From assembly GCA_020696385.1 (NCBI GenBank), contig JAEHCQ010000006.1, positions 1 to 64,000 on the forward strand: 64,000 bases of DNA, given 5' to 3'. Source of the stretch: Methanobacteriota archaeon. GTDB lineage: Archaea > Thermoplasmatota > Thermoplasmata > SG8-5 > JAGLSY01. Within the stretch, counting starts at the first letter, position 1. The number at the start of each line of letters is the position of its first letter. The notes under the pieces were generated by a model. It had not been told where the DNA came from. It did no database searches and saw only the letters and a list, made by a program, of their open reading frames with translations. Shown piece by piece: positions 1 to 64,000 of the stretch. Made by a program: the position numbers and the translations under genes.

Positions 1-244
1 GTATGATTCAGATACAGTCTGCAGGGAATGCAAAGAGCCAATAGAGGGCGAGGATAAAGCTGATTTCACCTGTACCAGCTGTGGGGCCGATGCCTATGAT
101 GATGATATTAAATGTGGCAAGTGTGGCGAGTCCTTTGAGGATGAAATTGAGGATGTAAATGAGAAGCACGCATGTCCTCATTGTGAAAAGGAAATATCTG
201 AGAAATTGAACTTCTGTCCTCACTGTGGCCAAAAAATATCCTAG
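1..244 (+). CDS. 3' end of a multi-zinc-ribbon (double zinc ribbon-type) protein, truncated by the window edge
   Basis: Frame 2 reads YDSDTVCRECKEPIEG...CTSC...CGKC...CPHC...CPHCGQKIS* (TAG 242-244), five CxxC pairs. Not in the ORF track because the start lies outside the window. Confidence 0.85.
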   Translation, partial: YDSDTVCRECKEPIEGEDKADFTCTSCGADAYDDDIKCGKCGESFEDEIEDVNEKHACPHCEKEISEKLNFCPHCGQKIS

Positions 245-317
245 AATAATATATTTGATCAAGCCATTGGATCATAATTCTTAGTCTTGATTATATCAGT
301 ATAATAACAAATGGGAG

Positions 318-337
318 TGAGGGGCATCTCTGCCCCT
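318..337. terminator. Hairpin between convergent genes, probable terminator
   Basis: GAGGGGCA-TCTC-TGCCCCTC perfect 8-bp stem between stops at 244 (+) and 356 (-). Confidence 0.5.
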
Positions 338-355
338 CCAGTAATTGAAAACAGA

Positions 356-589
356 TCATATCTCGAAGCCGTTGCAGTTCTTTTCCCCAATACAGGAAAG
401 CTTGCCAAGCTTGAGGCAGAATCCATCATGCCTCATGTGTGCGCATGCATTTGGTTTAACTTTTGAAGGCTGCTGGCACTTGTCCTTGATGCACCCGAAG
501 CCTTTGTAAAGACCCTCGCATCTTCCATCATTATCGATATAATCACATTCGATGGTCATCTGTTGGTGGTGATGCTGTGTCTCGGTCAT
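356..589 (-). CDS. Small Cys-rich hypothetical protein (77 aa)
   Basis: MTETQHHHQQMTIECDYIDNDGRC...; ATG at 589 overlaps the upstream stop (ATGA) and is preceded by GGGCGGT; 8 Cys in two similar motifs. Confidence 0.7.
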   Translation of the reverse strand: MTETQHHHQQMTIECDYIDNDGRCEGLYKGFGCIKDKCQQPSKVKPNACAHMRHDGFCLKLGKLSCIGEKNCNGFEI

Positions 590-897
590 GCCATACCGCC
601 CTTGCGTACTGCCAGGTGCTTCATGTATTCGTCTGCATCGGCGCAATTGCCCGTGAGGCATTCGCCTTCACCCGTGCAGTGGAATCTCTTGTAGGTGCTG
701 CAATAGAGGCCGAGCCATTTCTCAGTATCACTCTTGGCTCCCTCATCCAAAACCATTGTATTCGGTAGTTCAAACTCTTTCATCTTTGTCCTGCTATTTG
801 TAGGACAAGAACCCTCACCCATGCAAAGTGGGCTCTGGATCGAGCTGTTGGCACACAGTCCTCCGCGATAATAATATTTACACATATGGCATCCCAT
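586..897 (-). CDS. Small Cys-rich hypothetical protein (103 aa)
   Basis: MGCHMCKYYYRGGLC...CMGEGSC...YCSTYKRFHCTGEGECLTGNC; AT-rich TATA-like tract ~25 nt upstream; coupled to the next ORF. Confidence 0.75.
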   Translation of the reverse strand: MGCHMCKYYYRGGLCANSSIQSPLCMGEGSCPTNSRTKMKEFELPNTMVLDEGAKSDTEKWLGLYCSTYKRFHCTGEGECLTGNCADADEYMKHLAVRKGGMA

Positions 898-1178
898 TCC
901 ATACTCTTTCGAGCAACACCTATATATAAATCAGGGAATATAAATGTTTCTATTATTTCGACTATTTTATTAATTACGGTTATATTAAAATGAATTATAT
1001 ATATTTGATAGTATATATGTGGCATTTCAGCACCCCCGATGTATCGTTTGCGCCAAATATCTTGCTTATTGTTCGCATAAACATTATATATTTTCCAACT
1101 ATCTGTAATGACTATCCATAGAATTACCCCTGATCCAATATCTATGGTTCGGGCATGATTCGGTAAAGGAGGGAGTAC

Positions 1179-2357
1179 ATGACAGATATTGTTATAGCCA
1201 GTGCGGTCAGGACCGCCATAGGCAAATTTGGAGGATCGTTGAAGAACATTAGAGCACCAGAGCTTGGCGGGATCTGCATCGCAGATGCCGTGAAACGCTC
1301 GGGGCTTGAGAAGACCGATATTGACGAAGTGATAATGGGCAATGTGGTCGGTGCAGGTCTTGGTCAAAATCCGGCTAGACAGGCCATGATAGCCGCAGAT
1401 ATGCCCGTCGAGATCGGTGCATTCACCGTCAATAAGGTATGTGGATCTGGAATGAAAGCCGTTGTTCTGGCTGCTCAGGCCATCAAGGCAGGGGATGCCA
1501 AGGCCATAGTTGCAGGTGGTATGGAGAACATGGACATGGCTCCTTATCTGCTGTACAAGGCAAGGAATGGATATCGCCTGGGTGATGATAAGATAGTGGA
1601 TTCCATGGTCAATGATGGTCTGTGGGATATCTACAATAACTATCACATGGGAAATACTGGCGAGATCGTTGCCGAAAAATTCAATGTCACCCGTGAGGAT
1701 GCGGACGTTATGGCGATGGCCAGCAATCAAAAAGCCGCCGCCGCAATAGCAGGTGGTAAGTTCAAAGAAGAGATCATACCTGTTGAGATCCCTCAGAGAA
1801 AGGGCGACCCCATCATCTTCGATACAGATGAAGGTGTGAGAGCCGAGACCACGATGGAATCTCTGGGACGGCTAAGGCCAGCTTTCAGAAAGGATGGACT
1901 CGTAACCGCTGGAAATGCATCACAGATAAGTGATGGCGGATCTGCCATGGTGATCATGAGCAAGGATTATGCTGATGAGAAGGGAATTAAGCCACTGGCA
2001 ACTATCAGGGACTATGGGACAAGGGGTCTCATACCCGAGCTTGTGATGGAAGCTCCAATACCAGCAACAAGATATGTTATGGAAAAGGCTGGCTTGGGAG
2101 TGAATGATATCGATATCTGGGAACATAATGAGGCCTTTGCATCCGCATCTTGCGCTGTTGTGAAGGAACTGGGCATACCTCTGGACAAGTTCAATGTTCA
2201 CGGAGGAGCGGTCGCACTGGGTCACCCGATCGGAGCCAGTGGTACACGTGTTCTGACGACCATGGTCTATGCCATGAAGGACAGGGGTGCTAAGCGTGGC
2301 TTAGCCACCATCTGTCTTGGCGGAGGAAATGCAGTCACTATGGTACTGGAGAGGTAA
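1179..2357 (+). CDS. atoB: Acetyl-CoA C-acetyltransferase (thiolase II)
   Basis: NKVCGSG catalytic Cys, [12 protein letters not shown] and CLGGG motifs; RBS GGAGGGAG. Confidence 0.97.
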
Positions 2358-2377
2358 TGAATATATCAAATTTATTA

Positions 2378-2449
2378 AGGAGGGATTTGAATGTTTGAAC
2401 TCGATTCGAACATTCAAAATTCCGAAATGTAATGGAGGAATTAGAAATG
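2378..2449 (+). repeat. Intercistronic double-hairpin element copy A, with mini-[16 protein letters not shown] (2391-2432)
   Basis: TTTGAATGTT...AACATTCAAA hairpin followed by AATTCC-GAAA...GGA-GGAATT hairpin over the RBS; similar to copies at 3295, 35788, 38996, 39733 and 49896. Confidence 0.8.
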
Positions 2450-3301
2450 GAAATAAAGAAAATAGGAGTCATCGGAGCTGGCCAGATGGGTGCGGGTATA
2501 GCCCAGGTCGCTGCGATCGCAGGATATGAAGTTGTATTGAATGATATCAAACAGGAATTTGTGGATCGCGGAATGGCGACCATAAACAAGTCCATGGCAA
2601 AGGGTGTGGAGAAGGGCAAGATGGAGCAGTCTGTGATGGACGGCGCACTAACCCGAATAAAGACCACCCTGGATCTGAAGGATATGTCGGATGTCGACCT
2701 GGTCGTCGAGGCCATCATAGAGGATTTCGGACTGAAGAGTCAGATATTCAAAACATTGGATGATATCTGTCCACCACATGCCATACTCGCCAGCAATACA
2801 TCATCGATATCCATTACAAAGCTGGCAGCTTGTACAAGCCGCCCGGAGAAGTTCATCGGAATGCATTTCATGAATCCAGTTCCATTAATGAAGCTGGTCG
2901 AGGTCATTCGTGGTATCCTCACAGATGATGAGACTGCACAGGCAATTACCCAGGCAAGCGAGAAGATGGGCAAGATACCTGTGGAGTGCAATGATTACCC
3001 TGGCTTTGTGGCCAACCGTCTGCTTCTGCCAATGCTGAACGAGGCAATGTACTGTGTGATGGAAGGAGTTGGAGAGCCAGAGAACATAGACCAGATAATG
3101 AAGCTGGGAATGAACCACCCGATGGGACCACTGGCATTGGCCGATCTGATCGGTCTGGATACCTGCCTGCACATCATGGAAGTTCTGCATGAAGGTCTTG
3201 GCGATTCCAAATACAGACCATGCCCATTGCTCGTGAAGATGGTGGATGCTGGACTCATGGGAAGGAAATCCGGTCGCGGATTCTACGATTATTCGAGGTG
3301 A
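2447..3301 (+). CDS. hbd: 3-hydroxybutyryl-CoA dehydrogenase
   Basis: GAGQMG Rossmann motif, EAIIE, SNTSS, GMHFMNP, PMGP; GGAGG RBS before ATG 2447 (in-frame ATG also at 2432). Confidence 0.96.
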
Positions 3302-3365
3302 TTTGAATGCGAGAACAAAGTTATTGCATTGAAAATTCCGAAATACAATGGAGGAATTAGATATG
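3295..3365 (+). repeat. Intercistronic double-hairpin element copy B, with mini-ORF MREQSYCIENSEIQWRN* (3307-3360)
   Basis: TTGAATGCGAGAACAAAGTTATTGCATTGAA is 28/31 identical to 39744-39774; second hairpin nearly identical to copy A. Confidence 0.8.
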
Positions 3366-4193
3366 GCTGTTGAATATACAAGAGATGGAAATGTCGGTAT
3401 GATCAAGATGAACAATCCGCCAATGAACGTTCTTAACACGCAGGTTTTGCATGAGCTTTACCAGGCCATTCAAAAAATAGAGGCAGAGGAAGGATTGGCT
3501 GCTGTCATAATCACTGGAGAAGGAAGGGCATTTGTCGCAGGGGCTGACATCAGCGAGATGATGGACATGGACCCTGCAGCTGCCGCGGAATTTGCAGAAG
3601 CTGGACAGGGTGCGTTTGATCGAATCCAGGCATTGAAAATGCCTGTAATCGCGGCTGTCAATGGTTTCGCTCTTGGAGGCGGAACCGAACTGGCTATATG
3701 CTGTGACATCAGGATCGCATCCGAAGCCGCCAAAATGGGTCTGCCAGAGGTAGGATTGGGTGTCATTCCAGGATTCGGAGGAACTCAGAGACTTGCCCGT
3801 CTTATTGGACCGGGCAAGGCCAAGGAGCTTGTCTTCACTGGTGACATGATAAACGCCAAGACCGCCTGTGATATCGGGCTGGTCCAGGCAGTTGTGCCAG
3901 GTTTCAAGGTTGACGAGAATGGTGACAAGGTGCTCAATGAGAAGGGCAAACCAATTCAGGACAATGAGCCAGTTATAGCCGCGGCCAAGGAAATGGCTGC
4001 CAAGATAGCGGCCAAAGGCCCACTCGCAGTACAGGTTGCCAAGACCTCTATCGATACAGGTCTTGATCTGAGCCTCGCGGCTGGATTGAAGGTCGAAGCC
4101 AGTACCTTTGCCAAGCTCTTCGAGACAGAGGATCAGAAAGAAGGTATGAAAGCCTTTGTCGAGAAGAGGCCAGCTGATTTCAAGGAAAAATAG
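3363..4193 (+). CDS. crt: Enoyl-CoA hydratase (crotonase)
   Basis: AFVAGADI, NGFALGGGTEL, PEVGLGVIPGFGGTQRL; both catalytic Glu present. Confidence 0.95.
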   Translation: MAVEYTRDGNVGMIKMNNPPMNVLNTQVLHELYQAIQKIEAEEGLAAVIITGEGRAFVAGADISEMMDMDPAAAAEFAEAGQGAFDRIQALKMPVIAAVNGFALGGGTELAICCDIRIASEAAKMGLPEVGLGVIPGFGGTQRLARLIGPGKAKELVFTGDMINAKTACDIGLVQAVVPGFKVDENGDKVLNEKGKPIQDNEPVIAAAKEMAAKIAAKGPLAVQVAKTSIDTGLDLSLAAGLKVEASTFAKLFETEDQKEGMKAFVEKRPADFKEK

Positions 4194-4222
4194 ATAAGTC
4201 GGATGGGCCATAGGAGTTAATA

Positions 4223-4780
4223 ATGAGGATCGAGCCATCCGAGGAATATGTTACCAGCGTACTGGAAAAGTACAAGAGAAGCACCAGTGTGGATTTTACC
4301 ACTGGTGATCTGAAGTACGATGACGTGCCGATAATCTGGGCACGTGCGGAGCTTCTCTATCACATATACTCGGAACTGGAAAGCCTCATGTCTGAATCCG
4401 CACTGGCAATTCTCAAGCGGATCGGAAAACCCTATGGCTCTAATTTTTATAAAATGATGAAGGAGCAGGGGCAGGTGGAGAGGCTCCAGAATCAGGAAAA
4501 TATCTACAAATATCTTGTATCCGAGACGATGGCCATCGGCTGGGGTGAGGTGGCGATAGACACTGTGGGCGATCTCTTGATATTCACCTGCGAGAAAGGT
4601 CTCACGGTTGGCAAGTACCACAAGAGCAAAGGCAAGACCAGCAACTGGGCGATCGATTCCTATTTCCTCGGATACCTGGAAGGTTTCCTCACCGAGATGC
4701 ATGGGCGACCATACAAGGGAGAGGAAACAGAGTGTGTTGGCAAGGGCGATGATAGATGCACGATAAGATTGACTCCATAG
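4223..4780 (+). CDS. V4R (4-vinyl reductase-like) domain protein
   Basis: GWG motif and C-terminal EETECVGKGDDRC typical of V4R; last gene of the thl-hbd-crt run. Confidence 0.8.
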   Translation: MRIEPSEEYVTSVLEKYKRSTSVDFTTGDLKYDDVPIIWARAELLYHIYSELESLMSESALAILKRIGKPYGSNFYKMMKEQGQVERLQNQENIYKYLVSETMAIGWGEVAIDTVGDLLIFTCEKGLTVGKYHKSKGKTSNWAIDSYFLGYLEGFLTEMHGRPYKGEETECVGKGDDRCTIRLTP

Positions 4781-4871
4781 ACTCAGTCACCCCCTCTCTA
4801 ATACAAACCCCCGTACCAATTCGTTTATATATTACACAAAAGTCCGTACCAATAACCCTTTATAAACTGGA

Positions 4872-7655
4872 ATGATTCTTGATGTTATGGGTAATAGTGG
4901 AAGAATCATATCGGTATTATTGTGTTTTATTATGGTATTGTCATCCCTGGGGATCGGGACTGGCCAGACATATAATGGTAGCGAAGATATCACATACATC
5001 CTGCGGGTGGCGATGCAGGATGATGTCAAGACCCTGAACCCACTGACCGCGGGGGATGTGTGGACGTGGAATTTATTGTCATATCTTTATGAGGGACCAC
5101 TCAATTCAAATCCAGATACCGACGAGTTAATTCCGTACATTGCGGTTGGCTCTGCCAATGAAACTGCCAGTAATTCATCCATGAGCTGGGGTGATTGCAA
5201 TATCGGTAGTTTTGATTATTCTCCTATGGATACGTGGAACAATTCAGAAAGACCTGAAGCCACTATCTTTTATGATTTCACTGGTGTCACTTGGCATGAT
5301 GGTGAACAAATGGATATCAGAGATATCATGTTCTCATATCATGCACAATCGCAGCTGCCCGACTGGGTATCTAGTGTTAAATGCCTGATGGACAGGGGCG
5401 GAGAAGCTGGCACGAATCATACAGACACTCACTATCTGCATATTCAGAAGGTGTATGAGAGTGATGATGGCTTGCAGGCCGCTCTCAGATTCGAGCTTCA
5501 AGAACCATATGGTGACTTTTTCAGAAACACGCTGTCCGCCTTCCTTCTCCCCTATCATATATGGGGAAGCACCGAGTCAGGACAGCCATCGGACAATATG
5601 CTGATATGGTCTGACTCGGGTTACACAAAGGACAATCCAATGTCATGGGACTCCACAGCAGCTTTGGATTGGAACAATCCTAACCCTGTTGGCAATGGTG
5701 TCTTCAAGTTCAACTCATGGCTTGTGGGCCAGATATCCAAAATAGATACATTCAGAGACCATTTCCACAAATACGGCTGGAACCCTGAATATGATCCCGA
5801 TGGAATTGCAAAACAACCTATCATCAATGGCATCCAGTTCAAGATATACAAGACCGCGGAGCAGGCGGTCCTGGCTCTGAAAAATAATGATGTGGATTAT
5901 ATCGCATGGTCGATCCCACCTACATTTGTTCAGGAGATCGCGATGGATCCTGATTTTGGTGTGAAACAATCTGCAGAGGCGGGTTTCTTCTACATGGGAT
6001 ATAATATGCGTCCAGAAAGGAGATCATTCGGATACGATGATAATGGAATTGATGTCGGCAAGCCGCTGAGGCGGGCGATATCTCATTGTATCGATAAATC
6101 TACAATTGTTCAGAGATTGCTTCAGAACTTCGGCATACCTGGAGATGGCCCAGTAAGCTCCATAAGTCCTTGGTATAATGATTCACTTCCACAATATCCC
6201 TTTGACCCCGAGCGTGCGAAAGAGATCCTTATAGATGCTGGTTATAAATTAACAGATCCGTCCAAACTACCAGGGAATGGAAACTGGTGGTTGAATCCTG
6301 ATGGCTCGTCAATTGGAAATAGCAATGATGGAATGATCGAGATACTGACACCACAAGCGGATTATGATCCCATAAGACATCGTAGTGGGCTGATGATCGC
6401 CCAGCAGATGCGGGATATCGGTCTGTATGCCGAGCATATCGCCATGGACTTTGGCTCAATTGTCAATCATCTGGATCAGCGGGATTTCGATATGTACATC
6501 CTCGGTTGGAGGATCGGTAGCGATCCGTATGATTTCATGCATTCTTTCTTCCATTCCAGCAATATCGATGTCGGCCAGAATTATCCAGGATATCGAAATA
6601 TCACCCTTGATGGTATCCTTGAGCAGGCCAGGGAGACATCTGATGATGCATACAGGTTGGAGCTCATGAGGGAAGCTCAAGCAGCAATTGCTTATGACCT
6701 CCCATATGATGTCCTGTATTTCAGGACCAATATCGAGGTCTACCGCGCCGACAGATTCACTGGCTGGGTGGTGGGTTCTTCCGGTTCAATATACAATCAT
6801 CAATCAATTCTCAATATCAGACCACCTGCGAATCAATTCATCAATGCCAGGTTTGTGGATACTGACATGTCCGTTTATTCCGAAGGCGAGGTGGCTGTTG
6901 ATGTTCTTCTCACTGGCATAAAGAAGAATGCTGACGGCACGCTCACTCGCGCCCCACTTGAAGGCGCGATGGTGGAATTCTCTGTATCCAATGGAACTCT
7001 GGACATGTACGAATGTGTTTCTGATTCCAATGGCAAAGTGAGGTTGAAATACACTGCACCTTACATCGATCCGAACAATCATCTGGCCGACGATGGGCTC
7101 TCTGCGATGATCGAAATAAGCACGGCCAGTAAGGATAACTATGATAATGCGAGATCCCGGGTTCACGTGGTTCAGATATTCAAGACGGAAACACCCTTCC
7201 TGAACCTGGAGCTGGAGCTGGATCCAGATGTTATAGAGGGTGTTGATACGCAGGGTCAGGAAGGATTCGCGTATATCACGATCACGGCCAGGGATAATAA
7301 GGCATATCCGGTCGAGGGGGTTGCAATATCCTTCGAGACCATTCCAGAAGGCCCCGTGATCACATCCGAGAGCAATGCGACCGACAGCCAGGGGAAGATG
7401 GTCGCTAAACTATCCGCGAACATGCCCTTGTCCGAGGATGAGACCTTGCCCGTTGTGGTGGTTGCCAAAGCGACAAGAGCTGGCTATCAAAATGGTACAC
7501 AATCAATTTGGCTGGAAGTTGTTCATTATAATGGGCCTCCGCCCCCGCCCCCACCCCCATCGGATTATGGTCTGCTGGAGATATTCTTAATAGCGGGAAT
7601 AATTTCTGTAATTGGCATAGTGGCCTTCATAGCCATATACTGGAGTCGGCCATGA
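4872..7655 (+). CDS. ABC transporter family-5 (peptide/nickel-type) solute-binding protein with C-terminal Ig-like domains and membrane anchor
   Basis: Signal peptide; TLNPL, WHDG, PVGNGVFKF, LRRAISHCIDK motifs; SDSNGK/TDSQGK Big_1-like repeats; poly-Pro linker and TM helix. Start may be ATG 4887. Confidence 0.9.
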   Translation: MILDVMGNSGRIISVLLCFIMVLSSLGIGTGQTYNGSEDITYILRVAMQDDVKTLNPLTAGDVWTWNLLSYLYEGPLNSNPDTDELIPYIAVGSANETASNSSMSWGDCNIGSFDYSPMDTWNNSERPEATIFYDFTGVTWHDGEQMDIRDIMFSYHAQSQLPDWVSSVKCLMDRGGEAGTNHTDTHYLHIQKVYESDDGLQAALRFELQEPYGDFFRNTLSAFLLPYHIWGSTESGQPSDNMLIWSDSGYTKDNPMSWDSTAALDWNNPNPVGNGVFKFNSWLVGQISKIDTFRDHFHKYGWNPEYDPDGIAKQPIINGIQFKIYKTAEQAVLALKNNDVDYIAWSIPPTFVQEIAMDPDFGVKQSAEAGFFYMGYNMRPERRSFGYDDNGIDVGKPLRRAISHCIDKSTIVQRLLQNFGIPGDGPVSSISPWYNDSLPQYPFDPERAKEILIDAGYKLTDPSKLPGNGNWWLNPDGSSIGNSNDGMIEILTPQADYDPIRHRSGLMIAQQMRDIGLYAEHIAMDFGSIVNHLDQRDFDMYILGWRIGSDPYDFMHSFFHSSNIDVGQNYPGYRNITLDGILEQARETSDDAYRLELMREAQAAIAYDLPYDVLYFRTNIEVYRADRFTGWVVGSSGSIYNHQSILNIRPPANQFINARFVDTDMSVYSEGEVAVDVLLTGIKKNADGTLTRAPLEGAMVEFSVSNGTLDMYECVSDSNGKVRLKYTAPYIDPNNHLADDGLSAMIEISTASKDNYDNARSRVHVVQIFKTETPFLNLELELDPDVIEGVDTQGQEGFAYITITARDNKAYPVEGVAISFETIPEGPVITSESNATDSQGKMVAKLSANMPLSEDETLPVVVVAKATRAGYQNGTQSIWLEVVHYNGPPPPPPPPSDYGLLEIFLIAGIISVIGIVAFIAIYWSRP

Positions 7656-10435
7656 AGCTCAGTAAAACGATAATTCCATTTGGCATATGTGCCATGCTCA
7701 TTATCTCATCATTTGGAATGATGGCCAGCACTGGCCAGATAGATGACGACACATACATCCTGCGGGTGGCGATGCAGGATGACATCAAGACCCTGAACCC
7801 ACTGGTTGCGGGAGATGTCTGGACTTGGAATGTTATTGGATATCTGTATGAAGGACCACTCAATACAGACCCAGATACTGATGAGCTTATCCCCTACATT
7901 GCGGTTGGCTCTGCCAATCTATCCACAGATCAGAACAATATTGACTGGGATGATTGTACAATTGGTAATTTCGGATATTCTCCAAAGGAGGTCTGGAATG
8001 ATTCTGAAAAACAGGAGACCATCATCTTCTACGACTTTACCGATGTAAGGTGGCATGATGGAACTCAGATGGACATCCGGGATGTCATGTTTTCATACCA
8101 TATGCAGGCTCAATTACCCGACTGGCAGTCAGATGTCAGATGCCTGATGGACGAGGGCGGGGAGGGTGGCTCCAATTTCACAGATACTAATTATCTGCAC
8201 ATCCAGAAGGTCTATGAGAGCGAGGATGGGCTTCAGGCAGGTCTTCGATTCCAATTACAAACACCATTTGCAGCCTTTTTAAGGAACACTCTTTCATCTT
8301 CCCTCCTGCCATATCATATCTGGGGTACGACTGCCTCTGGCCAGGCACTCGACAACACTTTGATATGGCTGGATGATGGATACACTCCCAATCATGTATG
8401 GGCATGGGACTCAGCAATTGCTTTAGCCTGGGATAATCCCAACCCAGTTGGCAGTGGGCCTTTCATGTTCGAATCATGGAATGTGGGCGTTAACTCCAAG
8501 ATAGCCACATACAGAGATCATTTCTACAAATATGGCTGGAACCCGGAATATGACCCAGATGGGATTGCCAAACAGCCGACCATCGAGGCAATAGTATTCG
8601 AGATCTACAAGACTGCGGAACAAGCGGTCTTGGCTCTGAAGAACAATGATGTGGATTATATCGCATGGTCAATACCACCGACCTTCGTTCAGGAGATGAT
8701 GAACGAGCCAGACCTTGGTGTTATCCAGTCTGCTGAAAAAGGCTTCTTTTATCTGGGCTATAATATGAGGCCATCGAGGCGATCATTCGGTTATGATGAG
8801 AATGGAACTGATATTGGAAAACCACTTCGCCGAGCCATTGCTCATTGTATTGATAAGCAGACCATTGTACAAAGATTACTGCAGAACTTTGGAATTCCTG
8901 GAAATGGCCCCATCTCTGAGATAAGTGAATGGTATAATAGCTCCATTCCAAAATATGCCTTTGATCCACAGGAGGGGAAGCAGATACTGGCTGATGCTGG
9001 ATATATGCTGGAGGATGGAAGCACAGGCCAGGAGGCCTTTGAAAAAGCTGGGGTTGGTAACTGGTGGCTTAACCCAGATGGCTCACCAATTGGTAATAGC
9101 GAAGGCGGTAAGATCAGGATACTTACACCACCAGCAGATTATGATCCCATACATAGTCCGAGCAGTGCGAGCTATATGATGGCCAGGCAAATGCAGGATA
9201 TTGGGCTCTATGCGGAATCCGTTGCGATGGATTTTGGCACAATAACTGCTATGATCCAGGACAGGGAGTTCGACATATATATTCAAGGCTGGCGTATCGG
9301 CAGTGATCCAACTGATTCTCTATATGCTTTCTTCCACTCTGATAATGCAGATGCCAGCGATAACTTTCCAGGCTATTCCAATGAAAGCTTTGATGAATTA
9401 ATTGATCTGGCTCGTGAAACTGATGACGAGGATATCAGAATGAAATGCATACTGGATGCCCAGTCATCAATTGCCTATGACCTTCCTTATGATGTTCTGT
9501 ATTTTAGAACAAACATCGAAGCCTACAGGTCTGACAGGTTCACTGGATGGGAGACTGGCCCATGCGGTTCCATCTATAATTTGAGGTCTATACAGAACTT
9601 AAGACCTCCATCTGGTAAATGGTTGAATACCAAGTTCGTGAACATGGACTCGGCAGCCCAGTCTAACTCCACTATCGATGTGGAGGTTTTGGTGACCTGC
9701 CTTGAGAAGAATTCAGATGGTTCAATTTCCAGAGGGCCAGCCGAGAACGCATATGTGGAGTTGTCAACCAGTAATGGAACTCTTTCCGAATTATCTGGGT
9801 ATACAGACTCCGGTGGCATGTTGAGGATCACCTACACGGCTCCTTATGTGCCACCTACCAATGATCATGTGAGGAATGGAACTCCTGTGATTATCGAGAT
9901 AAAAAGCGCGGAATTATTTGATAATGATACTGCGGCCAGTAAGGTCACTTTACTCACTGTATATCCTGAATCTGTGAACTTTCTAAATGTGCAAATGGAG
10001 GTTGACCCGGATGTTATATTCTCACAAAGTGAGGGCGGAGAGCCATCCTATGCCACCTTGGAGGTGCTAGTCACTGATCAGAATGACAATCCCGTATCTG
10101 GAGCCGAATATTTCATTCAATTATACCCCGAGGGGCCAAATATCTCATCAGAGGTCCAGTATACGGATGATGATGGAATGGCCTATTTCACCATATCCTC
10201 GGTGGGTTCTGATGATAGTAGATCACACACCATCAGTGCAATTGTCTTCAAGAATGGGTATAAGAACGGCACCCAGTCAATAACCCTGGATATTCTGAAG
10301 CTGGAGGTGATGTCCGACCCCCTAGGGCCTTCTAGCGATCTAAGTGATTACGTTGTTCCAGCTGTGATCTTGATGGGCTGTGGAGTCTTGGCAGGTGTAG
10401 CGATCGTCTCGGTCAGAAGAAAGAAAAAACTCTAA
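7652..10435 (+). CDS. Paralogous family-5 solute-binding protein with Ig-like domains and membrane anchor
   Basis: Same architecture, with long identical stretches to the upstream gene (e.g. YKTAEQAVLALKNNDVDYIAWSIPPTFVQE); ATGA overlap. Confidence 0.9.
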   Translation: MKLSKTIIPFGICAMLIISSFGMMASTGQIDDDTYILRVAMQDDIKTLNPLVAGDVWTWNVIGYLYEGPLNTDPDTDELIPYIAVGSANLSTDQNNIDWDDCTIGNFGYSPKEVWNDSEKQETIIFYDFTDVRWHDGTQMDIRDVMFSYHMQAQLPDWQSDVRCLMDEGGEGGSNFTDTNYLHIQKVYESEDGLQAGLRFQLQTPFAAFLRNTLSSSLLPYHIWGTTASGQALDNTLIWLDDGYTPNHVWAWDSAIALAWDNPNPVGSGPFMFESWNVGVNSKIATYRDHFYKYGWNPEYDPDGIAKQPTIEAIVFEIYKTAEQAVLALKNNDVDYIAWSIPPTFVQEMMNEPDLGVIQSAEKGFFYLGYNMRPSRRSFGYDENGTDIGKPLRRAIAHCIDKQTIVQRLLQNFGIPGNGPISEISEWYNSSIPKYAFDPQEGKQILADAGYMLEDGSTGQEAFEKAGVGNWWLNPDGSPIGNSEGGKIRILTPPADYDPIHSPSSASYMMARQMQDIGLYAESVAMDFGTITAMIQDREFDIYIQGWRIGSDPTDSLYAFFHSDNADASDNFPGYSNESFDELIDLARETDDEDIRMKCILDAQSSIAYDLPYDVLYFRTNIEAYRSDRFTGWETGPCGSIYNLRSIQNLRPPSGKWLNTKFVNMDSAAQSNSTIDVEVLVTCLEKNSDGSISRGPAENAYVELSTSNGTLSELSGYTDSGGMLRITYTAPYVPPTNDHVRNGTPVIIEIKSAELFDNDTAASKVTLLTVYPESVNFLNVQMEVDPDVIFSQSEGGEPSYATLEVLVTDQNDNPVSGAEYFIQLYPEGPNISSEVQYTDDDGMAYFTISSVGSDDSRSHTISAIVFKNGYKNGTQSITLDILKLEVMSDPLGPSSDLSDYVVPAVILMGCGVLAGVAIVSVRRKKKL

Positions 10436-11280
10436 CCCAGCTCCAGTATCTCAACATCCCCACCGCCAACAAAAACAACCTTTGGTTCCACGACTTTCTC
10501 ATTTCCCTTTGACGAGAATATCGATAGTAATTTATTATCAAATGAATGTCTGAATCCTGATTCGATCTCCTGGTGGCCACGTATCATGAATTGGAGTTCA
10601 TTGCTGCGCATAAACTCCAAAAACACATCCCTGCCGAAAGTGAAAAATGTCTTTCGGCTCGGATTGCTCTCGAACCCATCATGCTCCTCGCTGGGATCAT
10701 TCCACACATTGCCCAAACGTGGATCCCTGCCACTCATTTGAGTAAGTGGCAGGTCTTCCAGTTCCTTGAGATATTTTATATTGCTGGCAACTCCGCCATG
10801 AAGCCCGATGACCTTGCGGTTCAGAACAGCCGCAAGGGGCATTTCTGAAAAGGCGATATTGTAGAGCCAGTAAACAGTTTCCGGATATTCTCCCATGACA
10901 ATATCCGAGAATCCATATTTTAGATTGATTTCTTTGAACTCGTGGTTGCCACGAAGAAGAACAAGGGAATCTGGCTCGAGTATCTTACGAGCCAGGAGGT
11001 AGTTCACCACCTGGAGCTGATGTGTTCCACGGTCAACATAATCTCCCATGAATATCGGAAGGGCATTCCTCTGTTTGGCAATGTCCAGTGCTTTCAACAT
11101 GCTGTGGAGGTCACCGTGTATGTCGCCGATAAAAAGTCCATAGCCCGATCTGTGTTCGACGACCTTCTCTTTTGACAAGATATCCGACGCTTCCTTGAGA
11201 AGCTGGATCATGTCCGCAGTGTCCGGAAGATAGCCTTCAGGATCTGAAATTATATTTTCGCATAGTTCCCTGATATTCAT
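10432..11280 (-). CDS. PPP-family Ser/Thr protein phosphatase
   Basis: GDIHG, GDYVDRG, LRGNHE, HGG, WNDP and RGHQ motifs; start at 11280 or 11292. Confidence 0.92.
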   Translation of the reverse strand: MNIRELCENIISDPEGYLPDTADMIQLLKEASDILSKEKVVEHRSGYGLFIGDIHGDLHSMLKALDIAKQRNALPIFMGDYVDRGTHQLQVVNYLLARKILEPDSLVLLRGNHEFKEINLKYGFSDIVMGEYPETVYWLYNIAFSEMPLAAVLNRKVIGLHGGVASNIKYLKELEDLPLTQMSGRDPRLGNVWNDPSEEHDGFESNPSRKTFFTFGRDVFLEFMRSNELQFMIRGHQEIESGFRHSFDNKLLSIFSSKGNEKVVEPKVVFVGGGDVEILELG

Positions 11281-11400
11281 TGGCCACACCATGGATATAT
11301 AACTTAATAATATTTTTTGAATTTTTGTTGAATGTGGTTCACGCCTAAAGAAAATAAATTACCTAACTATTATATACTTGTATGAATATATTATGGTGGG

Positions 11401-13293
11401 ATGATTCACATGAAGGGATGGAACAGTTTGATCGCTATAGCAGTGATCGCAACGCTAGTAGTTAGCTTTTTACCCGTAGCCTCTGGAGTAAGTGATTCTA
11501 TGAAGGTCATTATGACCATCGAGGACATGGATTACAAGGCAGGGGACACGATAACGATTGAGATCTTCGTGTACCAGAACGGGGTTTTGACAGACGTACC
11601 TGAAGGGGATGCTGTAGAGATACAGATGAGTACTCATTACAATCTGAACAATCCAGAAAATCTGGCAATAGTACATCCTGATGTGGGACATTATACTGCC
11701 AGCCATGTAGTGACACAGGATGACAATCATCTCTACTTCTTTTACAATGTGGAGATCGGCACGGATGACGAGGCCATAAGCCACCCTGAGAACACAGGCG
11801 AGGCTATTCATGTTGATGTATTCGAGTTCCACAACACTGTGGATGTGAACTTCGATGGCCAGGATGCCATTGTCGCTCACCCTGGTGATACTGTTACAGC
11901 AACTATCGAAGTTAGGTATGGTACCACGCTTCTGGATGTCAATGGCTTCAATTCACTGGTCGCTATCAAACCAGATGGAAATGAGACTGCTCTTACAGCT
12001 TCCCTGCCTATCAGCCAGGGTATCTACGAGGCAAGTTACACTATACCAAATGACAGTTCAAGTGGCGCATATTCAATTTACGCCGCACCGGATACTGGAG
12101 GTCATGATGAGGCAATCATACTTGTCAATGTCATGGACATCTGGTACCGGCTTATAGATATCGTTGGAAGCACCGCGACCTTTGAGGTTGGAGTGGCCGA
12201 TCTGGAAGGTCAGCCTGTTGCCGATGCCACAGTCTATGTGGACAGTGGAGCAGCATCCAATATGGGAACTACCAATGAATCCGGTCTCGTATTGCTTTCA
12301 TTGACCGATGTCTGGGGTACAGAGTACATCGAGGGATTCGCAATAAGTGATGAACTATTGCTCAATCAGTCCTTCGAGGGCTTTATAATAAACGAGGATG
12401 ACCCCACTCCATCCAATCATGGTTTTGATATCCTTTACAATGGAGAGGACACCACATATTCAGTTTCTGAAGTCGTATCCAGGCAGTACACTGCCTATTA
12501 CAATGCCGCACCACAATCCACCCGTCAGATATACTATTATATCACGGCCTCCGGAACCAATTACGGCATGTCCGATGTAGGTCCCGATCACATTGACGAG
12601 CCCTTCGAGGTCACATCCTATGGTGTGGCCACGACCGATGCGGGCGGTAAGTTCACCCTGGATTTCACAGCTCCCACTACCCAGTGCGAGTTGAACTTCT
12701 ACTTCGAATCTGGATTTACAATATCTGACCTTGATGATTGGATATCTGATAATGGTCAAGATAGTTACGATGCAGATGACAACCTTGTCTATGATTTCTG
12801 GCCAGAACATGACTGGGAAGATGGTTCCTATGCCTTTGTTACTGACGGAGACATGATAGATGATTCAAATGTAAAGGTCGCGGCCGATGATTTCACAATT
12901 GGTGAGGCCACTGGCGTAACGGTCACTATGCCTGCAGATTATGACGACTCCATTTCCGCTATGTGGATCATTGGGGAAGTGGATATCGATGCTGTCGATC
13001 CAACATCCGAGCAGGAATGGTTCAACTGGGCTCCTGGTGGGGACATGATAACCCTGACCAAAGGAGATGGCAATGAATATACTGGAACATACACAGTGCC
13101 GACCTTCATAAGCTCGGATTCTGTCTTTATCTACTCTGGATACAATGATGGAATGACAGGCTTCCCGCACTATAACTATGACGAGGCATCCGAGGCTGGT
13201 AGCGGAGAGCTGCCAGTATTATGGGTGATCATCATCGTAATCATCATCGCGGTAGTTGGTGTTGGAGTACTCTGGTATTTCAAGAACAATTAG
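11401..13293 (+). CDS. Secreted acidic cell-surface protein with Ig-like repeats and C-terminal TM anchor
   Basis: Signal peptide, beta-rich repeats (YKAGDT, GIYEASYTIP, TTDAGGK), hydrophobic C-terminal helix. Confidence 0.85.
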   Translation: MIHMKGWNSLIAIAVIATLVVSFLPVASGVSDSMKVIMTIEDMDYKAGDTITIEIFVYQNGVLTDVPEGDAVEIQMSTHYNLNNPENLAIVHPDVGHYTASHVVTQDDNHLYFFYNVEIGTDDEAISHPENTGEAIHVDVFEFHNTVDVNFDGQDAIVAHPGDTVTATIEVRYGTTLLDVNGFNSLVAIKPDGNETALTASLPISQGIYEASYTIPNDSSSGAYSIYAAPDTGGHDEAIILVNVMDIWYRLIDIVGSTATFEVGVADLEGQPVADATVYVDSGAASNMGTTNESGLVLLSLTDVWGTEYIEGFAISDELLLNQSFEGFIINEDDPTPSNHGFDILYNGEDTTYSVSEVVSRQYTAYYNAAPQSTRQIYYYITASGTNYGMSDVGPDHIDEPFEVTSYGVATTDAGGKFTLDFTAPTTQCELNFYFESGFTISDLDDWISDNGQDSYDADDNLVYDFWPEHDWEDGSYAFVTDGDMIDDSNVKVAADDFTIGEATGVTVTMPADYDDSISAMWIIGEVDIDAVDPTSEQEWFNWAPGGDMITLTKGDGNEYTGTYTVPTFISSDSVFIYSGYNDGMTGFPHYNYDEASEAGSGELPVLWVIIIVIIIAVVGVGVLWYFKNN

Positions 13294-13324
13294 ATGATGA
13301 ATGAGCCCGAAAAATGAATATAAT

Positions 13325-13365
13325 AAGCCTGGCTGAAAATGCCAGGCTTTCCTTTTCCTTCTTCA
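13325..13365 (+). terminator. Intrinsic terminator-like hairpin plus pyrimidine tract
   Basis: AAGCCTGGC-TGAAAAT-GCCAGGCTT followed by TCCTTTTCCTTCTT. Confidence 0.65.
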
Positions 13366-13567
13366 TTCTCTTTTATTGAATATCCCCAAGCTTTAATACG
13401 AAGAATTCAAACGAATTCTTTCATCAGTAAATGTTCGATACCATGTGGGTAACATTTACTACCACAATCTTTAGATTTGTGGATACAAAGCGCTACAAAA
13501 TTATGGTATTGCTTGGTATGTATTCAATAAGGGCTCATATCCTCGATAAACTTCAATAATTTAACAG

Positions 13568-13603
13568 AGGGGATACCCCATGCTTTAGCGTTGGGGAGCC
13601 CTC
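13568..13603. mobile_element. Solitary IS200/IS605-type terminal hairpin remnant
   Basis: GATACCCCATGCTTTAGCGTTGGGGAG resembles the CCCC-xGC-TTTA-GCx-GGGG subterminal hairpins of IS605/IS1341 ends; no transposase nearby. Confidence 0.5.
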
Positions 13604-13796
13604 ATTTCCCTATTTTCAAAAAATCTTTTCAATGACTTCTATCTTTAAAATATCTTTTCAATGAATTTCATTTTCTAGATCTTTGATCTAGACTTTGATA
13701 TTTTTCTTGATATCTGTGTTATTCTGTATAAAATTATAAGTAATATATAGTACATTGTGTAAGTTACATGTTAACCATGGTTAAGGTGATGGGTAG

Positions 13797-16361
13797 ATGA
13801 ATCGAATATTCGTATTGCTAATGGGCTTGATCATGATATCAGTATCTGTGCTTGTTTCTTTCAATGAGCCAGTAAGCGAGGATACTGGAAGCCAATTGCC
13901 GGATATATCAATATCTTACACCCCAAATGCGGTTATCAGGATAGATTCCAATGCAGATATCTCTTCCCAGGGCTGGCCTGGTAGTGGCCTGGCTTCTGAC
14001 CCATGGATCATCGAGGGTCTGGAAATTGACGGTACTGGCATGGGATATTGCATATACATTGGCAATACCACCGATGCCTTTGTTATGAACGATAATTACC
14101 TCCATGATGCTTCTGGCAGTCCGGATGATGTTCACTTCAATGACAGTGCGGTCATTCTGTACAATGTGAAAAATGGCCAGGTGTCAAATAATATCATCAC
14201 CAACAGTACCCATGGTATTCGTCTGTTCAATGCCAAGTTCAATACCATATTCCTGAATGAGATATCCAGCAATACGGTGGGCATCCAGTTGGAAGGGGGT
14301 TTAGGCTACAGCCTCTACCAGACATTCCACGGAGAGAACGTGGATGACTCACTGGGGCGGTTCGTGGACGGTGTGGGTGATGTGGACAAGGATGGATACG
14401 ATGATCTCATCATAGGTGCTCCTGGCTTTGCCTCGGACACTGGCAAGGCATATGTTATCTCAGGAAAAAATGGAACTGAGATCTATAATTACACAGGAGA
14501 AGCCATTGGAGATCAGTATGGTGGTAATGTCAAAGGAATAGGGGATGCGGATGATGATACCTATCCTGATTTCATGGTCATGGCGGCTTACAATTCCGAG
14601 CAGGGGCCAGAGGCCGGAAAAGCTTATGTTTATTCGGGGCAGAATGGTTCAATATTATACGAGATCCTGGGTGAAAAACGCTATGGATATTTCGGAAGTT
14701 CAGCTTCCATGGCTGGCGATGTGAATAATGATGGTCATGCGGATTTCATAATCGGAGCCGAGGCCTGGGACAGACCAGCTACAGATGACTGGGGCAAATA
14801 TTATGTTTATTCGGGCATCGATAATGCTCTGCTTTATTCCGGTATGGGAGAGGCCAGAGGCTATTACATGGGAAGCAGTGTTGGTTATGCTGGCGATGTG
14901 AATAATGATGGCTTTGATGATTTCATGGTGGGTTCCTGGGCCTATGATAATGTAGGCAATAATGAAGGCAAGGTTTACATCTTCTCCGGGCAGACTGGCC
15001 TGGAGATCAGATCACATTACGGAGAGAATAACCTGGATAACCTGGGCAGAGTATCCAATTCCATCTACTATGCAGGTGATCTGGATCTGGACGGCTTCGA
15101 TGATTATATGTTCAGTGCGACCAGGTGGGAGCCGACAGCCACGACAACTGACAATTATGGTCGTGTCTATGTTCAATCTGGACAGACTGGTACTAATCTT
15201 TATACGATAGATGGTGAGAATGCCAATGACCGGTTCGGCAGGGTGGTCGGATGCATTGGAGATGTGGACCTGGACGGGGTGGATGACTATGTGGCCAGTT
15301 CATCGTGGTATGATGGACTTTCCGGCAAGATATACCTTTACTCGGGATCCACGGGCAATGAGATATACAATTTCGTAGGAACTCCATTGGATGAAATGGG
15401 TGGAGTCAGCGATGCTGGTGATGTCAATGGAGATGGCTTGTTAGATCTCATTATTGGAGCTTTTAACAACAGTGATGCGGGTCAGGGAACTGGCGTTGCT
15501 TACGTGTACACTTCCATAACCCCTGGGTCAATGAACAATACCATCGAAGCAAATAATATAACATCTAACTTGAACTTCGGAATTTGGATAGGGACAAATT
15601 CCGTTTCCAATGAAATATTCCATAATAATCTACTTATCAATGGAGAGCACGCATTTGATGCCGCTGGCACGAACACATGGAATGACGCATACCCATCTGG
15701 CGGGAATTACTGGGATGATTATTCAGGCATCGATCTATATAGCACGCCTACCCAGGATATTCCACCTTCTGATGATATCGGCGATACCCCGAGAACCATA
15801 CTCGGATCTGGCAGCAGCCAGGATCAGTATCCTCTGATGTTCCCCTTCGCGCTTACGATGTTCACGATCCATTTGGACGAGGGCTGGAATCTAATATCAA
15901 TACCCCCTCTTCTCAGCAGTGAGAACATCGGCGATGTTCTTTCCTCCATAGACGGAAAATGGGATATCGTGCAGACCTACAACCCCACAATTACGAATCC
16001 ATGGATGTCTAATAACACTATGAGGCCAGTTCAATTGAATGACCTCGATTCCCTGAACAGCACGCAGGGAATATGGATCAACTGCACGGAAGCAAGCGGA
16101 GCTGATCTGATCATCAGGGGTCTGGAAGCCGAAAGCACGGCCATCCAGTTAAAAGCTGGCTGGAACCTTGTTGGGTATCCGTCCATGACGCCAAAGTCGA
16201 TCACCGACTCTCTGACAGGCACTGGCTTCACGGAGGTTGAAGGCTACAATGCTTCGTCCTCGTATATGCTGGGTGTATTGCCGGGAACTTACATGATGCA
16301 GCCTGGTGAAGGGTATTGGATTAAAGTTCCATCAGATACTGTTTGGATAGTTGACTGGTAA
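13797..16361 (+). CDS. Secreted protein: NosD/CASH-like beta-helix interrupted by a FG-GAP beta-propeller, with C-terminal GWNL repeat domain
   Basis: Seven GDxxxDGxxD...G.VYVYSG repeats; flanking NNIITN/GGNYWDDY beta-helix segments; two GWNL(I/V)..P units at the C-terminus. Confidence 0.88.
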   Translation: MNRIFVLLMGLIMISVSVLVSFNEPVSEDTGSQLPDISISYTPNAVIRIDSNADISSQGWPGSGLASDPWIIEGLEIDGTGMGYCIYIGNTTDAFVMNDNYLHDASGSPDDVHFNDSAVILYNVKNGQVSNNIITNSTHGIRLFNAKFNTIFLNEISSNTVGIQLEGGLGYSLYQTFHGENVDDSLGRFVDGVGDVDKDGYDDLIIGAPGFASDTGKAYVISGKNGTEIYNYTGEAIGDQYGGNVKGIGDADDDTYPDFMVMAAYNSEQGPEAGKAYVYSGQNGSILYEILGEKRYGYFGSSASMAGDVNNDGHADFIIGAEAWDRPATDDWGKYYVYSGIDNALLYSGMGEARGYYMGSSVGYAGDVNNDGFDDFMVGSWAYDNVGNNEGKVYIFSGQTGLEIRSHYGENNLDNLGRVSNSIYYAGDLDLDGFDDYMFSATRWEPTATTTDNYGRVYVQSGQTGTNLYTIDGENANDRFGRVVGCIGDVDLDGVDDYVASSSWYDGLSGKIYLYSGSTGNEIYNFVGTPLDEMGGVSDAGDVNGDGLLDLIIGAFNNSDAGQGTGVAYVYTSITPGSMNNTIEANNITSNLNFGIWIGTNSVSNEIFHNNLLINGEHAFDAAGTNTWNDAYPSGGNYWDDYSGIDLYSTPTQDIPPSDDIGDTPRTILGSGSSQDQYPLMFPFALTMFTIHLDEGWNLISIPPLLSSENIGDVLSSIDGKWDIVQTYNPTITNPWMSNNTMRPVQLNDLDSLNSTQGIWINCTEASGADLIIRGLEAESTAIQLKAGWNLVGYPSMTPKSITDSLTGTGFTEVEGYNASSSYMLGVLPGTYMMQPGEGYWIKVPSDTVWIVDW

Positions 16362-16451
16362 CTGTTTGGATAGTTGACTGGTAACTGATTGGTAACTGAT
16401 TGGTAACTGATTGGTAACTGATTGGTAACTGCATCGGTAATTGACTGGTAA
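16338..16451. repeat. Tandem repeats derived from the gene 3' end (2x23 bp, then ~6x11 bp)
   Basis: ACTGTTTGGATAGTTGACTGGTA x2 (16338-16383), ACTGATTGGTA x4 exact, then two degenerate units. Confidence 0.95.
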
Positions 16452-16468
16452 GGTATTTTTAGGATCCC

Positions 16469-19400
16469 TTAGCTTTGGGATCCTTCATTTTCGTCATCAT
16501 GGTTTTCTTCTTCCATTTCTTCAGTGGACTCTTCTTTACCATCATCATCCTTATCACTGGCATCATCGCCATCAGCATTATCTTCCCCATCCTTGGATCG
16601 GTTCTTGGCAATTAGAATGATAATGACAATAGCCATTATCACAATGATCATCAGCATCATAAGCGGCAGCCAATTGGTGGGGTCATCAATATCGACCTCT
16701 GCCTCTCTTAATTCGGTTGTGAACTCCCATGATATTGGATTAGCCAGTTCATTTCCGCCAATGTCCTTGGCATTGGCTCCAATAGTGACATTGTAGGTGG
16801 TATTGAAGGTTAATCCACCTTCCAGAACGATCTCCAGTTCTGTATCTCCTGTCCAATTCATGTATGCTATATTCATGCTTGGGTTAATGGATATCGCATT
16901 CTCGACAGATGTCTTATCCATGGTTTCGCTGAACACGATGGATATTGTGGAATCTATGCTGACGCTCTCACCAGTCGGAGAATACGATACCACTGTGGGT
17001 GATGTGGCATCTGACACATCCTGGATGAATATCGTGAATTCCGATGTGATGGCATAGTTCTGATTCACATCCTCCGCCCATATGCGATATGTAACTGTCC
17101 CTGCATTGGACTGCGGCGGTATACTGGCCATCCAGGTTCCATTATGTAGGCTCATGGACACATTGTAGCTCATGCCGTCAATATCCGTGAAGTCCAGCTT
17201 CACATCATCCAGTCCGATATTATCTGTTACCACAGCATTGATATCGATCCCATTAGAGACATAGGCCAGGGTGGTCGGAGTATGGGCTATGATCGGCTTG
17301 ATATTGTCTATTATGTTAATTGTGTAATCGAGCGTGCGGTTTATATTACCACTAGTGTCAATGGCAGATATATGATAAATGATCTGGCCGTCGAGCATCT
17401 GGCCAGGTATTGAATAGCTCCAGACATCCAGACTGTTGGGCATGTCTATATGGTGATCGACCATGCCCACATCCGTGTAATTGAGGAATACGGATTCCAC
17501 GCTGACATTGTCCAGAACTGTCGCGATGATATCAATATCTTCCTCCACAAAGGCTGTTGTCAATGGTGTGTGGATTATCATGGGAGCCTCAAGATCATCA
17601 TACACTATTGGAGGGATTGTTGAATTAATGATACTTATCTGATAGACCGGGGTCATGACCCAATTGCCGCTTGTGTCATCTGCCCATATGAAATAGGTAA
17701 TGTTCCCGGTAGCATTCTGCCCGGGAATTTCGAAGTACCAGTTATCACCAGTCTTCGTCATTGACAAATTGAAATTATCTCCGGTGATGTTCGTGTAGTC
17801 CAGATATACGGAATCCACTGCGACATTATCCGTGACATTTACTGTGATCTGTATGAATTGGCCAATCTCGTCAGAAGTAACTGGTATGTGATTGATGACC
17901 GGATCGCTTATGTCATTGACCTGCACCTGGAATACGGCTGTCATGTTCCCATTGCCACTTGTGTCATCCGCCCATATGAAATATTCCACGATCCCTGGGA
18001 TGTCCTGGCCGGGGATCATGTGATACCAGTTGGTTCCTGATCGTGACATTGAAATATTGCTGCGAACACCGTGCACATCTGTATAATCCAGGAAGGCGGA
18101 GATGACGTCCACATTATCTGTGATGATTGCGCTTATATTGATATTCTGGGTAACATTGACCGATACTTGAGGGGTGTGCTGGATGTCTGGTGCCTCGAAG
18201 TCATCCGGTAGAGGGTAATAATAAGTGGCTGCCACCATCCCATTGGTCTGGGTGGCATTGACATCCTCTGCCAGGAATGTCCTCACATATTCTACCTTGA
18301 TATCATCACCGGATACATTCACTCTCAGATATCCTGAATTGTTGATTATCAGACCCGAGTTATAATCCGAAGCAAAACCATCACCGTATGTAAGATTAGA
18401 AGGTTGTGGAACTGTCTGGTAAACAACTCCGTCAAGAACTTGCTGGGCAAAGACATGGTCATGACCCTGGAAATAAATTGAAACATTGTAATCGACGAAC
18501 ATCTGGTGGATGGGCTTGCCCCATCCCGGACGGTTGATATCGAAGCCCCATGTCCCATTTGATTCATAACCTCCCCATTCATAGAATTTAGCCTCTTCAA
18601 TTCCACCACGTGAACTTCCGCTGACATGGTGTGAGAAGACGAACTTGAACTTCGCACTACTGTTCTGAAGAGTATCACCCAGCCACTTATATTGTTCATA
18701 TCCAAGCGTCCAGTACCAGCTCTCGCTTGGATTGCTGGGCTCGGTCAATGTATTCCAGTATGGCTGAAGGACAACAAAGAGCGCATCTCCCCATTCCCAG
18801 GCATAATACTCTTCCAGTAAGCCAGTGAAATTATGGTCAACATCATCCCCCGTGTAGAAGCCATCTTGATCTGGCACCGGGAATGGATAGTAATGTGTGC
18901 GTGCCTTGGAGGCATTGACCGCGAGATTGTTCGCAGTTCCATTCAGATACCACCCCATCTCCCCATCCCAGTTGCCCGAGGCATGGTATAGTGGCGAACC
19001 CTCTGCGAATAGCTCAAAGGCATTTCTGTGTTTTATATATCTGGATTTAAGATAATCGTATGAATCATTCTTTTGTCTGTCTGTGAGGAAGGTATCACCG
19101 AGATCCAGATGGAAATCAGCTTCATCATTATTGACCAGCCTAAGGGTTCTTTCATAAAGTGTATTATTGTATCTCAGAGTATCCGCATCAGTTTTTCCAC
19201 GATGTGAGTCCGATGTGATGGTGAATGTGAAATTACTGCCTGCTGGTCTATGTGTGTGGAAACCATGCTCTTTTCTTGTTTCAAAGGGGTCCAAGGTTCC
19301 ATTATCCCTGTACCTCACCCTGTAGATGTATTCAGTATCTGGGTCCAGGTCTTTTACCAATATTTCGACCGCTCTGCCACTCTCAATGATGTATCTGGGT

Positions 19401-20566
19401 GTGGATGCGGAATATATATCGGAAATTGTACCGTATTCCACATAGGTCTCCAGATCCTTGAAGGCGCATACGCTTACTAAGATCGAGGTATTGGTCGGCG
19501 AGCCCAGTATGACGGTCATATCCATCAGGGTGCGATTGAAATATCCATTGACTTGGAAATATGGGCGTATTATGTTCTCATTGATACTCCAGATATTGAT
19601 GAAGTCCCATCCGATAAAGGTGGCCTCTCTTTTCATCTGATTTGAATATCTTCCTTCTCCACCATCACTGTTCTGCAACCCTGATGTTTGATTGTCCCAG
19701 TAGCTGCCAATGACACTTCCGGTATTATCGGCCACCAGTCCCCCTACCTTGACTGGGGAGACTATCGTGCCCATGCTGTATGAATTGTAAATATCGCCTG
19801 TATTATTGGCCACCAGTCCGCCAGCGAATCTCTGATATGCGGCAGCCATTCCGGAACTGTAGCTATTGGAGATGTTCCCATTGTCATTGAGGCCAACCAG
19901 ACCTCCCACTCTGCTGTAACCATAGACATCGGCAGTGCTCCAGCATCTGCTTATGGCCGCGTTCTTGTTCAGACCCACAAGACCGCCAGCCCTGACACTG
20001 GTACCATTGACGGTTCCGTGGCTGTAGCAATCCAGAATGCCGCCCCCATTATTCCGTCCCACAAGACCACCCACTTGATTGACTCCGTGTGTGAATCCTA
20101 TGGTTGATACATTGAAAATGATGCCGCGATTGAGCCCGACAAGGGCCGCGACATTGTTCTTGCCAGATATGTGGTGCTCATTGATGGTGACATTGCTAAT
20201 CATGACAGTTGATTGGGTATTTCCGAAGAGACCAATATTATCCTCTGTTGATCTATTGATGAAAAGACCGGAAATGACATATCCATTTCCGTTGAAGGTT
20301 CCTGTGAAAGGGTCTGATGTATTGCCTACTGGGATGAAACCCAGGCCACCATTCCATGTCTGGGTTATGGAGGCATTGATATTTCCCGTGAGATTGTAGG
20401 AGCCGGCCAGGTCGTTAATCATATCCTGAAGGTCCGCGATATTTGAAACGAATATCGCGGCAGTTGGCGCAACACCATCATCTGCATTTGTCATGCTGAT
20501 CGAAGATAATAGCATTAACACTACTATCATGATGCTGAATAGAACGCTGAGGCCTCTTTTCATCAT
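16469..20566 (-). CDS. Large surface-anchored protein: GLUG repeats, purple-acid-phosphatase-like metallophosphoesterase, Ig-like repeats, Big_5, TM
   Basis: VGGLVG.N repeats; SDSH, GD, GNWD, HH and GHDH motifs; four P.I.H(T/I)P repeats; VFSETMD Big_5 motif; TM helix plus acidic tail. Confidence 0.88.
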   Translation of the reverse strand: MMKRGLSVLFSIMIVVLMLLSSISMTNADDGVAPTAAIFVSNIADLQDMINDLAGSYNLTGNINASITQTWNGGLGFIPVGNTSDPFTGTFNGNGYVISGLFINRSTEDNIGLFGNTQSTVMISNVTINEHHISGKNNVAALVGLNRGIIFNVSTIGFTHGVNQVGGLVGRNNGGGILDCYSHGTVNGTSVRAGGLVGLNKNAAISRCWSTADVYGYSRVGGLVGLNDNGNISNSYSSGMAAAYQRFAGGLVANNTGDIYNSYSMGTIVSPVKVGGLVADNTGSVIGSYWDNQTSGLQNSDGGEGRYSNQMKREATFIGWDFINIWSINENIIRPYFQVNGYFNRTLMDMTVILGSPTNTSILVSVCAFKDLETYVEYGTISDIYSASTPRYIIESGRAVEILVKDLDPDTEYIYRVRYRDNGTLDPFETRKEHGFHTHRPAGSNFTFTITSDSHRGKTDADTLRYNNTLYERTLRLVNNDEADFHLDLGDTFLTDRQKNDSYDYLKSRYIKHRNAFELFAEGSPLYHASGNWDGEMGWYLNGTANNLAVNASKARTHYYPFPVPDQDGFYTGDDVDHNFTGLLEEYYAWEWGDALFVVLQPYWNTLTEPSNPSESWYWTLGYEQYKWLGDTLQNSSAKFKFVFSHHVSGSSRGGIEEAKFYEWGGYESNGTWGFDINRPGWGKPIHQMFVDYNVSIYFQGHDHVFAQQVLDGVVYQTVPQPSNLTYGDGFASDYNSGLIINNSGYLRVNVSGDDIKVEYVRTFLAEDVNATQTNGMVAATYYYPLPDDFEAPDIQHTPQVSVNVTQNINISAIITDNVDVISAFLDYTDVHGVRSNISMSRSGTNWYHMIPGQDIPGIVEYFIWADDTSGNGNMTAVFQVQVNDISDPVINHIPVTSDEIGQFIQITVNVTDNVAVDSVYLDYTNITGDNFNLSMTKTGDNWYFEIPGQNATGNITYFIWADDTSGNWVMTPVYQISIINSTIPPIVYDDLEAPMIIHTPLTTAFVEEDIDIIATVLDNVSVESVFLNYTDVGMVDHHIDMPNSLDVWSYSIPGQMLDGQIIYHISAIDTSGNINRTLDYTINIIDNIKPIIAHTPTTLAYVSNGIDINAVVTDNIGLDDVKLDFTDIDGMSYNVSMSLHNGTWMASIPPQSNAGTVTYRIWAEDVNQNYAITSEFTIFIQDVSDATSPTVVSYSPTGESVSIDSTISIVFSETMDKTSVENAISINPSMNIAYMNWTGDTELEIVLEGGLTFNTTYNVTIGANAKDIGGNELANPISWEFTTELREAEVDIDDPTNWLPLMMLMIIVIMAIVIIILIAKNRSKDGEDNADGDDASDKDDDGKEESTEEMEEENHDDENEGSQS

Positions 20567-20730
20567 ATTATCTTTCCCATCTGTGATATTTCCATGTTCT
20601 TTGATATTTGATATCCGAACATCAGATAATTAGTCATGTGTAATTATCTATATAATCCTAACGCCGACTATATTTGGTACAACGGCCAGAAATTATTTGT
20701 GCTGAATGATGATATATCTATTGGATTCAA

Positions 20731-22029
20731 ATGGTGATATCAAAACTCTGGGCTGTGATAATAGCCATCGTACTGGTGGTGAGTGCTTTATTCTCATACT
20801 ATTACATCAATCAGGATGATGATGTCAATGACAATGATATTGACGATGACATCAGCGACGACGACGATGATGACGATATCGGCGATGATGACCAGCTGGA
20901 ACTGGCGCATGTCTTTACAGTGCCAGATACCGGCCAGTTGACTTACTATGACAATGATAGTGAGATGCTCGCCACTCAAATTGGCGATGACTTTCACGGC
21001 CAGGATGCTTTATATTCCGGATACCAGATGTCATACATCGATAATGGTGATGGAACCATCACGGACAAGGTAACTGGCCTGATATGGCAGAAGGCTCCCA
21101 TGGAGAACAAGTTAACATGGTCCGAAGCAAAGGACCAGGCCTCTGATCTTGACTTTGCTGGCCATACTGATTGGCGATTGCCCAGCATCAAGGAGCTTTA
21201 TTCCCTCATTGACTTCACTGGCATGACCCGGATGGATGCCGCTTCTTCTGTGCCATATATCAATACCCAGTACTTTGATTTTGAATATGGGGATACGAGT
21301 ACTGAAAGGTTTATCGATGCGCAATACTGGTCCAGCACGAAGTATGTGGGAACGACCATGAATGATGATCCCACTGCTTTTGGAGTGAACTTCGCGGATG
21401 GCCGTATAAAGGGATATCCATGCGAGAGCGTGGTGGGGCCTGATGGTCCCTTCACCAAAACCGCTTTTGTTCGATATGTTCGAGGCAATGTGGACTATGG
21501 CCAGAATCAATTTATCGATAATGGTGATGACACGATATCAGACAATGCCACTGGTCTTATGTGGATGGAAATGGATTCCGCACAGGCGATGAATTGGGAG
21601 GATGCGCTGGATTATGCGGAGAATCTTGTCTATGGCGGGCATGATGACTGGCGCTTGCCGAATGCGAAGGAGCTCCAGAGCATAGTTGATTATACAAGAG
21701 CCCCGGATTCGCTGGATGTCTCAATGCAGGGTCCGGCCATCGATCCAATATTCCAGACAACAGAAACAGAATCCTTTTTCTGGTCCAGCACGACCCATCT
21801 GGATGGTCCAACTTCCAATTATGCAGTTTATCTCGCCTTCGGACAGGCGGCTGGATGGATGCAGCAGCCCCCTAATTCGGGCAATTACGTTCTGCTGAAT
21901 GTGCATGGAGCCGGAGCTCAACGCAGCGATCCAAAGAGCGGCGACCCCACGGAATATCCATATGGCCATGGTCCGCAAGGGGACGAGATACGCATCTTCA
22001 ATTATGTCAGATGCGTGCGGGATATTTGA
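20731..22029 (+). CDS. DUF1566 (Lcl C-terminal) tandem-domain protein, membrane-anchored
   Basis: Two DNGD.TI.D..TGL.W...DWRLP..KEL.S repeats, VRCVR terminus, N-terminal TM and Asp-rich linker. Confidence 0.88.
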   Translation: MVISKLWAVIIAIVLVVSALFSYYYINQDDDVNDNDIDDDISDDDDDDDIGDDDQLELAHVFTVPDTGQLTYYDNDSEMLATQIGDDFHGQDALYSGYQMSYIDNGDGTITDKVTGLIWQKAPMENKLTWSEAKDQASDLDFAGHTDWRLPSIKELYSLIDFTGMTRMDAASSVPYINTQYFDFEYGDTSTERFIDAQYWSSTKYVGTTMNDDPTAFGVNFADGRIKGYPCESVVGPDGPFTKTAFVRYVRGNVDYGQNQFIDNGDDTISDNATGLMWMEMDSAQAMNWEDALDYAENLVYGGHDDWRLPNAKELQSIVDYTRAPDSLDVSMQGPAIDPIFQTTETESFFWSSTTHLDGPTSNYAVYLAFGQAAGWMQQPPNSGNYVLLNVHGAGAQRSDPKSGDPTEYPYGHGPQGDEIRIFNYVRCVRDI

Positions 22030-22080
22030 TCCAATATCTTAATCAGAAAAGTCTTATCCCACTACCGCCATACACCCTCT

Positions 22081-23100
22081 ATGGGCCTGGACATTTCCGG
22101 AATACTTGTGGCCAATAAGGTCAAGCTGGACGATTTTAAAGGGAGGGCGATAGCTCTCGATGGGTACAATGTGCTTTATCAGTTCTTATCGAGCATTCGG
22201 GGACCTGATGGAACGCCCCTCATGGACGATAAGGGGCGTGTGACCTCCCACCTGTCTGGAGCATTATACCGGACCGCGAATCTTCTTGAGATGGGAATAA
22301 AGCCCATCTTCGTCTTTGATGGTAAGCCGCATTATCTGAAAAAGAGCACGCTGGCAGAGAGACGTGCCCGCAAGGAAAAGGCCAAGATCGAATGGGACGA
22401 GGCTCTTGCCGAGGGTGATATGGAGAAGGCCAGGACAAAGGCACAGCAGACCTCCAAGCTCACAAGGGAAATGGTGGGTGAAGCCATCAAATTGCTGGAA
22501 TTCATGGGAGTTCCACACATTACGGCCCCTCAGGAAGGAGAGGCACAGGCCAGTTATATGACCATGAAAGGGGATGTGTATGCGGCTGGCTCCCAGGATT
22601 TTGATTCAATGTTATTTGGAACTCCTCTTCTGGTCAGGAATCTCACCCTCAGCGGAAGACGGAAGATGCCGCGCCGCCAAGTGTATGTTACAGTGGAACC
22701 GGAAACTATCGACCTACAGGCGAGCCTGGATGCCCTGGGAATAACAAGAGAACAATTGGTGGATATCGGTGTTCTCATGGGAACTGATTTTAATGAAGGG
22801 ATCAAAGGTATTGGGCCGAAGAAAGGGCTCAAGCTGGTGAAGGAGTTCGGAAGTGGCGAGGAAGTTATCAAACAGAAGAAGTTTGATGTTCCCAGCTTCG
22901 ATGCAGTTCGCAAGATATTCCTGGAGCCAGAAGTAACCGATGATTATGAGATGAAATGGAATGATCCAGACCTTGATAAGATAATGGAATTCATGTGCGA
23001 GGATTATGGATTCTCAAAGCCAAGGATAGAATCGATCCTTGGCAAGATGGAAACTGCAAAAAAGGCGAGGAGCCAGCAGAGTTTGGACCAATGGTTTTGA
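22081..23100 (+). CDS. fen: Flap endonuclease 1
   Basis: YQFLSSIR.PDG.PL, EGEAQAS, SQDFD, GTDFN..IKGIGPK; C-terminal PIP box QQSLDQWF. Confidence 0.97.
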   Translation: MGLDISGILVANKVKLDDFKGRAIALDGYNVLYQFLSSIRGPDGTPLMDDKGRVTSHLSGALYRTANLLEMGIKPIFVFDGKPHYLKKSTLAERRARKEKAKIEWDEALAEGDMEKARTKAQQTSKLTREMVGEAIKLLEFMGVPHITAPQEGEAQASYMTMKGDVYAAGSQDFDSMLFGTPLLVRNLTLSGRRKMPRRQVYVTVEPETIDLQASLDALGITREQLVDIGVLMGTDFNEGIKGIGPKKGLKLVKEFGSGEEVIKQKKFDVPSFDAVRKIFLEPEVTDDYEMKWNDPDLDKIMEFMCEDYGFSKPRIESILGKMETAKKARSQQSLDQWF

Positions 23101-23107
23101 TACTTCT

Positions 23108-24763
23108 TCATCCATTCTTTGCCGCGAAATAGATATTATACCCACCATTCAGATTCTTTGCCTTGAATCCATTCTGCACAAGCATCCTGTATGCGATATA
23201 ACCGCGCTGGCCGACCACACAGTAAATGATGTATGTCTTTGTTTTGTCCAGCTCATTTAATCTACTTCTGAGCTGGTTGAGTGGTATGTGGATGCCATCC
23301 GCTATCACACCCTGCACATTGACCTCGAAGCCGTCGCGAACATCCAGCAGTATTTCTGTTGCTGGATCGATATCATCAATTTGGTTCCAGTTGATTGTAT
23401 CCAGATCGCCTTTCAGCATATTGCTGGCAACGAATCCTGCCATATTGACCGGGTCCTTTGCTGAAGAGAATGGTGGTGCATATGCCAGCTCCAGCTCCTC
23501 AAGGTCGAATACCGTCATCTTTGCCCGAATGGCGGTAGCCAGCACGTCAATGCGCTTGTCCGCGCCTTCCATGCCTACTATCTGGGCTCCGAGTATTTTA
23601 CCATCACCCGGAGCGAAAAGAAGCTTGATATCCATGTGCTGTGCTCCTGGATAGTAAGAGGCATGTGATCCATTGTTCGTGTAAGCTATCTGGTATGGTA
23701 TTTCAAGGCGCTGGAGTGTTTTCTCGCTATTGCCTGTCATCGCGACCGTTTGCTCAAATACCTTCACGATGGCAGAGCCCTGAGTTCCCTTGTAAATTGA
23801 ATTATTGCCGAATACATTGTCAGCCGCGATACGACCTTGCTTATTGGCAGGGCCAGCCAGTGGTATCATGGCAGGCTGTTCATTGACATAATCCGTAACC
23901 TCGACAACATCTCCGGCCGCGTAGATATCCGGGTCGGATGTCATCATTGTCTCGTCTGTGATAACTCCACCGCGCTGTCCCAATTCCAACCCGGCTTTTT
24001 TTGCCAGCTCATTGTTCGGCCTCACACCGATAGATAGTATCACCATATCGGTGGCCAGCTCTGCCCCGCTCTTGGTTCGAACGATGGTCTGACCATCAAG
24101 TTTTTCAAATGAATCCACGGCATCTGAAAGATGAAGTTTGATGCCATGCCTTCTCAGATTCATCTGCACAAGTGACACCATCTCGTAGTCCAGTGGTGGA
24201 AGAACTTGATCCAGCATCTCGACAATGGTGACCTCCAGGCCTAATTCCTTTAAATTCTCGGCCATCTCCAGACCGATGAATCCGCCACCGATCACTACGG
24301 CGGATCTTGGTTGTTTTGTCTCGATATAAGCCTTGATCTTATCCGAATCCGGAATGGTCCAGAGTGTGAATATCGTATCGAGGTCGATCCCTTTGAAAGG
24401 TGGTTTTATAGGCTGCCCACCTGGGCTGAGAATGAGCTTGTCATATCCTTCTTTATATTCCTGGCCAGTGGTGTGATCCAATATGGTCGCTTGCTTTGCT
24501 TCTCTGTCAATATCAATGACCTCGGCCATTGTTCTGACATCTATATTGAAGCGGTCGCGTAGGAGTTCTGGCTGGGTGACGATCAGGGCATTGCGGTCCT
24601 TGATCTCATTGCCTATGAAATATGGCAATCCGCAATTGGCGAAAGAGACATATTCGCCTCTCTCGAAAAGAATGATCTCGGCTTCCTCGCTCAACCGCCT
24701 GGCTCTTGTTGCTGCACTTGCTCCGCCGGCCACTCCACCGACTATAAGGACCTTGATTGACAT
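23108..24763 (-). CDS. CoA-disulfide reductase with C-terminal rhodanese (Npsr/CoADR-RHD type)
   Basis: GGVAGG, SFANCGLPY active Cys, GGGFIGLE, YAPPFS, rhodanese YCVVGQRG and NLNGGY; start ATG 24763 or GTG 24769. Confidence 0.93.
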   Translation of the reverse strand: MSIKVLIVGGVAGGASAATRARRLSEEAEIILFERGEYVSFANCGLPYFIGNEIKDRNALIVTQPELLRDRFNIDVRTMAEVIDIDREAKQATILDHTTGQEYKEGYDKLILSPGGQPIKPPFKGIDLDTIFTLWTIPDSDKIKAYIETKQPRSAVVIGGGFIGLEMAENLKELGLEVTIVEMLDQVLPPLDYEMVSLVQMNLRRHGIKLHLSDAVDSFEKLDGQTIVRTKSGAELATDMVILSIGVRPNNELAKKAGLELGQRGGVITDETMMTSDPDIYAAGDVVEVTDYVNEQPAMIPLAGPANKQGRIAADNVFGNNSIYKGTQGSAIVKVFEQTVAMTGNSEKTLQRLEIPYQIAYTNNGSHASYYPGAQHMDIKLLFAPGDGKILGAQIVGMEGADKRIDVLATAIRAKMTVFDLEELELAYAPPFSSAKDPVNMAGFVASNMLKGDLDTINWNQIDDIDPATEILLDVRDGFEVNVQGVIADGIHIPLNQLRSRLNELDKTKTYIIYCVVGQRGYIAYRMLVQNGFKAKNLNGGYNIYFAAKNG

Positions 24764-24857
24764 CTTCACACTTCCGCTATATGTCTCTGGATAATAAATG
24801 TCAAACTAATAAAGCTAATCACTAAAAAACACAACTTTACCACAAAATTCCACCGGA

Positions 24858-27101
24858 TCATAATGAAGCTCCGACTATCGCGCACTGGCCAATGGATATC
24901 CCACCATCTCCATTGGGTACACGATGATGTCGCACAAGTTCATATCCTTGTGCGGCCAGTTCCTTCATGATCATATCGGTTATTGGAATATTGTAACTGA
25001 CACCTCCAGTCAGACCAATGCGCTTGATGCCTTTATCTTCGGCAGCCTGCACGGCCACATCACATAGAGCCTTCACAAGCTTGGAAACATAAGCACTGGC
25101 CAGCTTCTCACGCTTGCCACTATATGTGGGCTTGGATACTATGTCAAGTAGCTCTCCAAAGGGCGTGATATGATCTATTACGCCGTCTTTAATATTGAAT
25201 GAATTAAATAAATCTTTATTTATATTTGTATCGGAATTAATAAGTCTCTCTAATTTCATTGCTGGCTCGCCATCATATGTTCGGGAATCGCACACTCCAA
25301 GCGTGTGTGAAACCGCATCAAGAACACGACCCGCGCTTGTTGTTCTGGGCGCATTCTCTATCATCTTTACGAAGATATCATGTTCTTCCCGGGTGGCATT
25401 GTGGAATGGTCTATTTGTTAGACTGGCCATTGCAAAGGCCAGTCTCATTGGCTCCTTCACAGCGGCCTCTCCGCCAAGTAGCGGGAACTCGGCAAGATGG
25501 CCCACCCTCTCATAACTTGATAGAGTTGCAGCCAGTATTTCCCCACCCCAGGCATTTCCATCCGCACCATATCCTGTGCCATCCAGCGTCATGACGACAG
25601 CCTCATCAATGCCAGCATCCACAAGCAAGCTGGCAGCATGTGCCCAGTGATGCTGTATCTCCATTATTTCGCAATCGAACTCGCTGGCCATCCTCTTGGC
25701 AAGCTTTCGATTTCCATAACCTGGATGCATATCGATGCCGATGCCATTCACTTCCCATATCCCGCGAAGATGCATCATGTGCCTTGTCGCGCTCTCCAAG
25801 AAATCCAGCACACCGTATTTGCTGGATTTACCAATGTACTGGCTGGGATAGATGAAGCCCGCAGATCCAGTAGCTGAAGTGAGGTTCTCATGTGCTCCCA
25901 ACCCGATGAAATTACCTGTCTGGCTTATCTCAAGAGGAACAGGTACGAATCCTCTTGATCTCCTGATGAAATAATTATGGCCAGCATGTCGAATTATGAG
26001 GGAATCATCACATCGATTGGCTATCTTTCTGTTATGGAGGAGATAGCCCCCTATTCCGTGAATTCCAGAAATTCCGGGGCTGGAAGCACCGAGCCCGAGT
26101 ATATCTGGCTCGGTGATCGCCATTGGCTCCCCCTGTGGATTTGCGGATGTCATTATCACCGCGCCAATATTTTTATCAAGATATTTGAATAATAAATGAT
26201 GGACTGCTGAATAAGGAAGCATGATACCGATATTGTCCAGTCCAGGAGATATGATATCCAAATCCTGGCGGTCTCGCTTTTTGACCAATACAATGGGTCT
26301 TTCACGGGATGTCAACAAGGCCATTTCTTCCTCATTGGCCTTGGTATATCTGTACACGGCCTTCGCGTCCCTGATCATTATCGCAAAGGGTTTTTCTTCT
26401 CTGCCATACCATTTTCTAAGGGTGGTGCCAGCTTTCAACGTGCACACGATATGAGAGCCGCCCCAGCCCTTCATGATGCCTAATTGGCCAGATGAGATAA
26501 GGTCGGCAAATCCTTCTATTCCGCCCTCGACAGACTGGCCAGCAGCATCGTACAATGTAAAATCAGGCCCGCAATCCGGGCATGAAATTGTTTGCGCGTG
26601 AAACCTACGATCTCCCATCCTATTATACTCGCCTTGGCATGACTGGCAAAGTGGAAAATCACCCATCGTGGTAAGTGGGCGATCGTAAGGCAGGTCCTGG
26701 ATTATTGAAAAGCGAGCACCACAATTCGTGCAGTTGGTGAAGGGAAATCCATGCCTTCTATCTGCATCATCCAGCAATTCGGAAAGGCATGCGTCGCAGA
26801 TTGAAGTGTCCGGGGGTATGGGAGAGGAACGACTGCCCTTTTGACTGGGCAAGATAATAAAATCATCATTGTCTGGCTGCTCCTCGAACTTCTCCACAAG
26901 GTCGATCCTGGCCAGTGGGGGAAGTTCATCCTTTAATATCTGGATGAACTTATCTGTTTTTGATCTACTACCCGACAATAATACCTCCACGCTCGAGCCA
27001 TTATTGCGAACGTGGCCGCTGAGGTTCATGCTAACGGCCAGCTTTACTACTGCTGGCCGAAAACCTACGCCTTGAACAACACCGTGAATATGCAGTTTCA
27101 T
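24858..27101 (-). CDS. hypF: [NiFe]-hydrogenase maturation carbamoyltransferase
   Basis: GVVQGVGFRP acylphosphatase motif, two CxxC-x18-CxxC zinc fingers, QHHWAH, DGTGYG.DG..WGGE, DGGISIGQ. Confidence 0.97.
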   Translation of the reverse strand: MKLHIHGVVQGVGFRPAVVKLAVSMNLSGHVRNNGSSVEVLLSGSRSKTDKFIQILKDELPPLARIDLVEKFEEQPDNDDFIILPSQKGSRSSPIPPDTSICDACLSELLDDADRRHGFPFTNCTNCGARFSIIQDLPYDRPLTTMGDFPLCQSCQGEYNRMGDRRFHAQTISCPDCGPDFTLYDAAGQSVEGGIEGFADLISSGQLGIMKGWGGSHIVCTLKAGTTLRKWYGREEKPFAIMIRDAKAVYRYTKANEEEMALLTSRERPIVLVKKRDRQDLDIISPGLDNIGIMLPYSAVHHLLFKYLDKNIGAVIMTSANPQGEPMAITEPDILGLGASSPGISGIHGIGGYLLHNRKIANRCDDSLIIRHAGHNYFIRRSRGFVPVPLEISQTGNFIGLGAHENLTSATGSAGFIYPSQYIGKSSKYGVLDFLESATRHMMHLRGIWEVNGIGIDMHPGYGNRKLAKRMASEFDCEIMEIQHHWAHAASLLVDAGIDEAVVMTLDGTGYGADGNAWGGEILAATLSSYERVGHLAEFPLLGGEAAVKEPMRLAFAMASLTNRPFHNATREEHDIFVKMIENAPRTTSAGRVLDAVSHTLGVCDSRTYDGEPAMKLERLINSDTNINKDLFNSFNIKDGVIDHITPFGELLDIVSKPTYSGKREKLASAYVSKLVKALCDVAVQAAEDKGIKRIGLTGGVSYNIPITDMIMKELAAQGYELVRHHRVPNGDGGISIGQCAIVGASL

Positions 27102-27153
27102 TGATGTTCAGATATGTGATGGTGTATAGAATTGTTTTGGCAAATATCCGAGC

Positions 27154-27240
27154 GAGCAGGCTCAGGCGAATTTTTCTTGTTAGCCTTCTTCTTCTTTTTG
27201 AGAGCCTGAGCCAGCACAGTGAGGGTTACAAAAAGAAGAA
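27154..27240. repeat. Pseudoknot-forming repeat unit 1
   Basis: Arms in order A-B-A'-B': GAGCAGGCTCAGGC (27154-67), TTCTTCTTTTTG (27189-200), GCCTGAGCCAGCAC (27204-17), CAAAAAGAAGAA (27229-40). Confidence 0.8.
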
Positions 27241-27291
27241 ATTGGGGCGGAAACCTACGCCTTGAACTACGCCGTGTATGTGGAACTTCAT
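27226..27291 (-). pseudogene. Duplicated hypF 5' fragment, MKFHIHGVVQGVGFRP-NFFFL*
   Basis: First 16 codons match hypF with mostly third-position differences; preceded by the same AAAACAATTCTATA promoter-like motif. Confidence 0.9.
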
Positions 27292-27345
27292 TGATTCAGC
27301 AATCATAAGTTAGTATAGAATTGTTTTGTATGCATCTAAATTTTC

Positions 27346-27431
27346 GAGCAGGGTGGGGCGAGTTTCTTGTTTTGTCCGTCTTTTTTCTTTTGGAGCCCCA
27401 CCCAGCACAGGAAATTTTTAAAAGAAAAAAG
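27346..27431. repeat. Pseudoknot-forming repeat unit 2 (diverged, covarying)
   Basis: GAGCAGGGTGGGGC / GCCCCACCCAGCAC and CTTTTTTCTTTTG / TAAAAGAAAAAAG: stem sequence changed while pairing is kept. Confidence 0.8.
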
Positions 27432-27464
27432 TGGGTATGGAATTGTTTTGGCAAATAACCGAAC

Positions 27465-27597
27465 GAGCAGGCTGAATCTCAGTAAAACTGAGCTTTCAGA
27501 ATCTCGGCAAAGCCGAGCTCCGGCGAATTTATCTTGTTAGCCTTCTTCTTCTTTTTGAGAGCCTGAGCCAGCACAGTGAGGGTCACAAAAAGAAGAA
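27465..27597. repeat. Pseudoknot-forming repeat unit 3, with a 46-bp twin-hairpin insert
   Basis: Near-identical to unit 1 except for insert 27474-27519 (CTCAGT-AAA-ACTGAG and CTCGGC-AAA-GCCGAG). Confidence 0.8.
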
Positions 27598-27648
27598 ATT
27601 GGGGCGGAAACCTACGCCTTGGACTACGCCGTGGATCTGAAGTTTCAT
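27583..27648 (-). pseudogene. Second duplicated hypF 5' fragment, MKLQIHGVVQGVGFRP-NFFFL*
   Basis: Same breakpoint after GFRP as the 27226-27291 copy; has its own AACAATTCTATA motif upstream. Confidence 0.9.
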
Positions 27649-27713
27649 GCACTTATACAATTATCAGTTACTATAGAATTGTTACGGAGGATAAATTGGA
27701 TATTTGAGCAGCT

Positions 27714-28289
27714 TCACAGCTCATAAGCTTCAACAAACTTCTTGATCTTCTTCTTAAGTTCTGGATGCCTCTCCATTTCCAACATCATGATGGCTGTCTG
27801 GAGCTTCCAAATCGTATAAAAATTCAAATTGGAATCCGGCTTCAGGTCTTTCATCTTCTCCGAGACAACCTTCTCTATCTCCAGAAAAGCCTCCTTGGCC
27901 AGCTTGTCCTGCTCGCCTTTACCATCATATCCGATATCCTCAAGAAGGGTGGCAATGGTCCCGCTGGTATTCTCCCATATTTTGAGAAGTTCATCCTTTT
28001 CGGGAACCGCGTCGATACTGGGTGCCATGAAGAATATCTTGGCCGTTCGCCCATATATCTTCTTTGGGATATGGTGATCCTTCTTCTCGCCCGTCTGCTC
28101 GATGATGCCCGCATTCACCAGTTTCTCAACATGTCGGTATATGGTGGATTGGTCCTTCTCAAGTATGCTGGCCATCTGCTCTATTGTGAGATCATTGAGC
28201 CTCAGTGATTCCAAGATCGTTCTTCTGGTCTCGTCTATCATGAGCTTTATTGTAGCCGGATCGTCCACTATCCTTATCTCATCAACCAT
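27714..28289 (-). CDS. ArsR/wHTH transcriptional regulator (191 aa)
   Basis: DETRRTILESL...LTIEQMASIL.KDQSTIYRHVEKL..AGII...YGRTAK; true start MVDEI (the longer track ORF overlaps the MATE gene). Confidence 0.9.
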   Translation of the reverse strand: MVDEIRIVDDPATIKLMIDETRRTILESLRLNDLTIEQMASILEKDQSTIYRHVEKLVNAGIIEQTGEKKDHHIPKKIYGRTAKIFFMAPSIDAVPEKDELLKIWENTSGTIATLLEDIGYDGKGEQDKLAKEAFLEIEKVVSEKMKDLKPDSNLNFYTIWKLQTAIMMLEMERHPELKKKIKKFVEAYEL

Positions 28290-28331
28290 TGCCTTGAATA
28301 TATGACTTGGATTATTTATATCTTTGTACAC

Positions 28332-28388
28332 TTGCACAATCATGCAAATGTTTAAATAACTCATTTTCATATATGCATATGCATGCAA
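28332..28388. promoter_or_regulatory. Twin TGCA-N6-TGCA operator-like palindromes flanking a TATA box
   Basis: TTGCA-caatca-TGCAA (28332-47), TTTAAATA (28351-58), ATGCA-tatgca-TGCAA (28373-88) in the divergent ArsR/MATE promoter. Confidence 0.6.
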
Positions 28389-29726
28389 GTGTCTCGTATG
28401 GACAAGAGATTGAGAAAGAAGATATTCAGCTTCGCCTGGCCGATAATATTGACCAATCTCTTCGCGACCATCATGATGACCGTGAACATGATAATGGTGG
28501 GCAGACTGGGGCCTGCGGCTGTTGCGGGTGTCGGCCTGGGGGGCCAGGTGGTTCAGATATCCTTCATGGTCATGATGGCAGTAAGTACCGGAACCATAGC
28601 CCTCGTTGCCAGGTACACGGGAGCCAAAAAGCCCAAAATGGCAAACCGCGCCCTCAAACAATCGCTCCTTCTGGGTCTGGTCCTTTCCATTCCAATAACC
28701 ATTCTGGGTTGGTTCTTCGGGACAGAGTTCCTTGCCATGTTCGGCTCTGAGCCAGATGTTCTTGAGTTCGGCTCCATCTATGTTAAATTCATCTTCCTGG
28801 GAACTACTTTCCAATTCATTGAATTCCTCTCAGCTGCCGCACTCAGGGGCTCGGGAGATATGAAGACCCCACTGATCATTGGCATCCTGAACAATGTGGT
28901 GAACATATTCTTCGGCTATGTGCTGATATTCGGCGAGCTGGGATTTCCCGAAATGGGGGTCAAGGGCGCGGCAATCGGCAATGTCATAGCTTTCATAATC
29001 GGAGGTGTGGCCTATATCATCATGCTCTCGCGGGGCAAGCTTAGACTTAAGCTGGAACGCAATCACGTGATATTCGACAGATCCATCATGCGCCGAATAT
29101 TGAAGGTCGGCACTCCTGCCGCCGCTGAACAGATACTTATCCAGACTGGATTTCTGGTATATACTTTCATAATCGTGTATTTCGGAACAGAGGCCCTCGC
29201 CGCCCACCAGATCGGTATGAGAATTCAAGGATTGGCTTTCATGCCTGGCATAGGGTTCTCCATGGCAGCAACTGCTCTCGTTGGCCAATACCTGGGAGCC
29301 AAAAAACCAAAGACCTCCGAAAGGTCAGCAGTGGAATCCGCCAAGCTTTCCGCATTGTCCATGACAGCCATAGGTGTGGTGTTATTCTTCCTCGCAGACC
29401 CAATGGCCAGACTTTTCATCAGTGATCTGGACACTTTGAAATACACGGCTCTGTGGATCCGACTTCTGGCCTTCAGCATGCCTGCCATCGGCCTTTTCTT
29501 CACTCTGTCCGGAGGATTGAGGGGGGCGGGAGACACTCGTTGGCCTCTCTATGCGTCCACCTTTGGCATCTATGCAATTCGATTACCCTTCGCGGCATTC
29601 CTGGGATTTTACATGGGCCTGGGAATAATGGGGGCCTGGATAGCCTTCATCATAGAATATTATGTGAGGTCTGTTATAATATTATGGCGGTTCAGGTCTG
29701 GCAAGTGGAAAGAAGTCAAGGTTTGA
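28383..29726 (+). CDS. MATE family efflux transporter
   Basis: 12-TM pattern; LRGSGDMKTPL, MGVKGAA, LRGAGDTRWP; GKWK terminus. Confidence 0.95.
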   Translation: MQVSRMDKRLRKKIFSFAWPIILTNLFATIMMTVNMIMVGRLGPAAVAGVGLGGQVVQISFMVMMAVSTGTIALVARYTGAKKPKMANRALKQSLLLGLVLSIPITILGWFFGTEFLAMFGSEPDVLEFGSIYVKFIFLGTTFQFIEFLSAAALRGSGDMKTPLIIGILNNVVNIFFGYVLIFGELGFPEMGVKGAAIGNVIAFIIGGVAYIIMLSRGKLRLKLERNHVIFDRSIMRRILKVGTPAAAEQILIQTGFLVYTFIIVYFGTEALAAHQIGMRIQGLAFMPGIGFSMAATALVGQYLGAKKPKTSERSAVESAKLSALSMTAIGVVLFFLADPMARLFISDLDTLKYTALWIRLLAFSMPAIGLFFTLSGGLRGAGDTRWPLYASTFGIYAIRLPFAAFLGFYMGLGIMGAWIAFIIEYYVRSVIILWRFRSGKWKEVKV

Positions 29727-29880
29727 ATATTTGAATTGAGTGAGAAGTGAATGTTCTCTAGTTGGGGGAAGAGGAATAAGGTTATTGGATACAATCAAAG
29801 TTATAGCTTTGGCTCATACACATTCCACAATTCACTTCTCAGATTGTGTATCTGTTTGCACAATAAAAGTATTTTGGTGG

Positions 29881-30111
29881 TCACTGGGCCCAGGCTGAAA
29901 GGATCTCCTTTCTTAGAGAATCCCATTTTGCAGTATCAAATATCGATCTTTCCAGAACCAAGTCTATGAATTTGATCTGTGTCGCTCTATCATAATTCTC
30001 AGGATCGCTATCTATATCTGCGATGGCCTTCTTTATTACAAATTTCCCCATGGGTCCAGCATGCTCGATTATTATATCTTCCATTGCTAGGATATTTGAA
30101 TCATTGACCAT
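29881..30111 (-). CDS. Small helical hypothetical protein (76 aa)
   Basis: AAGGAG RBS; start overlaps the end of the upstream HAMP gene; HAGPMGKFVIKKA. Confidence 0.7.
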   Translation of the reverse strand: MVNDSNILAMEDIIIEHAGPMGKFVIKKAIADIDSDPENYDRATQIKFIDLVLERSIFDTAKWDSLRKEILSAWAQ

Positions 30112-30865
30112 TTTCCATCTCCTTTATGGCTCTCTCCACTCTATCAGCTATTCTTTTGAAGTTCAATTCCAGTCTTCCTATATCACCAGAGCTTTTGACC
30201 TCTATCTTGGTCTCGAAATCTCCCTTGCTGATCTTGTCAGCTACTTCGGTCAATGAAATGAATGGCTTCATTATGGATTTGTTCAGGTATGAGACGAATA
30301 TCAATAGCATGATGACCGAGAATATCAATGAAGCAATAGATGTTCCCAGAAGAAGGTCCAGAGAAAAAATTATGGGGATGGTGGTGATGATAGGATTCAA
30401 TATAAGGAATAGGATTAGGCTGAATATAATTTTCTCGCCTACGGAAAATCCTTTCACTTCCTGAGGGCCTATTTCCTCGATCTCGGATGGTCCAAGCATC
30501 TCGGTGGCTATCATCAGACTGGATTTCATTCTCGCAAGTGATCTGGAGAATGCTTCTATTTCATTGCCAGTTTCCACGATCGGATCTGCATCCATATCTC
30601 CCTCCAGCAGCCTTTCCATGGTCGAGATGAGCTTCTTGATAGGCTCAGCTATCCATTTTATGAGGTACAGACCAACAATAACGCACAGGACAACAGAAGC
30701 AGCGAATGTGAAGATCATGACCAAGAAATTGGCAGCTTCTGTGCCAATATCGAATAAACTTACAAAAACTGATACTATGCCGGGAACGATTCCGGATATC
30801 AGATAAAAGAAAAGGAACCCCATAATCAATTTGAGTTCCACATTTAATTTGATCTTCTCAGCCAT
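30101..30865 (-). CDS. Membrane protein with two tandem 2TM-HAMP units and no output domain
   Basis: EPIKKL...EGD...NEIEAFSRSLARM and KPFISL...KGD...DIGRLELNFKRI, each preceded by two hydrophobic helices. Confidence 0.85.
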   Translation of the reverse strand: MAEKIKLNVELKLIMGFLFFYLISGIVPGIVSVFVSLFDIGTEAANFLVMIFTFAASVVLCVIVGLYLIKWIAEPIKKLISTMERLLEGDMDADPIVETGNEIEAFSRSLARMKSSLMIATEMLGPSEIEEIGPQEVKGFSVGEKIIFSLILFLILNPIITTIPIIFSLDLLLGTSIASLIFSVIMLLIFVSYLNKSIMKPFISLTEVADKISKGDFETKIEVKSSGDIGRLELNFKRIADRVERAIKEMENGQ

Positions 30866-30966
30866 TGGCCTAAAATGGTCATGATGTTATAATAAGTTTT
30901 TGACTGGAAAAGGTAAAGTGTCACTAACATTAATGTAAGAGCTCATACTCCTGGGGATTCCTCACC

Positions 30967-31329
30967 TCACAGTCCAAACCGCTTTCTCATGTATCCGAAA
31001 GCGGCCTCTCCCTTGCGAGTTTGAAAGCTGATCTCCAGGGTTTCCGGTTTATTATCTGGCTTATCCATGGTCTCCAGTATCTGCATGAGTGGATCATGGC
31101 TGATCTTGATGAGAACATCCGAGTCATCTACCGGCCCCTCTATTACACTGGCAACGCCCGATATATCGAGACAAAATGTCGCAACTTCCTCTGAAGTTGC
31201 GAATATCCATTTCTGTGGCAGGTATCCGCTGATCATGGGCCCGAGCAGGATGCTTTTGAGAACCTTCTGAACTTCTTTCTGGACATCTGCGCATAGAGGC
31301 TGGAATGCTTCGATAAGATTGGGTGACAT
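30967..31329 (-). CDS. Hypothetical protein, possible SCP2-like lipid-binding fold
   Basis: 120 aa ORF with G...VIEG....DVLIKIS...L..IL pattern reminiscent of SCP2; assignment tentative. Confidence 0.6.
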   Translation of the reverse strand: MSPNLIEAFQPLCADVQKEVQKVLKSILLGPMISGYLPQKWIFATSEEVATFCLDISGVASVIEGPVDDSDVLIKISHDPLMQILETMDKPDNKPETLEISFQTRKGEAAFGYMRKRFGL

Positions 31330-31431
31330 TGGGATGATGATGGGGAATTAGGTATTTGGAAGTTTTGGGGATATATTTCCCAAAAACCTTTTTATTATCC
31401 CTCATATTCTCCCACCATACAGGTGAATCAA

Positions 31432-31812
31432 ATGAGCAATGTTCCAGATGGTTTGAAATATACAGAGAAGCACGAATGGGTGAAGGTCGAAGGAGACTTG
31501 ATTCGAATAGGTATCACAGATTACGCACAGAGTGAATTAACTGATGTCGTTTATGTCGAATTACCATCTGTTGGGGATGATATAACACCAGATGTCGAAA
31601 TGGGAATTGTCGAATCCGTCAAATCCACCAGCGATGTTTTCTCTCCAATTGCTGGCGAGGTCGTCGAGATCAATGGTGATCTGGAAGACACACCCGAGCT
31701 CATCAATGAGGATTGCTATGCAAAAGGCTGGATAGCTATTATCAAACCCGCTGATATTGGGGATGTTGAGAAATTGCTTTCACCAGAGAGATACAAGGAA
31801 TTGCTTGATTGA
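31432..31812 (+). CDS. gcvH: Glycine cleavage H protein (lipoyl carrier)
   Basis: YTEKHEWV, GITDYAQ, VESVKS lipoyl-Lys, PELIN; AGGTGA RBS. Confidence 0.95.
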   Translation: MSNVPDGLKYTEKHEWVKVEGDLIRIGITDYAQSELTDVVYVELPSVGDDITPDVEMGIVESVKSTSDVFSPIAGEVVEINGDLEDTPELINEDCYAKGWIAIIKPADIGDVEKLLSPERYKELLD

Positions 31813-32276
31813 AGGTCTATTCTATATTCATGTATCTATTGTTGGCCTTGCGGAGTGTACATAATTGCTCATATATTTATTGTAGATTAATGGCGTAATT
31901 GTGATTGTTTGCACCACATTATATCACATGTGCTAATATCTCGGCATTTTATAGTTCTATCTTTAATTATTTTAATTGGGTAAAAATATAATGCTGCTTT
32001 TAAGCATCATTTAATGTGCATTGTTTATATTTTATTGCTGTATTTGTGTAATATAGTTTTATATTTATCTTCTTACATTATACATCTGTGGAAATAAGAT
32101 GAAATACAATTTGGTAATGGCGCTGTTGATCCTTGGTATTATGTCAATCTGGCTATTTAGGTTGATTCCTGTTGTATACATGTTTATCAAATTAATGCGA
32201 TTTGCCATGTTATCATTAGGTAATTGGTATAGGGGTGATCGAATCCAACAAATGGGAAGTCTGGCTCTTGTATGAT

Positions 32277-33326
32277 TTATTTTTTCATAGTGTCCAGTTC
32301 TGCTATTTTCTCCTTCAGAACACCAAACGATACCTTTTTTCTATCAATAGAAACTGTCATGTTCTCTGATAAGTATATTTTCTTCATTACTCCGAAGCAC
32401 TCGTCCTTGAATTTCGCATGCAGGATCTCCTCCCAGTTGAAGTGCTCCTCCACATTGGGGAAGACCCCGAAATACAATAGATTGTACTTGCCCACATGAC
32501 CTCTGTAAGCGATCGGAACGCATGGGTCATCTCGAATATACTGGATGATCTGTTCCTTGCATTTGTCTATCCTGATGAAGCTCACAACAAATACATGGCC
32601 TGGTGGTATGCAGAATTGAGGGAATCTGCAAACTGGCTGTGTGATCAGTCCGGCCTGTGTCAGGGCTTCTATTCTTTTCTCAATTGTCTTTCTGTGTGTG
32701 TCCAGTTCCTTCGACAGTAGATGTTCATTGGTCTTGATGCCCTCTCCTGCCAGCAATTTTTTCAAGATATTGAATCCCAGTTCATTCAATTTGTAGCCAT
32801 TGAGTATCAACTCGCCATCCTTATCGAACCTCTTATCCATGCATGCTATACTGGAATTTGGATCATATTTGAATAGGAGTTCATTATTGACAAAGACCAC
32901 GTCAGCAGGGAATCGGTTCTCTAATGGGGGGAGCTTATCGTCCTCCACTATCTTCTCCTTCCAGTAGAAGTATGAGGACATGCTCTTGTGGAATTCGAAG
33001 AGCAGTGTGTTATAGCCATCATCCCATGATTTGAAGGAGGCGAATATTGTATCATCCTCGGCCAAGAACTTGTCGATCCTGGCTTGCCTTGGAAGATCAG
33101 CCCTTACAATGGAGAAAAGAGGTCGCTCCTTGAAAAGTCCAGTGAAGGGATAGTATGGGGCTGTCAATATTCCATTCTCGAAAAGTGCGGTCACCTGTGA
33201 CTTAATTGTATTTCTGTGGCGATCGAGGCTTTTGGCCAGAGCACTAACATTGATGCTCACTCCAACACCATCACATATTTTTTCGAGTATCGCGAGAGAA
33301 AGTTCGTCTTCTAGCATATCGGCCAT
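32277..33326 (-). CDS. Tandem-duplicated Lrp/AsnC-like wHTH regulator, divergent from the hybrid hydrogenase operon
   Basis: Two halves: LAKSLDRHRNTIKSQV..L...GIL and LSKELDTHRKTIEKRI..L...GLI; paralog at 41599-42654. Confidence 0.75.
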   Translation of the reverse strand: MADMLEDELSLAILEKICDGVGVSINVSALAKSLDRHRNTIKSQVTALFENGILTAPYYPFTGLFKERPLFSIVRADLPRQARIDKFLAEDDTIFASFKSWDDGYNTLLFEFHKSMSSYFYWKEKIVEDDKLPPLENRFPADVVFVNNELLFKYDPNSSIACMDKRFDKDGELILNGYKLNELGFNILKKLLAGEGIKTNEHLLSKELDTHRKTIEKRIEALTQAGLITQPVCRFPQFCIPPGHVFVVSFIRIDKCKEQIIQYIRDDPCVPIAYRGHVGKYNLLYFGVFPNVEEHFNWEEILHAKFKDECFGVMKKIYLSENMTVSIDRKKVSFGVLKEKIAELDTMKK

Positions 33327-33544
33327 GCGATGTACAATATTTTATCATTATTAATATCTTTTGTATGGGCTAATATCAAATCTGCACTGCATACATGTAC
33401 AATTTTATATATCATTGTTACTATTGTTGGATGGTAAATATGGCAATAATGGCAAATTCAATATGTTGCCAGTAGCAATCTTAACAATCTTAATGTTATT
33501 TTTTATGAGGGGTGAATATATACTAATATTTCCTTCATGAATGT

Positions 33545-35326
33545 ATGACTATGGTAGTTTCAGATATAGAAAGTGTCAAAAATGCCCAAAGTATGTCTAA
33601 GTATAAGGTCGGTATTTTTGATTTTGCAAGCTGTGAAGGATGTGAACTGCAGATAGCCAATCTTGAGGAGGATATCCTCGAGCTTTTGGATACGGTGGAG
33701 GTAGTATCATTTCGTGAGGTCATGAAGGAGCATTCCGATGACTACGATATTGCTTTCATTGAGGGTTCGATAAACAGGCCAGTTGATGAGAAAAGGCTGA
33801 AGGAGATCCGGGCAAATGCCAAGATCCTCATCGCCCTTGGTGATTGTGCCACAACTGGTTGTGTTAATAAACTGAGGAACCAATGGCCAGATGCGGAAAA
33901 TCTCAAAGAGGTCTATGCGGATGCAGACATTGCGAATAATGAGTATTTCGATGTCTTCCCGACAAAGAAGCTCAATGAGGTCGTGGATGTTGATTTCTAT
34001 ATCCGTGGATGTCCAGTCAGGAAAGAACAGGTCCTGTACTACATAAGGCGTCTTACCACGATGGCTCCAAGGAAGAACCTGGATCTCCGATTCGGTGTCA
34101 CCGCCAGGGAGCTTGAATCAGATACAAGGTCCATCATCCAGTACGATCCTCAGAAGTGCATACTGTGCAGGCATTGCGATGTTGTTTGCAATGATATCCT
34201 GGACATACACGCTATTGGATTGACCAATAAGGGAAATGAGTCCATCATATCCACGCCTTTCAATAAGGGTCTGGATGATAACAAATGTATCTCATGCGGA
34301 CAGTGTTTGGTCAACTGCCCGGTTGGTGCATTCTCCGAGCATTCCGATGTGGAGAAGGCTATAGGATTGCTTGACGATCCAAACAATTTCGTTGTGTTCG
34401 TTATAGATCTAACAGCTGCTGCAACAGCCATGGAAGTCCTGCCAACAGACAGAGAGGACTTTGGCGAGGCTTTGGGAAGTCTCATAGCGTCATTGAAATC
34501 ACTGGGAGCTGACAGAGTTGTGGATTTCACACATTTCAATTATCTTTCACTGGCAGCACAGGGAACTTATGTTAGCGAGAATGACGACATGATTTTCACA
34601 TCATGGTGTCCAAGTGCCAATTCGTACATCCGAAAATTCCATCCTGAGTTCAAAAAGAATCTGCAGAAGGTGTCATCACCCGAGCAGATTATGTTGGATG
34701 TCCTGGGTGAGAGATATACAAAGGGAGAGAAGGATCTGAAGATAATCCTTCTGTCACCATGTATCGTCCACAAGGGTAATTCAAAGATCGATGCGGTCTT
34801 GACTGCCAGGGAACTTCCAAGACTTCTCAAGCAGAAGGGCGTGGACATTGACTTCTATGAGCCTTCGGAAGGTGTGTTCGATTGCGAACTTGGCTTGTCC
34901 AGTGTCTTTGTCAAGGGTGCCAGTAGCGACTATGCTTACTCATTGGCAATAATACAGACGGCTTACATGAGAAAGTTCAATAATCTCGATGCCCGGCTGG
35001 CTGTGACCACTCTTGAGGATTATGTTCATGAAATGGCCTTCGACAGTGAAGAAGGCTTCTTCAATGCTCTCATAATCGAGGATCTGGCGAAGGCGAGTAA
35101 GTATCTGACAAAGGACATTGCCAAGAGATACAATGTGGTGGAACTGTACCCATGTTTCCACGGTTGTCTAACAGGTGGCGGAACCGTACCAACTACTTCG
35201 ATAGATGTTATTGACCAGCGTAGGGACCATCTGAAGAATTTCAAGGGCGAGTCCAAGGGGCCTGTCTGGTTCTCAAAGCAGATAATAGAGGCTTATGACA
35301 AGCAGATAAAAGGAGGTGATGAGTAA
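33545..35326 (+). CDS. Fusion of [NiFe]-hydrogenase small-subunit N-domain, 2[4Fe-4S] and [FeFe]-hydrogenase-like H-domain (group F-type hybrid subunit)
   Basis: FDFASCEGC, EGS, GDCA, GCP; CILCRHC...C and CISCGQC...CP; TSWCP, SPCIVHK and ELYPCFHGCLTGGG. Likely start ATG 33593. Confidence 0.9.
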   Translation: MTMVVSDIESVKNAQSMSKYKVGIFDFASCEGCELQIANLEEDILELLDTVEVVSFREVMKEHSDDYDIAFIEGSINRPVDEKRLKEIRANAKILIALGDCATTGCVNKLRNQWPDAENLKEVYADADIANNEYFDVFPTKKLNEVVDVDFYIRGCPVRKEQVLYYIRRLTTMAPRKNLDLRFGVTARELESDTRSIIQYDPQKCILCRHCDVVCNDILDIHAIGLTNKGNESIISTPFNKGLDDNKCISCGQCLVNCPVGAFSEHSDVEKAIGLLDDPNNFVVFVIDLTAAATAMEVLPTDREDFGEALGSLIASLKSLGADRVVDFTHFNYLSLAAQGTYVSENDDMIFTSWCPSANSYIRKFHPEFKKNLQKVSSPEQIMLDVLGERYTKGEKDLKIILLSPCIVHKGNSKIDAVLTARELPRLLKQKGVDIDFYEPSEGVFDCELGLSSVFVKGASSDYAYSLAIIQTAYMRKFNNLDARLAVTTLEDYVHEMAFDSEEGFFNALIIEDLAKASKYLTKDIAKRYNVVELYPCFHGCLTGGGTVPTTSIDVIDQRRDHLKNFKGESKGPVWFSKQIIEAYDKQIKGGDE

Positions 35327-35805
35327 TGGAAGCTAAAGATAAATTCATTATAGATACTATACTACATACCTATTCAAATATAGATGACCCTCAACTTGTG
35401 ATATTGCAGAATATTCAGGAAATTCTCGGATATGTCGGAGAGGAATATCTCACATATGTTTCCGAGAACAGTGAATATTCACTTACCGAACTTTATGGTG
35501 TTGTATCCTTCTATCCTCAATTTAGATTTGACCCACCTGGAAAACACACCATCAAGGTCTGCAGTGGTACAGCATGCCATGTTAGAGGTGGCTCTGGCAT
35601 CGCACAGGAATTGGAAGATATTCTGGAGATCAAACCTGGCGGAACCACAAAAGATGGATTGTTCTCACTAGAGTCCGTCAGATGTCTGGGATGCTGTGGT
35701 CTTTCACCTGTCATCATGATCGATGAAGAGACATATGGCCGTGTGAAGAAAGGTGGCCTTCAAAAGATACTTGAATCTTACAAAACCGAGGAGGTTGCTG
35801 AATGA
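35326..35805 (+). CDS. HydC/NuoE-like [2Fe-2S] subunit
   Basis: GVVSFY, CSGTAC, CLGCC; TAATG overlap and GGAGGTGA RBS. Confidence 0.93.
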   Translation: MEAKDKFIIDTILHTYSNIDDPQLVILQNIQEILGYVGEEYLTYVSENSEYSLTELYGVVSFYPQFRFDPPGKHTIKVCSGTACHVRGGSGIAQELEDILEIKPGGTTKDGLFSLESVRCLGCCGLSPVIMIDEETYGRVKKGGLQKILESYKTEEVAE

Positions 35806-35861
35806 GAGAGCATAGCGATTTCATTCTGGAGCCCGTAACGCAGAGGAGGGGTCTACAATGA
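35788..35861 (+). repeat. Intercistronic double-hairpin element copy C, with mini-ORF MREHSDFILEPVTQRRGLQ* (35802-35861)
   Basis: GAATGA-GA-GAGCATAGCGA-TT-TCATTC then AGCCC-GTAA...GGA-GGGGTCT; ATGA overlaps at both ends. Confidence 0.75.
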
Positions 35862-38800
35862 AAATAAGCAAGATCGTCCACCTTAGGGACATGGCCCAGA
35901 GGGGTAAGGAATCCATGGATAATGGAACACCCCAGGTGATATTTGGATTGGCCACCTGTGGAATAGCAGCTGGCGGAATGCCGCTCAAGGAATATGCAGA
36001 GCTGTATCTGGATGAGAACGATGTTCATGCGGACATCGTTTCCGTGGGTTGCATCGGTATGTGCCATGCGGAACCATTGGTCGATATCAAATTACCCGGA
36101 AAGCCACGTGTTACCTATTCGGACATGGACATTGAAAAGCTGAAGAAGATACTGGATGAGCACCTTGTTGGGGAGGAGCCCGTCAAGGACCTTGCAATGT
36201 GCCAGCTTACAGATGAGATATCCGAGTGCGAGCATGGTGTCATTGCCGAGACCGATATCTATGATGGCATTCCAAGATATCAGGATCTACCTTTCTTTGC
36301 CAAGCAGATAAGGGTGGCCTTGAGGAACTGTGGAATTGTGGTTCCTGAGGATATCGAGGAATACATCGCCAGGGGCGGCTACCGAGCTGCTTACAGATCA
36401 CTGTTCGAACTAACGCCAGAGGAAATAATTGGCGAGGTCAAGACATCTGGAATACGCGGAAGAGGTGGAGCTGGTTTCCCAACTGGTTTGAAATGGGAGT
36501 TCTGTCACAAAGCACCAGGTGACGTGAAATACGTTATCTGTAATGCAGATGAAGGAGATCCAGGAGCTTACATGGATCGTGCAGTTTTAGAAGGTGATCC
36601 GCACAGTGTTATCGAAGGTATGATAATCGGTGGATACGCAATGGGAGCCTCGGATGGTTATATCTACATCCGTGCTGAATACCCGCTGGCCATCGAGAAA
36701 CTGAAGAAAGCTATTGCTTCTGCAGAAGAACATGGCATACTTGGTGACCGTGTCTTTGGAATGGATTACAGCTTCAGGATACACATTCGTGAGGGAGCTG
36801 GTGTTTTCGTTTGTGGTGAAGAAACTGCGCTCATAAACTCCATCGAAGGTAAGAGAGGCGAACCGAGGCCAAGACCGCCATTCCCGGCTGTCAGCGGTCT
36901 TTGGGGCAAACCTACAAATATCAACAATGTCGAGACCTGGGCCAATATCGCCATGATACTTCAGAAGGGCGGAAAATGGTTCTCCACCATGGGAACAGAG
37001 AAGAGCACTGGGACTAAAGTATTCTCTTTGGTAGGGAAAGTGAACCGCGCAGGTCTTATTGAAGTTCCAATGGGAATTCCGATGAAGGACATCATCTATG
37101 AGATCGGCGGCGGTATCATGGACGGCCGCAAGTTCAAGGCCGTTCAGACAGGCGGCCCCTCTGGTGGTTGTATTCCGGAGGAACATCTGGATATTCCCGT
37201 GGATTATGATAATCTGAAAACACTGGGTTCCATTGTTGGATCTGGTGGAATGGTGGTTCTCGATGAGGACACCTGCATGGTGGATGTTGCAAGATACTTC
37301 CTCACTTTCACAGCCGAGGAATCATGTGGGAAATGTACTCCATGCAGGATCGGAACAAGAAGATTGCTGGAGATACTTGAGAAGATATGTCACGGAGAAG
37401 GTGTGATGGAGGATCTCGAGGTACTTACGAGCCTTTCCGAGCAAGTGAGTGCAAGTGCGCTCTGTGCCCTTGGAGGAACAGCACCCAATCCGATCATCAC
37501 CACCATGAAGTACTTCATGAACGAGTATGTGGATCACATTGAGAACAAAATATGTGATGCATCTGTTTGCGCAGCCATGTTCAAGTCGCCATGTCAGAAC
37601 ACATGCCCGGCAGGAACCAATGTGCCTGGTTACATCCAGCTGATAACAGAAGGCAGGTATGCAGAAGCATATGATGTCAACAGGGAGGCAAACCCCTTCC
37701 CATCCATTTGTGGAAGGGTCTGTGAGCATCCTTGTGAAGGTAGATGCCAGCGTGCGCAATTGGACGAACCAATCGCCATTCGTGAGCTCAAGAGATATGC
37801 TTCTGATGAGGCATTCAAGGCAGGCGTTGGAAAAATATCCACACTTGATGATGTGGATAAGACCATCGCCATTGTGGGTGGAGGACCATCCGGTCTTTCA
37901 GCAGCCTATTTCCTGAGAAGGATGGGGTACAAGCCAACTATCTATGAAGCCGAAGAGAAGATGGGTGGCTGGGTACGATACGGAATTCCAAAGTACAGAC
38001 TGCCACATGAGATAATCGACAAGGAGATCCAGGATATCATCGATCTGGGTGTTGTGGCCAAGACAAATACCAGTGTGGGCAAGGACGTGACAATGGAAAC
38101 ACTGCTCAATGATAATGATGCGGTATACCTGGCCATCGGAGCCCAGAAGGACACGAAACTGGGACTGGAAGGTGAAGATCTTCCAGGCGTGCTTCCAGGA
38201 CTTCAGCTGCTCAAGGAAATGAACAGCGGCAAGTCTGTAGATCTGGGTCAGAGCATTCTCGTGATAGGTGGAGGAAATGTGGCTATCGATGTCGCAAGGA
38301 CCGCTGTCAGGATGGGAACCAAGGTCACCATATGCTACAGACGAGAAGAGGATGACATGCCAGCTTACGATGAGGAGATCGAACACTGCAGAGAGGAAGG
38401 CGTGGAATATCACTTCCTGGTCGCACCCGAGAAGCTCATTGTGGAAGGCGGAAAGGTCGTTGGAGCAGTCTTCAGAAAGAATGTCATGGGCGACTTCACC
38501 AAGTGGGGCCGCAGATCACCTGTCGCTACCGATGAGACTGTCGAGATAAGGGCTGACCGTGTGGTCAATGCCATTGGACAACAATTGGATACTGACTTTG
38601 CTGGTGGAATGAATATCGTGGGTGATTCAAGGTGGATACCCGTAGAAGGAACAGGAAGCTCAGCTTGGTTCCCGAAGATATTCGCTGGTGGAGACGCAGT
38701 AACTGGACCTGCAAGTGTGATAGATGTGGTGGCTGATGGTAAGAGAGCGGCCAAGAACATTGATCTGTTCTTGGGTGGCAATGACCGACTGGCCGAGTTG

Positions 38801-39013
38801 GAAAAGATGAACAATACCAACTATTCCAATGTCGAGCCAGACAATGCCGAGCCAATGCAGAGACAGGGCGTTAAGGAACTCAATGCTGATGATAGGACAT
38901 GCGGCTTCGAGGAAGTTGTCATGTGTATGGATTCAGAATGTGCAAAGAAAGAGGCATCCAGGTGTTTGAGGTGTGATCTCAGTGCGGACACAGATGGAGG
39001 TGATGTTGAATGA
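35858..39013 (+). CDS. HydB/NuoF diaphorase fused to a GltD/NfnB-like FAD-NADP(H) module
   Basis: N-terminal TRX-like [2Fe-2S], GRGGAGFP, NADEGDPGAYMD, FVCGEE, GGPSG, CGKCTPC...C; then PCQNTCP, CGRVC..PCE..C, GGGPSG, GGGNVAID, YRR, EASRCLRC. Confidence 0.93.
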   Translation: MKISKIVHLRDMAQRGKESMDNGTPQVIFGLATCGIAAGGMPLKEYAELYLDENDVHADIVSVGCIGMCHAEPLVDIKLPGKPRVTYSDMDIEKLKKILDEHLVGEEPVKDLAMCQLTDEISECEHGVIAETDIYDGIPRYQDLPFFAKQIRVALRNCGIVVPEDIEEYIARGGYRAAYRSLFELTPEEIIGEVKTSGIRGRGGAGFPTGLKWEFCHKAPGDVKYVICNADEGDPGAYMDRAVLEGDPHSVIEGMIIGGYAMGASDGYIYIRAEYPLAIEKLKKAIASAEEHGILGDRVFGMDYSFRIHIREGAGVFVCGEETALINSIEGKRGEPRPRPPFPAVSGLWGKPTNINNVETWANIAMILQKGGKWFSTMGTEKSTGTKVFSLVGKVNRAGLIEVPMGIPMKDIIYEIGGGIMDGRKFKAVQTGGPSGGCIPEEHLDIPVDYDNLKTLGSIVGSGGMVVLDEDTCMVDVARYFLTFTAEESCGKCTPCRIGTRRLLEILEKICHGEGVMEDLEVLTSLSEQVSASALCALGGTAPNPIITTMKYFMNEYVDHIENKICDASVCAAMFKSPCQNTCPAGTNVPGYIQLITEGRYAEAYDVNREANPFPSICGRVCEHPCEGRCQRAQLDEPIAIRELKRYASDEAFKAGVGKISTLDDVDKTIAIVGGGPSGLSAAYFLRRMGYKPTIYEAEEKMGGWVRYGIPKYRLPHEIIDKEIQDIIDLGVVAKTNTSVGKDVTMETLLNDNDAVYLAIGAQKDTKLGLEGEDLPGVLPGLQLLKEMNSGKSVDLGQSILVIGGGNVAIDVARTAVRMGTKVTICYRREEDDMPAYDEEIEHCREEGVEYHFLVAPEKLIVEGGKVVGAVFRKNVMGDFTKWGRRSPVATDETVEIRADRVVNAIGQQLDTDFAGGMNIVGDSRWIPVEGTGSSAWFPKIFAGGDAVTGPASVIDVVADGKRAAKNIDLFLGGNDRLAELEKMNNTNYSNVEPDNAEPMQRQGVKELNADDRTCGFEEVVMCMDSECAKKEASRCLRCDLSADTDGGDVE

Positions 39014-39069
39014 GCGACTATAAGGAGCACATTCAAAAGCCCGTAATGATAATGGAGGGATTCTGAATG
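38996..39069 (+). repeat. Intercistronic double-hairpin element copy D, with mini-ORF MSDYKEHIQKPVMIMEGF* (39010-39066)
   Basis: TTGAATG-AGC-GACTATAAGGA-GCA-CATTCAA then AGCCC-GTAA...GGA-GGGATT; the TGA abuts the next ATG. Confidence 0.8.
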
Positions 39070-39747
39070 GCAACGACTTCATTCAAAATAAACATAGTGA
39101 TTGATGGAAAGGACTATGCTGGAGAGCCGAACCAGACAGTACTGGATGTAGCAAGGGCGAACTCGGTTGATATACCAACCCTTTGCTTCAATCCACTGTT
39201 CCCCGACCACAGGATCGGGTCTTGCAGACTGTGTCTGGTCGAGGTGAAAGCAGGGGGCAGACCCGGTCTGCAACCAAGTTGTACGATGCCAGTTTCTTCT
39301 GGATTATCTGTATCCACTATCAGCGATGCGGTGTATCAGGCAAGGAGGACTGTTGTAGAACTTCTGCTATCCGAGCATGTTCAGAAATGTCGCGATTGTC
39401 CAGTCAGTGGCGAGTGTAACTTTGCCAAGCTGTGCAGGGATTATGATATTAATGGAGTACCCGTATGTGCCGAATGCCCGAATCAGGGAGAAGGCTGTCT
39501 TTTGACAAGAGGAGAGCTTTGCCTGGGACCATTGACATATGCCAACTGTAATGCTTTCTGCACCCGAAAAGGGTACAGGTGCGAGGGTTGTCATTCGATA
39601 ATGGCCAATGAGGATATTCTCAGGTTCGGATTGAAGGCATACAAGGATGCTGGCTTCACAAAAGAAGAGATACTTGTAGCGGCCAAGGTCTTCTCCTATG
39701 ATTCGATGGAGATGCTTGAGCGTGTGATGACCGAGGAGGGGTTTTGA
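39067..39747 (+). CDS. Fusion of HydA/NuoG N-terminal [2Fe-2S] and His-[4Fe-4S] domain with the [NiFe] small-subunit C-terminal Fe-S domain
   Basis: IPTLC...GSCRLCLVE...C; H.xxC..C.....C; then PVCAEC...C...CLGP....C...C......CEGC, matching the C-terminal half of 45590-46366. Confidence 0.9.
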   Translation: MATTSFKINIVIDGKDYAGEPNQTVLDVARANSVDIPTLCFNPLFPDHRIGSCRLCLVEVKAGGRPGLQPSCTMPVSSGLSVSTISDAVYQARRTVVELLLSEHVQKCRDCPVSGECNFAKLCRDYDINGVPVCAECPNQGEGCLLTRGELCLGPLTYANCNAFCTRKGYRCEGCHSIMANEDILRFGLKAYKDAGFTKEEILVAAKVFSYDSMEMLERVMTEEGF

Positions 39748-39808
39748 ATGCGAGAACAAAGTGATTGTATTCAAGAACCCGGAATGCCAAAGGAGGGATT
39801 CTAAGATG
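39733..39808 (+). repeat. Intercistronic double-hairpin element copy E, with mini-ORF MREQSDCIQEPGMPKEGF* (39748-39804)
   Basis: TTTTGAATGC-GA-GAACAAAGTGA-TT-GTATTCAAGA then GAACCC-GGAA...GGA-GGGATTC; the mini-ORF ends EGF* like the upstream gene. Confidence 0.8.
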
Positions 39809-41131
39809 AGTGAAATAAACATTAATGTAGAGCATTTGACAAGAGTAGAAGGACATGGAAACATCGTCCTGAATGCGAAAGATGGTACCATTGAGAAGAT
39901 ACAGTGGCAGGTCTCAGAGGCCCCACGTCTCTTCGAGTCCTTCGTCAGAGGCAAGCCATACAATCAGTTGGCTCCAATAACATCCAGGATATGTGGTATC
40001 TGTTCAATAGGCCACACACTGGCCTCATTGAAAGCTACTGAGGCCGCTATGGATATTGAAATATCCGAGCAGAGTCAGAAACTGAGACGATTGGCTATCC
40101 ATGCCGAGAATCTTCAGAGCCACATACTCCATGTAGGATACCTTGTAGCTCCTGATCTTTTTGGTGTTGGGAGCGTGGTGCCACTCGTTGGTTCAAACCC
40201 CAACGAGGTATTGGCTATCGTCAAGCTCCACAGACAGGCTAACTTGATGTCCGATCTGATATGCGGCAGGACGACACATCCTACAAATCTGGTGCCAGGC
40301 GGTATCTACAAAACACCATCTCCATATGCGCTGAAGGATATCAAACAGAACCTGCTGGATATGGTTCCAACAGGCAATGCGGTCGGCGAGGTCATACTTG
40401 CCAATGCAGGAGCCCTTCCGGATTTCAAGAGAGATACGGAATACATCGCTCTTGTTACGGATGATGAATATGCCCTGTATGATGGAATGGTTGGGTCAAC
40501 CGATGAGGAGCCACAGCACGTGGATGCTTACAAGACCATTGTGAATGAGTTCGTGGTCCCATATTCCACAGCCAAGTTTACCAAGAATAAACGCGACTCA
40601 TACATGGTCGGAGCATTGGCCAGGTTCAACCTGAATGCCGACAAGCTCAGTCCTATGGCCAAAGAATGGGCCAGCAAGTTCGGTCTAAAACCAGTTAATC
40701 CAAATCCCTTCATGAACAATGTGGCGCAATTCGTTGAATTCGTTCACTCCATCGAGGATTCCGTCAGGATAATCGACGAGCTATTGGACGGCGGATTGAA
40801 GCAGGAGCCAACACCAAAGGTCACGCCAAAGGCAGGACGTGGTGTAGGTGCTGTGGAAGTTCCAAGAGGTCTTCTCTTCCATGAATATGAGTATGATGAC
40901 AAGGGAAACTGTGTAAAGGCGAACTGTGTGATACCGACCAATATGAACCACAACAATATCAACCAGGATTTCGCGGCTATAGCTCCAACACTCCTTGATC
41001 TACCAGAGAAACAGATCGAGCTGACATTGGAGATGCTTGTCAGAGCGTATGATCCGTGCATAAGCTGTTCCACCCACTATCTGAATGTCGAGTGGGCCAA
41101 TGGCTCTGGGACAAAAACGGGGGGGAACTAA
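39806..41131 (+). CDS. Group 3b-type [NiFe]-hydrogenase large subunit (hybrid operon)
   Basis: TRVEGHG, RICGICSIGH (L1), EVPRG, DPCISCSTH (L2) plus cleavable C-terminal extension. Confidence 0.96.
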   Translation: MSEININVEHLTRVEGHGNIVLNAKDGTIEKIQWQVSEAPRLFESFVRGKPYNQLAPITSRICGICSIGHTLASLKATEAAMDIEISEQSQKLRRLAIHAENLQSHILHVGYLVAPDLFGVGSVVPLVGSNPNEVLAIVKLHRQANLMSDLICGRTTHPTNLVPGGIYKTPSPYALKDIKQNLLDMVPTGNAVGEVILANAGALPDFKRDTEYIALVTDDEYALYDGMVGSTDEEPQHVDAYKTIVNEFVVPYSTAKFTKNKRDSYMVGALARFNLNADKLSPMAKEWASKFGLKPVNPNPFMNNVAQFVEFVHSIEDSVRIIDELLDGGLKQEPTPKVTPKAGRGVGAVEVPRGLLFHEYEYDDKGNCVKANCVIPTNMNHNNINQDFAAIAPTLLDLPEKQIELTLEMLVRAYDPCISCSTHYLNVEWANGSGTKTGGN

Positions 41132-41553
41132 TGGAAAGTGTATCACAGAATTCGTATGAAGCAAATGATATCCTTGACCTCATCCAGGCCTGTGGAACAG
41201 GAACTGGCATGGAGCAACAAGGTGCGCGCAATTCTCTTGAAAGGGTAGGAGGATCTGCTGTTGGTCCACTGTCAGAGGCACTATTGCATGACACGAATGC
41301 AATAGTGAGATACAGGTCTGCCGAGGCCCTTGGTCATATTGGGGACCCCTGTGCTATAGAACCATTGATAAAAGCTCTGGGGGATGATGATTCATCGGTC
41401 CAGTGGAGGTCCATCGAGGCATTGATAGATATCGGTGAGCCAGCAATGGAAATGATCGCTTCGAAAGTAAATGGCAGGAATATCAGTAAGGATCTGCGAT
41501 GTAACCTGCGCTATGCTTTGATGGAGATCCTGGAAAATCGAGGTAAGCAATAA
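41131..41553 (+). CDS. HEAT/PBS-lyase repeat protein (140 aa)
   Basis: VRYRSAEALGHIGDP.AIEPLIKAL.D....VQW....AL..IG; TAATG overlap with the large-subunit gene. Confidence 0.85.
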   Translation: MESVSQNSYEANDILDLIQACGTGTGMEQQGARNSLERVGGSAVGPLSEALLHDTNAIVRYRSAEALGHIGDPCAIEPLIKALGDDDSSVQWRSIEALIDIGEPAMEMIASKVNGRNISKDLRCNLRYALMEILENRGKQ

Positions 41554-41580
41554 AGGAAGACCAAGCGTAAATAGAATAAT

Positions 41581-41612
41581 GGTCGGATGAGTAATACTTC
41601 ACTCATCCGATC
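41581..41612. terminator. Hairpin between convergent genes, including the regulator's 3' end
   Basis: GGTCGGATGAGT-AATACTTC-ACTCATCCGATC. Confidence 0.55.
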
Positions 41613-42654
41613 TCTTTTCATTTTTTCTCTTCAAGTTCTTTATGATGCCGTGTGATATCTTCTGCTGATCGATATGCGTGGCCATTCTGGGTGAGAGGTA
41701 TATCTTCTTCATGGCTCCTATGCATTCCTTGAACCTGTGATCGTACTTGTCCTCCCAATCAAAATGATCCTCCACACTGGGGAACACACCAAAGAGAAGG
41801 AAATTATATCTGCCGATGCCAGCTTCCCACGCCATCGGTATATGATCATCATTCTCTATTGCCTTTAGTATCTTTGATTTGGTCCTCTTGACCTCCATCA
41901 GGTAATAGACAAGTATCTGGTCTGGGGGTACGAAGAAATTTGGAAATCTGCATACGGGATCCGAGATTATGCCCGCCTCTTTCAATGATCTGAGGCGTCT
42001 TTCGATGGTCTTTCTGTGGACATCCAGCTTCTGTGCCAGCATGTTCTCATTGGTTCTTATCCCATCTCCCTGTACCAGCATTTTGAGTATATTGAAGCAT
42101 AGATTGTTGATATTGTATCCATTGAGGCTTAGCTTGCCAGTCCCCTTGAACTTTTTCTCCATTATGAATATTGGAGAGTAAGGTTTGTTCTTTATGATGT
42201 CCTTATTGCTGAACACCAGGACATGAGCTGAATTCCTCCTGTCTCTCTGCGGGATCTTATTGGTATTGACTATCTCTTTTTTCCACTGGCCATAGGAGTG
42301 TATGTCCTTGTGGAATTCGATCAATAATGTATTGTATTCCTCGTCCCTAACATGGAAGGCTGCGAAGATGTGCTCATCGCTCTTGAACCAGTTCTCGGTA
42401 TCATCATTTCTCGGAAGCTCAGCTCTTGCGATCGCGAGCATCGGGTATTCATCATACAGCCAGCTAAATGGATACACTGGCTTATTGATAATTTCATGGC
42501 TGAATAATGCATTTATCTGGGACTTGATAGTGTTCCGATGTCTATCAAGGGTCTTTGCAAGGTGGCTTATGTTCACTTCCACTCCTTCACCGGTGCAAAT
42601 ACTCTCCAGAATTTTCAGATTCAATTCATCTTCTAGCAGTTCTGTCATTATCAC
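41599..42654 (-). CDS. Tandem-duplicated Lrp/AsnC-like wHTH regulator (paralog), divergent from the group 3b operon
   Basis: LLEDEL...ILE.IC.G.GV..N.S.LAK.LDRHRNTIKSQ shared with 32277-33326; probable start ATG 42648. Confidence 0.75.
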   Translation of the reverse strand: MIMTELLEDELNLKILESICTGEGVEVNISHLAKTLDRHRNTIKSQINALFSHEIINKPVYPFSWLYDEYPMLAIARAELPRNDDTENWFKSDEHIFAAFHVRDEEYNTLLIEFHKDIHSYGQWKKEIVNTNKIPQRDRRNSAHVLVFSNKDIIKNKPYSPIFIMEKKFKGTGKLSLNGYNINNLCFNILKMLVQGDGIRTNENMLAQKLDVHRKTIERRLRSLKEAGIISDPVCRFPNFFVPPDQILVYYLMEVKRTKSKILKAIENDDHIPMAWEAGIGRYNFLLFGVFPSVEDHFDWEDKYDHRFKECIGAMKKIYLSPRMATHIDQQKISHGIIKNLKRKNEKRSDE

Positions 42655-42925
42655 CTGGATAAACTGTCAATATAAATACATTTTCAATGATATAATGCTA
42701 TAATTTATTATTTGAGGTGTGAAAATATATACATAATACGCGCGCCCTCATCTAGGTGATATTTTGTATGTTATAGCACTAATTATCATTAATAGTATCA
42801 TTTACGACACTTTATTTCATTTATGTTATCATAATTTATTAATACATATCTGGTGTTATCAATTGATAATGACTGGTTAGTTCAAAGTTTTAAGACAGAA
42901 AACCAGGAAATATGGAGTAGATAAA

Positions 42926-43657
42926 ATGGAAAAGACCTATAAATTAAACATTAATGGTTTGGATGATAAAATGGATGGAGGCATTCCTGAAAAACACATA
43001 ATTCTTCTGGCAGGAACACCTGGAACCATGAAGTCCACATTAGCCTACCGTACTTTGATGGCCAATGCACAGGACGGTGAGACCAAGGCTCTATATCTAA
43101 CACTGGAGCAGGATCGGGACAATTTCATGTACCACCTGACCAAGCTGGGTATGGGCGATAATGTGGAGGGAAGACTGAATCTCTATGACCTCACCACGAC
43201 AAGAGAGCAGTGGTTGAAGCTGAGTCAGGACTCGGGGATCCATCCAGAGGACCCGACTGGCAAAGTGAACATGGAGACCTTCAAGAGGCAATTGGAAACA
43301 TTGAAGAATGCTCTGGGTTTTAATCTGTTGGTCATTGATTCTCTACCTGTGGTCGAGATGATGTTCAAAATGGATGATCCGAGGGATGAGTTGTTCCACT
43401 TTTTCAAATGGCTGAAGAAGCTGGGTGTAACAACATTCTTGATAACCGAGATGAGCCAGGATTCTCCAAAATTCAGCAAGCATGATATCGATTTCCTTGC
43501 TGATGGTATAATCAAATTATCAATGGAACAGATAAATCCTACCAAGAGCCAGAGACAGATCCAGATAATCAAGATGAGAGGTGTGAATCACACCACAGAT
43601 CCATTTGAGCTTCGCTACACGCCAGATGGGTTCGAAGCACTAAAAGTCATTAATTGA
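42926..43657 (+). CDS. KaiC-like/RAD55 single-domain RecA-superfamily ATPase
   Basis: Walker A GTPGTMKS, Walker B LVIDS, LITE, FLADGII.L, I.KMRG..H. Confidence 0.9.
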   Translation: MEKTYKLNINGLDDKMDGGIPEKHIILLAGTPGTMKSTLAYRTLMANAQDGETKALYLTLEQDRDNFMYHLTKLGMGDNVEGRLNLYDLTTTREQWLKLSQDSGIHPEDPTGKVNMETFKRQLETLKNALGFNLLVIDSLPVVEMMFKMDDPRDELFHFFKWLKKLGVTTFLITEMSQDSPKFSKHDIDFLADGIIKLSMEQINPTKSQRQIQIIKMRGVNHTTDPFELRYTPDGFEALKVIN

Positions 43658-43676
43658 TAGAAACGGAGGAATAAGA

Positions 43677-45593
43677 ATGAAAATAATATCAAAACAAGAT
43701 TTCGATGCCTTTATAAATGCCCTGATCCAGGATGAATCTTTGGATGTTGAGGGTGTGAAAGCCAAAGGAGATAAGTTCGTATTTGGACCGTTAGATACAG
43801 CAACAGAGCTGCGCCTGGACTATGATGTGACCATACTTCCACCCAAGAAGTATTTCCTTCCTCAGTACGAGACCATGATGCATTTCGATATATCAACTGG
43901 GAAGGCCACGGCTCCAGCAATGGACACGAAGAAGGTCATTGTGGGAGTTCATCCATATGACCTGATAGCGATCCAGCAGATGGACAAATACTTCTTTGAC
44001 ACCAATGTTGATGACATATATCTGCAGAAGAGGAAGAACTCTCTTCTGATAGGTGTAATGCCCGCGAAGGCCTCTGAGAAGGCCTTCTATGGGGATCTGA
44101 TGAAAAATGCAGGTACTCCAGAATTGCACTTCGATCTGATGGTGACTGACCTGGGTGTGCTATATGCTGTCCTTCCAGGAACTCCGGAAGGGGCACAGCT
44201 CCTTTCGAGAGCGACATCCCGGGATGCACAGCCCCAGGAGATAGAGGCTGCCAAGAACAAGCGGCAGGAAGCGATAGACAGGGCAACAAGAGGTTTGAAG
44301 GTTGGTCCTAAGGCATGGCATTCTCTTCTATCGAACAACTACATGAGCTCAATATGGAAGGAGATGGCAGATCAGTGTCTGGCATGCGGTTCCTGTACTC
44401 TCGTTTGTCCAACATGTTTCTGCTATGATGTCAATGACGAGGTCGGATTGGACCTCAATACCGGTGTCAGGACCAGAACCTGGGATGGCTGTCTTCTTAG
44501 AGACTTCACAAAGGTCGCACCTGGCGAGATATTCAGGGAGGATATCGTCGAGAGATATCGCCACAGGATAAACAGGAAGGGCAAGTACCTCCCCGAATCA
44601 ATGGGCTTCGTTGCCTGTGTGGGATGTGGGAGATGCTCAAGCCAGTGTGTTCCTGATATTGCTGATCCGGTCAATTTGATCAATAAATTGGCTGAGGCAA
44701 CTATGGACACGATACCCGACACGAATATGGGCCATGTGCCAGAGAAATCTGACCTTGGAATAATTGCCAGTGATTCATTGTACATACCAAGGACCGCGAC
44801 CATAAGACGGATGATGAAACTCACCAAGACAGAGACTTTCTTCGAGATCGGTCTAGATGATGGCCAGCCTCTTGGACATGTGCCTGGTCAGTTTGTCGAG
44901 GTATCCATATACGGTGTGGGTGAAGCACCAATTTCAGTATCTTCTCCTCCCGGAGGGAACACATTCCAATTGATAGTAAGGAATGTGGGGGATCTGACCA
45001 ATAAGCTCCATTCATTGAGCGAAGGAGACAAGATTGGGATCAGAGGTCCATTCGGTACTGGCTTTGACACGGAAGGTATGAGGGGAAAGAACATTTTGTT
45101 CATTGGTGGTGGATTGGGCATAGTTCCAATGCGCTCCCTTATCAAGTATGTGCTGAACAACCGTGCAGACTATGGCAAGGTCATGATCCTCTATGGTTGC
45201 AAGGATCCCAGTGAGCTTCTCTTCAAGGATGAGATATCTCAATGGGAGAATACACCTGGCGTCGAAATGCATAGGACAGTGGATACCTGTGCAGAGGGCG
45301 AAAATTGGGATGGGCAGGTAGGTGTCATAACCACCATCATGCCTATGGTGACCTTCGACCCATTGAATACCATCGCTGTGGTAGTTGGACCACCGATCAT
45401 GTACAGGTTCGTGAACCGCGATCTGCTTAACATGGGTATGCCTGAGGAGAATATCATTGTCTCTCTGGAAAGGCGTATGAAATGCGGCGTGGGCAAGTGC
45501 GGTCACTGCCAGATAAATGGAATATATGTCTGTAAAGAGGGGCCTGTATTCAATTATAAAGACATTAAAGATGAACCGGAGGCGTTTTCATGA
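43677..45593 (+). CDS. Fused group 3b hydrogenase beta (2[4Fe-4S]) and gamma (FAD/NAD(P), [2Fe-2S]) subunit
   Basis: PPKKYF, CLACGSC..VCPTCFC, CVGCGRC...C; then PGQF, GEAPIS, RGPFG, GGGLG, ERRMKCGVGKCGHC...C.EGPVF. Confidence 0.93.
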   Translation: MKIISKQDFDAFINALIQDESLDVEGVKAKGDKFVFGPLDTATELRLDYDVTILPPKKYFLPQYETMMHFDISTGKATAPAMDTKKVIVGVHPYDLIAIQQMDKYFFDTNVDDIYLQKRKNSLLIGVMPAKASEKAFYGDLMKNAGTPELHFDLMVTDLGVLYAVLPGTPEGAQLLSRATSRDAQPQEIEAAKNKRQEAIDRATRGLKVGPKAWHSLLSNNYMSSIWKEMADQCLACGSCTLVCPTCFCYDVNDEVGLDLNTGVRTRTWDGCLLRDFTKVAPGEIFREDIVERYRHRINRKGKYLPESMGFVACVGCGRCSSQCVPDIADPVNLINKLAEATMDTIPDTNMGHVPEKSDLGIIASDSLYIPRTATIRRMMKLTKTETFFEIGLDDGQPLGHVPGQFVEVSIYGVGEAPISVSSPPGGNTFQLIVRNVGDLTNKLHSLSEGDKIGIRGPFGTGFDTEGMRGKNILFIGGGLGIVPMRSLIKYVLNNRADYGKVMILYGCKDPSELLFKDEISQWENTPGVEMHRTVDTCAEGENWDGQVGVITTIMPMVTFDPLNTIAVVVGPPIMYRFVNRDLLNMGMPEENIIVSLERRMKCGVGKCGHCQINGIYVCKEGPVFNYKDIKDEPEAFS

Positions 45594-46366
45594 AACCAAA
45601 AGTAGCATTCTTTGACTTTGCCAGTTGTGAGGGGTGTCAGCTTCAGGTCGTGAACCTGGAGGAGGCTATCCTTGACGTATTGGCATTGGTGGACATAGTG
45701 TCCTTCAGAGAGGCCATGAAGGAACACTCGGACGATTATGATATAGCCATAATCGAGGGTTCCATCGCAAGGCCAATTGACATAGATCGAATAAAGAAGA
45801 TACGCGAGCAGGCCAGCATACTCATAACCATCGGAGCATGCGCTCACCTTGGCGGTGTGCAGAGGCTGGGTAATCAGTGGGATGCCGAGGCAAATAAGGT
45901 CGAGGTCTATGAGAGACACCCAGGCTCGGAGATAACCAAGGGTGATTCCAACCCATATTTCGCACAGATAAAGCACAGAGCGGTGAGCGAGATAGTGAAG
46001 GTGGACGCTGCCATACCCGGCTGCCCCATTGACTCCAATGAATTTGGCAAGGTCTTGGTCGCACTTCTGACTGGCAAAAAACTACCCATACCAGACTACC
46101 CGGTATGTGTGGAGTGCAAGAAGAACGAGAATATCTGTGTATTCGAAACAGGCGGATTCTGCATGGGTCCAGTCGCTCGGGCTGGATGCGGTGCGCCCTG
46201 CCCAACACATGGTGGCGAATGCGAGGCATGTAGGGGATATGTGGATCATCCGCATACTCAGGCGCATGGTGAGGTCCTGAAGAAATACGGACTCAGTCCG
46301 GATGATATCATGACCAAGAGGACCATGTACAATTATCGCGACTTCGAAGATAAAGGAGGTGACTAG
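45590..46366 (+). CDS. Group 3b [NiFe]-hydrogenase small (delta) subunit, intact
   Basis: CEGC, EGS, GACA, PGCP, PVCVEC, CMGP, GC...CP, CEAC. Confidence 0.95.
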   Translation: MKPKVAFFDFASCEGCQLQVVNLEEAILDVLALVDIVSFREAMKEHSDDYDIAIIEGSIARPIDIDRIKKIREQASILITIGACAHLGGVQRLGNQWDAEANKVEVYERHPGSEITKGDSNPYFAQIKHRAVSEIVKVDAAIPGCPIDSNEFGKVLVALLTGKKLPIPDYPVCVECKKNENICVFETGGFCMGPVARAGCGAPCPTHGGECEACRGYVDHPHTQAHGEVLKKYGLSPDDIMTKRTMYNYRDFEDKGGD

Positions 46367-46367
46367 A

Positions 46368-47666
46368 ATGGGTGAGATAAACATCAATGTAGAGCACTTG
46401 ACAAGAGTTGAAGGCCATGGGAATATAGTATTGAACGCAAAAGATGGAACCGTTGAGTTCGTCCAGTGGCAAGTATCCGAGGCTCCAAGATTCTTCGAAT
46501 CATTTGTCCGAGGAAGACCGTACAATGAACTGAGCCACATCACCTCAAGGATATGCGGTATATGCTCGATAGGACACAGCCTGGCCTCGTTGAAAGCGAC
46601 CGAGGCCGCAATGGGCATCCAGATAACTGAGCAGACTCAGATATTGAGAAGACTAGCCATCCATGCAGAGAACTTGCAGAGCCATGTGCTCCATGTAGGT
46701 TACCTGGTCGCGCCCGATCTTCTGGGAGCACCAAGTGTCGTACCTCTGGCAAGCAGTCATACCGATGCGGTCCTGAAAATTGTCGGGCTACACAGATTGG
46801 CAAATGAATTCTCCAATCTGGTCTGTGGAAGGACAGTACACCCTGTAAGCCTCATAGTTGGTGGTTTCAGCCACATACCCTCAGAAAAGCAATTGAAGGA
46901 AATTCGCCAGAAATGGGTGGATGCGATACCAGATGTGGTCGCGGTCGCTGAGATCGTTCTATCACTGGCTCACAAACTTCCGAACTTCACAAGGGAGACG
47001 GAATTCATCGCGCTTACGGCTGACGATGAATACGCGATCTATGATGGCGACATCGGTTCGACCGATGGCGGACGTTGGCCAGTTGCAGAATACTTGGACA
47101 TAACCAATGAGTTCGTTGTGCCGCATTCGACTGCAAAGTACACCAAGCACAAGAGGGAATCGTACATGGTGGGCGCACTTGCCAGGTTCAATTTGAACTA
47201 TGACAAGATGGGGCCACTGGCAAAGGAATGGGCTGGCAAGTTCGGACTTCAGCCAGTCAACCACAATCCTTTCATGAACAATGTCGCTCAGCTTGTAGAG
47301 ATCGTCCACAGTATCGAGGATACACTGGCTCAGATCGACAAGCTACTGGAAATGGGTGTCAATGTCAATGAGAGGCCCAAGTACGAAGTGAAGGCTGGCC
47401 GAGGTGTCGGAGCTGTTGATGTACCACGTGGAATTCTTTTCCACGACTACACATACGATGACAAGGGCGTATGTGTAAAGGCAAACTGCATAATCCCGAC
47501 CAACCAGAACCACAATAATATAAACTTGGACTTCCAGGCAATAGCCCCAACATTACTGAACCTCCCGGAAAAGGAGATCGAGCTGACATTGGAGATGCTC
47601 GTCAGAGCGTATGATCCATGCATAAGCTGTTCGACCCATTATCTGGACGTGCAGTGGAAGAGATAG
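46368..47666 (+). CDS. Group 3b [NiFe]-hydrogenase large (alpha) subunit
   Basis: RICGIC and DPCISCSTH; close paralog of 39806-41131; GGAGGTGA RBS. Confidence 0.96.
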   Translation: MGEININVEHLTRVEGHGNIVLNAKDGTVEFVQWQVSEAPRFFESFVRGRPYNELSHITSRICGICSIGHSLASLKATEAAMGIQITEQTQILRRLAIHAENLQSHVLHVGYLVAPDLLGAPSVVPLASSHTDAVLKIVGLHRLANEFSNLVCGRTVHPVSLIVGGFSHIPSEKQLKEIRQKWVDAIPDVVAVAEIVLSLAHKLPNFTRETEFIALTADDEYAIYDGDIGSTDGGRWPVAEYLDITNEFVVPHSTAKYTKHKRESYMVGALARFNLNYDKMGPLAKEWAGKFGLQPVNHNPFMNNVAQLVEIVHSIEDTLAQIDKLLEMGVNVNERPKYEVKAGRGVGAVDVPRGILFHDYTYDDKGVCVKANCIIPTNQNHNNINLDFQAIAPTLLNLPEKEIELTLEMLVRAYDPCISCSTHYLDVQWKR

Positions 47667-47700
47667 ATCCCCCAAAAATAAAAGGGATGGAAATAACAAT

Positions 47701-47736
47701 GGAAGAGGCAGTTTAATATGCCTCTTCCCCCTTTCA
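47701..47736 (+). terminator. Hairpin after the hydrogenase large-subunit gene
   Basis: GGAAGAGGCA-GTTTAATA-TGCCTCTTCC followed by CCCTTTC. Confidence 0.55.
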
Positions 47737-47744
47737 TATTTTAC

Positions 47745-48194
47745 ATGAAACAGGCAATTATCGGTATTGGCAATCCTCTTATGGGGGATGACGGCGCTGG
47801 CATAGCGGTTCTCAACCTATTGAAACAGCGCAAGTCCGAGCTCCCGGAAGACATCGATTATGTCGAGATGGGAACTGGTGGTATCAATCTCGTTCATGTA
47901 CTGGCGGATTATGATAAAGTCGTGCTGATAGATGCAGCCAAGTTTGGAGGCCAGCCTGCTGAAATAAGAAAATTCAGGCCGGACGAGGTGCATACACTGA
48001 AGACCCAGGGCTACAGTCTTCATGATTGGGACCTTTTCACAAGCCTGGATATCTCCAAAAAAATGGGCGAGCTGCCCGATGATATTATTATTTTCAGTGT
48101 GCAGATCATCGATGCATCGCCAGTGGATCACATGACACCACAGGTGGAAAAGGCTGTGGTGGAGATGGCTGGTATGATTGTAGATTTATTTTGA
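47745..48194 (+). CDS. Hydrogenase maturation protease
   Basis: GIGNPLMGDDGAG, LIDA, SLH motifs. Confidence 0.94.
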   Translation: MKQAIIGIGNPLMGDDGAGIAVLNLLKQRKSELPEDIDYVEMGTGGINLVHVLADYDKVVLIDAAKFGGQPAEIRKFRPDEVHTLKTQGYSLHDWDLFTSLDISKKMGELPDDIIIFSVQIIDASPVDHMTPQVEKAVVEMAGMIVDLF

Positions 48195-48256
48195 TATTAT
48201 TATATATTTTATTTCATAATATATATTTTGAAGTAGGCTGGCAATAAATATTATGG

Positions 48257-48307
48257 CTATGTTCGCTCATTCCCTTTCCCATACTTGTACGCTATAGCGC
48301 ATACGCC
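48257..48307 (-). pseudogene. Diverged duplicate of the hypD C-terminus (GVCAIAYKYGKGNERT*)
   Basis: Compare the hypD end GGCSIAYKYGKRGN*; shared residues often use different codons. Confidence 0.75.
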
Positions 48308-48342
48308 CTATCGCTCGTTTTCAACTCGCTTACGGGCTATGC

Positions 48343-49428
48343 TCAATTGCCTCTCTTACCGTACTTGTAGGCAATTGAGCACCCTCCCTCGAAAGACACC
48401 ATACAAGGTCCAACCGGGCTCCCTGGCTTGCATGCCTTTCCAAAGAGTGGACAATCCTGAGGTTCCATGATCCCTCTCAGGATCTCCCCGCACTTGCACC
48501 CAGCTGGCTCCGGAAAATCCATGTCCCATATGGGGCTGAGCAGGTCTTCGTATTTCTTTCTGGAATTGAATGCCTCGAACTTGTCAGATATCTCAAGGCC
48601 AGTTCCCGGAAGAACTGGGAATCCGCGCCATTTCACATCACTTTCTACCAGTGTCTTTGCCATAGCTTCGATAGCTTTGGGATTTCCCTCTGGCTTGACA
48701 ACGCGGAAGTATTCATTTTCAACTTCCGCTCTTCCCTCTTTTATCTGTTGGGTGAGCATGAAGATACTCATCAGAAGGTCCAGGGGCTCGAAGCCAGCTA
48801 TCACCTGGGGGATATTGTATTCTGTAGAAAGGAATTGGTACGGCTCCTCGCCGATAATGGCGCTGACATGGCCTGGTTCGATAAGGCCATGGAGCTTGAC
48901 TTCGCCCATATTCACAAGGGCGCGCAATGCCTTGGGAACTGTCCTGTGGCATGATAGAATTGAAAAGTTATCTGGAGGCTGGCTAAGTAATGCGAGGGAA
49001 GTCGCGGGTGTTGTTGTCTCGAAGCCGATGCCCATGAACATGAATTCTTTATTTGGATCATCTTTGGCCATTCTGAGCGCGTCCATGATGGAATAGACGA
49101 TCCGAACATCTGCGCCATCACCCTTTGCATGAGCCAGTGATCTCTCCGCGCCGGGGACTGTGAGCATGTCCCCGAAGACCGTCACCACGATGCCCGAATC
49201 AGCAAGCTTGATCGACTCCTCTATCTCATTGGGTGTTGTTACGCATACCGGGCATCCGGGACCCTGTAAAATTCTAATGCCAGTTGATTCCAGCATGGCA
49301 TCCAGGCCATTACGGACTAGTGTGTCCTGGTGTGTTCCGCATACATGCATGAACTTCGCTTCCACACCAGACTCTTTGATCTTGTCCAGTACTCTTTTCG
49401 CCATGTCCCTGTTCTGAAAGTCCGCCAT
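48343..49428 (-). CDS. hypD: Hydrogenase maturation protein HypD
   Basis: MHVCGTH, GPGCPVC, GFETT, PGHVS, CMVS.EG.C. Confidence 0.97.
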   Translation of the reverse strand: MADFQNRDMAKRVLDKIKESGVEAKFMHVCGTHQDTLVRNGLDAMLESTGIRILQGPGCPVCVTTPNEIEESIKLADSGIVVTVFGDMLTVPGAERSLAHAKGDGADVRIVYSIMDALRMAKDDPNKEFMFMGIGFETTTPATSLALLSQPPDNFSILSCHRTVPKALRALVNMGEVKLHGLIEPGHVSAIIGEEPYQFLSTEYNIPQVIAGFEPLDLLMSIFMLTQQIKEGRAEVENEYFRVVKPEGNPKAIEAMAKTLVESDVKWRGFPVLPGTGLEISDKFEAFNSRKKYEDLLSPIWDMDFPEPAGCKCGEILRGIMEPQDCPLFGKACKPGSPVGPCMVSFEGGCSIAYKYGKRGN

Positions 49429-49429
49429 A

Positions 49430-49834
49430 TTAGGATTCCTCCTTTTTCCCATCATCTTCGTCATCCACTATGAGCCTGACATTTCGTACCGTGCACTGTC
49501 TTCCATTCAGAATATCAACAGCTCCATTGCATTTTGGGCACATGATGATGGGTGAGGCATAATGGTACTCGTCATCAGGAGGATCCATAGGGCCGGTATA
49601 TCCACACTCTTTGCACCTGACATTTGCCACCATGTTGGCGATCAATAGCTGAGCTTTGGCCAGCAGTGTGTTTTTCTTGAGTGCATCAAAGGCAAATATA
49701 AGCTGGGCGGAGTTCAGAAAGGCCAGGTCGCCTACCTCCAAATAGACTTCTTCTATTCGGATGACCTTCTCATGCTTGCCAGCTTCCTCCAGAACTGCCT
49801 TAACAATACTTTCCACAACCGCGAACTCATGCAT
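49430..49834 (-). CDS. hypA: Hydrogenase nickel insertion protein HypA
   Basis: MHE N-terminus, CKEC and CPKC zinc sites. Confidence 0.95.
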   Translation of the reverse strand: MHEFAVVESIVKAVLEEAGKHEKVIRIEEVYLEVGDLAFLNSAQLIFAFDALKKNTLLAKAQLLIANMVANVRCKECGYTGPMDPPDDEYHYASPIIMCPKCNGAVDILNGRQCTVRNVRLIVDDEDDGKKEES

Positions 49835-49895
49835 TTTATTTCCTCTTTATAATATAATCATTTTTATAATTCTAATATGTATATATGTGGCCAGT

Positions 49896-49971
49896 TCATT
49901 CATTATTTAATCTCTCAATTCTTTCGAGCTTTTGAATGTTCGAATACGATTCGCACATTCAAGTCTTCTCC
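49896..49971 (-). repeat. Intercistronic element copy F after hypC, with mini-ORF MCESYSNIQKLERIERLNNE* (49958-49896)
   Basis: Minus strand TTGAATGTGCGAATCGTATTCGAACATTCAAAA shares the first 8 and last 16 nt with copy A; the hypC TGA is directly followed by ATG. Confidence 0.75.
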
Positions 49972-50177
49972 ATCAATTCCTCAAAGAGCTTCAGGGTCTC
50001 TTTTGCCTCTTTCTCATCCACCTTCTGGATGGCGAAGCCTGCGTGAACTATTACATAATCACCGATCTCGATTTCCAACATCGACATGTTCACTTCTCTG
50101 ATCACGCCAGAGCCGAAATCAACCTTGCTGATAGCTCCATCTAAAGCTATCACCTTTCCTGGTACTGCCAAGCACAT
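49959..50177 (-). CDS. hypC: Hydrogenase chaperone HypC
   Basis: MCLAVPGKV, GDYVIVHAGFAI. Confidence 0.97.
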   Translation of the reverse strand: MCLAVPGKVIALDGAISKVDFGSGVIREVNMSMLEIEIGDYVIVHAGFAIQKVDEKEAKETLKLFEELMEKT

Positions 50178-50289
50178 AAGGATACCATATGTTAATCTAT
50201 ATTAAGGATTTGTGGCAGAAATCCACATTTTAGGTCAAAAATATGATACACATCAACTTTTAATATCTATTTTCTGATACCATAATTGT

Positions 50290-50688
50290 ATGACTCAAGT
50301 CAATGGATCAAAAGAGGGCTGTGTATTCTGCTCTCCAGAGGTAATTGGTGGCAGAGTGGCCGAGCACGGCCTTGTGATCGCGATAAAGGACATATTCCCT
50401 GTGTCCGAAGGCCATCTTCTTATCATTCCAAAGCGCCACGTGGATAATTATTTCGAGATGACATCGCAGGAAAGACTGGATGCTGATACTCTTCTCATCC
50501 AGCTGAGGAATAAGATGCTGGCAGACGATCCTTCCATCAAGGGCTTCAATGCCGGAACAAATACTGGCTTGGTCGCAGGCCAGACTGTGATGCATGCCCA
50601 TATCCATCTGATACCAAGGCGCGAGGGAGATACGGACAAGCCTCGTGGCGGAGTTAGAGGCGTGATCGAGGACAAGAAGGACTATTAA
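50290..50688 (+). CDS. HIT family hydrolase
   Basis: CVFC, PVSEGH.LIIPKRH, GQTVMHAHIHLIPR. Confidence 0.93.
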   Translation: MTQVNGSKEGCVFCSPEVIGGRVAEHGLVIAIKDIFPVSEGHLLIIPKRHVDNYFEMTSQERLDADTLLIQLRNKMLADDPSIKGFNAGTNTGLVAGQTVMHAHIHLIPRREGDTDKPRGGVRGVIEDKKDY

Positions 50689-50728
50689 TCCCATCAAGTT
50701 TTAATACCAACTCATCGATACCCGGACA

Positions 50729-52423
50729 ATGACCCAGGATATCGAAGGAATGGCAAGAAAATATGCGCTGAACAATGCATTGCAACATGGCGGCAGTGCC
50801 AATGCTGGCCCGATAATCGGCATGATCCTGGGAAAGAACCCTGAGCTCAAGCAGAAGGCGAAAGAGGTCGGCCAGATAGTTGGAAAGGTCTTGGCCGAGA
50901 TAAACAAGATGAGTGCGGAGGAACAGCAAAAGGCACTTGAGGAACTGGCTCCTGAACTTCTTGTAAAGGAAAAGAAGGAGAGGATCCTTCGATTGGAAGA
51001 CATCGAAGGAGCTGAGGGAGGTGTTGTCATGCGCCTGGCCCCCAATCCATCTGGCCCTCTGCATATCGGTCATACTCGAATGGCGGTATTGAATGATGAA
51101 TATGTCAAACGTTATGGTGGCAAGCTCATCGTGAGGCTGGAAGATACCAATCCAGATACGATCATGTCAGAAGCGTATGACATGATACTCAAGGATCTTG
51201 ATTACCTTGAGGTCGAATACCATGAGGTCATTAATCAAAGTGATAGATTCGAGCTTTACTATGAATATGCGCGCCAGCTCATTGAAAAGGGCGCGGCGTA
51301 TATGTGCCAGTGCGAATCCGAGCAGTGGCGTGAGATGAAGGATAAGAAGACAGCTTGTGAACACCGGGATTCAGATATTGATGACAATCTGCAATTATTC
51401 GATAAGATGATGGCTGGTGAGTTTCACCCAGGCGATATCTCCATGGTTGTGAAGACCGATATCGGACATCCCAACCCCGCGGTGCGGGATTTCGTGGCCC
51501 TGAGATTGCTGGATGATGCTCATCCCATGGTTGGTGATAATTATATTGTTTATCCATTATATAATTATTCAGTCGCTATAGACGACCATCTAATGGAGAT
51601 GACGCACGTGCTCAGGGGCAAAGATCATCTCAATAATACCATTCGTCAGGAGTATGTATATGATCATCTGGACTGGGAAAAGCCAAAGTTCTATCACTAT
51701 GGCTGGGTCAGTATCGATGATACCGTATTGAGCACCAGGCAGATCAAAGTGGCTATTGCAGAAGGGAAATACTCTGGTTGGGATGATCCAAGGCTGGGAA
51801 CCGTTGCTTCTCTGGCACGACGGGGAATACACCCTCAGGCCATTCGTAATTACTGGGTCGAGGTTGGCATCAAGGCTGTGGACATCAAGTTCGCTTGGGA
51901 GAATCTATACGCCTACAACAAAACCATCATTGATCCAATCGCTCACAGATTCTTCTTTGTCTGGGATCCCGAGGTCGTGCGGATCAGTGGAGTTGACATT
52001 CTGAAAGGCAAATGTTCTCTACTGCCAGACGACCCCGATGCAGGTTATCGAGAGACCACTCATGAAGCCGATGAAAATGGCTTCATCTATCTAAATATCA
52101 CGGCAGAGGACCTGGCCGACACTACGCCAGGTCAGATCATTCGCTTCAAAGACCTTGGTAATATGGAATATCTGGGTGAAAAGGGATTCAAGTATATTGA
52201 TAATGATCTGGAGATGATCAGGAATGGAGTCCGTATAATCCATTGGGTAGGTAGCCAGAACCATGAGGTCCGGGTGAACATGCCAGATGGGGAAGTCAGG
52301 CAGGGTGTTGTGGAGCATGATGTCATGGGCTCGATAGGTAAAGTGGTGCAGTTCGAGAGATTTGGCTTCCTGAAACTGGAGAAGGGAGAGCATGGTCTGG
52401 AGGGCTATTTCGCGCATAAATAA
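50729..52423 (+). CDS. gltX: Glutamyl-tRNA synthetase (archaeal type)
   Basis: N-terminal ALNNA..HGG.A extension, RLAPNPSGPLHIGH, THVLRGKDH, LSTR, GWDDPRL, QFERFGF. Confidence 0.97.
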   Translation: MTQDIEGMARKYALNNALQHGGSANAGPIIGMILGKNPELKQKAKEVGQIVGKVLAEINKMSAEEQQKALEELAPELLVKEKKERILRLEDIEGAEGGVVMRLAPNPSGPLHIGHTRMAVLNDEYVKRYGGKLIVRLEDTNPDTIMSEAYDMILKDLDYLEVEYHEVINQSDRFELYYEYARQLIEKGAAYMCQCESEQWREMKDKKTACEHRDSDIDDNLQLFDKMMAGEFHPGDISMVVKTDIGHPNPAVRDFVALRLLDDAHPMVGDNYIVYPLYNYSVAIDDHLMEMTHVLRGKDHLNNTIRQEYVYDHLDWEKPKFYHYGWVSIDDTVLSTRQIKVAIAEGKYSGWDDPRLGTVASLARRGIHPQAIRNYWVEVGIKAVDIKFAWENLYAYNKTIIDPIAHRFFFVWDPEVVRISGVDILKGKCSLLPDDPDAGYRETTHEADENGFIYLNITAEDLADTTPGQIIRFKDLGNMEYLGEKGFKYIDNDLEMIRNGVRIIHWVGSQNHEVRVNMPDGEVRQGVVEHDVMGSIGKVVQFERFGFLKLEKGEHGLEGYFAHK

Positions 52424-52508
52424 TTCAATTTATCTAATTAATATAATAAAATAATAATAATATAAATAAAAAAATAAATAAGATGGAAGAAAATAAGGAG
52501 GAAAGAAG

Positions 52509-53669
52509 ATGAAAACAGCAGACAGGATGAAGAACGTGCAGCCATCACCAACAGTTGCACTGGGTAATAAGGTGGCGGAGATGAAGGCCGCCGGAGAGGA
52601 CATCATATCATTCACAGTGGGAGAACCAGACTTTGACACACCAGCTCATATTCGTGAAGTGGCAAAGAAGGCACTCGATGATGGGTGGACGCATTATGCG
52701 CCATCTAGTGGATTACCTCAATTTCGCGAGGCCATTGCCAAGAGCGAGGGTAAGAATGGTATCTCATGTGATGCCAGTAATATCATCGTGGCTCCGACCA
52801 AGCACACTCTGTACATGACCTGTACTGCACTTCTGGATCCTGGTGACGAGGTCATAATTCAAGATCCCGCATGGGTCAGCTACGAACCATGCGCGACAAT
52901 AAACGGCGCAAAGCCCGTCTTCATAGATTCTTCCAAGGATGAACTTCATTTCACTCCAGAAGCAATAGCCGAGGCCATAACTCCAAAGACAAAGATGATC
53001 ATCGTCAATACCCCCAGTAATCCAACTGGTATCGTGATGAGCGAGGCCGAGCTAAGAGGCATCGCGGACCTTGCCAAGGATCATGATCTTATAGTGCTGG
53101 CTGATGAGATATATCAGAAGATATTGTACGAGGGGAAGCACCATTCCATAGCATCATTCGATGGAATGTTCGAGCGCACCGTGACCATCAATGGTCTTTC
53201 CAAGGCCTATGCGATGACCGGTTGGAGAGCTGGCTGGCTCATTGCTCCGCCAATGCTCTTAAAGGAAATATCCAAGGTACAGCAGCATTCTATAACCTGT
53301 ATCCCGCCATTCATACAATTGGCGGGAATCGATGCATTGGAAAACTCCGCAGATGATGTGCGAGGGATGGTCACCGAATTCAAGGCTCGTCGTGACCTCA
53401 TGCACGGACTTTTGAATGAGCTCGACTCATTCACATGCTCCAAACCCGAAGGAGCATTTTATCTGTTCCCTAAGTTCAAGTCATCCTTCAATTCTATGAA
53501 ATTCGCCGAGGCATTGCTTACTGAGGCCAAGGTCGCGATGACCCCCGGCTCTGCATTTGGTTTATCGGTCGATGATCATGTCAGGATATCATATGCAGCA
53601 TCCCGAGAAGTAATAAAAGACGGGGTTGCGAGAATAGCCGAGGCCGAGAAAAAAGGACTGCTCGGTTGA
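52509..53669 (+). CDS. Class I/II PLP aminotransferase (aspartate aminotransferase-like)
   Basis: GEPDF, NTPSNPTG, DEIY, GLSKAYAMTGWR, GAFY. Confidence 0.95.
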   Translation: MKTADRMKNVQPSPTVALGNKVAEMKAAGEDIISFTVGEPDFDTPAHIREVAKKALDDGWTHYAPSSGLPQFREAIAKSEGKNGISCDASNIIVAPTKHTLYMTCTALLDPGDEVIIQDPAWVSYEPCATINGAKPVFIDSSKDELHFTPEAIAEAITPKTKMIIVNTPSNPTGIVMSEAELRGIADLAKDHDLIVLADEIYQKILYEGKHHSIASFDGMFERTVTINGLSKAYAMTGWRAGWLIAPPMLLKEISKVQQHSITCIPPFIQLAGIDALENSADDVRGMVTEFKARRDLMHGLLNELDSFTCSKPEGAFYLFPKFKSSFNSMKFAEALLTEAKVAMTPGSAFGLSVDDHVRISYAASREVIKDGVARIAEAEKKGLLG

Positions 53670-53742
53670 TTATGTGTGTATGATAGGGCTGAATTGAGAT
53701 TGTATTGGTTAAATAAGAAATCTCTCTGCCTAATTTTAATCC

Positions 53743-55935
53743 TCACTCCAGCTTCTGTATCTCTCCACAATGTGGACACATGACCTCAATTGGTCGCCTG
53801 GAAGTTGTGACTTCAATGGGTTTCTCACAATTGGCACAGCCGACAATGGCTGCAGATCCTGATGCTGATGGTACAGTACTTCTCTTCTCTGTCCAGCTTT
53901 TATTATCCAGAATTTTATTGTATTTCAAATTGTTAATGGCCTTTCTCTGTCTCATGACCATGAAGGTACACAATAGGACGAGCACGAGTATGAAAAAGGT
54001 CAGGATGGGTATTCCGAATATCGTATTGTACCAAAGTGGATTATTGCTGTGATCTATCGTGATGATCTCGCTGGTGGATCCACCAATATCTGTCGTGGCG
54101 TAGAAGACCTGATCGCCTTCGTCTATGTTATTCGGGATCTTGTAAAGCAATCTGCCAGTTCCCAATTGCGTATGCAGGGTGATCGTTTGTCCATTTATCA
54201 ACCCATAGGTGATCATGAAGGTCGATGGTATCCTGGACTGCCCTTGTGGGATTATCTCATAATCTACCGCCAATGTATCTCCTGGAGAATAGGAACCTCG
54301 GTTGAATTCCAATTTGAGAAGATATCCTGTGAATAGATCTGATGAATGCTCTCCATGGACAATTATACCATCTTGGCTGGCATAAACTGTGAATATGTAT
54401 CTTTGAGATGGGACATCTGGCACAATGAAGCCAAAGCTTCCACCTAATGCGATTCCTTCTGCGACGACCGAGTTGTCAGTGTCAGTTATTGTGTAGAATA
54501 CTTTTGGATTGGTCATCAGGGTGCTTACCACCTCGTACGAGATCAGGATATTATCCTCTGCCAGATAGCTTGCTTGATCCGCATTGACCAGTACGATGGC
54601 ATAATTCACCTTGACAAGCTTCGTAACATTGACCCTGTTCCCCTGGCCATCATCCACTGTGACCTGGAGCCACAACCATCCTTTGAAATCATTAAGTATG
54701 GAATATGAGAATTCATATGAATTCTTGGTATCTCTCGAGAACAGATCGCCAGAATCACTGCCATCTCGAACTTCATAGATATAGGTGAATGAGCTAACAG
54801 GTCCCAATCCCGAGGCTACAGCACTGACATTCAGGAAAAGAGTTTCACCACTCACATATTCATCTTTGTCAAGACTTAGAACTAGAGTGATCGAAGGAAA
54901 TTGTGAGATCTTGAATGAGGCTATTTTTATATTGCTGTTAAGGGCCTTATCCCATTTGTAGGCCGAAACTTCTACTTCATATTCTGTTCCATTTGTGTAA
55001 CTGATATTGGCTCCCTGGTCATTGTTCAATTGTAGAATATGCCTCAGGCTTCCATGTGAATCTGTAGTAAGTCCCAAAGCGGAATCCAATGGATCGCTGT
55101 GGTCGTTCTTCTTGTAGATCTTAATGTCCAATGTACATCCAGGTTCTGCTATCCCATAAGATGCGGATTCATTTCCCACATATGTCTGCACATCTATGAA
55201 CATGAGAGAGCCGAGGGAATACTGGGTCTTGTCTAGGTTCACCTGCACTCCCAGGGATTGGATTGTAAAATTTGCCCTTGAATATTGATACCTCTTTGCA
55301 AAGGCCTGTGTATCATTGAACCATCCATCAACCCAGTAATTGGCTGTTTTGTCAAAAGTATTGCGGATCTCGAAAGAAGTGCTTCCTGCTGGGCTTCTGA
55401 AATCCTTCTCCTCCAGCATTGTTGTGTCATTCCATATCCTTATTACCAAATAGCCGTCCGGTGGTAGTGTCTGATCTTTAAGGTGATTGGCGGTCCAGAA
55501 TATCTTGATCTCATCTCCAACAAGGTAAGCACTCCTGTCTGTTTCTATGCTCAGAGTGTATGATTGTATCTTATATGGTATCTCATCAACTATGGTGCCC
55601 ATGTGCCATACACGGATCACATATGTTCCATCTGGTGTTGTGTCACCTATTTGGTATGTGAGTTTGGCACTTCCATCCTCTCCTATCTTGAAATTATTTA
55701 CAAGTGGGTTCTCGCTTCCAGGGGTCACTATTGTTAGATTGTAGACATCTTCTGGACTTGCGTGCAATATCATCTCGATGGTCTCACCAGGTACATAAGT
55801 GCTATTGCCTGTGTATCTGCTGGGTATCAATTCCAATCGATCCCAGGTGGCGGAAGTATTTCCCGGGGTGAAAGTGAAGGTGAAGGCCAATGCTAGAAGT
55901 ATTGAAATTATGATTCTCATATGGTTTTTTTTCAT
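53743..55935 (-). CDS. Surface protein with ~6 Ig/MG-like repeats, TM helix and cytoplasmic zinc ribbon
   Basis: Signal peptide from MKKNH (AAGGAG RBS); repeats (T/L)D(R/K)..Y..G; TM; CANC...CPHC. Confidence 0.85.
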   Translation of the reverse strand: MKKNHMRIIISILLALAFTFTFTPGNTSATWDRLELIPSRYTGNSTYVPGETIEMILHASPEDVYNLTIVTPGSENPLVNNFKIGEDGSAKLTYQIGDTTPDGTYVIRVWHMGTIVDEIPYKIQSYTLSIETDRSAYLVGDEIKIFWTANHLKDQTLPPDGYLVIRIWNDTTMLEEKDFRSPAGSTSFEIRNTFDKTANYWVDGWFNDTQAFAKRYQYSRANFTIQSLGVQVNLDKTQYSLGSLMFIDVQTYVGNESASYGIAEPGCTLDIKIYKKNDHSDPLDSALGLTTDSHGSLRHILQLNNDQGANISYTNGTEYEVEVSAYKWDKALNSNIKIASFKISQFPSITLVLSLDKDEYVSGETLFLNVSAVASGLGPVSSFTYIYEVRDGSDSGDLFSRDTKNSYEFSYSILNDFKGWLWLQVTVDDGQGNRVNVTKLVKVNYAIVLVNADQASYLAEDNILISYEVVSTLMTNPKVFYTITDTDNSVVAEGIALGGSFGFIVPDVPSQRYIFTVYASQDGIIVHGEHSSDLFTGYLLKLEFNRGSYSPGDTLAVDYEIIPQGQSRIPSTFMITYGLINGQTITLHTQLGTGRLLYKIPNNIDEGDQVFYATTDIGGSTSEIITIDHSNNPLWYNTIFGIPILTFFILVLVLLCTFMVMRQRKAINNLKYNKILDNKSWTEKRSTVPSASGSAAIVGCANCEKPIEVTTSRRPIEVMCPHCGEIQKLE

Positions 55936-56297
55936 GGTCCTACTCCTTCTGGGCCCCTTCAGGCGTGGAACATGTACCATTTTCCCCGTCCAGTTCCCAC
56001 TGGCAGTATAATATCTTAGAGTATATATATAAGTTTGTACAAGGCTTTGTAAATATTTAAATCTATTTTTAATATATATTAATAATAATTATTTAATAAT
56101 TATATATTTAAATAATATTTATTATGCTATATTTTATTTTTACTTAAGTTATACATAATATACTAAAAAAGAATATAAATAATAATATATATTTAATCGT
56201 ATTTATTATCCAGTGAATCAATATAATTTAATATCATTTATAATATATTATTATCTATATGGAACTTTTAACACAGGTGTTATAAACTTATTGGGGC

Positions 56298-57590
56298 TTA
56301 TTCTCTCTCAATAAGTCTCTGTCCAACTGCCTGTGCTCTCTCTTTTATATCACTCTCGTCCAATGTTTTTAAGACCCTGTTTCGCATGGTCATTTGCCCA
56401 TCGATCAATAGATCTCTCACATTATTCGATTGACATGAATAGACCAAATGAGATATGATATTTTCCCTTACGGCTGGTATCATGTTCGCCTTATTCAGAT
56501 CAATGATCGCCAGGTCTGCCTTTTTCCCGATCTCGATACTGCCTATCTCATCATCCATTTTCAGAGCCCTTGCGCCATCGATCGTGGCCATATCAAGAAC
56601 TTTCTGAGCTGGAAGCACAGTGGCATCCCACCTGTGCGCTTTATGCAATAGCGCACATGTTTTCATTTCACAGAACATGTCCAGGCCATTATTGGAAGAC
56701 GAACCATCAGTTCCGAGGCCCACCACCACTCCATTATCGAACATCTCTGGAAGTGGTGCGACACCGCCAGTTGCCAGTTTCATATTGGATACTGGGCAAT
56801 GTGCTACTTTTGCTCCTTTATTTGCCAAAGCTCTCACTTCATTGATGGTCACCCAGCCACAATGGGCCGCGATAAGTCTATCTGAAATGAAGCCGATATC
56901 GTCCAGCCAGTGTACGGGTCTTTTTCCATATTTCTTCTCATGCTCGTACACTTCCATCCTCGTCTCGGAAAGGTGCGTGTGAGTCAACGTATTTTCTTTC
57001 TCTGCAAGTTCCTGTGTTCTGGTATAGGTCTCTTCATTGCAGACATAGACTCCCTGTGGAGCTGGAAGTGGGTATATTCTTTCCTTATTCTTGTGTTCGG
57101 AAATGAATCTCGCGGCATTGTCAACCGGATTTCCTTTTTGGGTGGTGAACTCTTCATCCAGTACGGCCCATCCAAGGAATCCACGCATCCCAGAAGCTTC
57201 AGTGGCCTTCGCCATCTCATCTTGAAAATAATACAGATCTAAGAAAGAGGTCGTACCGCCCTTCATCATCTCGACGGTTCCCAGCTCTGTTCCCAATCTG
57301 ACATCTTCCCTGGTGCGCCTGCCATCCACCTCGAATGTCTTGTTCAGGAAGGCATCCAGATGGACATCATCCGCAATTCCTCTCATAAGTGTCATGGATA
57401 TGTGAGTGTGGAGGTTGATAAGTCCAGGGATCACTGCGCATCCTGTGCCATCTATTGTTTTATCCGCATTATCTGTGATATCGCCGACAGCACTGATCTT
57501 TCCACCTTCTATGAGAATATCTCCTTTTATCAATTCTCTCTTGTGGTTCTGAGTCACTATCCATGCATTACTTATCTTCAAGGATTCCAT
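56298..57590 (-). CDS. Metal-dependent amidohydrolase (MTA/SAH/5'-deoxyadenosine deaminase-like)
   Basis: PGLINLHTH, HTHLSET, AHC, HCP.SN.KL, GTDG..SNN, G.IE.GK.AD. Confidence 0.9.
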   Translation of the reverse strand: MESLKISNAWIVTQNHKRELIKGDILIEGGKISAVGDITDNADKTIDGTGCAVIPGLINLHTHISMTLMRGIADDVHLDAFLNKTFEVDGRRTREDVRLGTELGTVEMMKGGTTSFLDLYYFQDEMAKATEASGMRGFLGWAVLDEEFTTQKGNPVDNAARFISEHKNKERIYPLPAPQGVYVCNEETYTRTQELAEKENTLTHTHLSETRMEVYEHEKKYGKRPVHWLDDIGFISDRLIAAHCGWVTINEVRALANKGAKVAHCPVSNMKLATGGVAPLPEMFDNGVVVGLGTDGSSSNNGLDMFCEMKTCALLHKAHRWDATVLPAQKVLDMATIDGARALKMDDEIGSIEIGKKADLAIIDLNKANMIPAVRENIISHLVYSCQSNNVRDLLIDGQMTMRNRVLKTLDESDIKERAQAVGQRLIERE

Positions 57591-57724
57591 AACATCTCCT
57601 CTATAGGAGTTGGTAAATCGCGCATTGATTAAATAATTGATGATATCTGTATTGTGTTAAGTAATATGATTAATTAATTACGACAATACAGTTATTCGCA
57701 TATTTATTTAAGTACAACTATTTA

Positions 57725-58297
57725 TTATGCCGGTAATGGATGATCAAAGTAATCTTGTTTGATGTCATCTCCTGTAATGTCAAGATATATCTGCGTGGTC
57801 GTCAGGGATGAATGACCTAACATCTTCTGTACAGTCCTTAGATTCATACCCGCCTTGAGGCAATGCACGGCGAAGGAGTGCCTCAGCATGTGTGGGTGGA
57901 CATGCTGGGTGATGCCCGCTCTTTTCCCGTATTCTGCTACTAATCGCTCTATCTGGCGAGTGGATATCCTCTCGCTGACAGCGGATTGGAATAAGAATCC
58001 CGTTTCAGATATGTGGTCGCCAGTTCTCTCATTACTTATGAAATGCTCCACCATGTCCAGTGTATAGTGGTCGACAGGCACTATGCGGTCCTTGCCGCCC
58101 TTTCCCTGTCTAACAATAAGATCATTATCATTGAACATGATATTCTCTATTTTGAGATCGGCCAACTCTGAAACTCGTAATCCACACCTGTAAAGGATCC
58201 TGAGGATCAATCGATCCCGGATATTATTCCTATCCGGTGCATTAAGTAATTTCTGGATCTCGCGCTCTTTTAGATATTTTGGCAGTGTCTTCGCCAT
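57725..58297 (-). CDS. XerC/D-like tyrosine recombinase, catalytic domain only (~190 aa)
   Basis: LPKYL start, GLRVSE, GKGGK.R, HPHMLRHSFA, LGHSSL.TTQIY; no N-terminal core-binding domain. Confidence 0.92.
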   Translation of the reverse strand: MAKTLPKYLKEREIQKLLNAPDRNNIRDRLILRILYRCGLRVSELADLKIENIMFNDNDLIVRQGKGGKDRIVPVDHYTLDMVEHFISNERTGDHISETGFLFQSAVSERISTRQIERLVAEYGKRAGITQHVHPHMLRHSFAVHCLKAGMNLRTVQKMLGHSSLTTTQIYLDITGDDIKQDYFDHPLPA

Positions 58298-58462
58298 ATT
58301 TATCCCATCCTTTGGGATCTCGCATCCCAACCCTATATTCATTTGATGCTTTTTATAATTATCGTATTTTTTAATAGAAAAAGCGACATTAACGCAGTTA
58401 ACTCTGCTCTTGAAAATACTTAATATGTTTTACGACGTCGCCTCTTATATTATATAAATTTG

Positions 58463-58490
58463 ACGTCGTATAATCTATGTTTTACGACAT
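58463..58490. other. dif-like Xer recombination site (11-6-11)
   Basis: ACGTCGTATAA-TCTATG-TTTTACGACAT, arms 9/11 symmetric; extra half-site TTTTACGACGT at 58428-58438; ~170 bp upstream of the recombinase. Confidence 0.6.
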
Positions 58491-58998
58491 CTCTAAGATT
58501 TGCTTATAAATCTTTTGGTAATCGCAACTTTTCACAAATATTGCCATTTTGCAAATTTATTTTTGATAAACTCTAATATTTTTTGATGGTGATCTTCCGA
58601 TCCCTAGAATTTTCAAGATATACATATATAATCATGAAATAATAAAAACATCATGAAACCATGCTTTTCAGAGGTGAAGGGTACACTCCATCGTTGAAAA
58701 CACATATTCTATGCAATCTTAGGCACGAAAACACCTCTTTTCAGAGCTGTTTTTCGTAATTCTCATATAAATTAATGCAAACAGATAATTAATTATTGTA
58801 TTTAATTAATCGTCTTATTAAATAAAGCATTGTACTTAATTCATATGTTTTATTTTTATTTTATTATTTTTATATAATTAAATTAAGCTTAGTCAATTAA
58901 TAATAATCATTGTAAAGTATTTAGCTTAATAATTTATTGTTTTGGCATTAAATGGTGAAAAGCACAATGTTTATCTATTTTCCCCGGGATGTGGGTGC

Positions 58999-60237
58999 GT
59001 GACAGATGAAAATGTGACGAAAGAGAAGGAAGAGGTGGGAATTAAAAAACCAGCTGTTCCAAAGCCAGATGCTGATAATGCTGATAAAAAGCCAGATGGT
59101 ACAGTTCCACCTACAGTTCCAGCAAGCTCGGTTCCAGTAACCAAGCCGACACCAGCTACTCGGCCAGCTCCCACACCCGCTCCAGCCTCATCAAAACCTG
59201 AACCCATGCCAGTAATCGAGATCGCAGACGGTGATGAGGTGATAAAGGTTGTCTCAAAGGAGCCCAAACCCGAAGTCCCGAAACCAGATGGCTCAGATGA
59301 ACCTGCAGATGAAAAGATAAAATGCCCTGTATGTGGCAATCAAAACCCACCAGGATCTACTAAGTGTACGGTATGCTGGACAAACCTTTCTGTGGACTCC
59401 GAAACAAAGAAATTATCTGTGTCCTCTCCCAAAGCCCAGTCTGATATCTTTGAGATGATCGACCTGGAGGATCCAGCAACGCGAAAGAGACTGGAGGAGC
59501 TTACCATGATACCTGGTGTGTCCAGGCGCAAGGCTCTTTATCTTTATAGATCAGGCATAACGAGTCTGGAAGAATTCGTTGAAAAGGCCTTCCATGGGGA
59601 TCAACATGGTGCCAATTATTCCCGTATAGTCGCGAATAAGATCATCGTGAGCAGTATGAGAGGTGAGAAAAAAGAAGAGACTATCACATGCCCTTCTTGT
59701 GATTCCGAAACCGAAGCTGATTCTGTCAATTGCAGGGTGTGTGGTAAACCCATTGAGACTATCGACGTGGCGGAGATCAGTCAAACACTGGGCGATGTTG
59801 CCAATGCCTACCTTGATGAGCTCGTGGAGGACGAGGATTTCGCAGCCCTTCCTGAGGATATGAGGGCGCAGATGGCCTCTATTCTGGAATCCGATTCCGA
59901 GGATGTGAATGATATCTCCGGAGCTGTTGAAATGCTTGGTGAGGAGTTCAAGGAATTGGACATTATCGCACCCGAAAAAACAGCCGAAAAACTGGATGAT
60001 TCTTCTGGAATTAATGCAGATGATGAAGCTGGGGATGGTGTCGCACAAACCGAAAAACAACCCGCAAAAAAGAAAAAGATCAGTACGGAAAAGAGGAAAG
60101 AGGTCCTTGTAAAGAAGATCAAGGACTGGTATGCCGCGGGCTATGATGTTTCAGGTCTCTTTGAGCTTGTGGATGGTGATCTGGATACCTTCAAAGATGC
60201 GGCCAAAGAGATGATCAAAAAAGGCAAGGCTAAATAA
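58999..60237 (+). CDS. Pro-rich, double-zinc-ribbon and helix-hairpin-helix protein of unknown function
   Basis: CPVC...CTVC, IPGVSRRKA..LY..GI HhH, CPSC...CRVC, acidic tail; probable GTG start at 58999. Confidence 0.8.
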   Translation: MTDENVTKEKEEVGIKKPAVPKPDADNADKKPDGTVPPTVPASSVPVTKPTPATRPAPTPAPASSKPEPMPVIEIADGDEVIKVVSKEPKPEVPKPDGSDEPADEKIKCPVCGNQNPPGSTKCTVCWTNLSVDSETKKLSVSSPKAQSDIFEMIDLEDPATRKRLEELTMIPGVSRRKALYLYRSGITSLEEFVEKAFHGDQHGANYSRIVANKIIVSSMRGEKKEETITCPSCDSETEADSVNCRVCGKPIETIDVAEISQTLGDVANAYLDELVEDEDFAALPEDMRAQMASILESDSEDVNDISGAVEMLGEEFKELDIIAPEKTAEKLDDSSGINADDEAGDGVAQTEKQPAKKKKISTEKRKEVLVKKIKDWYAAGYDVSGLFELVDGDLDTFKDAAKEMIKKGKAK

Positions 60238-60410
60238 TAATATACTGTATTATATAAAAATAAAATAATATCTATATCGATATATTTTTAATAATATTTT
60301 TATAAAATTATAATTTATTTATTTTATATTATTAAATATTTAATTCATTTTATATTTTAATTATTATTAATTGTAATGGATATTATATATTATTTAATAG
60401 TGATAATCCT

Positions 60411-60484
60411 CTATATTATCATTCAAAATCATCATCCATTTGATGATGATGATTCCCTATATTATTATTCAAAATCATCATCCA
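60411..60484. repeat. 28-bp direct duplication of the larC 3' end, separated by an inverted copy
   Basis: CTATATTAT(C/T)ATTCAAAATCATCATCCA at 60411-38 and 60457-84, with TGATGATGATGATT between them. Confidence 0.85.
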
Positions 60485-61214
60485 ATATTTGCACTCGTAT
60501 GGCTCCCAGAGTCCCACCAAATTTCTTTGTGCCGGCTCCTGTGCCTGTTTTCTGTGGGATATCGTCCGGCATCTCCATCTGTATCTGTAGAAGTCCGCTT
60601 AAAATGGCGACTCCGGTGGGCGTCGCCATCTCCCCCTCATGAGGGCCTGGCTTGAAGTCCATCGTTTGCAAGATCTCGGCGGTTGCTGGTGCTGGCACAT
60701 CGACGATCCCATGTGCTATTTTGACCTTACCCTTGCCTACTGAAATCGGGGTGCCGCATATCTTTTCATCGTACAATTTCAATTTTTCATAGAAATAGGC
60801 CATACCCAGTATGTCCACAAGAGTATCCGGGCTGCCTGTCTCATGCAGGTGTATGTCATCCATCGAGCATTCGTGAACCTTGGTCTCTGCCACCAGTATG
60901 GTATCCAGTACCTTCCTGGCAAAATCCTTTCCACGCCTGAGCCCGATGATATCCGCGCCCCTCATGATATGTGCCTGCATTTGCCTACCAGAAACATGGG
61001 AGAACTCATCGTGGGTGATGTCTAAGCCAGTTGCTTCAAATGGCTCATCTATCTTTCTTATTCTCACACTGGTCGGGCCCATTACATTGCCTGCTGTTTC
61101 AAGAACCCTGCGTACCTTCTCCCTGTCAAGGATATCAAGGTCTATGAAGGAACTAAGGAGCATATCGCCCGCAACACCCATACTCGAGTCAATGAAGTAC
61201 ATCAGCCCAGGCAT
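60465..61214 (-). CDS. larC: LarC nickel insertase, N-terminal (LarC1) half only
   Basis: GVAGDM.L, AE.KVH......HLHE.G..D..VDI, AHG...VPAPAT, E..TPTG, G.GAG; ends before the LarC2 domain. Confidence 0.88.
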   Translation of the reverse strand: MPGLMYFIDSSMGVAGDMLLSSFIDLDILDREKVRRVLETAGNVMGPTSVRIRKIDEPFEATGLDITHDEFSHVSGRQMQAHIMRGADIIGLRRGKDFARKVLDTILVAETKVHECSMDDIHLHETGSPDTLVDILGMAYFYEKLKLYDEKICGTPISVGKGKVKIAHGIVDVPAPATAEILQTMDFKPGPHEGEMATPTGVAILSGLLQIQMEMPDDIPQKTGTGAGTKKFGGTLGAIRVQILDDDFE

Positions 61215-61274
61215 GACATAGTGGTATAAAACATTATCAAAAATTTAATAGTGGGCCAACACTTTGTCTTGTCA

Positions 61275-62126
61275 ATGACCACAGCTAAAGGCCAATATGA
61301 TGATGTATTTCCAATTCTAGATACCATTAGAAAAGATGACCCTCAGCTGGCCTTACGGTTCGAGAAATTGTGTGGTGTGGTATCTGGCCCCGGAAAGGCA
61401 ATAGTTGCCTATTCGGGCGGAACTGATTCCGCGCTTCTGTCCTACCTTTCCACGAGGTTACTGGATCGCTGCCTGTGTATCACTTTCAATTCATTTCTGA
61501 TATCACATAGTGAGATAAGCCAGGCGATTGCTCTTGCTGAGGAGAATAAGCTGGAACACAGGGTCGTGGAGTTCGATGCCCTTGATAAAGAACCTATTCG
61601 AAATAATCATCCTGAAAGATGTTATCATTGCAAGTCCAGTATCCTGGATGCTATTATTGGGATAGGAAAGATGGAAGGCATCTATGTGATATTCGAAGGA
61701 TCTAACACCAATGATCTGGGCGAGTACCGCCCGGGTAGGAGGGCGGTCGAGGAGAAGGGAGTGAATAGTCCGTTTTTGGATGCTGGCATGAGCAAGGCCG
61801 ATATTCGCAAGATCTCAAGATATTTGGGCCTTAGAACATGGGACCATCCGGCCATGGCATGCCTGGCGACACGATTTCCTTACAATACCGAACTCACCAT
61901 CGTGGGACTTGCCAGAGTGGAGAAGGCGGAGCTAGTCCTTCGTGAAATGGGTTATCTGGATGTCCGGGTGCGAGCACATGGTGGTGTGGCAAGGATCGAA
62001 CTTGGGAGGGAAGAGGAAATCGATATCATTAAATTGAGAGGATCAATTCCGGAATTCAAGGCTCTTGGTTTTAGACATATCACGCTGGACCTTGAGGGAT
62101 ACAGGACGGGGAACTTCGATGAATGA
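61275..62126 (+). CDS. larE: LarE ATP-dependent sulfur transferase ([4Fe-4S]-type motif)
   Basis: PP-loop SGGTDS, RCYHCK, YRPG, ACLATRFP, RVR.HG..ARIE, DL.GYR.G. Confidence 0.92.
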   Translation: MTTAKGQYDDVFPILDTIRKDDPQLALRFEKLCGVVSGPGKAIVAYSGGTDSALLSYLSTRLLDRCLCITFNSFLISHSEISQAIALAEENKLEHRVVEFDALDKEPIRNNHPERCYHCKSSILDAIIGIGKMEGIYVIFEGSNTNDLGEYRPGRRAVEEKGVNSPFLDAGMSKADIRKISRYLGLRTWDHPAMACLATRFPYNTELTIVGLARVEKAELVLREMGYLDVRVRAHGGVARIELGREEEIDIIKLRGSIPEFKALGFRHITLDLEGYRTGNFDE

Positions 62127-62802
62127 TAATCACAACAATCACAATGTGGATCCACATAGAAGTCATAGGACCAATATTCCCGAAGTGGTGCTGGCTCGTT
62201 TCAAGGACAATGATTCTCTGATCAAGTCAGTGGCTGGTCTTTTACCGGGTAAAAGAGTTCTGGTCACCAAGGCCAGCAAAGAGCAATTGACCCTTCTTCT
62301 TGATAATTTCGATCCGTGTGTGGAGATGATGGATGCGGTATCTGGAACTATGGTGATATCTGATACGAGTACCCGTGCGCCAGATATAATTGGCTCCATC
62401 GCGGTTCTCAGTGCTGGATCATCGGATTATTTCGTGGCAGAGGAGGCAAGTGTCTCTGCCGAATACCTGGGTCTGAAAGTGCACCGCTTTTATGACTGCG
62501 GGGTGGCTGGCTTCCACAGAGTGGATGAGGCTTTGCAGGTAATTGATGAGAACAAGGTGGATGCGATAATTGTTGTAGCTGGGATGGAAGGCGCCCTTCC
62601 ATCAGTCATCGCCAGCAGGGTGAAACAGCCCATGATAGCTGTACCCACTTCAGTTGGCTACGGGACAAGTTATGAGGGCATTGCCGCGCTTTTGTCAATG
62701 CTCAATTCCTGTGCTCCCGGGATATCTGTGGTGAATATTGATAATGGATTTGGAGCTGCTGTCTGCGCCTTCAAGATGATGAAATGGATTCATGATAAGT
62801 AG
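62119..62802 (+). CDS. larB: LarB NaAD carboxylase/hydrolase
   Basis: R...PEVV, AGSSD..VAEEA, D.GVAG, AGMEGALPSV, PTSVGYG, LNSC.PG..VVNIDNGFGA. Confidence 0.94.
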   Translation: MNDNHNNHNVDPHRSHRTNIPEVVLARFKDNDSLIKSVAGLLPGKRVLVTKASKEQLTLLLDNFDPCVEMMDAVSGTMVISDTSTRAPDIIGSIAVLSAGSSDYFVAEEASVSAEYLGLKVHRFYDCGVAGFHRVDEALQVIDENKVDAIIVVAGMEGALPSVIASRVKQPMIAVPTSVGYGTSYEGIAALLSMLNSCAPGISVVNIDNGFGAAVCAFKMMKWIHDK

Positions 62803-62894
62803 CTTTGATATCTATCATCTTGTTTTGTGCCATAATCAATATGTGTCTAAGTCTGTCAAAACTCTTATATCATATATCCTATTAGACATTCCCA

Positions 62895-64000
62895 ATGGTA
62901 CTTGAAAAACTGGGTTCATCCCTTCGTGATGCCCTGAAAAAAGTTGCGAATTCATCCAATATCGACCAGAAGGTCATAAAGGATCTGGTCAAGGAGATCC
63001 AGCGAGCGCTTTTACAGGCCGATGTCAATGTCAAGCTCACGCTCCAACTTACCAAGGAGATCGAGAAGCGGGCGATGACTGAGAAGCCCAAACCAGGCAT
63101 GAGCTCAAAAGCCCATGTCATCCAGATCATCTATGATGAACTGGTCGGTATTCTGGGGGAGAAGAAGGAACTGGATACCAAGAAGCAGGTCATCATGATG
63201 GTTGGCTTGTATGGTAATGGTAAGACAACCACATGCGGTAAGCTTGCCAGACATTTCAAGAAGAAGGGTCGTAAGGTAGGCCTTATAGCAGCCGATGTCC
63301 ACAGGCCAGCTGCCTATGACCAACTCAAGCAGATCGGAGAGCTTGTGAATATCCCTGTGTATGGTGAGCCCGGTCAGAAGAAGGCCCCCAAGCTTGTGAA
63401 GAATGGTCTGGATCATTTTAATACTTACGATATTATAATAATAGATACTTCAGGTCGCCATAGCCTGGAGAAGGACCTCATCGATGAGGTGAAGGCCATA
63501 TCCAAGATAGCCAAGCCAACCGAGAAGATCCTGGTCATGGATGCCACCATAGGTCAGCAGGCTGGCCCTCAAGCCAAAGCCTTCCATGATGCAGTTGATG
63601 TGACCAGTGTCATTATCACAAAACTGGATGGTAGTGCCAAGGGTGGTGGAGCTATTTCGGCTGTGTCCGAGACAGAGGCTCCGATAATATTCATTGGAAC
63701 TGGCGAACATATCGAAGATATCGAGACCTTCGTGCCAAACCGTTTCATATCACGTCTTCTGGGAATGGGGGATATTGAATCCCTTCTGGAAACTGCGGCT
63801 GAGGCTATTGATGAGAACATGGCTGAAGAGACCATGAACAAGATAATGAGCGGTAAGTTCACGCTCATCGAGATGCGTGACCAGATGGAGATGCTGGCCA
63901 ATATGGGTCCTCTGAAAAAGATAATGGGTATGCTCCCTGGGGCAACAGGCCAGATGTCAGATGATGATCTGGAGAAGACCCAGGATAAGCTGAGCAAGTT
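62895..64000 (+). CDS. ffh: Signal recognition particle protein SRP54 (partial, runs off the window)
   Basis: MVLEKLGSSLRDALKK, RALLQADVNV, GLYGNGKTTT, DTSGRH, TKLDG.AKGGG. Confidence 0.96.
   Translation, partial: MVLEKLGSSLRDALKKVANSSNIDQKVIKDLVKEIQRALLQADVNVKLTLQLTKEIEKRAMTEKPKPGMSSKAHVIQIIYDELVGILGEKKELDTKKQVIMMVGLYGNGKTTTCGKLARHFKKKGRKVGLIAADVHRPAAYDQLKQIGELVNIPVYGEPGQKKAPKLVKNGLDHFNTYDIIIIDTSGRHSLEKDLIDEVKAISKIAKPTEKILVMDATIGQQAGPQAKAFHDAVDVTSVIITKLDGSAKGGGAISAVSETEAPIIFIGTGEHIEDIETFVPNRFISRLLGMGDIESLLETAAEAIDENMAEETMNKIMSGKFTLIEMRDQMEMLANMGPLKKIMGMLPGATGQMSDDDLEKTQDKLSK

Follow-up and report, generated by a model that had tools for sequence, protein, structure and literature searches.

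Among the repeats described so far, the PATEs of haloarchaea, which derive from IS200/IS605 elements and include 52-bp "terminal-only" forms (PMC3119063), come close to the element considered here; as far as the available part of that source goes, they are, like the element, archaeal and about 50–60 bp long, carry two near-terminal palindromes and no terminal inverted repeats, are too short for a transposase gene, insert in a strain- or species-specific manner beside a targeting word of 4–6 nt, and can be nested. Unlike the PATE case, the genomes bearing the element yielded no resident element of the IS605 type whose palindromes are related, and the same part of the source describes PATEs neither on start codons, nor with a Shine-Dalgarno (SD) tract and ATG, nor as keeping a reading frame. 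The Neisseria REP2 and Borrelia IR repeats (PMC3184786, available in part) are likewise dispersed immediately 5' of ORFs without terminal inverted repeats, and REP2 also has translated open frames; its description nevertheless sets REP2 apart, as it is bacterial, 120–150 bp long and includes a promoter, which is not expected in the many operon-internal copies of the element, and the available text ascribes to it neither a double set of SD and ATG nor a short ORF that terminates on the gene start.

In the accessible sections of PMC2817692 and PMC3733652, REP/BIME sequences with their RAYT transposases share with the element the short imperfect palindromes, the mosaic clusters, the alternating orientation, the lineage-specific families and the presence of one Y1 transposase gene copy per genome; the element, in contrast, has no GTAG or CGTC head, occurs in tens of copies and not hundreds, is fixed in orientation to the downstream gene, sits at gene starts and not after genes, and does not flank the Y1 gene. 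In working principle, not in family, the element resembles the synthetic bicistronic-design (BCD) translation cassettes (10.1101/2023.02.09.527918, PMC5995908, both seen in part), whose short, efficiently initiated leader cistron contains a second SD and ends against the gene start, the helicase activity of the translating ribosome freeing initiation from local structure; BCDs, however, are engineered constructs that lack both mobility and conserved hairpins. Finally, the Rickettsia palindromic elements and similar small repeats possess an open frame that can join a protein, but in the part of PMC3184786 at hand they insert inside coding regions, whereas the element is usually a separate mini-cistron ending at the gene start.

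Distribution and Genomic Setting

In an uncultured archaeal lineage, about 40 genes per genome carry a small repeated element exactly at the start codon. A preliminary description of the window (the whole stretch of 64,000 nucleotides analysed here, part of contig C47) had reported six copies; all six were recovered at their positions and with their layout, and a covariance model built from them matches exactly these copies (A–F) in the window and no others. Scanned over the genome and its relatives, as had been proposed, the same model yields 39 family loci in the 2.28-Mb Thermoplasmatota genome (G000), 29–66 matches in each of the four other genomes examined of the same family, and 2–5 matches in 4 of 13 genomes of a sister family, with 0 matches in 17 further families (41 genomes searched in total).

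At 36 of the 39 loci in G000 the element runs up to the start codon of an ORF on the same strand that is at least 90 aa long, and it invariably points the same way as the gene. It is not confined to gene–gene junctions, where it had been placed at first: about half of the G000 loci lie in leaders without a closely preceding gene. The genes served are heterogeneous in function, among them those for DnaK, the thermosome, ribosomal proteins S15, L31e, L3 and L10e, RNase P p29 and enzymes of central metabolism. No two copies within a genome are near-identical (core identity has a median of 62%, the best being 87–89%), and nothing points to a very recent burst. Taken together with the results below, the element is probably a non-autonomous, lineage-specific mobile palindromic repeat, similar to PATEs or REPs, which works as a translational coupling cassette.

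Architecture of the Element

The basic unit of about 56 nt has no coding capacity for an enzyme and occupies a word of the (T)GAATG(A) type, which as a rule is a gene start codon or the overlap of a stop with a start. In order, the unit consists of a 30-nt hairpin 1 (TTGAATG...CATTCAA), a small hairpin 2, a spacer and an ATG; the left arm of hairpin 1 contains a first start codon (ATG1), the gene's own SD tract and ATG remaining on the left, while the 3' arm of hairpin 2 continues into a further SD tract (SD2), so that a second SD and a second ATG, which now starts the gene, are supplied on the right by the element.

Covariation is strong in both helices and bears out the double hairpin first proposed: among 96 distinct family members, 95.7% of the helix cells are paired, versus 20–41% after displacement of the 3' partners by 1–3 columns, and double changes occur in 16 of the 17 helix pairs. 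G.U or U.G occupies 66 cells and A.C or C.A 15, an excess which indicates a fold specific for the sense strand. The hairpin-2 loop is conserved (GAAATGAAATGGA); the hairpin-1 loop and its tandem G.A are not, since the GA-2bp-triloop-2bp-GA form already noticed in the window (GA/GA) is present in 45 of 78 units and Watson-Crick GA/TC in 20 of 78. Units can be nested or in tandem, partly with alternating orientation, giving rise to four-hairpin composites inside which the model also matches the antisense strand. The mosaic character of the copies was likewise apparent by inspection: hairpin 1 of B and E is identical at 28 of 31 positions, A and F have hairpin 1 in common, and A and B hairpin 2.

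A fold so conserved might be a cis-regulatory RNA leader, whose two hairpins bind a protein or RNase, co-regulate or stabilise the mRNAs of a housekeeping regulon, and have spread because of this regulation, a model put forward for Neisseria REP2; indeed, the covariation is strong and strand-specific, the hairpin-2 loop GAAATGAAATGGA is conserved, DnaK, the thermosome, ribosomal proteins, RNase P p29 and enzymes of central metabolism are among the occupied genes, and REP2, in the text available, is itself a two-stem-loop repeat with RBS and ATG that is tied to a regulon (PMC3184786). We nonetheless regard this as unlikely, given the unconserved loop and tandem G.A of hairpin 1, the heterogeneous gene functions, the stop depletion confined to one frame, which it leaves unexplained, and the occupancy differences described below.

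Copies in the Window

Copies A–E lie on the plus strand and F on the minus strand; the flanking genes were assigned by Pfam. Copy A (2377–2449; model E 5e-16; MFE -19.1, z -3.4) is located between the thiolase and 3-hydroxyacyl-CoA dehydrogenase genes and comprises SD1 (GGAGGG, 2379–2384), ATG1 (2391–2393), hairpin 1 (2387–2417), hairpin 2 (2418–2442), SD2 (GGAGG, 2434–2438) and the gene ATG (2447–2449). Its mini-ORF (2391–2432, 13 codons and TAA) terminates immediately upstream of SD2, at a distance of 14 nt from the gene start; orthologue starts in three relatives place the gene start at the codon equal to 2447, and the ATG overlapping the mini-ORF stop (2432) belongs to the conserved AATGGAGG, 5' of SD2. 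Copy B (3293–3365; model E 2.5e-16), between the dehydrogenase and enoyl-CoA hydratase genes, has the dehydrogenase stop TGA (3299–3301) within its SD1 (GAGGTGA), followed by ATG1 (3307–3309), hairpin 1 (3303–3333), hairpin 2 (3334–3358), SD2 (3350–3354) and the gene ATG (3363–3365); the mini-ORF (3307–3360, 17 codons and TAG) stops 2 nt from the latter.

The remaining copies also match the model. Copy C (35788–35861) joins a NuoE-like gene, whose stop TGA (35803–35805) overlaps ATG1 (35802–35804), to a NuoF/GltD-like gene (ATG 35858–35860) through hairpin 1 (35798–35828) and hairpin 2 (about 35829–35853), and its 19-codon mini-ORF (35802–35861) has a stop TGA overlapping the gene ATG as ATGA. 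In copy D (38996–39069), between the NuoF/GltD-like gene and a 2Fe-2S NuoG-like gene, the preceding stop TGA (39011–39013) again overlaps ATG1 (39010–39012); hairpin 1 (39006–39036), hairpin 2 (39037–39062) and SD2 (39054–39059) precede the NuoG-like ATG (39067–39069), and the mini-ORF (39010–39066, 18 codons and TGA) stops directly before it. Copy E (39733–39808; MFE -26.2, z -5.5) lies between the NuoG-like gene (stop TGA 39745–39747) and the NiFe hydrogenase large-subunit gene (ATG 39806–39808), with ATG1 at 39748–39750, hairpin 1 at 39744–39774, hairpin 2 at 39775–39801, SD2 at 39792–39797 and a mini-ORF (39748–39804, 18 codons and TAA) stopping 1 nt from the gene ATG. Copy F (49973–49896) follows a short gene, whose stop TGA (49961–49959) falls within TTGAATG, about 65 nt upstream of hypA; ATG1 occupies 49958–49956, hairpin 1 49962–49932, and the 20-codon mini-ORF ends at 49896, where no gene start abuts the copy.

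An ORF of 13–20 codons is thus opened by all six copies, as had been claimed, and F has no adjacent gene to couple to; of the five copies whose stop was said to overlap or lie within 2 nt of the next ATG, B, C, D and E do so, but A falls 14 nt short of the real start.

Constraint on the Mini-ORF

In 34 of 62 units ATG1 and ATG2 are 56 nt apart, and the commonest stop position relative to the gene start is the ATGA overlap (14 units). The comparison with shuffled controls suggested earlier shows stops depleted to half of expectation in the mini-ORF frame only: frame 0 contains stops in 19 of 78 units versus 40.3 +/- 3.7 in shuffles preserving columns and pairs (n=1000, none as low), and frames 1 and 2 are as the shuffles predict. 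An intact mini-ORF is found at 19 of 24 tight operon junctions versus 4 of 28 sites elsewhere (Fisher p 3.5e-6), an association that a younger average age of tight-junction than of leader copies may inflate. Six composites keep a frame of 34–36 codons ending at -2 to +4, and three copies form in-frame fusions with the N-terminus of the gene. On these sequence patterns, the mini-ORF is not incidental and is under frame-specific constraint, above all at tight operon junctions. It is not required for gene expression, since 34 of the 62 units with a downstream ORF have, with a stop at -6 to +8 as the criterion, no intact one (12 without a start codon, 13 with an early stop, some of these being inner units of composites, and 9 reading on).

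These patterns also bear on a purely DNA-level, REP/BIME-like repeat, in which palindromes kept for a DNA transaction would make the mini-ORF an accident of the consensus. Composites with palindromic units in alternating orientation and antisense model matches do recall BIMEs, as far as the text seen of PMC2817692 describes them, and three of five genomes each contain one Y1 transposase gene; we consider this quite improbable, however, as stop depletion is confined to frame 0, ORF integrity follows tight junctions, G.U exceeds A.C on the sense strand by 66 to 15, the element and its gene always face the same direction, the GTAG/CGTC head is missing and the Y1 gene is unflanked by the element. 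That the mini-ORFs are a family of functional micropeptides is very improbable indeed: the open frames recur with starts like M-R/S-E-x-S-D-C-I-Q, yet the conserved residues are hairpin-arm positions, the peptides vary freely in loops and between hairpin types, their length ranges from 13 to 36 residues, and of 62 units 12 lack a start codon and 13 run into an early stop.

For the coupling cassette, the following sequence of events is the most likely. Ribosomes initiating at the old ATG, or arriving from an upstream gene with an overlapping stop, would translate the ORF of about 19 codons (34–36 in composites) through both hairpins and terminate on or a few nucleotides from the new ATG (ATGA, TGA-ATG, TAG-AT-ATG); structure unwinding and termination-reinitiation would maintain translation of the gene, independent initiation at SD2 contributing in addition. 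Coupling over such spacings is established in archaea and bacteria, according to the parts available of PMC12548453 and PMC6728339. With translation kept up, the cassette would be nearly neutral at its landing site and could therefore survive at housekeeping-gene start codons and inside operons.

Mobility and Site Occupancy

As to the means of spread, single-strand peel-and-paste of the IS200/IS605 (PATE) kind beside a short target word is plausible, as is microhomology-guided copying between initiation regions. A co-occurring HUH nuclease was searched for, as had been suggested: an IS200-type (Y1) tnpA gene is present once per genome in three of five genomes, where it is neither flanked by the element, nor accompanied by similar hairpins, nor syntenic; TnpB gave no match above the cut-off, and no transposase was linked to the element.

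Empty sites in orthologous operons, another of the proposed checks, do exist. Copies A, C, D and F have an empty site in every relative that could be aligned: L097, L098 and L099/L101 for A, L057, L059 and L061 for C, L057 and L061 for D, and L104, L105 and L106/L108 for F, where the sequence ...AAAGAATGAAC is a stop-codon context and not a start, which points to recognition of the word (GAATGA) rather than of the start site. The site of copy B is empty in L097, whereas L098 has a composite of four hairpins there. At CTGAATGA, copy C forms a clean insertion of 56 nt: 35806–35861 is missing from the orthologous site (the L057 junction reads GAGGAGGTTGCTGAATGAAAATAAGC) and the flanks are identical to the empty allele. 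Copy C has AATGA on either side, which might represent a target duplication; according to the available text of PMC3119063, PATEs produce none. Only C has clean boundaries; B, D and several sites in the congener G002 show a left spacer that is not the same in filled and empty alleles, and the element may bring a left arm of its own or spread by recombination.

When 33 sites of G002 (those listed among its 43 matches) were projected onto G000, 30 were resolvable, 20 being empty and 10 filled; moreover, at the site of copy E only the congener (L057) has an element, whose hairpin 1 is of another type, and six more distant relatives (L058–L063) are empty there. Occupancy differing at 20 of 30 sites between two species of one genus, and different hairpin types at one junction, speak against the RNA-leader control considered above, in favour of which several leader copies are common to both congeners (L080, L089, L092, L087, L072). 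Of the two alternatives offered in the preliminary description, a tiny non-autonomous mobile element at stop/RBS/start junctions, tolerated for its duplication of the coupling signal, is supported by filled and empty sites in congeners, the insertion of copy C, the duplicated SD and ATG, and the constraint on the mini-ORF; from the other, the opening of the next RBS by ribosomes on the mini-ORF survives as part of the best explanation, while a device setting subunit stoichiometry is not needed, because occupancy turns over quickly and the genes are heterogeneous. Two target sites filled in G002 are unoccupied on the plus strand of G000, one at 35310–35328 (GGAGGTGATGAGTAATGG, a TAATG stop/start overlap; L066, 155 nt versus 98 nt in G000) and one at 45578–45593 (GGAGGCGTTTTCATGA, an ATGA stop/start overlap; L081, 156 nt versus 95 nt in G000).

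Structure of the element

The six stretches singled out in the preliminary description, namely copies A (2377–2449), B (3293–3365), C (35788–35861), D (38996–39069), E (39733–39808; all on the forward strand) and F (49896–49973, on the reverse strand), are confirmed, and can be aligned over about 74 nt. Read 5' to 3', the element is composed of a GGAGG-like tract, a spacer of 5–8 nt, an ATG within TTGAATG and a hairpin closed by CATTCAA, followed by a smaller second hairpin (its 3' arm starts within another GGAGG tract), a short spacer and the ATG of the real gene, with a GGAG-type tract and an ATG at the element's 3' end; the left Shine-Dalgarno and start (SD1 and ATG1) open a mini-ORF, and the right ones (SD2 and the second ATG) start the downstream gene. 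The unit formed by the two hairpins is 54–60 nt long and, in most copies, the arms are TTGAATG/CATTCAA.

Both hairpins are recovered by RNAalifold from the six window copies, and the folds of single sequences agree with them (z-scores from -1.1 to -5.5). Among 96 distinct members, the 17 helix pairs are occupied by standard pairs in 95.7% of cells, against 20–41% when the partners are slid, a margin that is large even though the alignment was fitted to the covariance model and so favours structure; double changes occur in 16 of the 17 pairs. Since G.U/U.G cells outnumber A.C/C.A cells by 66 to 15, the fold belongs to the sense strand. The loops of GA-2bp-triloop-2bp-GA form reported earlier are indeed common (45 of 78 units), but in 20 of the 78 Watson-Crick GA/TC is found instead; the form is a stable helix variant rather than a conserved motif. 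In the K-turn, the motif bound by L7Ae, tandem sheared G.A pairs lie beside a 3-nt bulge; this reading of the GA motif was rejected, GA/GA being a symmetric 2x2 internal loop devoid of a bulge, and it is also contradicted by the 20 units with Watson-Crick GA/TC. A toggle between SD1 and SD2, in which SD1 becomes an alternative partner for the 5' arm of hairpin 2 (a pairing present in the minimum free energy folds of copies A and E), was likewise rejected as a specific feature; the arm is complementary to the SD1 region of its own copy to no greater degree than to those assigned to it by permutation. No 16S rRNA was found in the source genome (G000), a 2.28-Mb draft of 50 contigs that is 94% complete.

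The architecture is modular; several loci carry four hairpins, the inner pair of which matches the covariance model on the opposite strand. A composite on the reverse strand of contig C44 (208779–208943) consists of three or more large hairpins and is traversed by a 55-codon ORF; no long ORF lies downstream. A search of the window against Rfam gave no match at the gathering score, and none on the elements at E values up to 1; a sub-threshold match to the C/D-box snoRNA snoR35 at 3052–3136 (23.3 bits, gathering score 40, E 0.024), located within the dehydrogenase coding region, is probably due to chance.

Distribution and genes occupied

A covariance model was built from the six window copies and run on the window, on G000 and on its relatives. 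Further copies exist: the window yields only the six, while 39 loci are found in G000, and the four other genomes of the family (G001–G004, of which G002 is a congener) all contain matches, 29–66 in each. In one sister family, 2–5 matches are present in 4 of 13 genomes, whereas the search, of 41 genomes in all, gave no match in the 17 other families covered; a scan of all 22 genomes of the order gives the same picture. Within any one genome, no two copies are nearly identical, the median identity being 62% and the maximum 87–89%.

In G000, 36 of the 39 loci run up to the start codon of an ORF that lies on the same strand and is 90 aa or longer. Housekeeping functions predominate among the genes served, which are of many kinds and include those for DnaK, the thermosome, ribosomal proteins S15, L31e, L3 and L10e, RNase P p29, transketolase, isocitrate/isopropylmalate dehydrogenase, carboxyltransferase, desulfoferrodoxin and peptidases. 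In the window, the operons with copies are a thiolase/dehydrogenase/hydratase operon and one made of NuoE-, NuoF/GltD- and NuoG-like genes followed by a NiFe large subunit. At about half of the loci, the upstream gene stops within the TGAATG(A) word or next to it (TGA-ATG, ATGA, TAATG or GAGGTGA); the others are in leaders.

Some observations on individual loci may be added. The operon of copies C, D and E is headed by a 593-aa protein (33545–35326) in which an Oxidored_q6 domain (NiFe small-subunit/Nuo 20-kDa type) is combined with 4Fe-4S motifs and the C-terminal domain of the Fe-only hydrogenase large subunit. Two tandem same-strand ORFs of 927 aa each (4872–7655 and 7652–10435) overlap by 4 nt in the window interval 4872–10435. 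On contig C46 (112091–112181), a decayed remnant of the element lies upstream of a gene, and at the congener's locus L032 the same remnant is accompanied by a complete copy inserted downstream of it.

Filled and empty sites

Sites devoid of the element are present in orthologues; indeed, when 33 element sites of G002 (those listed among its 43 matches) were projected onto G000, across flanks 80–95% identical, 20 of the 30 resolvable sites were empty and 10 filled. Four of these 10 differ by having two versus four hairpins, and one has a different hairpin type. As for the window copies, A is filled in none of the relatives and empty in G001, G002 and G004, and F is filled in none and empty in G001, G002 and G003; C and D, also filled in none, are empty at the relatives' loci L057, L059 and L061 and at L057 and L061, respectively. 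Copy B is filled in G001, by a four-hairpin composite, and empty in G002, and copy E is filled at L057, with a different hairpin 1, and empty at L058–L063; L057 and the G002 loci L065/L066 are the same sequences and not independent observations.

Where the element is absent, the site is a normal initiation region with SD, spacer and ATG, often with a stop/start overlap. The cleanest pair is that of copy C, whose empty allele reads GAGGAGGTTGCTGAATGAAAATAAGC; in the window the flanks are identical and 56 nt, comprising one large and one small hairpin and ending in the insert's own CAATGA, are added 3' of CTGAATGA. Therefore, the original SD and ATG are kept on the left, and a new SD and ATG are supplied on the right by the element. 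The insert is flanked on both sides by AATGA, which could be a 5-nt duplication or else the target word plus a similar element end. Unlike copy C, the other filled/empty pairs have diverged flanks; at B, at D and at several G002 sites, filled and empty alleles do not have the same left spacer, and the left arm may either travel with the element or be adapted later. Because the empty site of copy F is the stop context of the upstream gene (AAAGAATGAAC), the recognised feature is apparently the word and not the start; and since TGAATG occurs about 2,100 times in the genome, the position of the element must be filtered, by mechanism or by selection. The first interpretation offered in the preliminary description, a tiny non-autonomous mobile element found at stop/RBS/start junctions, is supported by this insertion polymorphism and by the retention of the old SD and ATG together with the supply of new ones.

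Frame constraint on the mini-ORF

Counts of mini-ORFs refer to model-anchored positions, composites having been checked separately. Sixty-two units have an ORF of 60 aa or more downstream; in 34 of the 62, ATG1 and the ATG of the gene are 56 nt apart. In the same 62 units, the mini-ORF is intact (start codon, open frame and a stop ending within -6 to +8 of the gene start) in 28, has no start codon at the ATG1 position in 12, is closed by an early stop in 13, some of them inner units of composites, and reads on past the gene start in 9. In the 28 intact units the stop overlaps the start as ATGA (14 units), lies at -2 (6) or directly abuts the ATG (3), and the whole arrangement, with SD1 and a short ORF, SD2 inside this ORF and a stop overlapping or a few nucleotides from the gene start, is present in 28 of the 62, as well as in 19 of 24 units at tight junctions and in six composites. 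In six four-hairpin composites, a frame of 34–36 codons extends from SD1/ATG1 to between -2 and +4 of the start. In-frame fusion to the gene is seen in three copies, one in G000 (C33:92967, before a GcvP-like gene) and two in G002 (L084 and L093). At these copies (C33 92967–93100, L084 and L093) there is no stop between mini-ORF and gene; the GcvP-like subunit has conserved N-terminal residues upstream of its first internal ATG, and there the element may supply the start of the protein.

The frame was analysed by shuffling residues among copies 1000 times, each column and base pair being preserved. Of 78 units, 19 have stops in frame 0, whereas the shuffles give 40.3 ± 3.7 and never so low a value; frames 1 and 2, which serve as controls because kinship among the copies acts on each frame equally, behave as expected, with stops in 50 units (53.8 in shuffles) and 51 units (45.7), respectively. 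Moreover, the mini-ORF is intact in 19 of 24 tight units, in which ATG1 lies within 16 nt of the upstream gene's stop, versus 4 of 28 elsewhere (odds ratio 22.8, Fisher p 3.5e-6), a comparison to be read with the caveat that leader copies, being more often common to several species, may be older. By eye, two tight cases scored as having no start (L075 and L086) show the ATG shifted by two bases and the frame open; several of the non-tight rows scored as early stops are inner units of intact composites. The depletion of frame-0 stops and the integrity at tight junctions, both read from sequence, speak for selection on the frame.

The proposal that copy A couples to an ATG at 2432 as the start of the next gene does not hold, orthologues beginning at the codon equal to 2447; this copy belongs to a small class, with L083, L069, L032 and L077, whose stop is just 5' of SD2. 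When the longest ORF is taken, the dehydrogenase starts at 2432 and the hydratase at 3348, in both cases on the ATG within the conserved AATGGAGG of the element; orthologues start 15 nt further downstream, and automatic annotation likely mis-calls both starts.

A possible translational bridge

Ribosomes would initiate at ATG1, or reinitiate there after the upstream gene, would translate through both hairpins, unwinding them, and would terminate on the new start; the gene would then be translated by reinitiation combined with access to SD2. Such a route matches the two accepted models of translational coupling and the range of spacings reported for archaea and bacteria (PMC12548453, PMC6728339). 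The element would work like the engineered bicistronic design. Stops are avoided in one frame only, the mini-ORF ends on the new start, and it is intact above all at operon junctions; these are sequence-level signs that the element may have been built for through-translation. Its unusual feature, a putative built-in translational bridge, is well supported at the level of sequence.

A further step, which we consider rather unlikely, would make the element a natural mobile bicistronic-design cassette that recognises start-codon words (TGAATG) by pairing of its own CATTCA(A), inserts as single-stranded DNA, and is kept by positive selection rather than merely tolerated, its leader cistron freeing downstream initiation from local mRNA structure and passing ribosomes across operon junctions. 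A positively selected cassette would be expected to accumulate at genes with high expression and where one subunit gene adjoins the next.

As a rule, small palindromic repeats are regarded as clutter outside genes, or else as terminators or stabilisers; this family occupies the most sensitive few nucleotides of a gene. If ribosomes use the element as proposed, nature would have its own equivalent of the engineered bicistronic design, and the element would be a ready archaeal part for context-independent expression, and an example of a selfish element cutting its own cost via translational coupling. It also marks many annotation traps, in the form of short ORFs that are false and of starts called wrongly, as at 2432 and 3348.

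Relationship to known elements and route of spread

The element represents a family of small palindromic insertion elements that is archaeal and new; no description of it was found in the main texts of the open literature searched, PMC4153887 among them. Closest in build are the haloarchaeal PATEs, some of which are 52 bp long, with two near-terminal palindromes and no inverted termini, and lie beside a target word of 4–6 nt (PMC3119063). Similarly, the element described here has no terminal inverted repeats, has palindromes near both ends and is too short for a transposase; however, palindromes related to a resident IS605-type transposon, a PATE trait, were not found in the five drafts (74–94% complete). 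PATEs, which are IS200/IS605-derived, insert 3' of a short targeting word with no target duplication; the AATGA on both sides of copy C could be a duplication or the word plus a similar element end. MITEs derived from DDE transposons have terminal inverted repeats bounded by target-site duplications; the ends of the copy C insert do not match and carry no such inverted repeats.

In position and content the closest known elements are the Neisseria REP2 and the Borrelia IR repeats; these lie immediately 5' of ORFs and contain two stem-loops together with an RBS and an ATG (PMC3184786). The likeness lies in the 36 of 39 loci abutting a start, in the RBS and ATG carried and in the two covarying helices; yet those repeats are longer and contain a promoter, and they are not described with a bridging cistron. 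REP2 measures 120–150 bp, against a unit of about 56 nt that, at about half of the loci, directly follows the upstream gene's stop. Mosaic clusters with alternating orientation recall REP/BIME, but the defining GTAG or CGTC head at the palindrome end is absent, and no RAYT gene flanked by the repeats was found.

A link to an HUH nuclease, suggested in the preliminary description, is not borne out. One IS200-type tnpA (Y1_Tnp) gene is present in each of G000, G001 and G002, three of the five genomes, and none was found in the drafts of G003 and G004; these genes are not syntenic, the element does not flank them (with filters off, E 0.6 was the best value within 1.5 kb) and no inverted repeats similar to its hairpins lie around them. 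TnpB (PF07282, PF01385) is not found over the cut-off in any of the five genomes; as these are drafts, 74–94% complete, the assemblies may lack a multi-copy IS. A degenerate hairpin-1 pattern matched no viral contig and one short metagenome contig, and brought to light no longer parent element. An equally open route of spread is microhomology-guided copying between the similar SD...ATG repeats that flank the element. The single Y1 gene of G000 lies at C50 2010–2357 (L096 1456–1887, reverse strand; 143 aa); on one side of it, segments of about 270 bp are repeated (L096 702–966 and 1189–1452 both match L095 2029–2307), in an arrangement that differs between congeners.

Follow-up and report, generated by a model that had tools for sequence, protein, structure and literature searches.

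How does a gene come to be preceded by two further versions of its own start? The question is raised by a short region in a 64-kb stretch of DNA (the window) from a 2.28-Mb Thermoplasmata MAG (G000), where the minus strand of positions 27054–27712 holds codons 1–16 of hypF three times, a promoter-like 12-mer four times and a ~90-nt repeat, R, three times. A first-pass annotation had noticed the multiplied motif and starts, and ascribed them to successive allele replacements, in each of which a hypF 5′ end of foreign origin came in with the repeat and the former start stayed behind; control of hypF by upstream ORFs was its alternative. We confirmed the repeated elements and compared R across the genome and among related MAGs. 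In our view, the array consists of three stacked R copies, and gene-end cassettes linked to R probably use homology-anchored recombination to spread, pushing older gene ends aside.

Organization of the hypF array

The hypF gene itself is intact despite the array. The working copy (24858–27101, minus strand) starts at the ATG at 27099–27101 and encodes 747 aa, in which all five HypF Pfam domains were found (Acylphosphatase, zf-HYPF in two copies, Sua5_yciO_yrdC, HypF_C and HypF_C_2). The ATGs of the three copies of codons 1–16 lie at 27101 (the real gene), 27291 and 27648, and the peptides read MKLHIH.., MKFHIH.. and MKLQIH..GVVQGVGFRP. The 12-mer AACAATTCYATA occurs four times in the window, every time within the array (27125–27136, 27314–27325, 27436–27447 and 27672–27683, minus strand), against a chance expectation of 0.03; none of 100 shuffles reached four. 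The occurrence at 27125–27136 (AACAATTCTATA), ~23 nt upstream of the working ATG, is the putative promoter of hypF. The GCCAAAACAATTCTATA context also precedes hypF in the sister species G002 and in the cassettes of a genome from another family, G014.

Followed upstream from the working gene, and with all features on the minus strand, the array begins with repeat R2 (27148–27245; nhmmer match 27245–27153 plus a CTCGG tail), of the CCAATTTCTTC.. subfamily and with the 3′ end ..CCTGCTCGCTCGG. It is joined to the orphan start X2′ (27244–27291, codons 1–16, MKFHIHGVVQGVGFRP), whose frame is open to the TAA at 27226–27228 and whose promoter-like 12-mer lies at 27314–27325. The next repeat, Rmid (27344–27434, by nhmmer), belongs to the CCACTTTTTTC.. 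subfamily and sits directly behind a promoter 12-mer, the orphan AACAATTCCATA at 27436–27447, which it cuts off. Rmid is flanked by a 16-nt duplication, CAAAACAATTCYATAC (score 27 vs a shuffle maximum of 20), and its nearest other copy is found at C11:662803–662706 (90%). The third repeat, R3 (27459–27602, by nhmmer), is of the R2 lineage and carries a nested 52-nt insert, K (27470–27521), within the 3′ arm of its stem; K occupies the identical position in two further R copies (C48:101062 and C33:199887). R3 adjoins the orphan start X3′ (27601–27648, codons 1–16, MKLQIHGVVQGVGFRP; frame open to the TGA at 27583–27585), whose 12-mer (27672–27683) is continuous with the upstream intergenic region. 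The upstream neighbour is an ArsR-type HTH regulator gene (27714–28814; Pfam HTH_5/HTH_20).

R2 and R3 are 96% identical over 85 nt and are a single lineage stacked twice, while Rmid is a separate insertion of another subfamily, a distinction that the first-pass annotation had missed. Both extra starts pass from ..GFRP into R and end after NFFFL, as had been described. The accompanying claim that they are cut at the same codon stands insofar as both end at GFRP; it has to be qualified because the last codon, CCC, overlaps the C-rich head of R (CCCCAA), so that the shared cut codon partly reflects the resemblance of this head to a proline codon.

R and gene-end duplication across the genome

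With nhmmer we found 42 copies of R in the genome, non-coding and ~85–100 nt in size. At 31 of them a truncated copy of a gene end abuts the 5′ head of R and the complete gene end faces its 3′ end; duplication is a genome-wide property of the R family, affecting mostly gene 3′ ends and tRNA ends, which the analysis of the single locus had not brought out. Fourteen duplications lie over the 3′ end and five over the 5′ end of ORFs of at least 120 aa, and the other 12 are located beside tRNA ends or small ORFs or are inner units of arrays. They extend over 17 to ~270 nt and are 80–100% identical. R targets more than 19 different protein genes as well as several tRNA ends, each with its own duplicated sequence.

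The two ends of R are distinct, with CCCCAC/CGGAAGCC-T-run at the 5′ end vs CCTGCTCGCTCGG at the 3′ end. A 12-bp stem covaries among the copies (e.g., GC28/CG11, GC26/CG10, GC17/AT14/TA4), and 79% of its cells are paired, compared with a shuffle mean of 65% (maximum 69%) and 20–57% in shifted registers. A second proposed helix (T-run/A-run) is invariant and thus without covariation support, and the single-sequence folding z-scores of R are modest (−1.5 and −2.2). In the 29 junctions listed, the heads are cut back to differing extents and share 0–7 nt, a possible microhomology, with the target, and the tails show a weak common ..ATTTGC.. tendency. In Rfam, the best matches of R were miRNA and snoRNA models at chance level (E of at least 1.3, scores far under gathering). 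A strict R-core pattern was found at 10 loci in 4 Thermoplasmata/'Methanobacteriota' MAGs of the genome collection and had no match in viral contigs, the latter result being weak, as it comes from a single pattern.

Two R copies, at C44:62079 and C44:62258, adjoin a tRNA-like 3′ half, which was unconfirmed as a tRNA by ARAGORN or Rfam. The 12-mer was also considered as a general promoter consensus and rejected, since the genome holds just seven instances of AA[CT]AATTCTATA; for generic AATWTATA boxes there is an enrichment upstream of ORFs (65 vs 10 expected). The spacer TATTTGCC after R2 and R3 was likewise dropped as the mark of a G002-like donor: GCCAAAAC is conserved ahead of the 12-mer in different families and hence is not a lineage marker, and the R tails share their weak ..ATTTGC.. 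tendency.

A mobilizing enzyme was sought in several ways. The genome yielded no match to TnpB or to reverse transcriptase (RVT_1) and four matches to Phage_integrase, the nearest of which (window 57776–58279) is ~30 kb off the array; no integrase adjoins the array or the inspected R copies. This agrees with the earlier statement that no transposase or recombinase is adjacent. Among ten multi-copy ORFs checked after an all-against-all comparison of 2626 ORFs, none is a transposase, and three are without a Pfam match. Counts of tyrosine recombinases, TnpB and reverse transcriptases show no association with the R-bearing families.

Divergence of the duplicated gene ends

The differences between hypF copies had been described as mostly third-position and as unexpected under neutral decay, which our counts bear out. 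The working hypF differs from the 27291 copy at 1/0/9 sites on codon positions 1/2/3 (binomial P=3.6e-4 against 1/3) and from the 27648 copy at 0/0/9 (P=5e-5), and the two orphans differ from each other at 1/0/5. Most changes are third-position T/C, A/G, T/A and G/C exchanges that keep the protein. Random-position divergence in a larger sample would have spoken against the replacement idea; in orphan/complete pairs genome-wide, the 140 mismatches that fall inside downstream ORFs of at least 100 aa are distributed 31/19/90. Mismatches are clustered in blocks (P<0.02) in 8 of the 14 pairs with at least four mismatches. Along X2′ and X3′ there is one difference in the 33 nt adjoining R, in comparison with 5/15 in codons 1–5 and 5/23 in the leader. 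We propose that the differences between orphans and working copies are synonymous because the orphans were working alleles elsewhere or earlier and not decaying duplicates. Hallmarks of diversity-generating retroelements were not seen, the differences not being adenine-specific and RVT_1 having no match in this genome.

Distribution of R among related genomes

Our comparison set consists of MAGs throughout and comprises 22 genomes of the order, with G001 and G002 as sister species. In both of these the gene order ArsR-type regulator/hypF is kept, and hypF has a single start and no repeat. The hypF′-R junction was found in 2 of the 22 genomes, which belong to different families. At seven of eight loci examined the R site is empty in G002; at the eighth, a near-identical R is present in both species between flanks that are ~85% identical. 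The truncated-copy–R–complete-copy arrangement is shared at one orthologous locus by two independent MAGs, and in other MAGs 8 of the 11 distinct copies with enough flank show the same gene-end architecture. R is mobile in this order of uncultured marine Thermoplasmata.

The second genome with a hypF array, G014, is the most instructive, since the replacement postulated by the first-pass annotation can be seen there directly. The order of elements is a hypB-type stop, 6 nt, an orphan start, R, 118 nt, a promoter/leader/start, R, 39 nt, the same promoter/leader and the working hypF. In all six other genomes of the G014 family, hypF begins after the hypB stop with an uninterrupted start and without R. 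The working start of G014 has its own promoter and a leader of the type found in the family of the window, located after R, and the cassette is 81% identical to window positions 27149–27328 over 180 nt. In G014 the orphan is the native operonic start, and the working start and its promoter arrived with R. Native and cassette starts share GTCCAGGGCGTCGGCTTC. Upstream of this motif the operonic, promoterless orphan is unrelated to the promoter-bearing working start, which makes a duplication in place impossible. The two junctions differ (GGCTTC|CAATTTC vs ..CGCCGC|AATTTC) and so were not simply inherited.

For the window, the corresponding direction of replacement has to be judged from similarities to G001 and G002. 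The distal orphan X3′ matches the hypF start of the closest sister species, G002, at 96% (76/79; leader 22/23), compared with 76–86% in its surroundings; at all other loci, identity is 86–92% to G002 vs 71–82% to G001. Similarity to G001 is seen in the 14 nt preceding the distal 12-mer (10/14) and in the leader of the working copy (20/23). An orphan at C11:662802 is also 96% identical to G002, against 82–85% around it. Anomalously high similarity to G002 resides in the orphan at hypF and C11:662802 and in the working copy at C3; at C46:40820 the G002-like promoter belongs to the working copy and not to the orphan. Among metagenome contigs with HypF, only four loci were found, and these are too distant for use (44–47% protein identity).

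Proposed displacement of gene ends and alternative explanations

At its sites, R is joined by its 5′ head to the terminal region of a gene, some dozens to some hundreds of nt from the gene end, and its 3′ end faces a complete copy of that gene end. As the complete end is on the 3′ side, the gene stays whole and the truncated orphan remains on the 5′ side. Under the recombination account, the travelling unit at hypF would comprise R, a spacer, and the promoter, leader and first ~16 codons, and would enter by recombination anchored in the highly conserved DNA for GVVQGVGFRP; against this account, the homology on offer for anchoring can go down to ~20 nt. The incoming unit would bring a new promoter and start and push the resident start upstream as an orphan, whose transcript would probably be terminated by the T-rich head of R. 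Repeated events may have generated the order X3′ (the oldest, of native type)–R3–promoter piece–Rmid–X2′–R2–working hypF, in which the orphans would be former working alleles from other lineages or earlier times. For the window, this polarity is suggested by two sister genomes and short segments of sequence.

The mosaic in the window could also be read in the reverse direction, with the blocks of R and fragment being foreign and inserted by a Campbell-type single crossover in the conserved 12-mer, so that the working start is native and the orphans are imports never in use here. Such a crossover fits the G001-like mosaic about equally well: the distal upstream sequence and the working leader are G001-like while the leader of the distal orphan is reciprocally G002-like, and this orphan, like the one at C11:662802, resembles a recent import in its excess of identity to G002 over its surroundings. 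We nevertheless judge the reverse polarity unlikely. The orphan is clearly the native start in G014, and with G002 as the closest relative at other loci a native start is expected to be G002-like. In addition, the part common to X2′ and X3′ is confined to the 33 nt proximal to R, which points to a crossover inside the coding part, and the GCCAAAAC context is, as noted above, no lineage marker.

The displacement of gene ends has further to be weighed against processes that need no foreign allele or no host recombination. A transposon with an unusually long in-situ target-site duplication, the orphans of which decay, would account for duplications that are 100% identical and start a few nt from the R 3′ end (C33:1509, 32 nt; C11:73003, 22 nt; C33:199745) and for the variably truncated heads with 0–7 nt of microhomology, and some primary event of this kind is still required for R to reach new genes. 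As the sole explanation it is contradicted by the data and retains only a slim chance: under neutral decay about a third of the differences should be at third positions, in contrast to the 90/140 seen genome-wide and 9/10 and 9/9 at hypF, mismatches fall into blocks in 8/14 pairs, and the G014 starts are unrelated upstream of the shared motif. It is improbable, too, that R is a miniature derivative of integrase-driven integrative elements that a tyrosine recombinase mobilizes in trans, using the gene ends as attL/attR. Such elements are classically recognized by a partial and a complete tRNA or gene end on either side of the insert (PMC9897764), for one archaeal integrase any two homologous stretches of ~100 bp can be recombined (PMC5495485), and the genome has its four Phage_integrase matches; yet the many targets each have their own duplicated sequence, of very different lengths, integrases are absent beside the array and the inspected copies and unlinked in number to the R-bearing families, and the strict core pattern, a single one, had no match in viral contigs. 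All data being short-read MAGs, strain variants of one hypF start might have been strung together at the repeat during assembly, which is very improbable given that the three units are structurally different (the nested insert in R3, another subfamily and junction for Rmid), that one orthologous arrangement recurs in two independent MAGs and a hypF array in a third, and that 8/11 copies in other MAGs share the architecture. As for the upstream ORFs or decoy promoters that the first-pass annotation had offered for hypF regulation, each orphan does combine an ATG and a frame of 21 codons with a promoter-like 12-mer. We give this idea almost no credence: a leader ORF conserved in relatives was not found, the array is missing from both sister species despite the same gene order and from 20 of the 22 genomes, and the same architecture exists at tRNA ends and at the 3′ ends of genes, to which the logic of an upstream ORF does not apply.

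Implications

If displacement by R-linked cassettes is correct, a tiny non-coding repeat would serve to replace promoters and gene termini horizontally in archaea nearly devoid of classical insertion sequences. The element would also rewire regulation, as in G014 an operonic hypF would have lost its coupling to hypB and acquired a promoter of its own. Stacks of orphans would constitute natural records, readable from genomes, of how genes have moved among species, and even among families, of uncultured sediment Thermoplasmata, and would explain why such MAGs have spurious short ORFs, contig breaks and tRNAs called only in part. It is possible, if somewhat doubtful, that R exemplifies an enzyme-less mobile element of a new class, in which a structured ~90-nt module has a spare gene end as a homing arm, either a promoter with a start or final codons with a stop, riding host recombination into homologous genes of other lineages even across families, swapping promoters and termini horizontally with the gene intact and leaving dated stacks of former gene ends.

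Comparison with known systems

Integron attC sites have conserved flanking boxes around a stem of variable but paired sequence, and the covarying stem of R is similar when the two are compared on anatomy alone. Unlike integrons, R has no integron integrase, attI or ORF cassettes, and the DNA between its copies consists of fragments of neighbouring genes. SINE/LINE elements inserted by target priming keep a fixed 3′ end, are truncated at the 5′ end with microhomology and are accompanied by long variable target duplications. R resembles these elements in its fixed 3′ end, its truncated 5′ end with possible microhomology and the variable length of its long duplications, and differs in that reverse transcriptase matches are absent from its genome and the duplicated unit holds promoter DNA upstream of any transcript.

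The titles and abstracts surveyed, together with passages of PMC13343696, PMC9897764 and PMC10969869, contain no account of R or of repeat-bounded arrays of synonymous gene ends. Like the MITEs and REP repeats described in PMC10969869, R is small, non-coding, multi-copy and lineage-restricted, with a stem structure and nested insertions. Unlike a MITE, its consensus ends are not complementary and only internal inverted repeats were found, there is no short fixed target duplication (17 to ~270 nt, often diverged), and no related autonomous IS transposase was found among the checked multi-copy ORFs; unlike both MITEs and REP repeats, the joint of R is inside genes rather than between them.

Integrative elements at gene ends, as PMC9897764 presents them, are 9–23 kb inserts with 44-bp repeats that differ by 1 bp. 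They too are flanked by a partial and a complete gene copy, the gene remains functional, and the copies can differ, one being derived from the element. Such flanks surround 31 of the 42 R copies, at hypF, tRNA and protein gene ends. R is set apart by its ~90-nt non-coding body, its variably truncated 5′ head and more than 30 'att' sequences of 17 to ~270 nt, and has neither an integrase beside it nor a single att core.

A parallel in process is provided by the orphan arrays of Rhs/CDI/T6SS effector-immunity genes, which according to PMC5361080 grow by sequential displacement, proposed to occur via homology-facilitated illegitimate recombination; in this process one end is homologous and the other illegitimate (PMC3240628). 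There, and by our proposal here, a module anchored in a conserved resident stretch takes the working position and strings of orphans record the events, and in G014 the native start is indeed orphaned, the cassette is in the working position and GTCCAGGGCGTCGGCTTC is the common anchor. What Rhs/CDI/T6SS loci swap are immunity genes and polymorphic toxin tips, on which diversifying selection acts, at joints without a dedicated repeat, whereas the R system involves synonymous 5′ or 3′ ends of housekeeping genes as well as tRNA ends, in many unrelated genes, with a structured ~90-nt repeat at each orphan.

Organization of the hypF array

The array lies on the minus strand between an ArsR-type regulator gene (27714-28814), which flanks it upstream, and a functional hypF gene of 747 aa (24858-27101) with all five HypF Pfam domains. 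Reading toward hypF, a distal copy of a promoter-like 12-mer (AACAATTCTATA, 27672-27683) is followed by a 23-nt leader and by X3' (27601-27648), an orphan copy of hypF codons 1-16, which runs into a copy of the structured repeat R (R3, 27459-27602). Next come a second 12-mer (AACAATTCCATA, 27436-27447), a further repeat copy (Rmid, 27344-27434), a third 12-mer (27314-27325) with its leader, the second orphan of codons 1-16 (X2', 27244-27291) and repeat R2 (27148-27245). A fourth 12-mer (27125-27136) and leader precede the real start at 27101. The longest frame of the ArsR-type neighbor comprises 366 aa from a TTG codon, but its HTH occupies residues 184-250. Translation may in fact begin further downstream.

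The four promoter motifs and three copies of codons 1-16 (working start, X2' and X3') described in the first-pass annotation are indeed present: the 12-mer occurs four times in 64 kb vs. 0.03 expected, and a repeat search of the window returned the 51-nt start region in three copies and a 132-nt unit in two. The mostly third-position character of the differences is likewise confirmed, as the working start differs from the two orphans at codon positions 1/2/3 by 1/0/9 (P=3.6e-4) and 0/0/9 (P=5e-5), each tested against an expectation of one third. Both orphans run into R as had been stated, but their common break after GFRP is partly the head of R imitating a proline codon, since the last CCC of either orphan overlaps the C-rich repeat head (CCCCAA..). 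R2 and R3 are 96% identical, and X2' and X3' show 1 difference across the 33 nt adjoining R; away from R, they differ at 5/15 nt in codons 1-5 and at 5/23 in the leader. Rmid, a member of another R subfamily that stands directly behind a 12-mer and has a 16-nt duplication, is an independent insertion.

R as a genome-wide family

The window is part of contig C47 in a 2.28-Mb genome of 50 contigs, in which iterated nhmmer detected 42 copies of R. They form two main subfamilies with the head plus T-run CCCCAC-TTTTTTCTTTT or CGGAAGCC-TTTTCTTTT, and have a common 3' end (..CCTGCTCGCTCGG), where conservation ends. The question raised at hypF, whether other copies are also flanked by duplicated gene ends, can be answered positively: at 31 of the 42, the sequence at the R head recurs a few to a few dozen nt past the R 3' end, over 17 to about 270 nt and with 80-100% identity. 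In all these duplications, the 5'-side copy is a truncated gene end and the 3'-side copy continues into the complete gene. Fourteen of the 31 duplicate the 3' terminus of an ORF (120 aa or longer), five a 5' terminus (including hypF, C11:662802, C46:162751, and C46:40820), and the remaining 12 are associated with tRNA ends, small ORFs or internal array units. A tRNA 3' end is duplicated at C11:632379, and at C11:492508 a complete tRNA adjoins R. At C50:1558-1686 (+), R is located between two complete, diverged tRNA-Phe(GAA) genes, 1231-1318 and 1710-1796 (-); the flank duplication spans about 270 nt (85% identity), and thus the whole tRNA gene is doubled.

Several loci show additional features. 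Two R copies (C44:62079-62162 and 62258-62390) each cut a fragment, of which a longer copy is also present; the fragments in C44:61200-63300 resemble the T-arm and acceptor 3' half of a tRNA, and ARAGORN and Rfam both return no tRNA for this array. R copies at two different loci, C11:636870-636956 and C22:174340-174426, have a similar downstream flank of ~60 nt (AATTG.AAT.ATATGCA.GGCAT.. and TTCGAGCATGCCC), which suggests a longer composite repeat or a flank carried from the source copy. Left of the R at C46:40820, the upstream gene end is repeated in tandem, as two to three units of ~62 nt (GGGTCTGACCATTGCGAATTTATTATGGAATGGTCC..; C46:40560-40820) with no R between them; the unit is single in the closest sister species, G002.

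Distribution in relatives and divergence of the paired gene ends

All genomes compared are MAGs. Orthologous sites of G002 lack R at seven of the eight loci examined (hypF, C3, C46:100231, C46:40820, C11:577134, C33:252812, and C11:662802), and the other sister species, G001, has a single hypF start. At the eighth locus, C33:199745, a truncated gene end, R and a complete gene end are found in both the window's genome and G002; the two R copies have 59 consecutive identical nt including the variable stem, vs. about 85% identity in the flanks, and the copy in the window's genome has two additional nested mini-inserts. In G001 (C459, about 3215-3311), the intergenic region orthologous to C33:252812 harbors an R in the opposite orientation, attached to the 3' end of the other, convergent gene with its own copy pair, whose stop codons are TAA and TAG. 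In other MAGs, 8/11 distinct R copies for which both flanks reach 25 nt or more show the architecture (9/12 rows, two rows being one record). In a sample of 41 genomes, R-like matches occur in 4/4 members of family f1 and 12/13 of f4 within the order, none in f2 or f3, and as single weak matches in three other families. By these comparisons, R is mobile, and young at most sites.

Divergence at random positions did not emerge when all pairs of the window's genome were taken together. Mismatches of all paired copies, counted where they fall inside a downstream ORF of 100 aa or more, are distributed as 31/19/90 over codon positions 1/2/3, a count that includes a few array-internal alignments diluting the signal (e.g., C2:12406 at 10/5/4). 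Moreover, mismatches are clustered: of the 14 pairs that have four or more, 8 show a longest mismatch-free stretch greater than in shuffled controls (P<0.02). The third-position excess and the clustering argue that the paired copies are alleles rather than decaying duplicates, having diverged inside working genes before recombination brought them side by side.

Structure of R and search for an enzyme

R contains a strongly covarying stem of 12 bp (alignment columns 29-40 with 76-87), with exchanges at pairs 39-77 (GC28/CG11), 38-78 (GC26/CG10), 37-79 (GC17/AT14/TA4) and 36-80 (CG22/TA5/GC2/AT2). Stem cells are paired in 79% of cases vs. a shuffle mean of 65% (maximum 69%, 500 shuffles) and 20-57% in shifted registers. 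A T-run near the head could pair with the A-rich loop, giving a pseudoknot order, this helix being invariant and without covariation support; single-sequence folds yield one helix or the other (z-scores -1.5 and -2.2). No Rfam family matches R. The T-runs on both strands make a role as an archaeal terminator plausible.

Two mini-repeats are nested in R. K, of 52 nt and with its own hairpins, is present in R3 (27470-27521, minus strand) and at C33:72924-72975, C33:25752-25800, C33:199887-199935, C48:101062-101113, and C11:480477-480523. In three R copies it occupies the identical insertion point in the 3' arm of the stem; it is missing from the orthologous R of G002 and is therefore a secondary insertion. 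H, a two-hairpin mini-repeat of ~65 nt (..AATCAAGC..GCTTGAT AAAATAGATGC..GCATCT AAAAA), gave 12 BLAST matches, 6 of them within R copies (sites include C44:146251-146317, C2:12512-12553, and C46:40864-40923). It is nested in the A-rich loop, at times twice per R; the orthologous R in G002 lacks it.

No transposase was found among 10 multi-copy ORFs checked, 3 of which have no Pfam match. The genome gave no match to TnpB, for which R-bearing families have only sub-threshold matches, or to reverse transcriptase. Four matches to tyrosine recombinases were detected, with no phyletic link to R. One of them, a XerA-like gene (57776-58279, minus strand; Phage_integrase E=1.7e-48), has orthologues in most relatives. 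It is the nearest recombinase noted, 30 kb from the array and with nothing that links the two, in agreement with the earlier observation that no transposase or recombinase is adjacent.

Polarity of the hypF arrays

G014, a genome from the other R-bearing family of the same order, has a hypF array of like kind. There, a 216-aa CobW/HypB-type gene, its stop codon and 6 nt precede an orphan start (M A K I T V R G V V Q G V G F), followed by an R of the CAATTTCTTC subfamily, as in the window, and 118 nt; then GCCAAAACAATTCTATAC, a leader and the start M R I I I Q G T V Q G V G F R R; then R, 39 nt, this promoter and leader again, and the hypF gene in working position, whose product begins M R I I I Q G I V Q G V G F R P.. 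and carries five Pfam domains. Six other genomes of this family were compared, and all six lack R here: 4-8 nt separate the hypB-type stop from an uninterrupted hypF start that is the orthologue of the G014 orphan. The orphan is thus the native operon-embedded start, and the working promoter, leader and first codons came in with R. Both this promoter context and this start match what is native in the window's family, and the cassette shows 81% identity over 180 nt to window positions 27149-27328, far above the between-family background. As the hypF'-R junction occurs in only 2/22 genomes of the order, one per family, horizontal spread of a hypF-specific cassette fits better than ancient inheritance.

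The successive replacement proposed in the first-pass annotation, with the former start left behind, is therefore seen in G014; for the window the same chronology is the simplest account, short of proof. One cassette lineage would have entered twice, with crossover within the conserved coding stretch: X3' would be the first resident start (its leader matches G002 at 22/23), X2' the start delivered by the first cassette, and the present start that of the second. The reverse polarity, in which the R-plus-orphan blocks are imports and crossover took place in the 12-mer, seems to us rather improbable. It draws on a working leader that resembles G001 (20/23), on a like resemblance of the 14 nt that precede the distal 12-mer (10/14), and on the 96% identity of the distal orphan to G002 vs. 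76-86% in its surroundings. The polarity signal at C3 and C46:40820 differs from that at hypF, events being polarized with two to three sister genomes only.

Mechanism and comparison with known systems

The sequences show that gene-end copies bounded by R differ in allelic origin, that a cassette carries a working gene end, and that relatives have empty sites. Homology between the gene end on the cassette and its resident counterpart would anchor integration, whose last step would take place at the R head. This head is truncated to varying extents, with 0-7 nt common with the target (29 junctions listed), and two G014 junctions differ from one another. For the initial joining of R to a new gene, candidates are a long staggered insertion, template switching and an illegitimate joint.

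Such integration resembles homology-facilitated illegitimate recombination, as outlined in PMC3240628, and the sequential displacement proposed for T6SS/Rhs orphan arrays, as outlined in PMC5361080. Integrative elements with a replacement tRNA end provide a further parallel (PMC9897764). An archaeal integrase is reported to recombine any ~100-bp homologous pair (PMC5495485); nothing in this genome links an integrase of that type to R. In the parts of the literature searched, among them a survey of archaeal IS elements (PMC13343696) and a review on MITEs (PMC10969869), we found no description of R or of repeat-bounded, synonymously diverged gene-end arrays. When examined for them, R displays neither the defining features of MITEs nor those of integrase-driven elements. 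It is a member of no single kind, and combines a structured intergenic repeat with displacement or integration with gene-end duplication.

Follow-up and report, generated by a model that had tools for sequence, protein, structure and literature searches.

A small structured repeat family of uncultured Thermoplasmata that lies beside spare copies of gene ends

What kind of element fills the 612-nt spacer between two minus-strand genes, hypF and an ArsR-type neighbour, in an uncultured archaeon of the Thermoplasmata, and why is it accompanied by repeated pieces of hypF? The window, by which we mean the whole stretch of 64,000 nt that was analysed (contig JAEHCQ010000006.1, positions 1 to 64,000, of assembly GCA_020696385.1), holds in this spacer three copies of a structured element, hereafter E. 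The hypF gene (24858–27101, minus strand) encodes a [NiFe]-hydrogenase maturation carbamoyltransferase of 747 amino acids (Pfam Acylphosphatase, zf-HYPF, Sua5_yciO_yrdC, HypF_C and HypF_C_2), and its upstream neighbour (27714–28814, minus strand) encodes a protein of 366 amino acids with an ArsR-type winged helix (helix-turn-helix; Pfam HTH_5, E 3.9e-10). A first-pass annotation had described the three copies as an H-type pseudoknot repeat, with arms interleaved in the order A-B-A'-B' and 2–3 nt between B and A', and had proposed a novel structured RNA or single-stranded DNA element, namely a mobile unit, a ribozyme or a switch between two exclusive hairpins. The window sequence and its inverted repeats gave the same arm positions, the same order and the same B to A' spacing of 2–3 nt in all copies. 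Overlooked at that stage were the family to which the copies belong, a third helix, the identity of the spacers between the copies, which are themselves copies of the hypF 5' end, and the duplications of gene ends.

The first copy (E1, 27140–27245, plus strand; nhmmer 27148–27241; covariance model 27140–27247, 91.2 bits) is composed, in this order, of the leader GCAAAT, P1a, GAGCAGG, P2a, a T-rich loop with P3a, GA, P2b, CAGCACAG, P1b and P3b. Its stem A is formed by GGCTCAGGC (27159–27167) and GCCTGAGCC (27204–27212) and its stem B by TTCTTCTTTTTG (27189–27200) and CAAAAAGAAGAA (27229–27240). When E1 is aligned with a copy of the same subfamily at C33 26018, the likeness begins at CAAAT and stops at AAATTGG, and the two ends of the element are not inverted repeats. 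The second copy (E2, 27332–27435, plus strand; nhmmer; covariance model 27332–27438, 95.4 bits) is from a subfamily other than that of E1 and presents compensatory change in both stems, stem A being GGGTGGGGC/GCCCCACCC and stem B CTTTTTTCTTTT/AAAAGAAAAAAG; the two stems correspond to the inverted repeats I21 and I11. The third copy (E3, 27451–27602, plus strand; direct repeats D1 and D8; nhmmer 27517–27598) is 93% identical to E1 across the 3' two thirds of E3. It keeps the A-B-A'-B' order, but not an intact stem A, since the 5' arm, P2a, is split by a 46-nt double-hairpin insert (27474–27519, plus strand) and contains one mismatch. This insert is a member of a second dispersed repeat family, with matches of 88–93% at C33 72904–72991, C33 25746–25811 and C11 480474–480523, and it is found at the identical position in two further E copies, C33 199748 and C48 100959, so that the composite exists at three loci.

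Read from 5' to 3', E opens with a leader of weak conservation (GCAAAT), followed by P1a (6 nt), an invariant GAGCAGG, P2a (stem A), GAnTTT, a T-rich loop ending in P3a (stem B), GGA or AGA, P2b, CAGCRCAG, P1b, a linker of 2–4 nt and the A-rich P3b, with which the element ends. Stems A and B are covarying helices, as had been proposed, but they do not make up the full set: a third covarying helix, P1, lies outside stem A (for example CCGAGC/GTGAGG, with tandem G-A pairs, which is replaced by ATTTTC/GGAAAT in copy 2). P3 is interleaved with P1 and P2, with P3a located in the P2 loop and P3b located 3' of P2b and P1b, and P2 and P3 are interleaved helices that each covary, as in an H-type pseudoknot. 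Simple H-type stacking of all three helices would be precluded, because the linker between P1b and P3b has only 2–4 nt. On geometric grounds, P1+P2 and P3 would form together only with a sharp kink in the conserved internal loop, and would otherwise be alternative states; the minimum-energy fold has P3 in copy 1 and in copy 3, and P1+P2 in copy 2, and the suggested switch between two exclusive hairpins may correspond to P1+P2 versus P3. In the alignment we also noticed invariant unpaired nucleotides, in the internal loop and at the loop edges, as well as T runs on both strands of the element.

Selection for pairing, previously argued from the three copies of the window, is supported by covariation that exceeds both shuffles and slid partners in 25 copies from the same genome and in 53 copies from other genomes. 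In the 25 copies, aligned with MAFFT, 79.9% of the cells pair, against 67.3% in shuffled alignments (0 of 500 reach the observed value) and 42–53% with slid partners, and 20 of the 29 pairs have changes on both sides. The corresponding values for P1+P2 in the 53 external copies, which were aligned to a covariance model that leans toward its own structure, are 87.4, 66.2 and 20–39%, respectively, with change on both sides in 201 cells. Since the register of P3 shifts between subfamilies, the loop of each copy was paired with the tail of every copy: own 3' arms gave −17.4 kcal/mol and the arms of other copies −12.7 kcal/mol, and 0 of 2000 permutations were as low (52 of the 53 copies). Folding of single sequences is, by itself, weak evidence (z from −0.2 to −2.6). 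G-U outnumbers A-C by 16:6 and 19:6, and tandem G-A/A-G was observed in 51 and 99 cells, which are U-A or C-G in other copies. Because of this excess of G-U, and because the G-A/A-G cells are C-T (pyrimidine) mismatches on the opposite strand, the fold is kept on one strand, the sense strand. A single-stranded fold on the sense strand, as RNA or as ssDNA, is what selection keeps.

The three copies are real, but they are not the total, as they are members of a dispersed family with 45 matches in the genome of the window (BLAST and iterated nhmmer, converged). This genome, hereafter G000, has 2.28 Mb in 50 contigs and is 94% complete; like all the genomes considered here, it is a short-read metagenome bin (MAG). 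With the covariance model, E was identified in 30 of 61 related genomes, including 20 of the 21 other genomes of the same order and members of four further families of the class; one of the carriers is a single-contig genome of 3.2 Mb. When one genome of each prokaryotic species was scanned with a pattern, 85 stretches were obtained, of which 80 were fetched and 53 were confirmed by nhmmer. All 53 confirmed public loci are in MAG records titled Thermoplasmata, Methanomassiliicoccales, Thermoplasmatota, Methanobacteriota or archaeon, and the 27 unconfirmed loci are bacterial chance matches. The same type of scan on viral contigs gave 5 stretches, none of which is E by the covariance model. We read E as a family of small (approximately 105 nt), protein-free elements of an order-level group of uncultured Thermoplasmata.

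The proposal of a novel structured element also agrees with the Rfam search, which was performed on both strands with permissive thresholds and included hammerhead, HDV, twister, pistol and riboswitch models: no family reached its gathering threshold. The 10 matches obtained (E values of at least 1.2; 12–19 bits against thresholds of 48–107) are all to eukaryotic microRNA, snoRNA or lncRNA models, the best being a microRNA. Searches of the full-text literature retrieved no paper on intergenic repeat elements of Thermoplasmata and nothing relevant on MITEs of Methanomassiliicoccales, and, to judge by their titles, the relevant papers retrieved for RAYT/REP in archaea all deal with bacterial REP sequences.

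In relation to genes, 20 of the 45 matches in G000 are located 1–66 nt past the stop of an ORF of at least 100 amino acids on the same strand, 4 of 45 have the mirror arrangement and 3 of 45 have their 5' end at 66 nt or less from a gene start. The 46 loci considered outside G000 are distributed as sense-downstream (20), convergent (7), both (3) and neither (16). The three copies of the window, antisense to both flanking genes and facing the hypF 5' end, represent a minority arrangement.

The sequences that separate these three copies are related to the beginning of hypF. The working 5' end of the gene (X0, 27055–27139, minus strand) comprises the promoter-like AACAATTCTATA, the 5' UTR, the ATG at 27101 and the first 16 codons, and reads MKLHIHGVVQGVGFRP. 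A spare 5' end between E1 and E2 (X1, 27246–27331, minus strand) reads MKFHIHGVVQGVGFRP, continues into E1 and has a stop after 21 codons; a second one (X3, 27603–27686, minus strand), continuous with the arsR-like side, reads MKLQIHGVVQGVGFRP. The three form the direct repeat D2. A short remnant of the hypF upstream segment, TATGGAATTGTTTTG, is found between E2 and E3 (x2, 27436–27450, minus strand; direct repeat D8). The upstream word AACAATTCTATA is kept in each hypF orphan, and, on the minus strand, TTTCTTCTTTTTG comes after codons 17–21 of the decoy hypF starts. X1 differs from X0 at 9 positions and X3 differs from X0 at 11, of which 8 and 10, respectively, are third codon positions.

Duplications of this type are widespread. 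A significant direct repeat between the two flanks was observed for 31 of the 45 G000 copies, and in at least 22 of these 31 the repeat is of non-element sequence, with 17–105 nt and 75–100% identity; in a further case, beside the Y1 transposase gene, the flank repeat has approximately 330 nt and includes a tRNA gene. In other genomes, flank repeats were found at 23 of 47 loci. The layout is polar: X, the copy joined to the intact gene, is 5' of E, with a gap of 0–35 nt, and the orphan copy, X', begins 0–13 nt past the last base of P3b, the 5' junction being loose. The gene is on the 5' side of E in the cases with tallied reading frames. These loci have a gene-X-E-X' arrangement, in which X' borders on the exact 3' end of E. 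The targets include at least 20 different genes; the junctions share no sequence, no conserved tetranucleotide is visible in them, and the units between the repeats, of 100–350 nt, contain no long open reading frames. On inspection, the alignment and the junctions show neither terminal inverted repeats nor a short target duplication of fixed length, the flank repeats varying between 17 and 330 nt.

Differences between X and X' at codon positions 1, 2 and 3 amount to 24, 9 and 78, respectively (18 pairs, 111 differences in total), with frames taken automatically as the longest open frame and with two probably non-coding pairs giving much of the position-1 count. Perfect duplicates of 51–60 nt are also present among the flank repeats. 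A simple target-site duplication followed by decay was rejected, given that 78 of the 111 differences are at third codon positions and that the closest relatives of the copies differ. A diversity-generating retroelement was rejected as well, because the X differences are not adenine-specific (by inspection) and no RVT_1 match was obtained. Gene fragments transduced from other loci were not found beside E, the flank matches elsewhere in the genome being other repeat families, and no hypF fragment is present behind the same-subfamily copy at C33 26018. The E 3' end resembles the sequence before X at two loci only, and this is not a general feature.

The copies at hypF have different closest relatives. 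X0 is 89% identical to the corresponding sequence of a related genome, G001, and for the 150 nt of the gene that come next the identity is 69% to G001 and 84% to G002, a genome of the same genus as G000. X3 is 95% identical to the single copy present in G002, with flanking genes at 78–82%, and no other copy is more than 83% identical to X1. The switch in affinity falls at the X boundary, at codon 16; we rejected an exchange of the entire hypF gene for a donor allele, since the change in affinity is limited to about the first 90 nt. As in elements that carry a surrogate gene end, the direct repeats are the end of the target gene, and, at hypF, the far copy is native-like and the gene-joined copy is foreign. 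In G014, from another family of the order, we identified the arrangement hypF-X-E-X-E-X, with the same E subfamily, the same junction between the E 3' end and codon 16 and a different 5' junction. At the C3 locus, identity to G002 reaches 97% in the copy joined to the gene, versus 90% in the gene itself and 86% in the orphan. A foreign copy among X and X' is clear only at hypF and suggestive at C3, and four other loci are uninformative.

The presence of E at orthologous sites is polymorphic among related genomes. Eleven G000 loci were compared with G002, in which 7 are empty and 1 contains E, the remaining 3 being not scorable; the empty sites, with the flanks adjacent and a single X, correspond to hypF, C44 99270, C46 100232, C33 161087, C44 146222, C48 100959 and C33 252813. 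At 5 loci, E is present in other genomes and has no nhmmer match in G000. In one of these 5, with flanks 99–100% identical, G000 retains an E remnant that is missing the central 63 nt, and short conversion tracts are visible. The empty sites may be losses by X/X' recombination rather than sites that were never occupied. This presence/absence at orthologous sites, the 45 dispersed copies and the occurrence at three loci of the subfamily with the 46-nt insert speak for the mobile unit that the first-pass annotation had listed among its possibilities.

One locus, C33 175439, has X-E-X' with the same filler in both G000 and G002, and therefore the arrangement at this locus is older than the split between the two genomes. 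X and X' are identical over 40 nt within each genome, and the genomes differ at 8 of these 40 positions, all 8 differences being common to both copies. The orthologous elements differ by three compensatory pairs in P1/P2 and by one wobble change, with zero change in the approximately 60 nt of loop and P3. Spare and working copies evolve in concert, by gene conversion between the duplicates. The orphans are refreshed from the working copies, and therefore identical pairs are not necessarily young.

We looked for an enzyme that could mobilise E. G000 contains one Y1_Tnp gene, with an E copy approximately 270 nt downstream, and this is the only one of the 13 Y1 loci scanned with E nearby; the other 12, including two genomes of the same genus, have no E within approximately 1.5 kb. 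Y1 is present in 1–3 copies in most well-assembled genomes of the order. Among the 61 genomes, 20 have E and Y1, 10 have only E (3 of them at least 90% complete), 9 have only Y1 and 22 have neither; since related genomes are not independent, and neither are these counts, the co-occurrence of E and Y1 is weak evidence. No match to RVT_1 (reverse transcriptase) or TnpB was obtained in G000 (94% complete). There are four Phage_integrase (tyrosine recombinase) matches in this genome, one of them inside the window (57776–58279), and no recombinase adjoins any E copy examined. None of the enzymes searched for could be linked to E.

The explanation that we place first, and whose chances we judge to be about even, is that E constitutes a new mobile repeat of the non-autonomous kind, whose insertion or recombination is accompanied by duplication of the neighbouring gene end, and that it probably doubles as a two-way transcription stop. 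One strand would fold into a bipartite hairpin, formed by P1, the internal loop GAGCAGG/CAGCACAG and P2, whose T-rich apical loop would pair with the A-rich 3' tail (P3). E lies in intergenic DNA, with its 5' end toward a gene end, and its arrival, or a later recombination, would duplicate the adjacent 17–330 nt. X and X' would swap sequence by gene conversion and be overwritten by alleles of other lineages, the outcome being stacks of gene ends of different origin, such as that upstream of hypF, and recombination between X and X' could delete E again; the comparisons above show part of this course and suggest the rest. For the insertion itself, we favour a piece of DNA ending at the folded E 3' end, which would pair via X and be joined by microhomology at X', by means of host recombination functions or of a trans-acting enzyme. 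Archaeal transcription ends at oligo-T runs, and the T runs on both strands of E would be expected to halt it; in the window, they may terminate transcripts that start at the two spare hypF promoters.

Several points count against a mobile repeat, among them the lack of a linked enzyme and the empty sites that may be losses. The compensatory change that took place at an orthologous locus, together with the invariant loops, fits a host function equally well, and we know of no transposition chemistry that yields duplications of 17–330 nt. MITEs and similar sequences (archaeal MITEs, Correia, ERIC and BOX) are non-autonomous dispersed repeats, and E resembles them in being non-autonomous and dispersed, in its presence/absence polymorphism and in its nested insertions; unlike MITEs, it lacks terminal inverted repeats and a short target duplication of fixed length.

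A further possibility, which we put forward tentatively, is that E represents a new class of mobile element, without enzyme or target site of its own, that travels with a copy of a gene end and is guided by homology into the same gene of other cells or lineages. The gene end would be swapped, the old end would be left as a spare, and the fold would set the fixed 3' end of the transferred piece, for example as an exonuclease block or as a cut. If this were the case, concerted evolution and allele exchange would be driven at dozens of gene termini.

It is also conceivable, although we find it doubtful, that E is an RNA element of 3' untranslated regions that serves the host and is maintained in place by selection, acting as a transcription terminator, as a protective structure at the 3' end or as a conformational switch, and that the duplications are by-products of recombination at a repeated, structured sequence. 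Such a role would account for the sense orientation just past stops (20 of 45 in G000 and 23 of 46 outside it, when the loci counted as 'both' are included), for a fold on the sense strand with T runs on both strands, and for the C33 175439 locus, where the compensatory changes and the invariant loop and P3 coexist with neighbouring codons differing at 8 of 40 sites. It would not account for the three copies of the window, which are antisense to both flanking genes, nor for the sister species, which is devoid of E at 7 of 11 loci with no visible replacement; moreover, given the way in which archaeal transcription terminates, the internal T runs would be expected to end many transcripts before P2 and P1 are formed.

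REP/BIME sequences and REPINs of bacteria, with their RAYT transposases (Y1, IS200/IS605-type), are described as short, protein-free, structured extragenic repeats, present in tens of copies and often just past genes, and REP-type repeats are thought to stop transcription or to stabilise mRNA (PMC2817692, PMC3116915, PMC3733652). E is likewise short, structured, protein-free, extragenic and present in tens of copies, and most genomes of the order have a single-copy Y1 gene. It differs in having approximately 105 nt and three covarying helices, versus a palindrome of 20–40 nt, in the absence of a terminal GTAG/CGTC tag (by inspection of the alignment), in not being arranged around the Y1 gene and in the long duplications of neighbouring sequence. 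We consider it unlikely that E is an archaeal counterpart of REP/REPIN, moved as ssDNA by the RAYT-like Y1 transposase (IS200/IS605-type) that is present as a single copy. REP and IS200 elements are not known to cause duplications when they insert, the E junctions show no conserved tetranucleotide, 12 of the Y1 loci have no E nearby and three genomes at least 90% complete have E and no Y1; these observations are to be weighed against the Y1_Tnp gene of G000 with its nearby E, the presence of Y1 in most well-assembled genomes of the order, the 20 genomes with both, and the strand-specific fold, which would be expected of an ssDNA substrate.

In integrons, attC sites keep a one-strand fold more than a sequence, lie 3' of open reading frames and occur in arrays. 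Integrative elements such as those at icd of E. coli (e14 and phage 21), as well as elements in tRNA genes, carry a surrogate end of the target gene. E could in principle be a folded recombination site of this type (attC/att-like) for a trans-acting tyrosine recombinase, with [gene end + E] units moving as circles, as miniature cassettes, and supplying a surrogate gene end in the manner of e14 at icd, an explanation to which we attach a low probability. The resemblance to attC lies in a recombination-site-like unit whose structure is kept more than its sequence, 3' of open reading frames, and in arrays of E with short units between them; the 'cassettes', however, are fragments of neighbouring genes, no GTTRRRY core is shared across subfamilies (by inspection of the alignment), and neither an integron integrase nor attI was seen, the search having been made with the general Phage_integrase profile. 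With the surrogate-end elements, E shares the succession of foreign gene end, element and displaced native end (at hypF, a foreign working copy and a native-like displaced copy), the mostly synonymous differences and the stacks formed by repeated events; it is unlike e14 and phage 21 in having 105 nt, in carrying no integrase and in having at least 20 target genes, with no common junction sequence, versus one att site. The identity of the E 3' end-X junction in two families and the four Phage_integrase matches in the genome, one of them in the window, would be in line with such a site, whereas the lack of a recombinase beside any examined copy argues against it, and identical or concerted X/X' pairs require no circle.

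A self-cleaving ribozyme or other catalytic RNA is very improbable: the invariant unpaired nucleotides of the internal loop and loop edges and the pseudoknot-like topology would suit it, but the ribozyme idea of the first-pass annotation found no match among the Rfam ribozyme models, and no cleavage-site signature was recognised. It is scarcely credible, too, that the X-E-X' loci are assembly chimeras of co-existing strains joined at the repeat, even though all genomes are metagenome bins and X and X' differ as strain alleles would, given that one locus has the same arrangement, junction and filler in G000 and G002, that the arrangement recurs at 23 of 47 loci in many assemblies, with contig names pointing to different assemblers, that perfect duplicates of 51–60 nt exist and that the E-to-X' junction requires real reads.

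To our knowledge, much work has been done on small structured repeats in bacteria and very little in archaea. Because it is abundant, old (order level and beyond) and unusually clean in its covariation, E is a good candidate for an Rfam/Dfam entry and for structure probing. The more important part is the pairing of E with spare, coding-like gene ends, which offers a handle on the exchange of very short DNA tracts in uncultured, possibly wall-less archaea. In annotation, false short ORFs and duplicated starts and stops are to be expected, and binning and assembly, as well as recombination inference, are affected by repeats and near-duplicates at gene ends; in the window, two decoy hypF promoters and start codons are located upstream of the real hydrogenase-maturation gene. 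Our analysis points to a so far undescribed route by which small mobile DNA may be inserted and reshuffled in these archaea.

Copies of E, the dispersed structured repeat, are in places joined or interrupted by other repeats. Arm P2a of E3, one of the three E copies upstream of hypF, is split by a member of another dispersed repeat family. This 46-nt insert (window 27474-27519) is a double hairpin formed by CTCAG..CTGAG and CTCGG..CCGAG, and it also occurs in the same genome (G000) at C33 72904-72991, C33 25746-25811 and C11 480474-480523. Two further copies of E, at C33 199748 and C48 100959, carry the 46-nt insert at a position identical to that in E3. Several E copies are also adjoined by at least one additional repeat family, of about 130 nt, as seen in the E flanks at C11 636714-636863 and C48 76586-76735; this family exceeds 20 copies per genome and is abundant in the same-genus relative G002 as well.

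At the Y1 transposase locus (L139, G000 C50:510-3857), the transposase gene is followed downstream by two tRNA copies (722-809 and 1201-1287, minus strand) with one E copy between them. These are 87-88 nt long, have a long variable arm, have diverged from each other and are each preceded by a partial tRNA-like fragment. ARAGORN assigned both to tRNA-Phe(GAA), an anticodon call that seems unusual given the long arm; they may contain an intron. The window itself holds a strong tyrosine-recombinase match (57776-58279, minus strand; 165 bits, open frame of 234 aa), which may be a Xer-type enzyme of chromosome resolution.

The sequence at G000 C11:77841-78376 is near-identical to locus L098, with flanks at 99-100%. 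It has lost 63 nt from the centre of E, between short GAGC repeats, and about 6 changes separate the two sequences within a 25-nt stretch of the orphan gene end. This orphan region, the second copy of the neighbouring gene's end just past E, is a local hot spot. The E copy at G000 C33 220223-220312 has orthologous counterparts in three different external genomes (L066, L088 and L090); it may be among the oldest fixed copies and would be of use for dating.

Both spare hypF 5' ends beside E copies in the window (27246-27295 and 27603-27652, minus strand) retain a promoter-like word, an ATG and 16 codons, past which the frames enter E and read PNFFFL-stop. It is conceivable that gene callers would annotate these 21-codon ORFs, and decoy transcription from the spare ends, upstream of hypF, is possible.

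Follow-up and report, generated by a model that had tools for sequence, protein, structure and literature searches.

A 64,000-nt stretch of DNA from a Thermoplasmatota archaeon (SG8-5, JAGLSY01; GCA_020696385.1, contig JAEHCQ010000006.1 positions 1-64,000, forward strand), hereafter the window, carries a five-gene operon that is predicted to encode a group F [FeFe]-[NiFe] hybrid hydrogenase, a kind already published (Greening et al. 2024, Cell; PMC11216029). The first and fourth genes were shown by sequence comparison to be reciprocal chimeras with complementary break points: gene 1 joins the N-terminal part of a [NiFe] small subunit (small-N) to the C-terminal part of HydA (HydA-C), and gene 4 joins HydA-N to small-C. 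On balance we favour a joint explanation in which the two chimeras of this group F hybrid re-associate in trans, the [FeFe] cassette had a single origin, and the [NiFe] head was exchanged later. The five ORFs were confirmed, all on the + strand in the order small-N::HydA-C, hydC, hydB, HydA-N::small-C, [NiFe] large subunit. They and the neighbouring features are as follows.

32277..33326, - strand: HTH regulator, divergent from the hybrid operon (paralogue at 41599-42654)
33545..35326, + strand: gene 1, small-N::HydA-C, 593 aa (Pfam, PDB and NCBIfam matches)
34019..34078, + strand: junction segment of gene 1, residues 159-178, VRKEQVLYYIRRLTTMAPRKN region (21-residue identity, junction alignment)
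35326..35805, + strand: hydC (gene 2), NuoE-like thioredoxin-like [2Fe-2S] subunit, 159 aa (PF01257, E 3e-43)
35858..39013, + strand: hydB (gene 3), NuoF-like FMN/NADH part plus GltD/NfnB-like FAD and 2x[4Fe4S] module, 1051 aa (Pfam, NCBIfam)
39067..39747, + strand: gene 4, HydA-N::small-C ("HydD" of the Cell paper), 226 aa (Pfam, PDB and NCBIfam matches)
39761..41131, + strand: gene 5, [NiFe] large subunit of the hybrid, 456 aa (Pfam NiFeSe_Hases, CxxC motifs)
43677..48194, + strand: intact 3b-type (sulfhydrogenase-like) operon, 2.5 kb downstream of the hybrid operon (Pfam, NCBIfam, trees)
43677-45593, + strand: hyhBG fusion of the 3b operon
45590-46366, + strand: small subunit of the 3b operon
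46359-47666, + strand: large subunit of the 3b operon
47718-48194, + strand: HycI-type protease of the 3b operon

The regulators upstream of the hybrid operon and of the 3b operon (41599-42654) are paralogues with 49% identity.

Structure of the two chimeric genes

Pfam domains in gene 1 were Oxidored_q6 (PF01058, residues 30-169), a Fer4 dicluster (204-262) and Fe_hyd_lg_C (PF02906, 307-545). Residues ~18-157 correspond to the domain that holds the proximal [4Fe4S] cluster in 3b-type [NiFe] small subunits, followed by a linker helix specific to the hybrids (158-178), the HydA linker with the 2x[4Fe4S] domain (180-275) and the H-cluster domain (276-593). The small-subunit part matched residues 2-147 of the intact small subunit at 45590 (gene 1 residues 19-158, 54% identity, E 2e-46) and 1-148 of P. 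furiosus sulfhydrogenase I delta (9nez_A; gene 1 residues 17-168). The HydA part (181-555) matched residues 119-500 of T. maritima HydA (7p5h_A), and the best solved match of gene 1 was 8a6t_A (T. kivui HydABC, E 7e-46). The small-subunit ligands C30, C101 and C156, the Fer4 ligands (2x4 Cys) and the H-cluster ligands C355, C406, C537 and C541, which align with those of HydA references, were invariant among 38 aligned homologues. An invariant Trp, W354, occupies the alignment position of the first TSCCP-motif Cys, the proton-relay residue. A group 3 [NiFe] small-subunit domain and a HydA H-cluster domain thus lie on one polypeptide, at its N- and C-terminal ends, as in group F.

Gene 4 generated hits on Fer2_4 (residues 7-85) and NADH-G_4Fe-4S_3 (93-130), and its C-terminal tail had no Pfam match. 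Residues 1-130 form the HydA-type module of a [2Fe2S] and a His-ligated [4Fe4S] cluster, and residues 131-226 correspond to the [NiFe] small-subunit domain with the medial and distal [4Fe4S] clusters. The tail matched residues 167-253 of the intact small subunit at 45590 (gene 4 residues 128-215, 28% identity, E 2e-11) and 161-249 of 9nez_A (131-218), and the N-terminal module matched 3-119 of 7p5h_A (10-131); the best solved match was 7q4v_A (A. woodii HydABC, E 1.7e-22). Four Cys, then H104/C108/C111/C117, then eight Cys in small-C were all invariant among 32 sequences.

The break in gene 1 was placed at residue 178/179 (nt ~34078) and that in gene 4 at residue 130/131 (nt ~39456), within a few codons of the positions ~34060 and ~39460 proposed in the initial annotation, whose split-gene observation is borne out by the Pfam, PDB, NCBIfam and intact-paralogue matches. 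The halves are complementary to within a few residues in both parents, the small subunit and HydA. The HydA halves, earlier read as complementary, cover successive parts of 7p5h_A and of NF040763, the NCBIfam HydA model of 571 positions, which was the top family match for both genes (gene 1 residues 191-563 on model positions 132-526, E 2.1e-49; gene 4 residues 8-133 on 1-122, E 6.5e-32). Both genes fell under the cut-off of this model, as expected of chimeras.

HydA-N is not uniquely HydA-like, and this was counted against the favoured explanation. Among the 40 top library matches scanned for HydA-N, two carried an H-cluster domain, and most of the full-length ones were NuoG- or formate-dehydrogenase-like. 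Its position relative to HydA and NuoG-like sequences was not settled in the tree, and Foldseek ranked HydA, the HydA of NiFe-HydABCSL, and complex I alike.

The proposal in the initial annotation that the split proteins could reassemble in trans is supported by a complex model of the gene 1 and gene 4 products, which predicts contacts between the chimeras via both halves (ipSAE 0.84, against 0.02 for the best of three controls). Of 80 solved complexes 58 attained that mark, as did two of 110 mismatched pairs, a calibration that holds only roughly because alignments made for this analysis were used, and the score may also owe something to solved HydA and small-subunit structures already familiar to the model. 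Three runs had at least 91% of contacts in common, with partner pLDDT of at least 87. The modelled interface comprises small-N (100-113, 151-165), the linker (172-188), the Fer4 domain (201-218, 255-270) and the H-domain (538-553) of gene 1, and residues of both HydA-N (39-119) and small-C (138-187) in gene 4.

Comparison with known hydrogenases

HydC is a thioredoxin-like 2Fe-2S protein by Pfam. HydB carries the NuoF FMN domain, SLBB and NADH_4Fe-4S, followed by GltD-like Fer4_20 and Pyr_redox_2 domains replacing a plain ferredoxin domain. With these two genes, the HydD conduit subunit with four FeS clusters (gene 4) and the group 3 [NiFe] large subunit gene lying contiguously, the group F identity given in the initial annotation after Greening et al. 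(2024) was upheld. The relatives found were Thermoplasmatota MAGs, and they included UBA147, the model of that paper, where a group F [FeFe] / group 3 [NiFe] hybrid is described with an identical set of five genes (a HyhS-HydA fusion, HydC, a HydB bearing a GltD-like domain, HydD and HyhL). HydD on the UBA147 contig is 75% identical to that of the window, and the gene order is identical over the part covered.

In the consulted sections of PMC11216029, HydD is called a 'nuoG-like conduit' with four clusters, and the three [4Fe4S] clusters of the fusion protein are assigned to the [NiFe] component. In contrast, one of these three lies here in the small-subunit domain and two in the HydA Fer4 domain, and the medial and distal clusters of the small subunit sit on HydD. 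The words 'split', 'circular' and 'domain swap' do not occur in the text of that paper as available. According to its methods, HydD cofactors were placed from 7T2R_A and 5ODC_E; the HydD likeness was therefore used there implicitly.

Both HydA halves have their best solved matches in the electron-bifurcating [FeFe] HydABC enzymes (T. maritima 7P5H, T. kivui 8A6T, A. woodii 7Q4V), whose HydB and HydC also have homologues in the operon. HydA is one chain in those enzymes, whereas in the window the chain is interrupted after the His-[4Fe4S] module and before the Fer4 domain, and either piece is joined to half a [NiFe] small subunit. The electron-bifurcating NiFe-HydABCSL enzyme of Acetomicrobium mobile (7T2R/7T30), compared by PDB titles and sequence matches and through the Cell paper, which mentions it, couples a NuoE/F/G-like module to a group 3-type [NiFe] large subunit. 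Its HydS (179 aa) has the proximal-cluster domain only and matches gene 1 residues 17-170, and its HydA N-terminus matches gene 4 residues 7-131. However, that HydA is a 692-aa NuoG-like protein without an H-cluster domain and with the Fer4 domain in the same chain, and no small-C was detected in the system by sequence. In the window, gene 1 carries an H-cluster domain, and small-C in gene 4 replaces the Fer4 and molybdopterin-like parts of 7t2r_A.

Group 3b sulfhydrogenases (P. furiosus SHI 9NEZ; T. kodakarensis 5YXY) provided the best solved match for the large subunit and for both small-subunit halves. The large subunit (456 aa from a GTG start, with an ATG 14 codons downstream) contains the CxxC motifs RICGICSIGH and DPCISCSTH, is 71% identical to the paralogue at 46359, and was nested among intact 3b-type large subunits in the tree. 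Its best PDB match was 9nez_D (E 4e-62), type II large subunits (see below) gave E 1.5e-75 to group 3b sulfhydrogenase, and its top NCBIfam matches, sulfhyd_ShyA and sulfhyd_HydA, were both under their cut-offs. The hybrid operon differs from a group 3b heterotetramer operon in that it lacks hyhB and hyhG and divides the small subunit over genes 1 and 4.

HydE, HydF and HydG, expected for native H-cluster maturation, gave no match above cut-off in the 94.5% complete genome, which was also counted against the favoured explanation. As far as the consulted part of PMC11216029 goes, HydEFG are likewise missing from most archaeal genomes studied there, and one artificially matured Thermoplasmata fusion protein was active (H2).

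Distribution and histories of the four halves

All hybrid loci compared came from one phylum, the hybrids of Bathyarchaeia, Lokiarchaeia, Brockarchaeia and Thermoproteia falling outside this set. Both fusions and the junction motifs were present in 18 of 20 loci, the remaining two being cut upstream by contig ends; no locus among the 18 covering both positions had one fusion without the other. Nine loci have the order of the window (type I), and nine loci of another family, one of them cut, have the order hydC, hydB, small-N::HydA-C, HydA-N::small-C, large subunit (type II). The chimeric genes of type II abut with 0 to -4 nt between them, and the GltD part of the window's hydB is missing from type II hydB. 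Comparison of the break points across operons, as the initial annotation had suggested, revealed junction motifs common to both types, ..YY.x[KR][FL]xxMxPxKN in gene 1 and LCxDxDxxxxVCAxCP in gene 4. In six loci the hybrid operon adjoins a 3b operon.

Separate phylogenies of the half-domains gave a divided answer. HydA-N (support 99), HydA-C (18 hybrids, 99, separate from 20 other HydA sequences) and small-C (99/92) each brought all hybrids together as a single clade. For small-N, type I nested within the clade to which the window's 3b paralogue belongs and type II fell beside another intact clade, and the large subunits were likewise split between two 3b sublineages; both trees gave long-branch warnings at the attachment of type II to that other clade. 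AU tests, run after the trees had been seen, rejected a single hybrid clade both for small-N (p 0.0086 and 0.0016) and for the large subunit (p 5e-7); forcing small-C of the window's lineage into the 3b clade cost 29.4 lnL and was marginal (p 0.0325). The small-subunit domain fused to group F is described as monophyletic in the consulted part of PMC11216029, which conflicts with the small-N trees obtained here.

Congruence of the two small-subunit halves had been set beforehand as the test of the initial reading, and they proved incongruent. Up to the GCP motif, small-N of the window shared 54-66% identity with intact 3b subunits, which share 60-71% among themselves. Small-C shared 28-31% with intact 3b, against 52-56% among 3b small-C, and was nearest to small-C of the other hybrid type (39%). 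The stem leading to small-C is long (1.58), so a 3b origin could be masked if the domain changed rapidly once fused. Ahead of the GCP motif, small-N of the window had 69.8% identity with 3b subunits from another family and 35.2% with type II hybrids. In the 21 residues that follow the motif, identity was 45.5% to type II hybrids, against 10-14% to intact 3b, and the segment thus marks a mosaic boundary just 3′ of the motif. Small-N and the large subunit are accordingly placed by these comparisons in the lineage of the adjacent intact 3b operon, and small-C is not.

Origin of the chimeric operon

In the favoured explanation, small-N and small-C would rebuild a three-cluster small subunit under the large subunit, and HydA-N and HydA-C an M3-type HydA. 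The two polypeptides would interlock and wire both catalytic sites to HydB/HydC, with NAD(P)H, FMN and the GltD-like module. The [FeFe] cassette, that is, the linker helix, HydA-C and HydA-N::small-C, would have one origin across both hybrid types in the phylum, founded most simply when a circular unit carrying hydA recombined once and reciprocally, in Campbell fashion, with a small-subunit gene. A single reciprocal crossover of this kind is the simplest, though unproven, founding event for the ancestor of all these operons. The [NiFe] head (the large subunit and small-N up to GCP) was probably replaced after the hybrid arose, and in at least one lineage would have been swapped for that of another 3b-type hydrogenase.

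A stepwise origin would need no reciprocal crossover: the small subunit and a HydA/NuoG-like protein would each have been split at natural domain boundaries, in separate events, and neighbouring genes would then have fused separately. The possible intermediates have counterparts: proximal-cluster-only small subunits (A. mobile HydS, 179 aa; HoxY, 189 aa), stand-alone NuoG-N-like proteins such as HoxU, HydA proteins without the N-terminal module, which are common (P0094-P0106), and small-C-only proteins (P0114, P0249) and a small-C tandem (P0110) in the libraries. Neither tree nor fold ties HydA-N to HydA over NuoG-like proteins. However, this route requires at least four events, both fusions occur in all 18 loci covering both positions, neither parent shows a gap or overlap beyond a few residues at the break points, and the HydA model is the top NCBIfam match for both chimeras. 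We regard it as unlikely.

The initial annotation had proposed that a circular hydC-hydB-hydA unit integrated once, within hydA, into the 3b small-subunit gene that survives intact at 45590, leaving the present gene order unaltered. The complementary break points, the type I order, which is exactly what integration predicts, the 3b lineage of small-N and the large subunit, and the adjacency of hybrid and 3b operons in six loci agree with this. The single crossover survives as the simplest founding event, but as the small-subunit halves differ in history, it fails to explain the operon as it now stands. The paralogue at 45590 is not supported as the reference for the event, given the low identity of small-C to 3b and its grouping with type II hybrids. 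The residues after GCP are hybrid-specific. HydA-N and HydA-C place the two types together, and type II has its small-N and large subunit from another sublineage. Nor is the window's order a safe fossil or demonstrably the direct product of integration, since a second order exists. The proposal in its original form is improbable. Independent origins of types I and II from two [NiFe] lineages, by like events at the same domain boundaries, would fit their different 3b sublineages, gene orders and HydB forms, but are very improbable given the derived junction sequences common to both and the monophyly of small-C, HydA-N and HydA-C across them.

A further reading is offered tentatively, as a possibility that we would not yet prefer: the [FeFe] part would be a portable cassette inside the small-subunit gene, with the type II order as the founding fossil and the window's order derived. 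Lying between small-N and the large subunit, such a cassette could enter a group 3b operon anew through homologous recombination involving one crossover, in the conserved GCP motif of the proximal cluster. The founding step would have been one integration of the Campbell type, by which a circularised hydA entered a small-subunit gene; the linker helix, HydA-C and HydA-N::small-C would move with or without hydC-hydB, and re-seating into a resident group 3b operon would have happened at least once.

Two reciprocal chimeras in the hybrid operon

The features in and around the hybrid operon are as follows (domains of genes 1 to 5 from Pfam).

33545-41131 (+), hybrid operon of five close-set ORFs
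33545-35326 (+), gene 1 (593 aa), fusion of the N-terminal half of a [NiFe] small subunit to the C-terminal part of HydA (small-N::HydA-C): Oxidored_q6 30-169, Fer4 dicluster 204-262, Fe_hyd_lg_C 307-545
gene 2, HydC, thioredoxin-like [2Fe-2S] protein
gene 3 (1051 aa), HydB, NuoF-type domains, then GltD-like Fer4_20 and Pyr_redox_2
39067-39747 (+), gene 4 (226 aa), fusion of the N-terminal part of HydA to the C-terminal half of the small subunit (HydA-N::small-C): Fer2_4 7-85, NADH-G_4Fe-4S_3 93-130, then about 95 residues without a Pfam match
gene 5, [NiFe] large subunit
about 2.5 kb downstream of the hybrid operon, intact sulfhydrogenase-type (3b) operon: hyhBG fusion, small subunit (at 45590), large subunit, HycI protease
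after the 3b operon, opposite strand, hypD and hypA
32277-33326 (-), HTH regulator divergent from the hybrid operon
41056-41553 (+), HEAT-repeat protein gene overlapping the 3' end of the hybrid large-subunit gene
41599-42654 (-), paralogous HTH regulator upstream of the 3b operon, beyond the KaiC-like gene
42926-43657 (+), KaiC-family ATPase gene between the two hydrogenase operons

The two HTH regulators share 49% identity over 338 residues. HydE, HydF and HydG gave no match above the cut-off in this genome (94.5% complete); according to the text of PMC11216029, they are likewise absent from most archaea.

On the intact small subunit at 45590, gene 1 19-158 matched 2-147 (54% identity, E 2e-46) and gene 4 128-215 matched 167-253 (28%, E 2e-11). 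When P. furiosus SHI delta was the reference, gene 1 17-168 fell on 1-148 and gene 4 131-218 on 161-249, and on T. maritima HydA gene 4 10-131 covered 3-119 and gene 1 181-555 covered 119-500. The best match of both chimeras was NF040763 (NCBIfam, [FeFe] hydrogenase family), over complementary profile ranges (1-122 and 132-526). These complementary alignments to small subunits, HydA and NF040763 confirm the reciprocal small-subunit/HydA chimeras proposed in the initial annotation, along with their break points. All the expected cluster ligands were invariant, in gene 1 across an alignment of 38 homologues and in gene 4 across one of 32. The L1 motif of gene 1 is (T/S)SWCP, and its Trp 354 (window ~34604-34606), invariant in the 38 homologues, stands where reference HydA sequences have the first Cys of TSCCP, a residue that we take to be the proton-relay cysteine. 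Proton-transferring residues are described as variable among archaeal enzymes in the text of PMC11216029.

Evidence that HydA-N derives from HydA specifically is mixed. The NCBIfam ranking for this part of gene 4 (HydA model, 6.5e-32; HoxU, 1.5e-24; NuoG, 4.9e-22) and the top PDB match favour HydA; the remaining evidence is neutral, as branching in the HydA-N tree (43 rows) left the origin unsettled, an H-domain was present in 2 of 40 top library matches scanned, and a Foldseek search with the AF2 model of gene 4 alone (mean pLDDT 76, with the Cys-rich small-C region 130-175 at low confidence) matched the HydA-N part only and did not tell HydA from NuoG-like folds.

The hybrid operon corresponds to the group F [FeFe]/[NiFe] hybrid hydrogenase described by Greening et al. 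2024 (PMC11216029), as initially annotated, and the enzyme itself is thus already published; UBA147, the modelling subject of that paper, is among the relatives. The nearest genomes of the locus are Thermoplasmatota MAGs, one of them 97% identical in gene 4 and UBA147 75%. The published text names hybrids from Bathyarchaeia, Lokiarchaeia, Brockarchaeia and Thermoproteia, and describes a HyhS-HydA fusion with HydC, HydB, HyhL and a 'nuoG-like conduit', HydD (gene 4 here), with four clusters. In that account the fusion protein's three [4Fe4S] clusters belong to the [NiFe] component, whereas our domain mapping gives one of the three to the small subunit and two to HydA, and places the medial and distal small-subunit clusters on HydD, the cofactors of which were positioned from a small-subunit structure in the published methods. 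The terms 'split', 'circular' and 'domain swap' are all absent from the text of PMC11216029, the figures or supplements of which may already show the HydD composition, and a full-text literature search found no other paper joining these concepts. Reading the two genes as reciprocal chimeras is right and makes the published description more precise: the small subunit is split, not merely fused to HydA, and its other half is on HydD. This alters the cluster assignment behind the drawn electron paths. Since the small subunit is divided between the chimeras, each catalytic site would depend on both polypeptides, and heterologous expression is constrained because gene 1 alone carries neither the N-terminal clusters of HydA nor the medial and distal ones of the [NiFe] wire.

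The suggestion that the two split proteins could reassemble in trans agrees with the predicted complex of genes 1 and 4. Modelled from custom alignments, the pair had an ipSAE of 0.84 versus 0.02 for the best of three controls (58 of 80 solved complexes attained this mark, as against 2 of 110 mismatched pairs), with at least 91% of contacts common to three runs and partner pLDDT of at least 87. Small-N, linker, Fer4 and H-domain residues of gene 1 face residues of HydA-N and small-C alike in the modelled interface. Its match to the prediction of reassembly is one of likeness, not binding, and the high score may come from the model having memorised solved structures of HydA and of small subunits.

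Gene orders and distribution of the hybrid

Twenty loci were compared, comprising the window, seven close relatives from a genome-contig scan and 12 further loci. Both fusions were present in 18, and the remaining two were cut upstream by contig ends. The loci showed two gene orders:

Type I (nine loci, window included): small-N::HydA-C, hydC, hydB with GltD, HydA-N::small-C, large subunit
Type II (nine loci of one other family, one cut): hydC, hydB without GltD, small-N::HydA-C, HydA-N::small-C, large subunit

The positions of both junctions are identical in types I and II and their motifs are common to the two; in type II the chimeric genes adjoin at a spacing of 0 or -4 nt. The type II loci L121-L128 encode a short HydB (431-435 aa) consisting of the NuoF core only, with no GltD module. 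A gene of 358-382 aa lies just upstream of hydC in L121, L122, L124 and L126, the four with upstream ORFs listed; Pfam scans of L121 and L126 place its product in the AIR-synthase family, and it is presumably HypE-like. In locus L006 (Ca. Halarchaeoplasma), a HyhB-like gene (Fer4_22; 790-1812) directly upstream of small-N::HydA-C may be a remnant of the 3b operon that received the [FeFe] part.

Of the 106 proteins retrieved by a search with gene 1, 85 contain the small-subunit domain. Gene 4 has few full-length relatives: six representatives at E <= 1e-30 turned up among 1.84 billion, four of them of HydA-N::small-C architecture, and 13 of 401 genomes of the phylum contain a full-length gene 4. 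Among 73 closer relatives, retrieved with residues 100-226 (small-C included) as the query, 69 are 215-254 aa long and have the Pfam domains that make up the HydA-N module. A metagenome scan with the HydD alignment yielded no hybrid loci of other phyla, as all 80 retained loci matched HydA-N only (residues ~1-167), the general [2Fe-2S] pattern having swamped the alignment.

Probable separate histories of head and cassette, and proposed formation of the hybrid

The [NiFe] head (small-N up to the GCP motif, plus the large subunit) and the [FeFe] cassette (linker helix, HydA-C and HydA-N::small-C) have separable histories.

Placement of hybrids in trees, all drawn from loci of one phylum.
Small-C, 46 rows: one hybrid clade (99/92)
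HydA-N, 43 rows: one hybrid clade (99)
HydA-C, 38 rows: one hybrid clade (99)
Small-N, 44 and 43 rows: type I inside the intact-subunit clade holding the window's paralogue (95/94, pre-GCP segment alone); type II next to another intact clade (96/83)
Large subunit, 45 rows: type I and type II split as in small-N

The congruence of half-domains implied by the initial annotation thus held for HydA-N, HydA-C and small-C and failed for small-N, which is divided between two 3b sublineages. In AU tests run after the trees had been seen, a single hybrid clade was rejected for small-N (p 0.0086 and 0.0016) and the large subunit (p 5e-7); the trees carried long-branch warnings at the point where type II joins its intact neighbours. 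Both head types had P. furiosus sulfhydrogenase alpha as the closest match, and therefore represent two sublineages within 3b, broadly taken.

Identities on either side of the GCP motif and between small-subunit halves.
Window small-N, pre-GCP, to intact 3b subunits of another family: 69.8%
Window small-N, pre-GCP, to own-lineage 3b paralogues: 56.7%
Window small-N, pre-GCP, to type II hybrids: 35.2%
Window, 21 residues post-GCP, to intact 3b: 10-14%
Window, 21 residues post-GCP, to type II hybrids: 45.5%
Type I small-N to 3b groups: 54-66% (3b against 3b, 60-71%)
Type I small-C to 3b groups: 28-31% (3b against 3b, 52-56%)
Type I small-C to type II small-C: 39%

Forcing type I small-C into the 3b clade cost 29.4 lnL (p 0.0325, marginal). 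The simplest reading of these sequence comparisons is that the cassette would have arisen once and one lineage or more would later have received another head, with the boundary at the GCP motif. A YY motif in the post-GCP helix is common to both hybrid types and the intact clade adjoining type II, and the type II helix is 33% identical to that clade versus ~10% to 3b; over 21 residues, this likeness hints weakly at the ancestral head. Independent origins of types I and II are disfavoured by the shared junction motifs and the three monophyletic cassette parts, and the identities between the adjacent operons (small-N 54%, large subunit 71%) are too low for recent gene conversion. The separable histories suggest that the proximal-cluster interface tolerates head swapping, which would be useful for engineering, and '[NiFe] group 3f' is best not defined from the large subunit or small-N.

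No single event other than Campbell-type integration of a circle into a small-subunit gene gives two same-strand reciprocal fusions, and such a single crossover is a plausible, though unproven, origin for the ancestor of the hybrids. The initial annotation had read it from the window's gene order against the neighbouring intact paralogue, a reading contradicted by the differing histories of the small-subunit halves. Type I would fit integration of a hydA-hydC-hydB circle and type II a circle of hydA alone; as these circles differ, at least one of the orders is secondary, and the window's order is no safe fossil or direct record of hybrid formation. The complementarity of the halves is also compatible with stepwise assembly by fission and fusion at domain boundaries, and alone leaves it standing because such boundaries are natural sites for both events. 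Small-C-only proteins and one small-C tandem in protein libraries favour stepwise assembly, but none of the loci examined shows an intermediate with one fusion only.

Further relatives of the chimeras

Relatives of gene 1 fall into two length classes (~570-593 and ~495-510 aa), and every aligned relative keeps the four H-cluster cysteines. The short class (among the relatives P0028-P0085; loci L006, L119 and L120) is missing ~70 H-domain residues, and a precomputed Pfam PF02906 match is absent for most of its members, yet it keeps the four cysteines, and it occurs in type I operons alongside HydD. A 521-bp contig of the window's genome encodes part of a third N-terminal small-subunit region; this fragment shares 67% identity with gene 1 and with the intact paralogue, and the contig is too short to interpret. 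The protein P0110 (248 aa) is built from a pair of small-C-like Cys-rich units in tandem; it lacks a HydA-N module and matches no Pfam family. In two bacterial proteins, P0063 and P0075 (859-869 aa; one named Planctomycetota), a response-regulator receiver and a histidine-kinase ATPase domain precede small-N::HydA-C with a short H-domain and all four H-cluster cysteines; judged from domain content, these fusions may be a sensory form.
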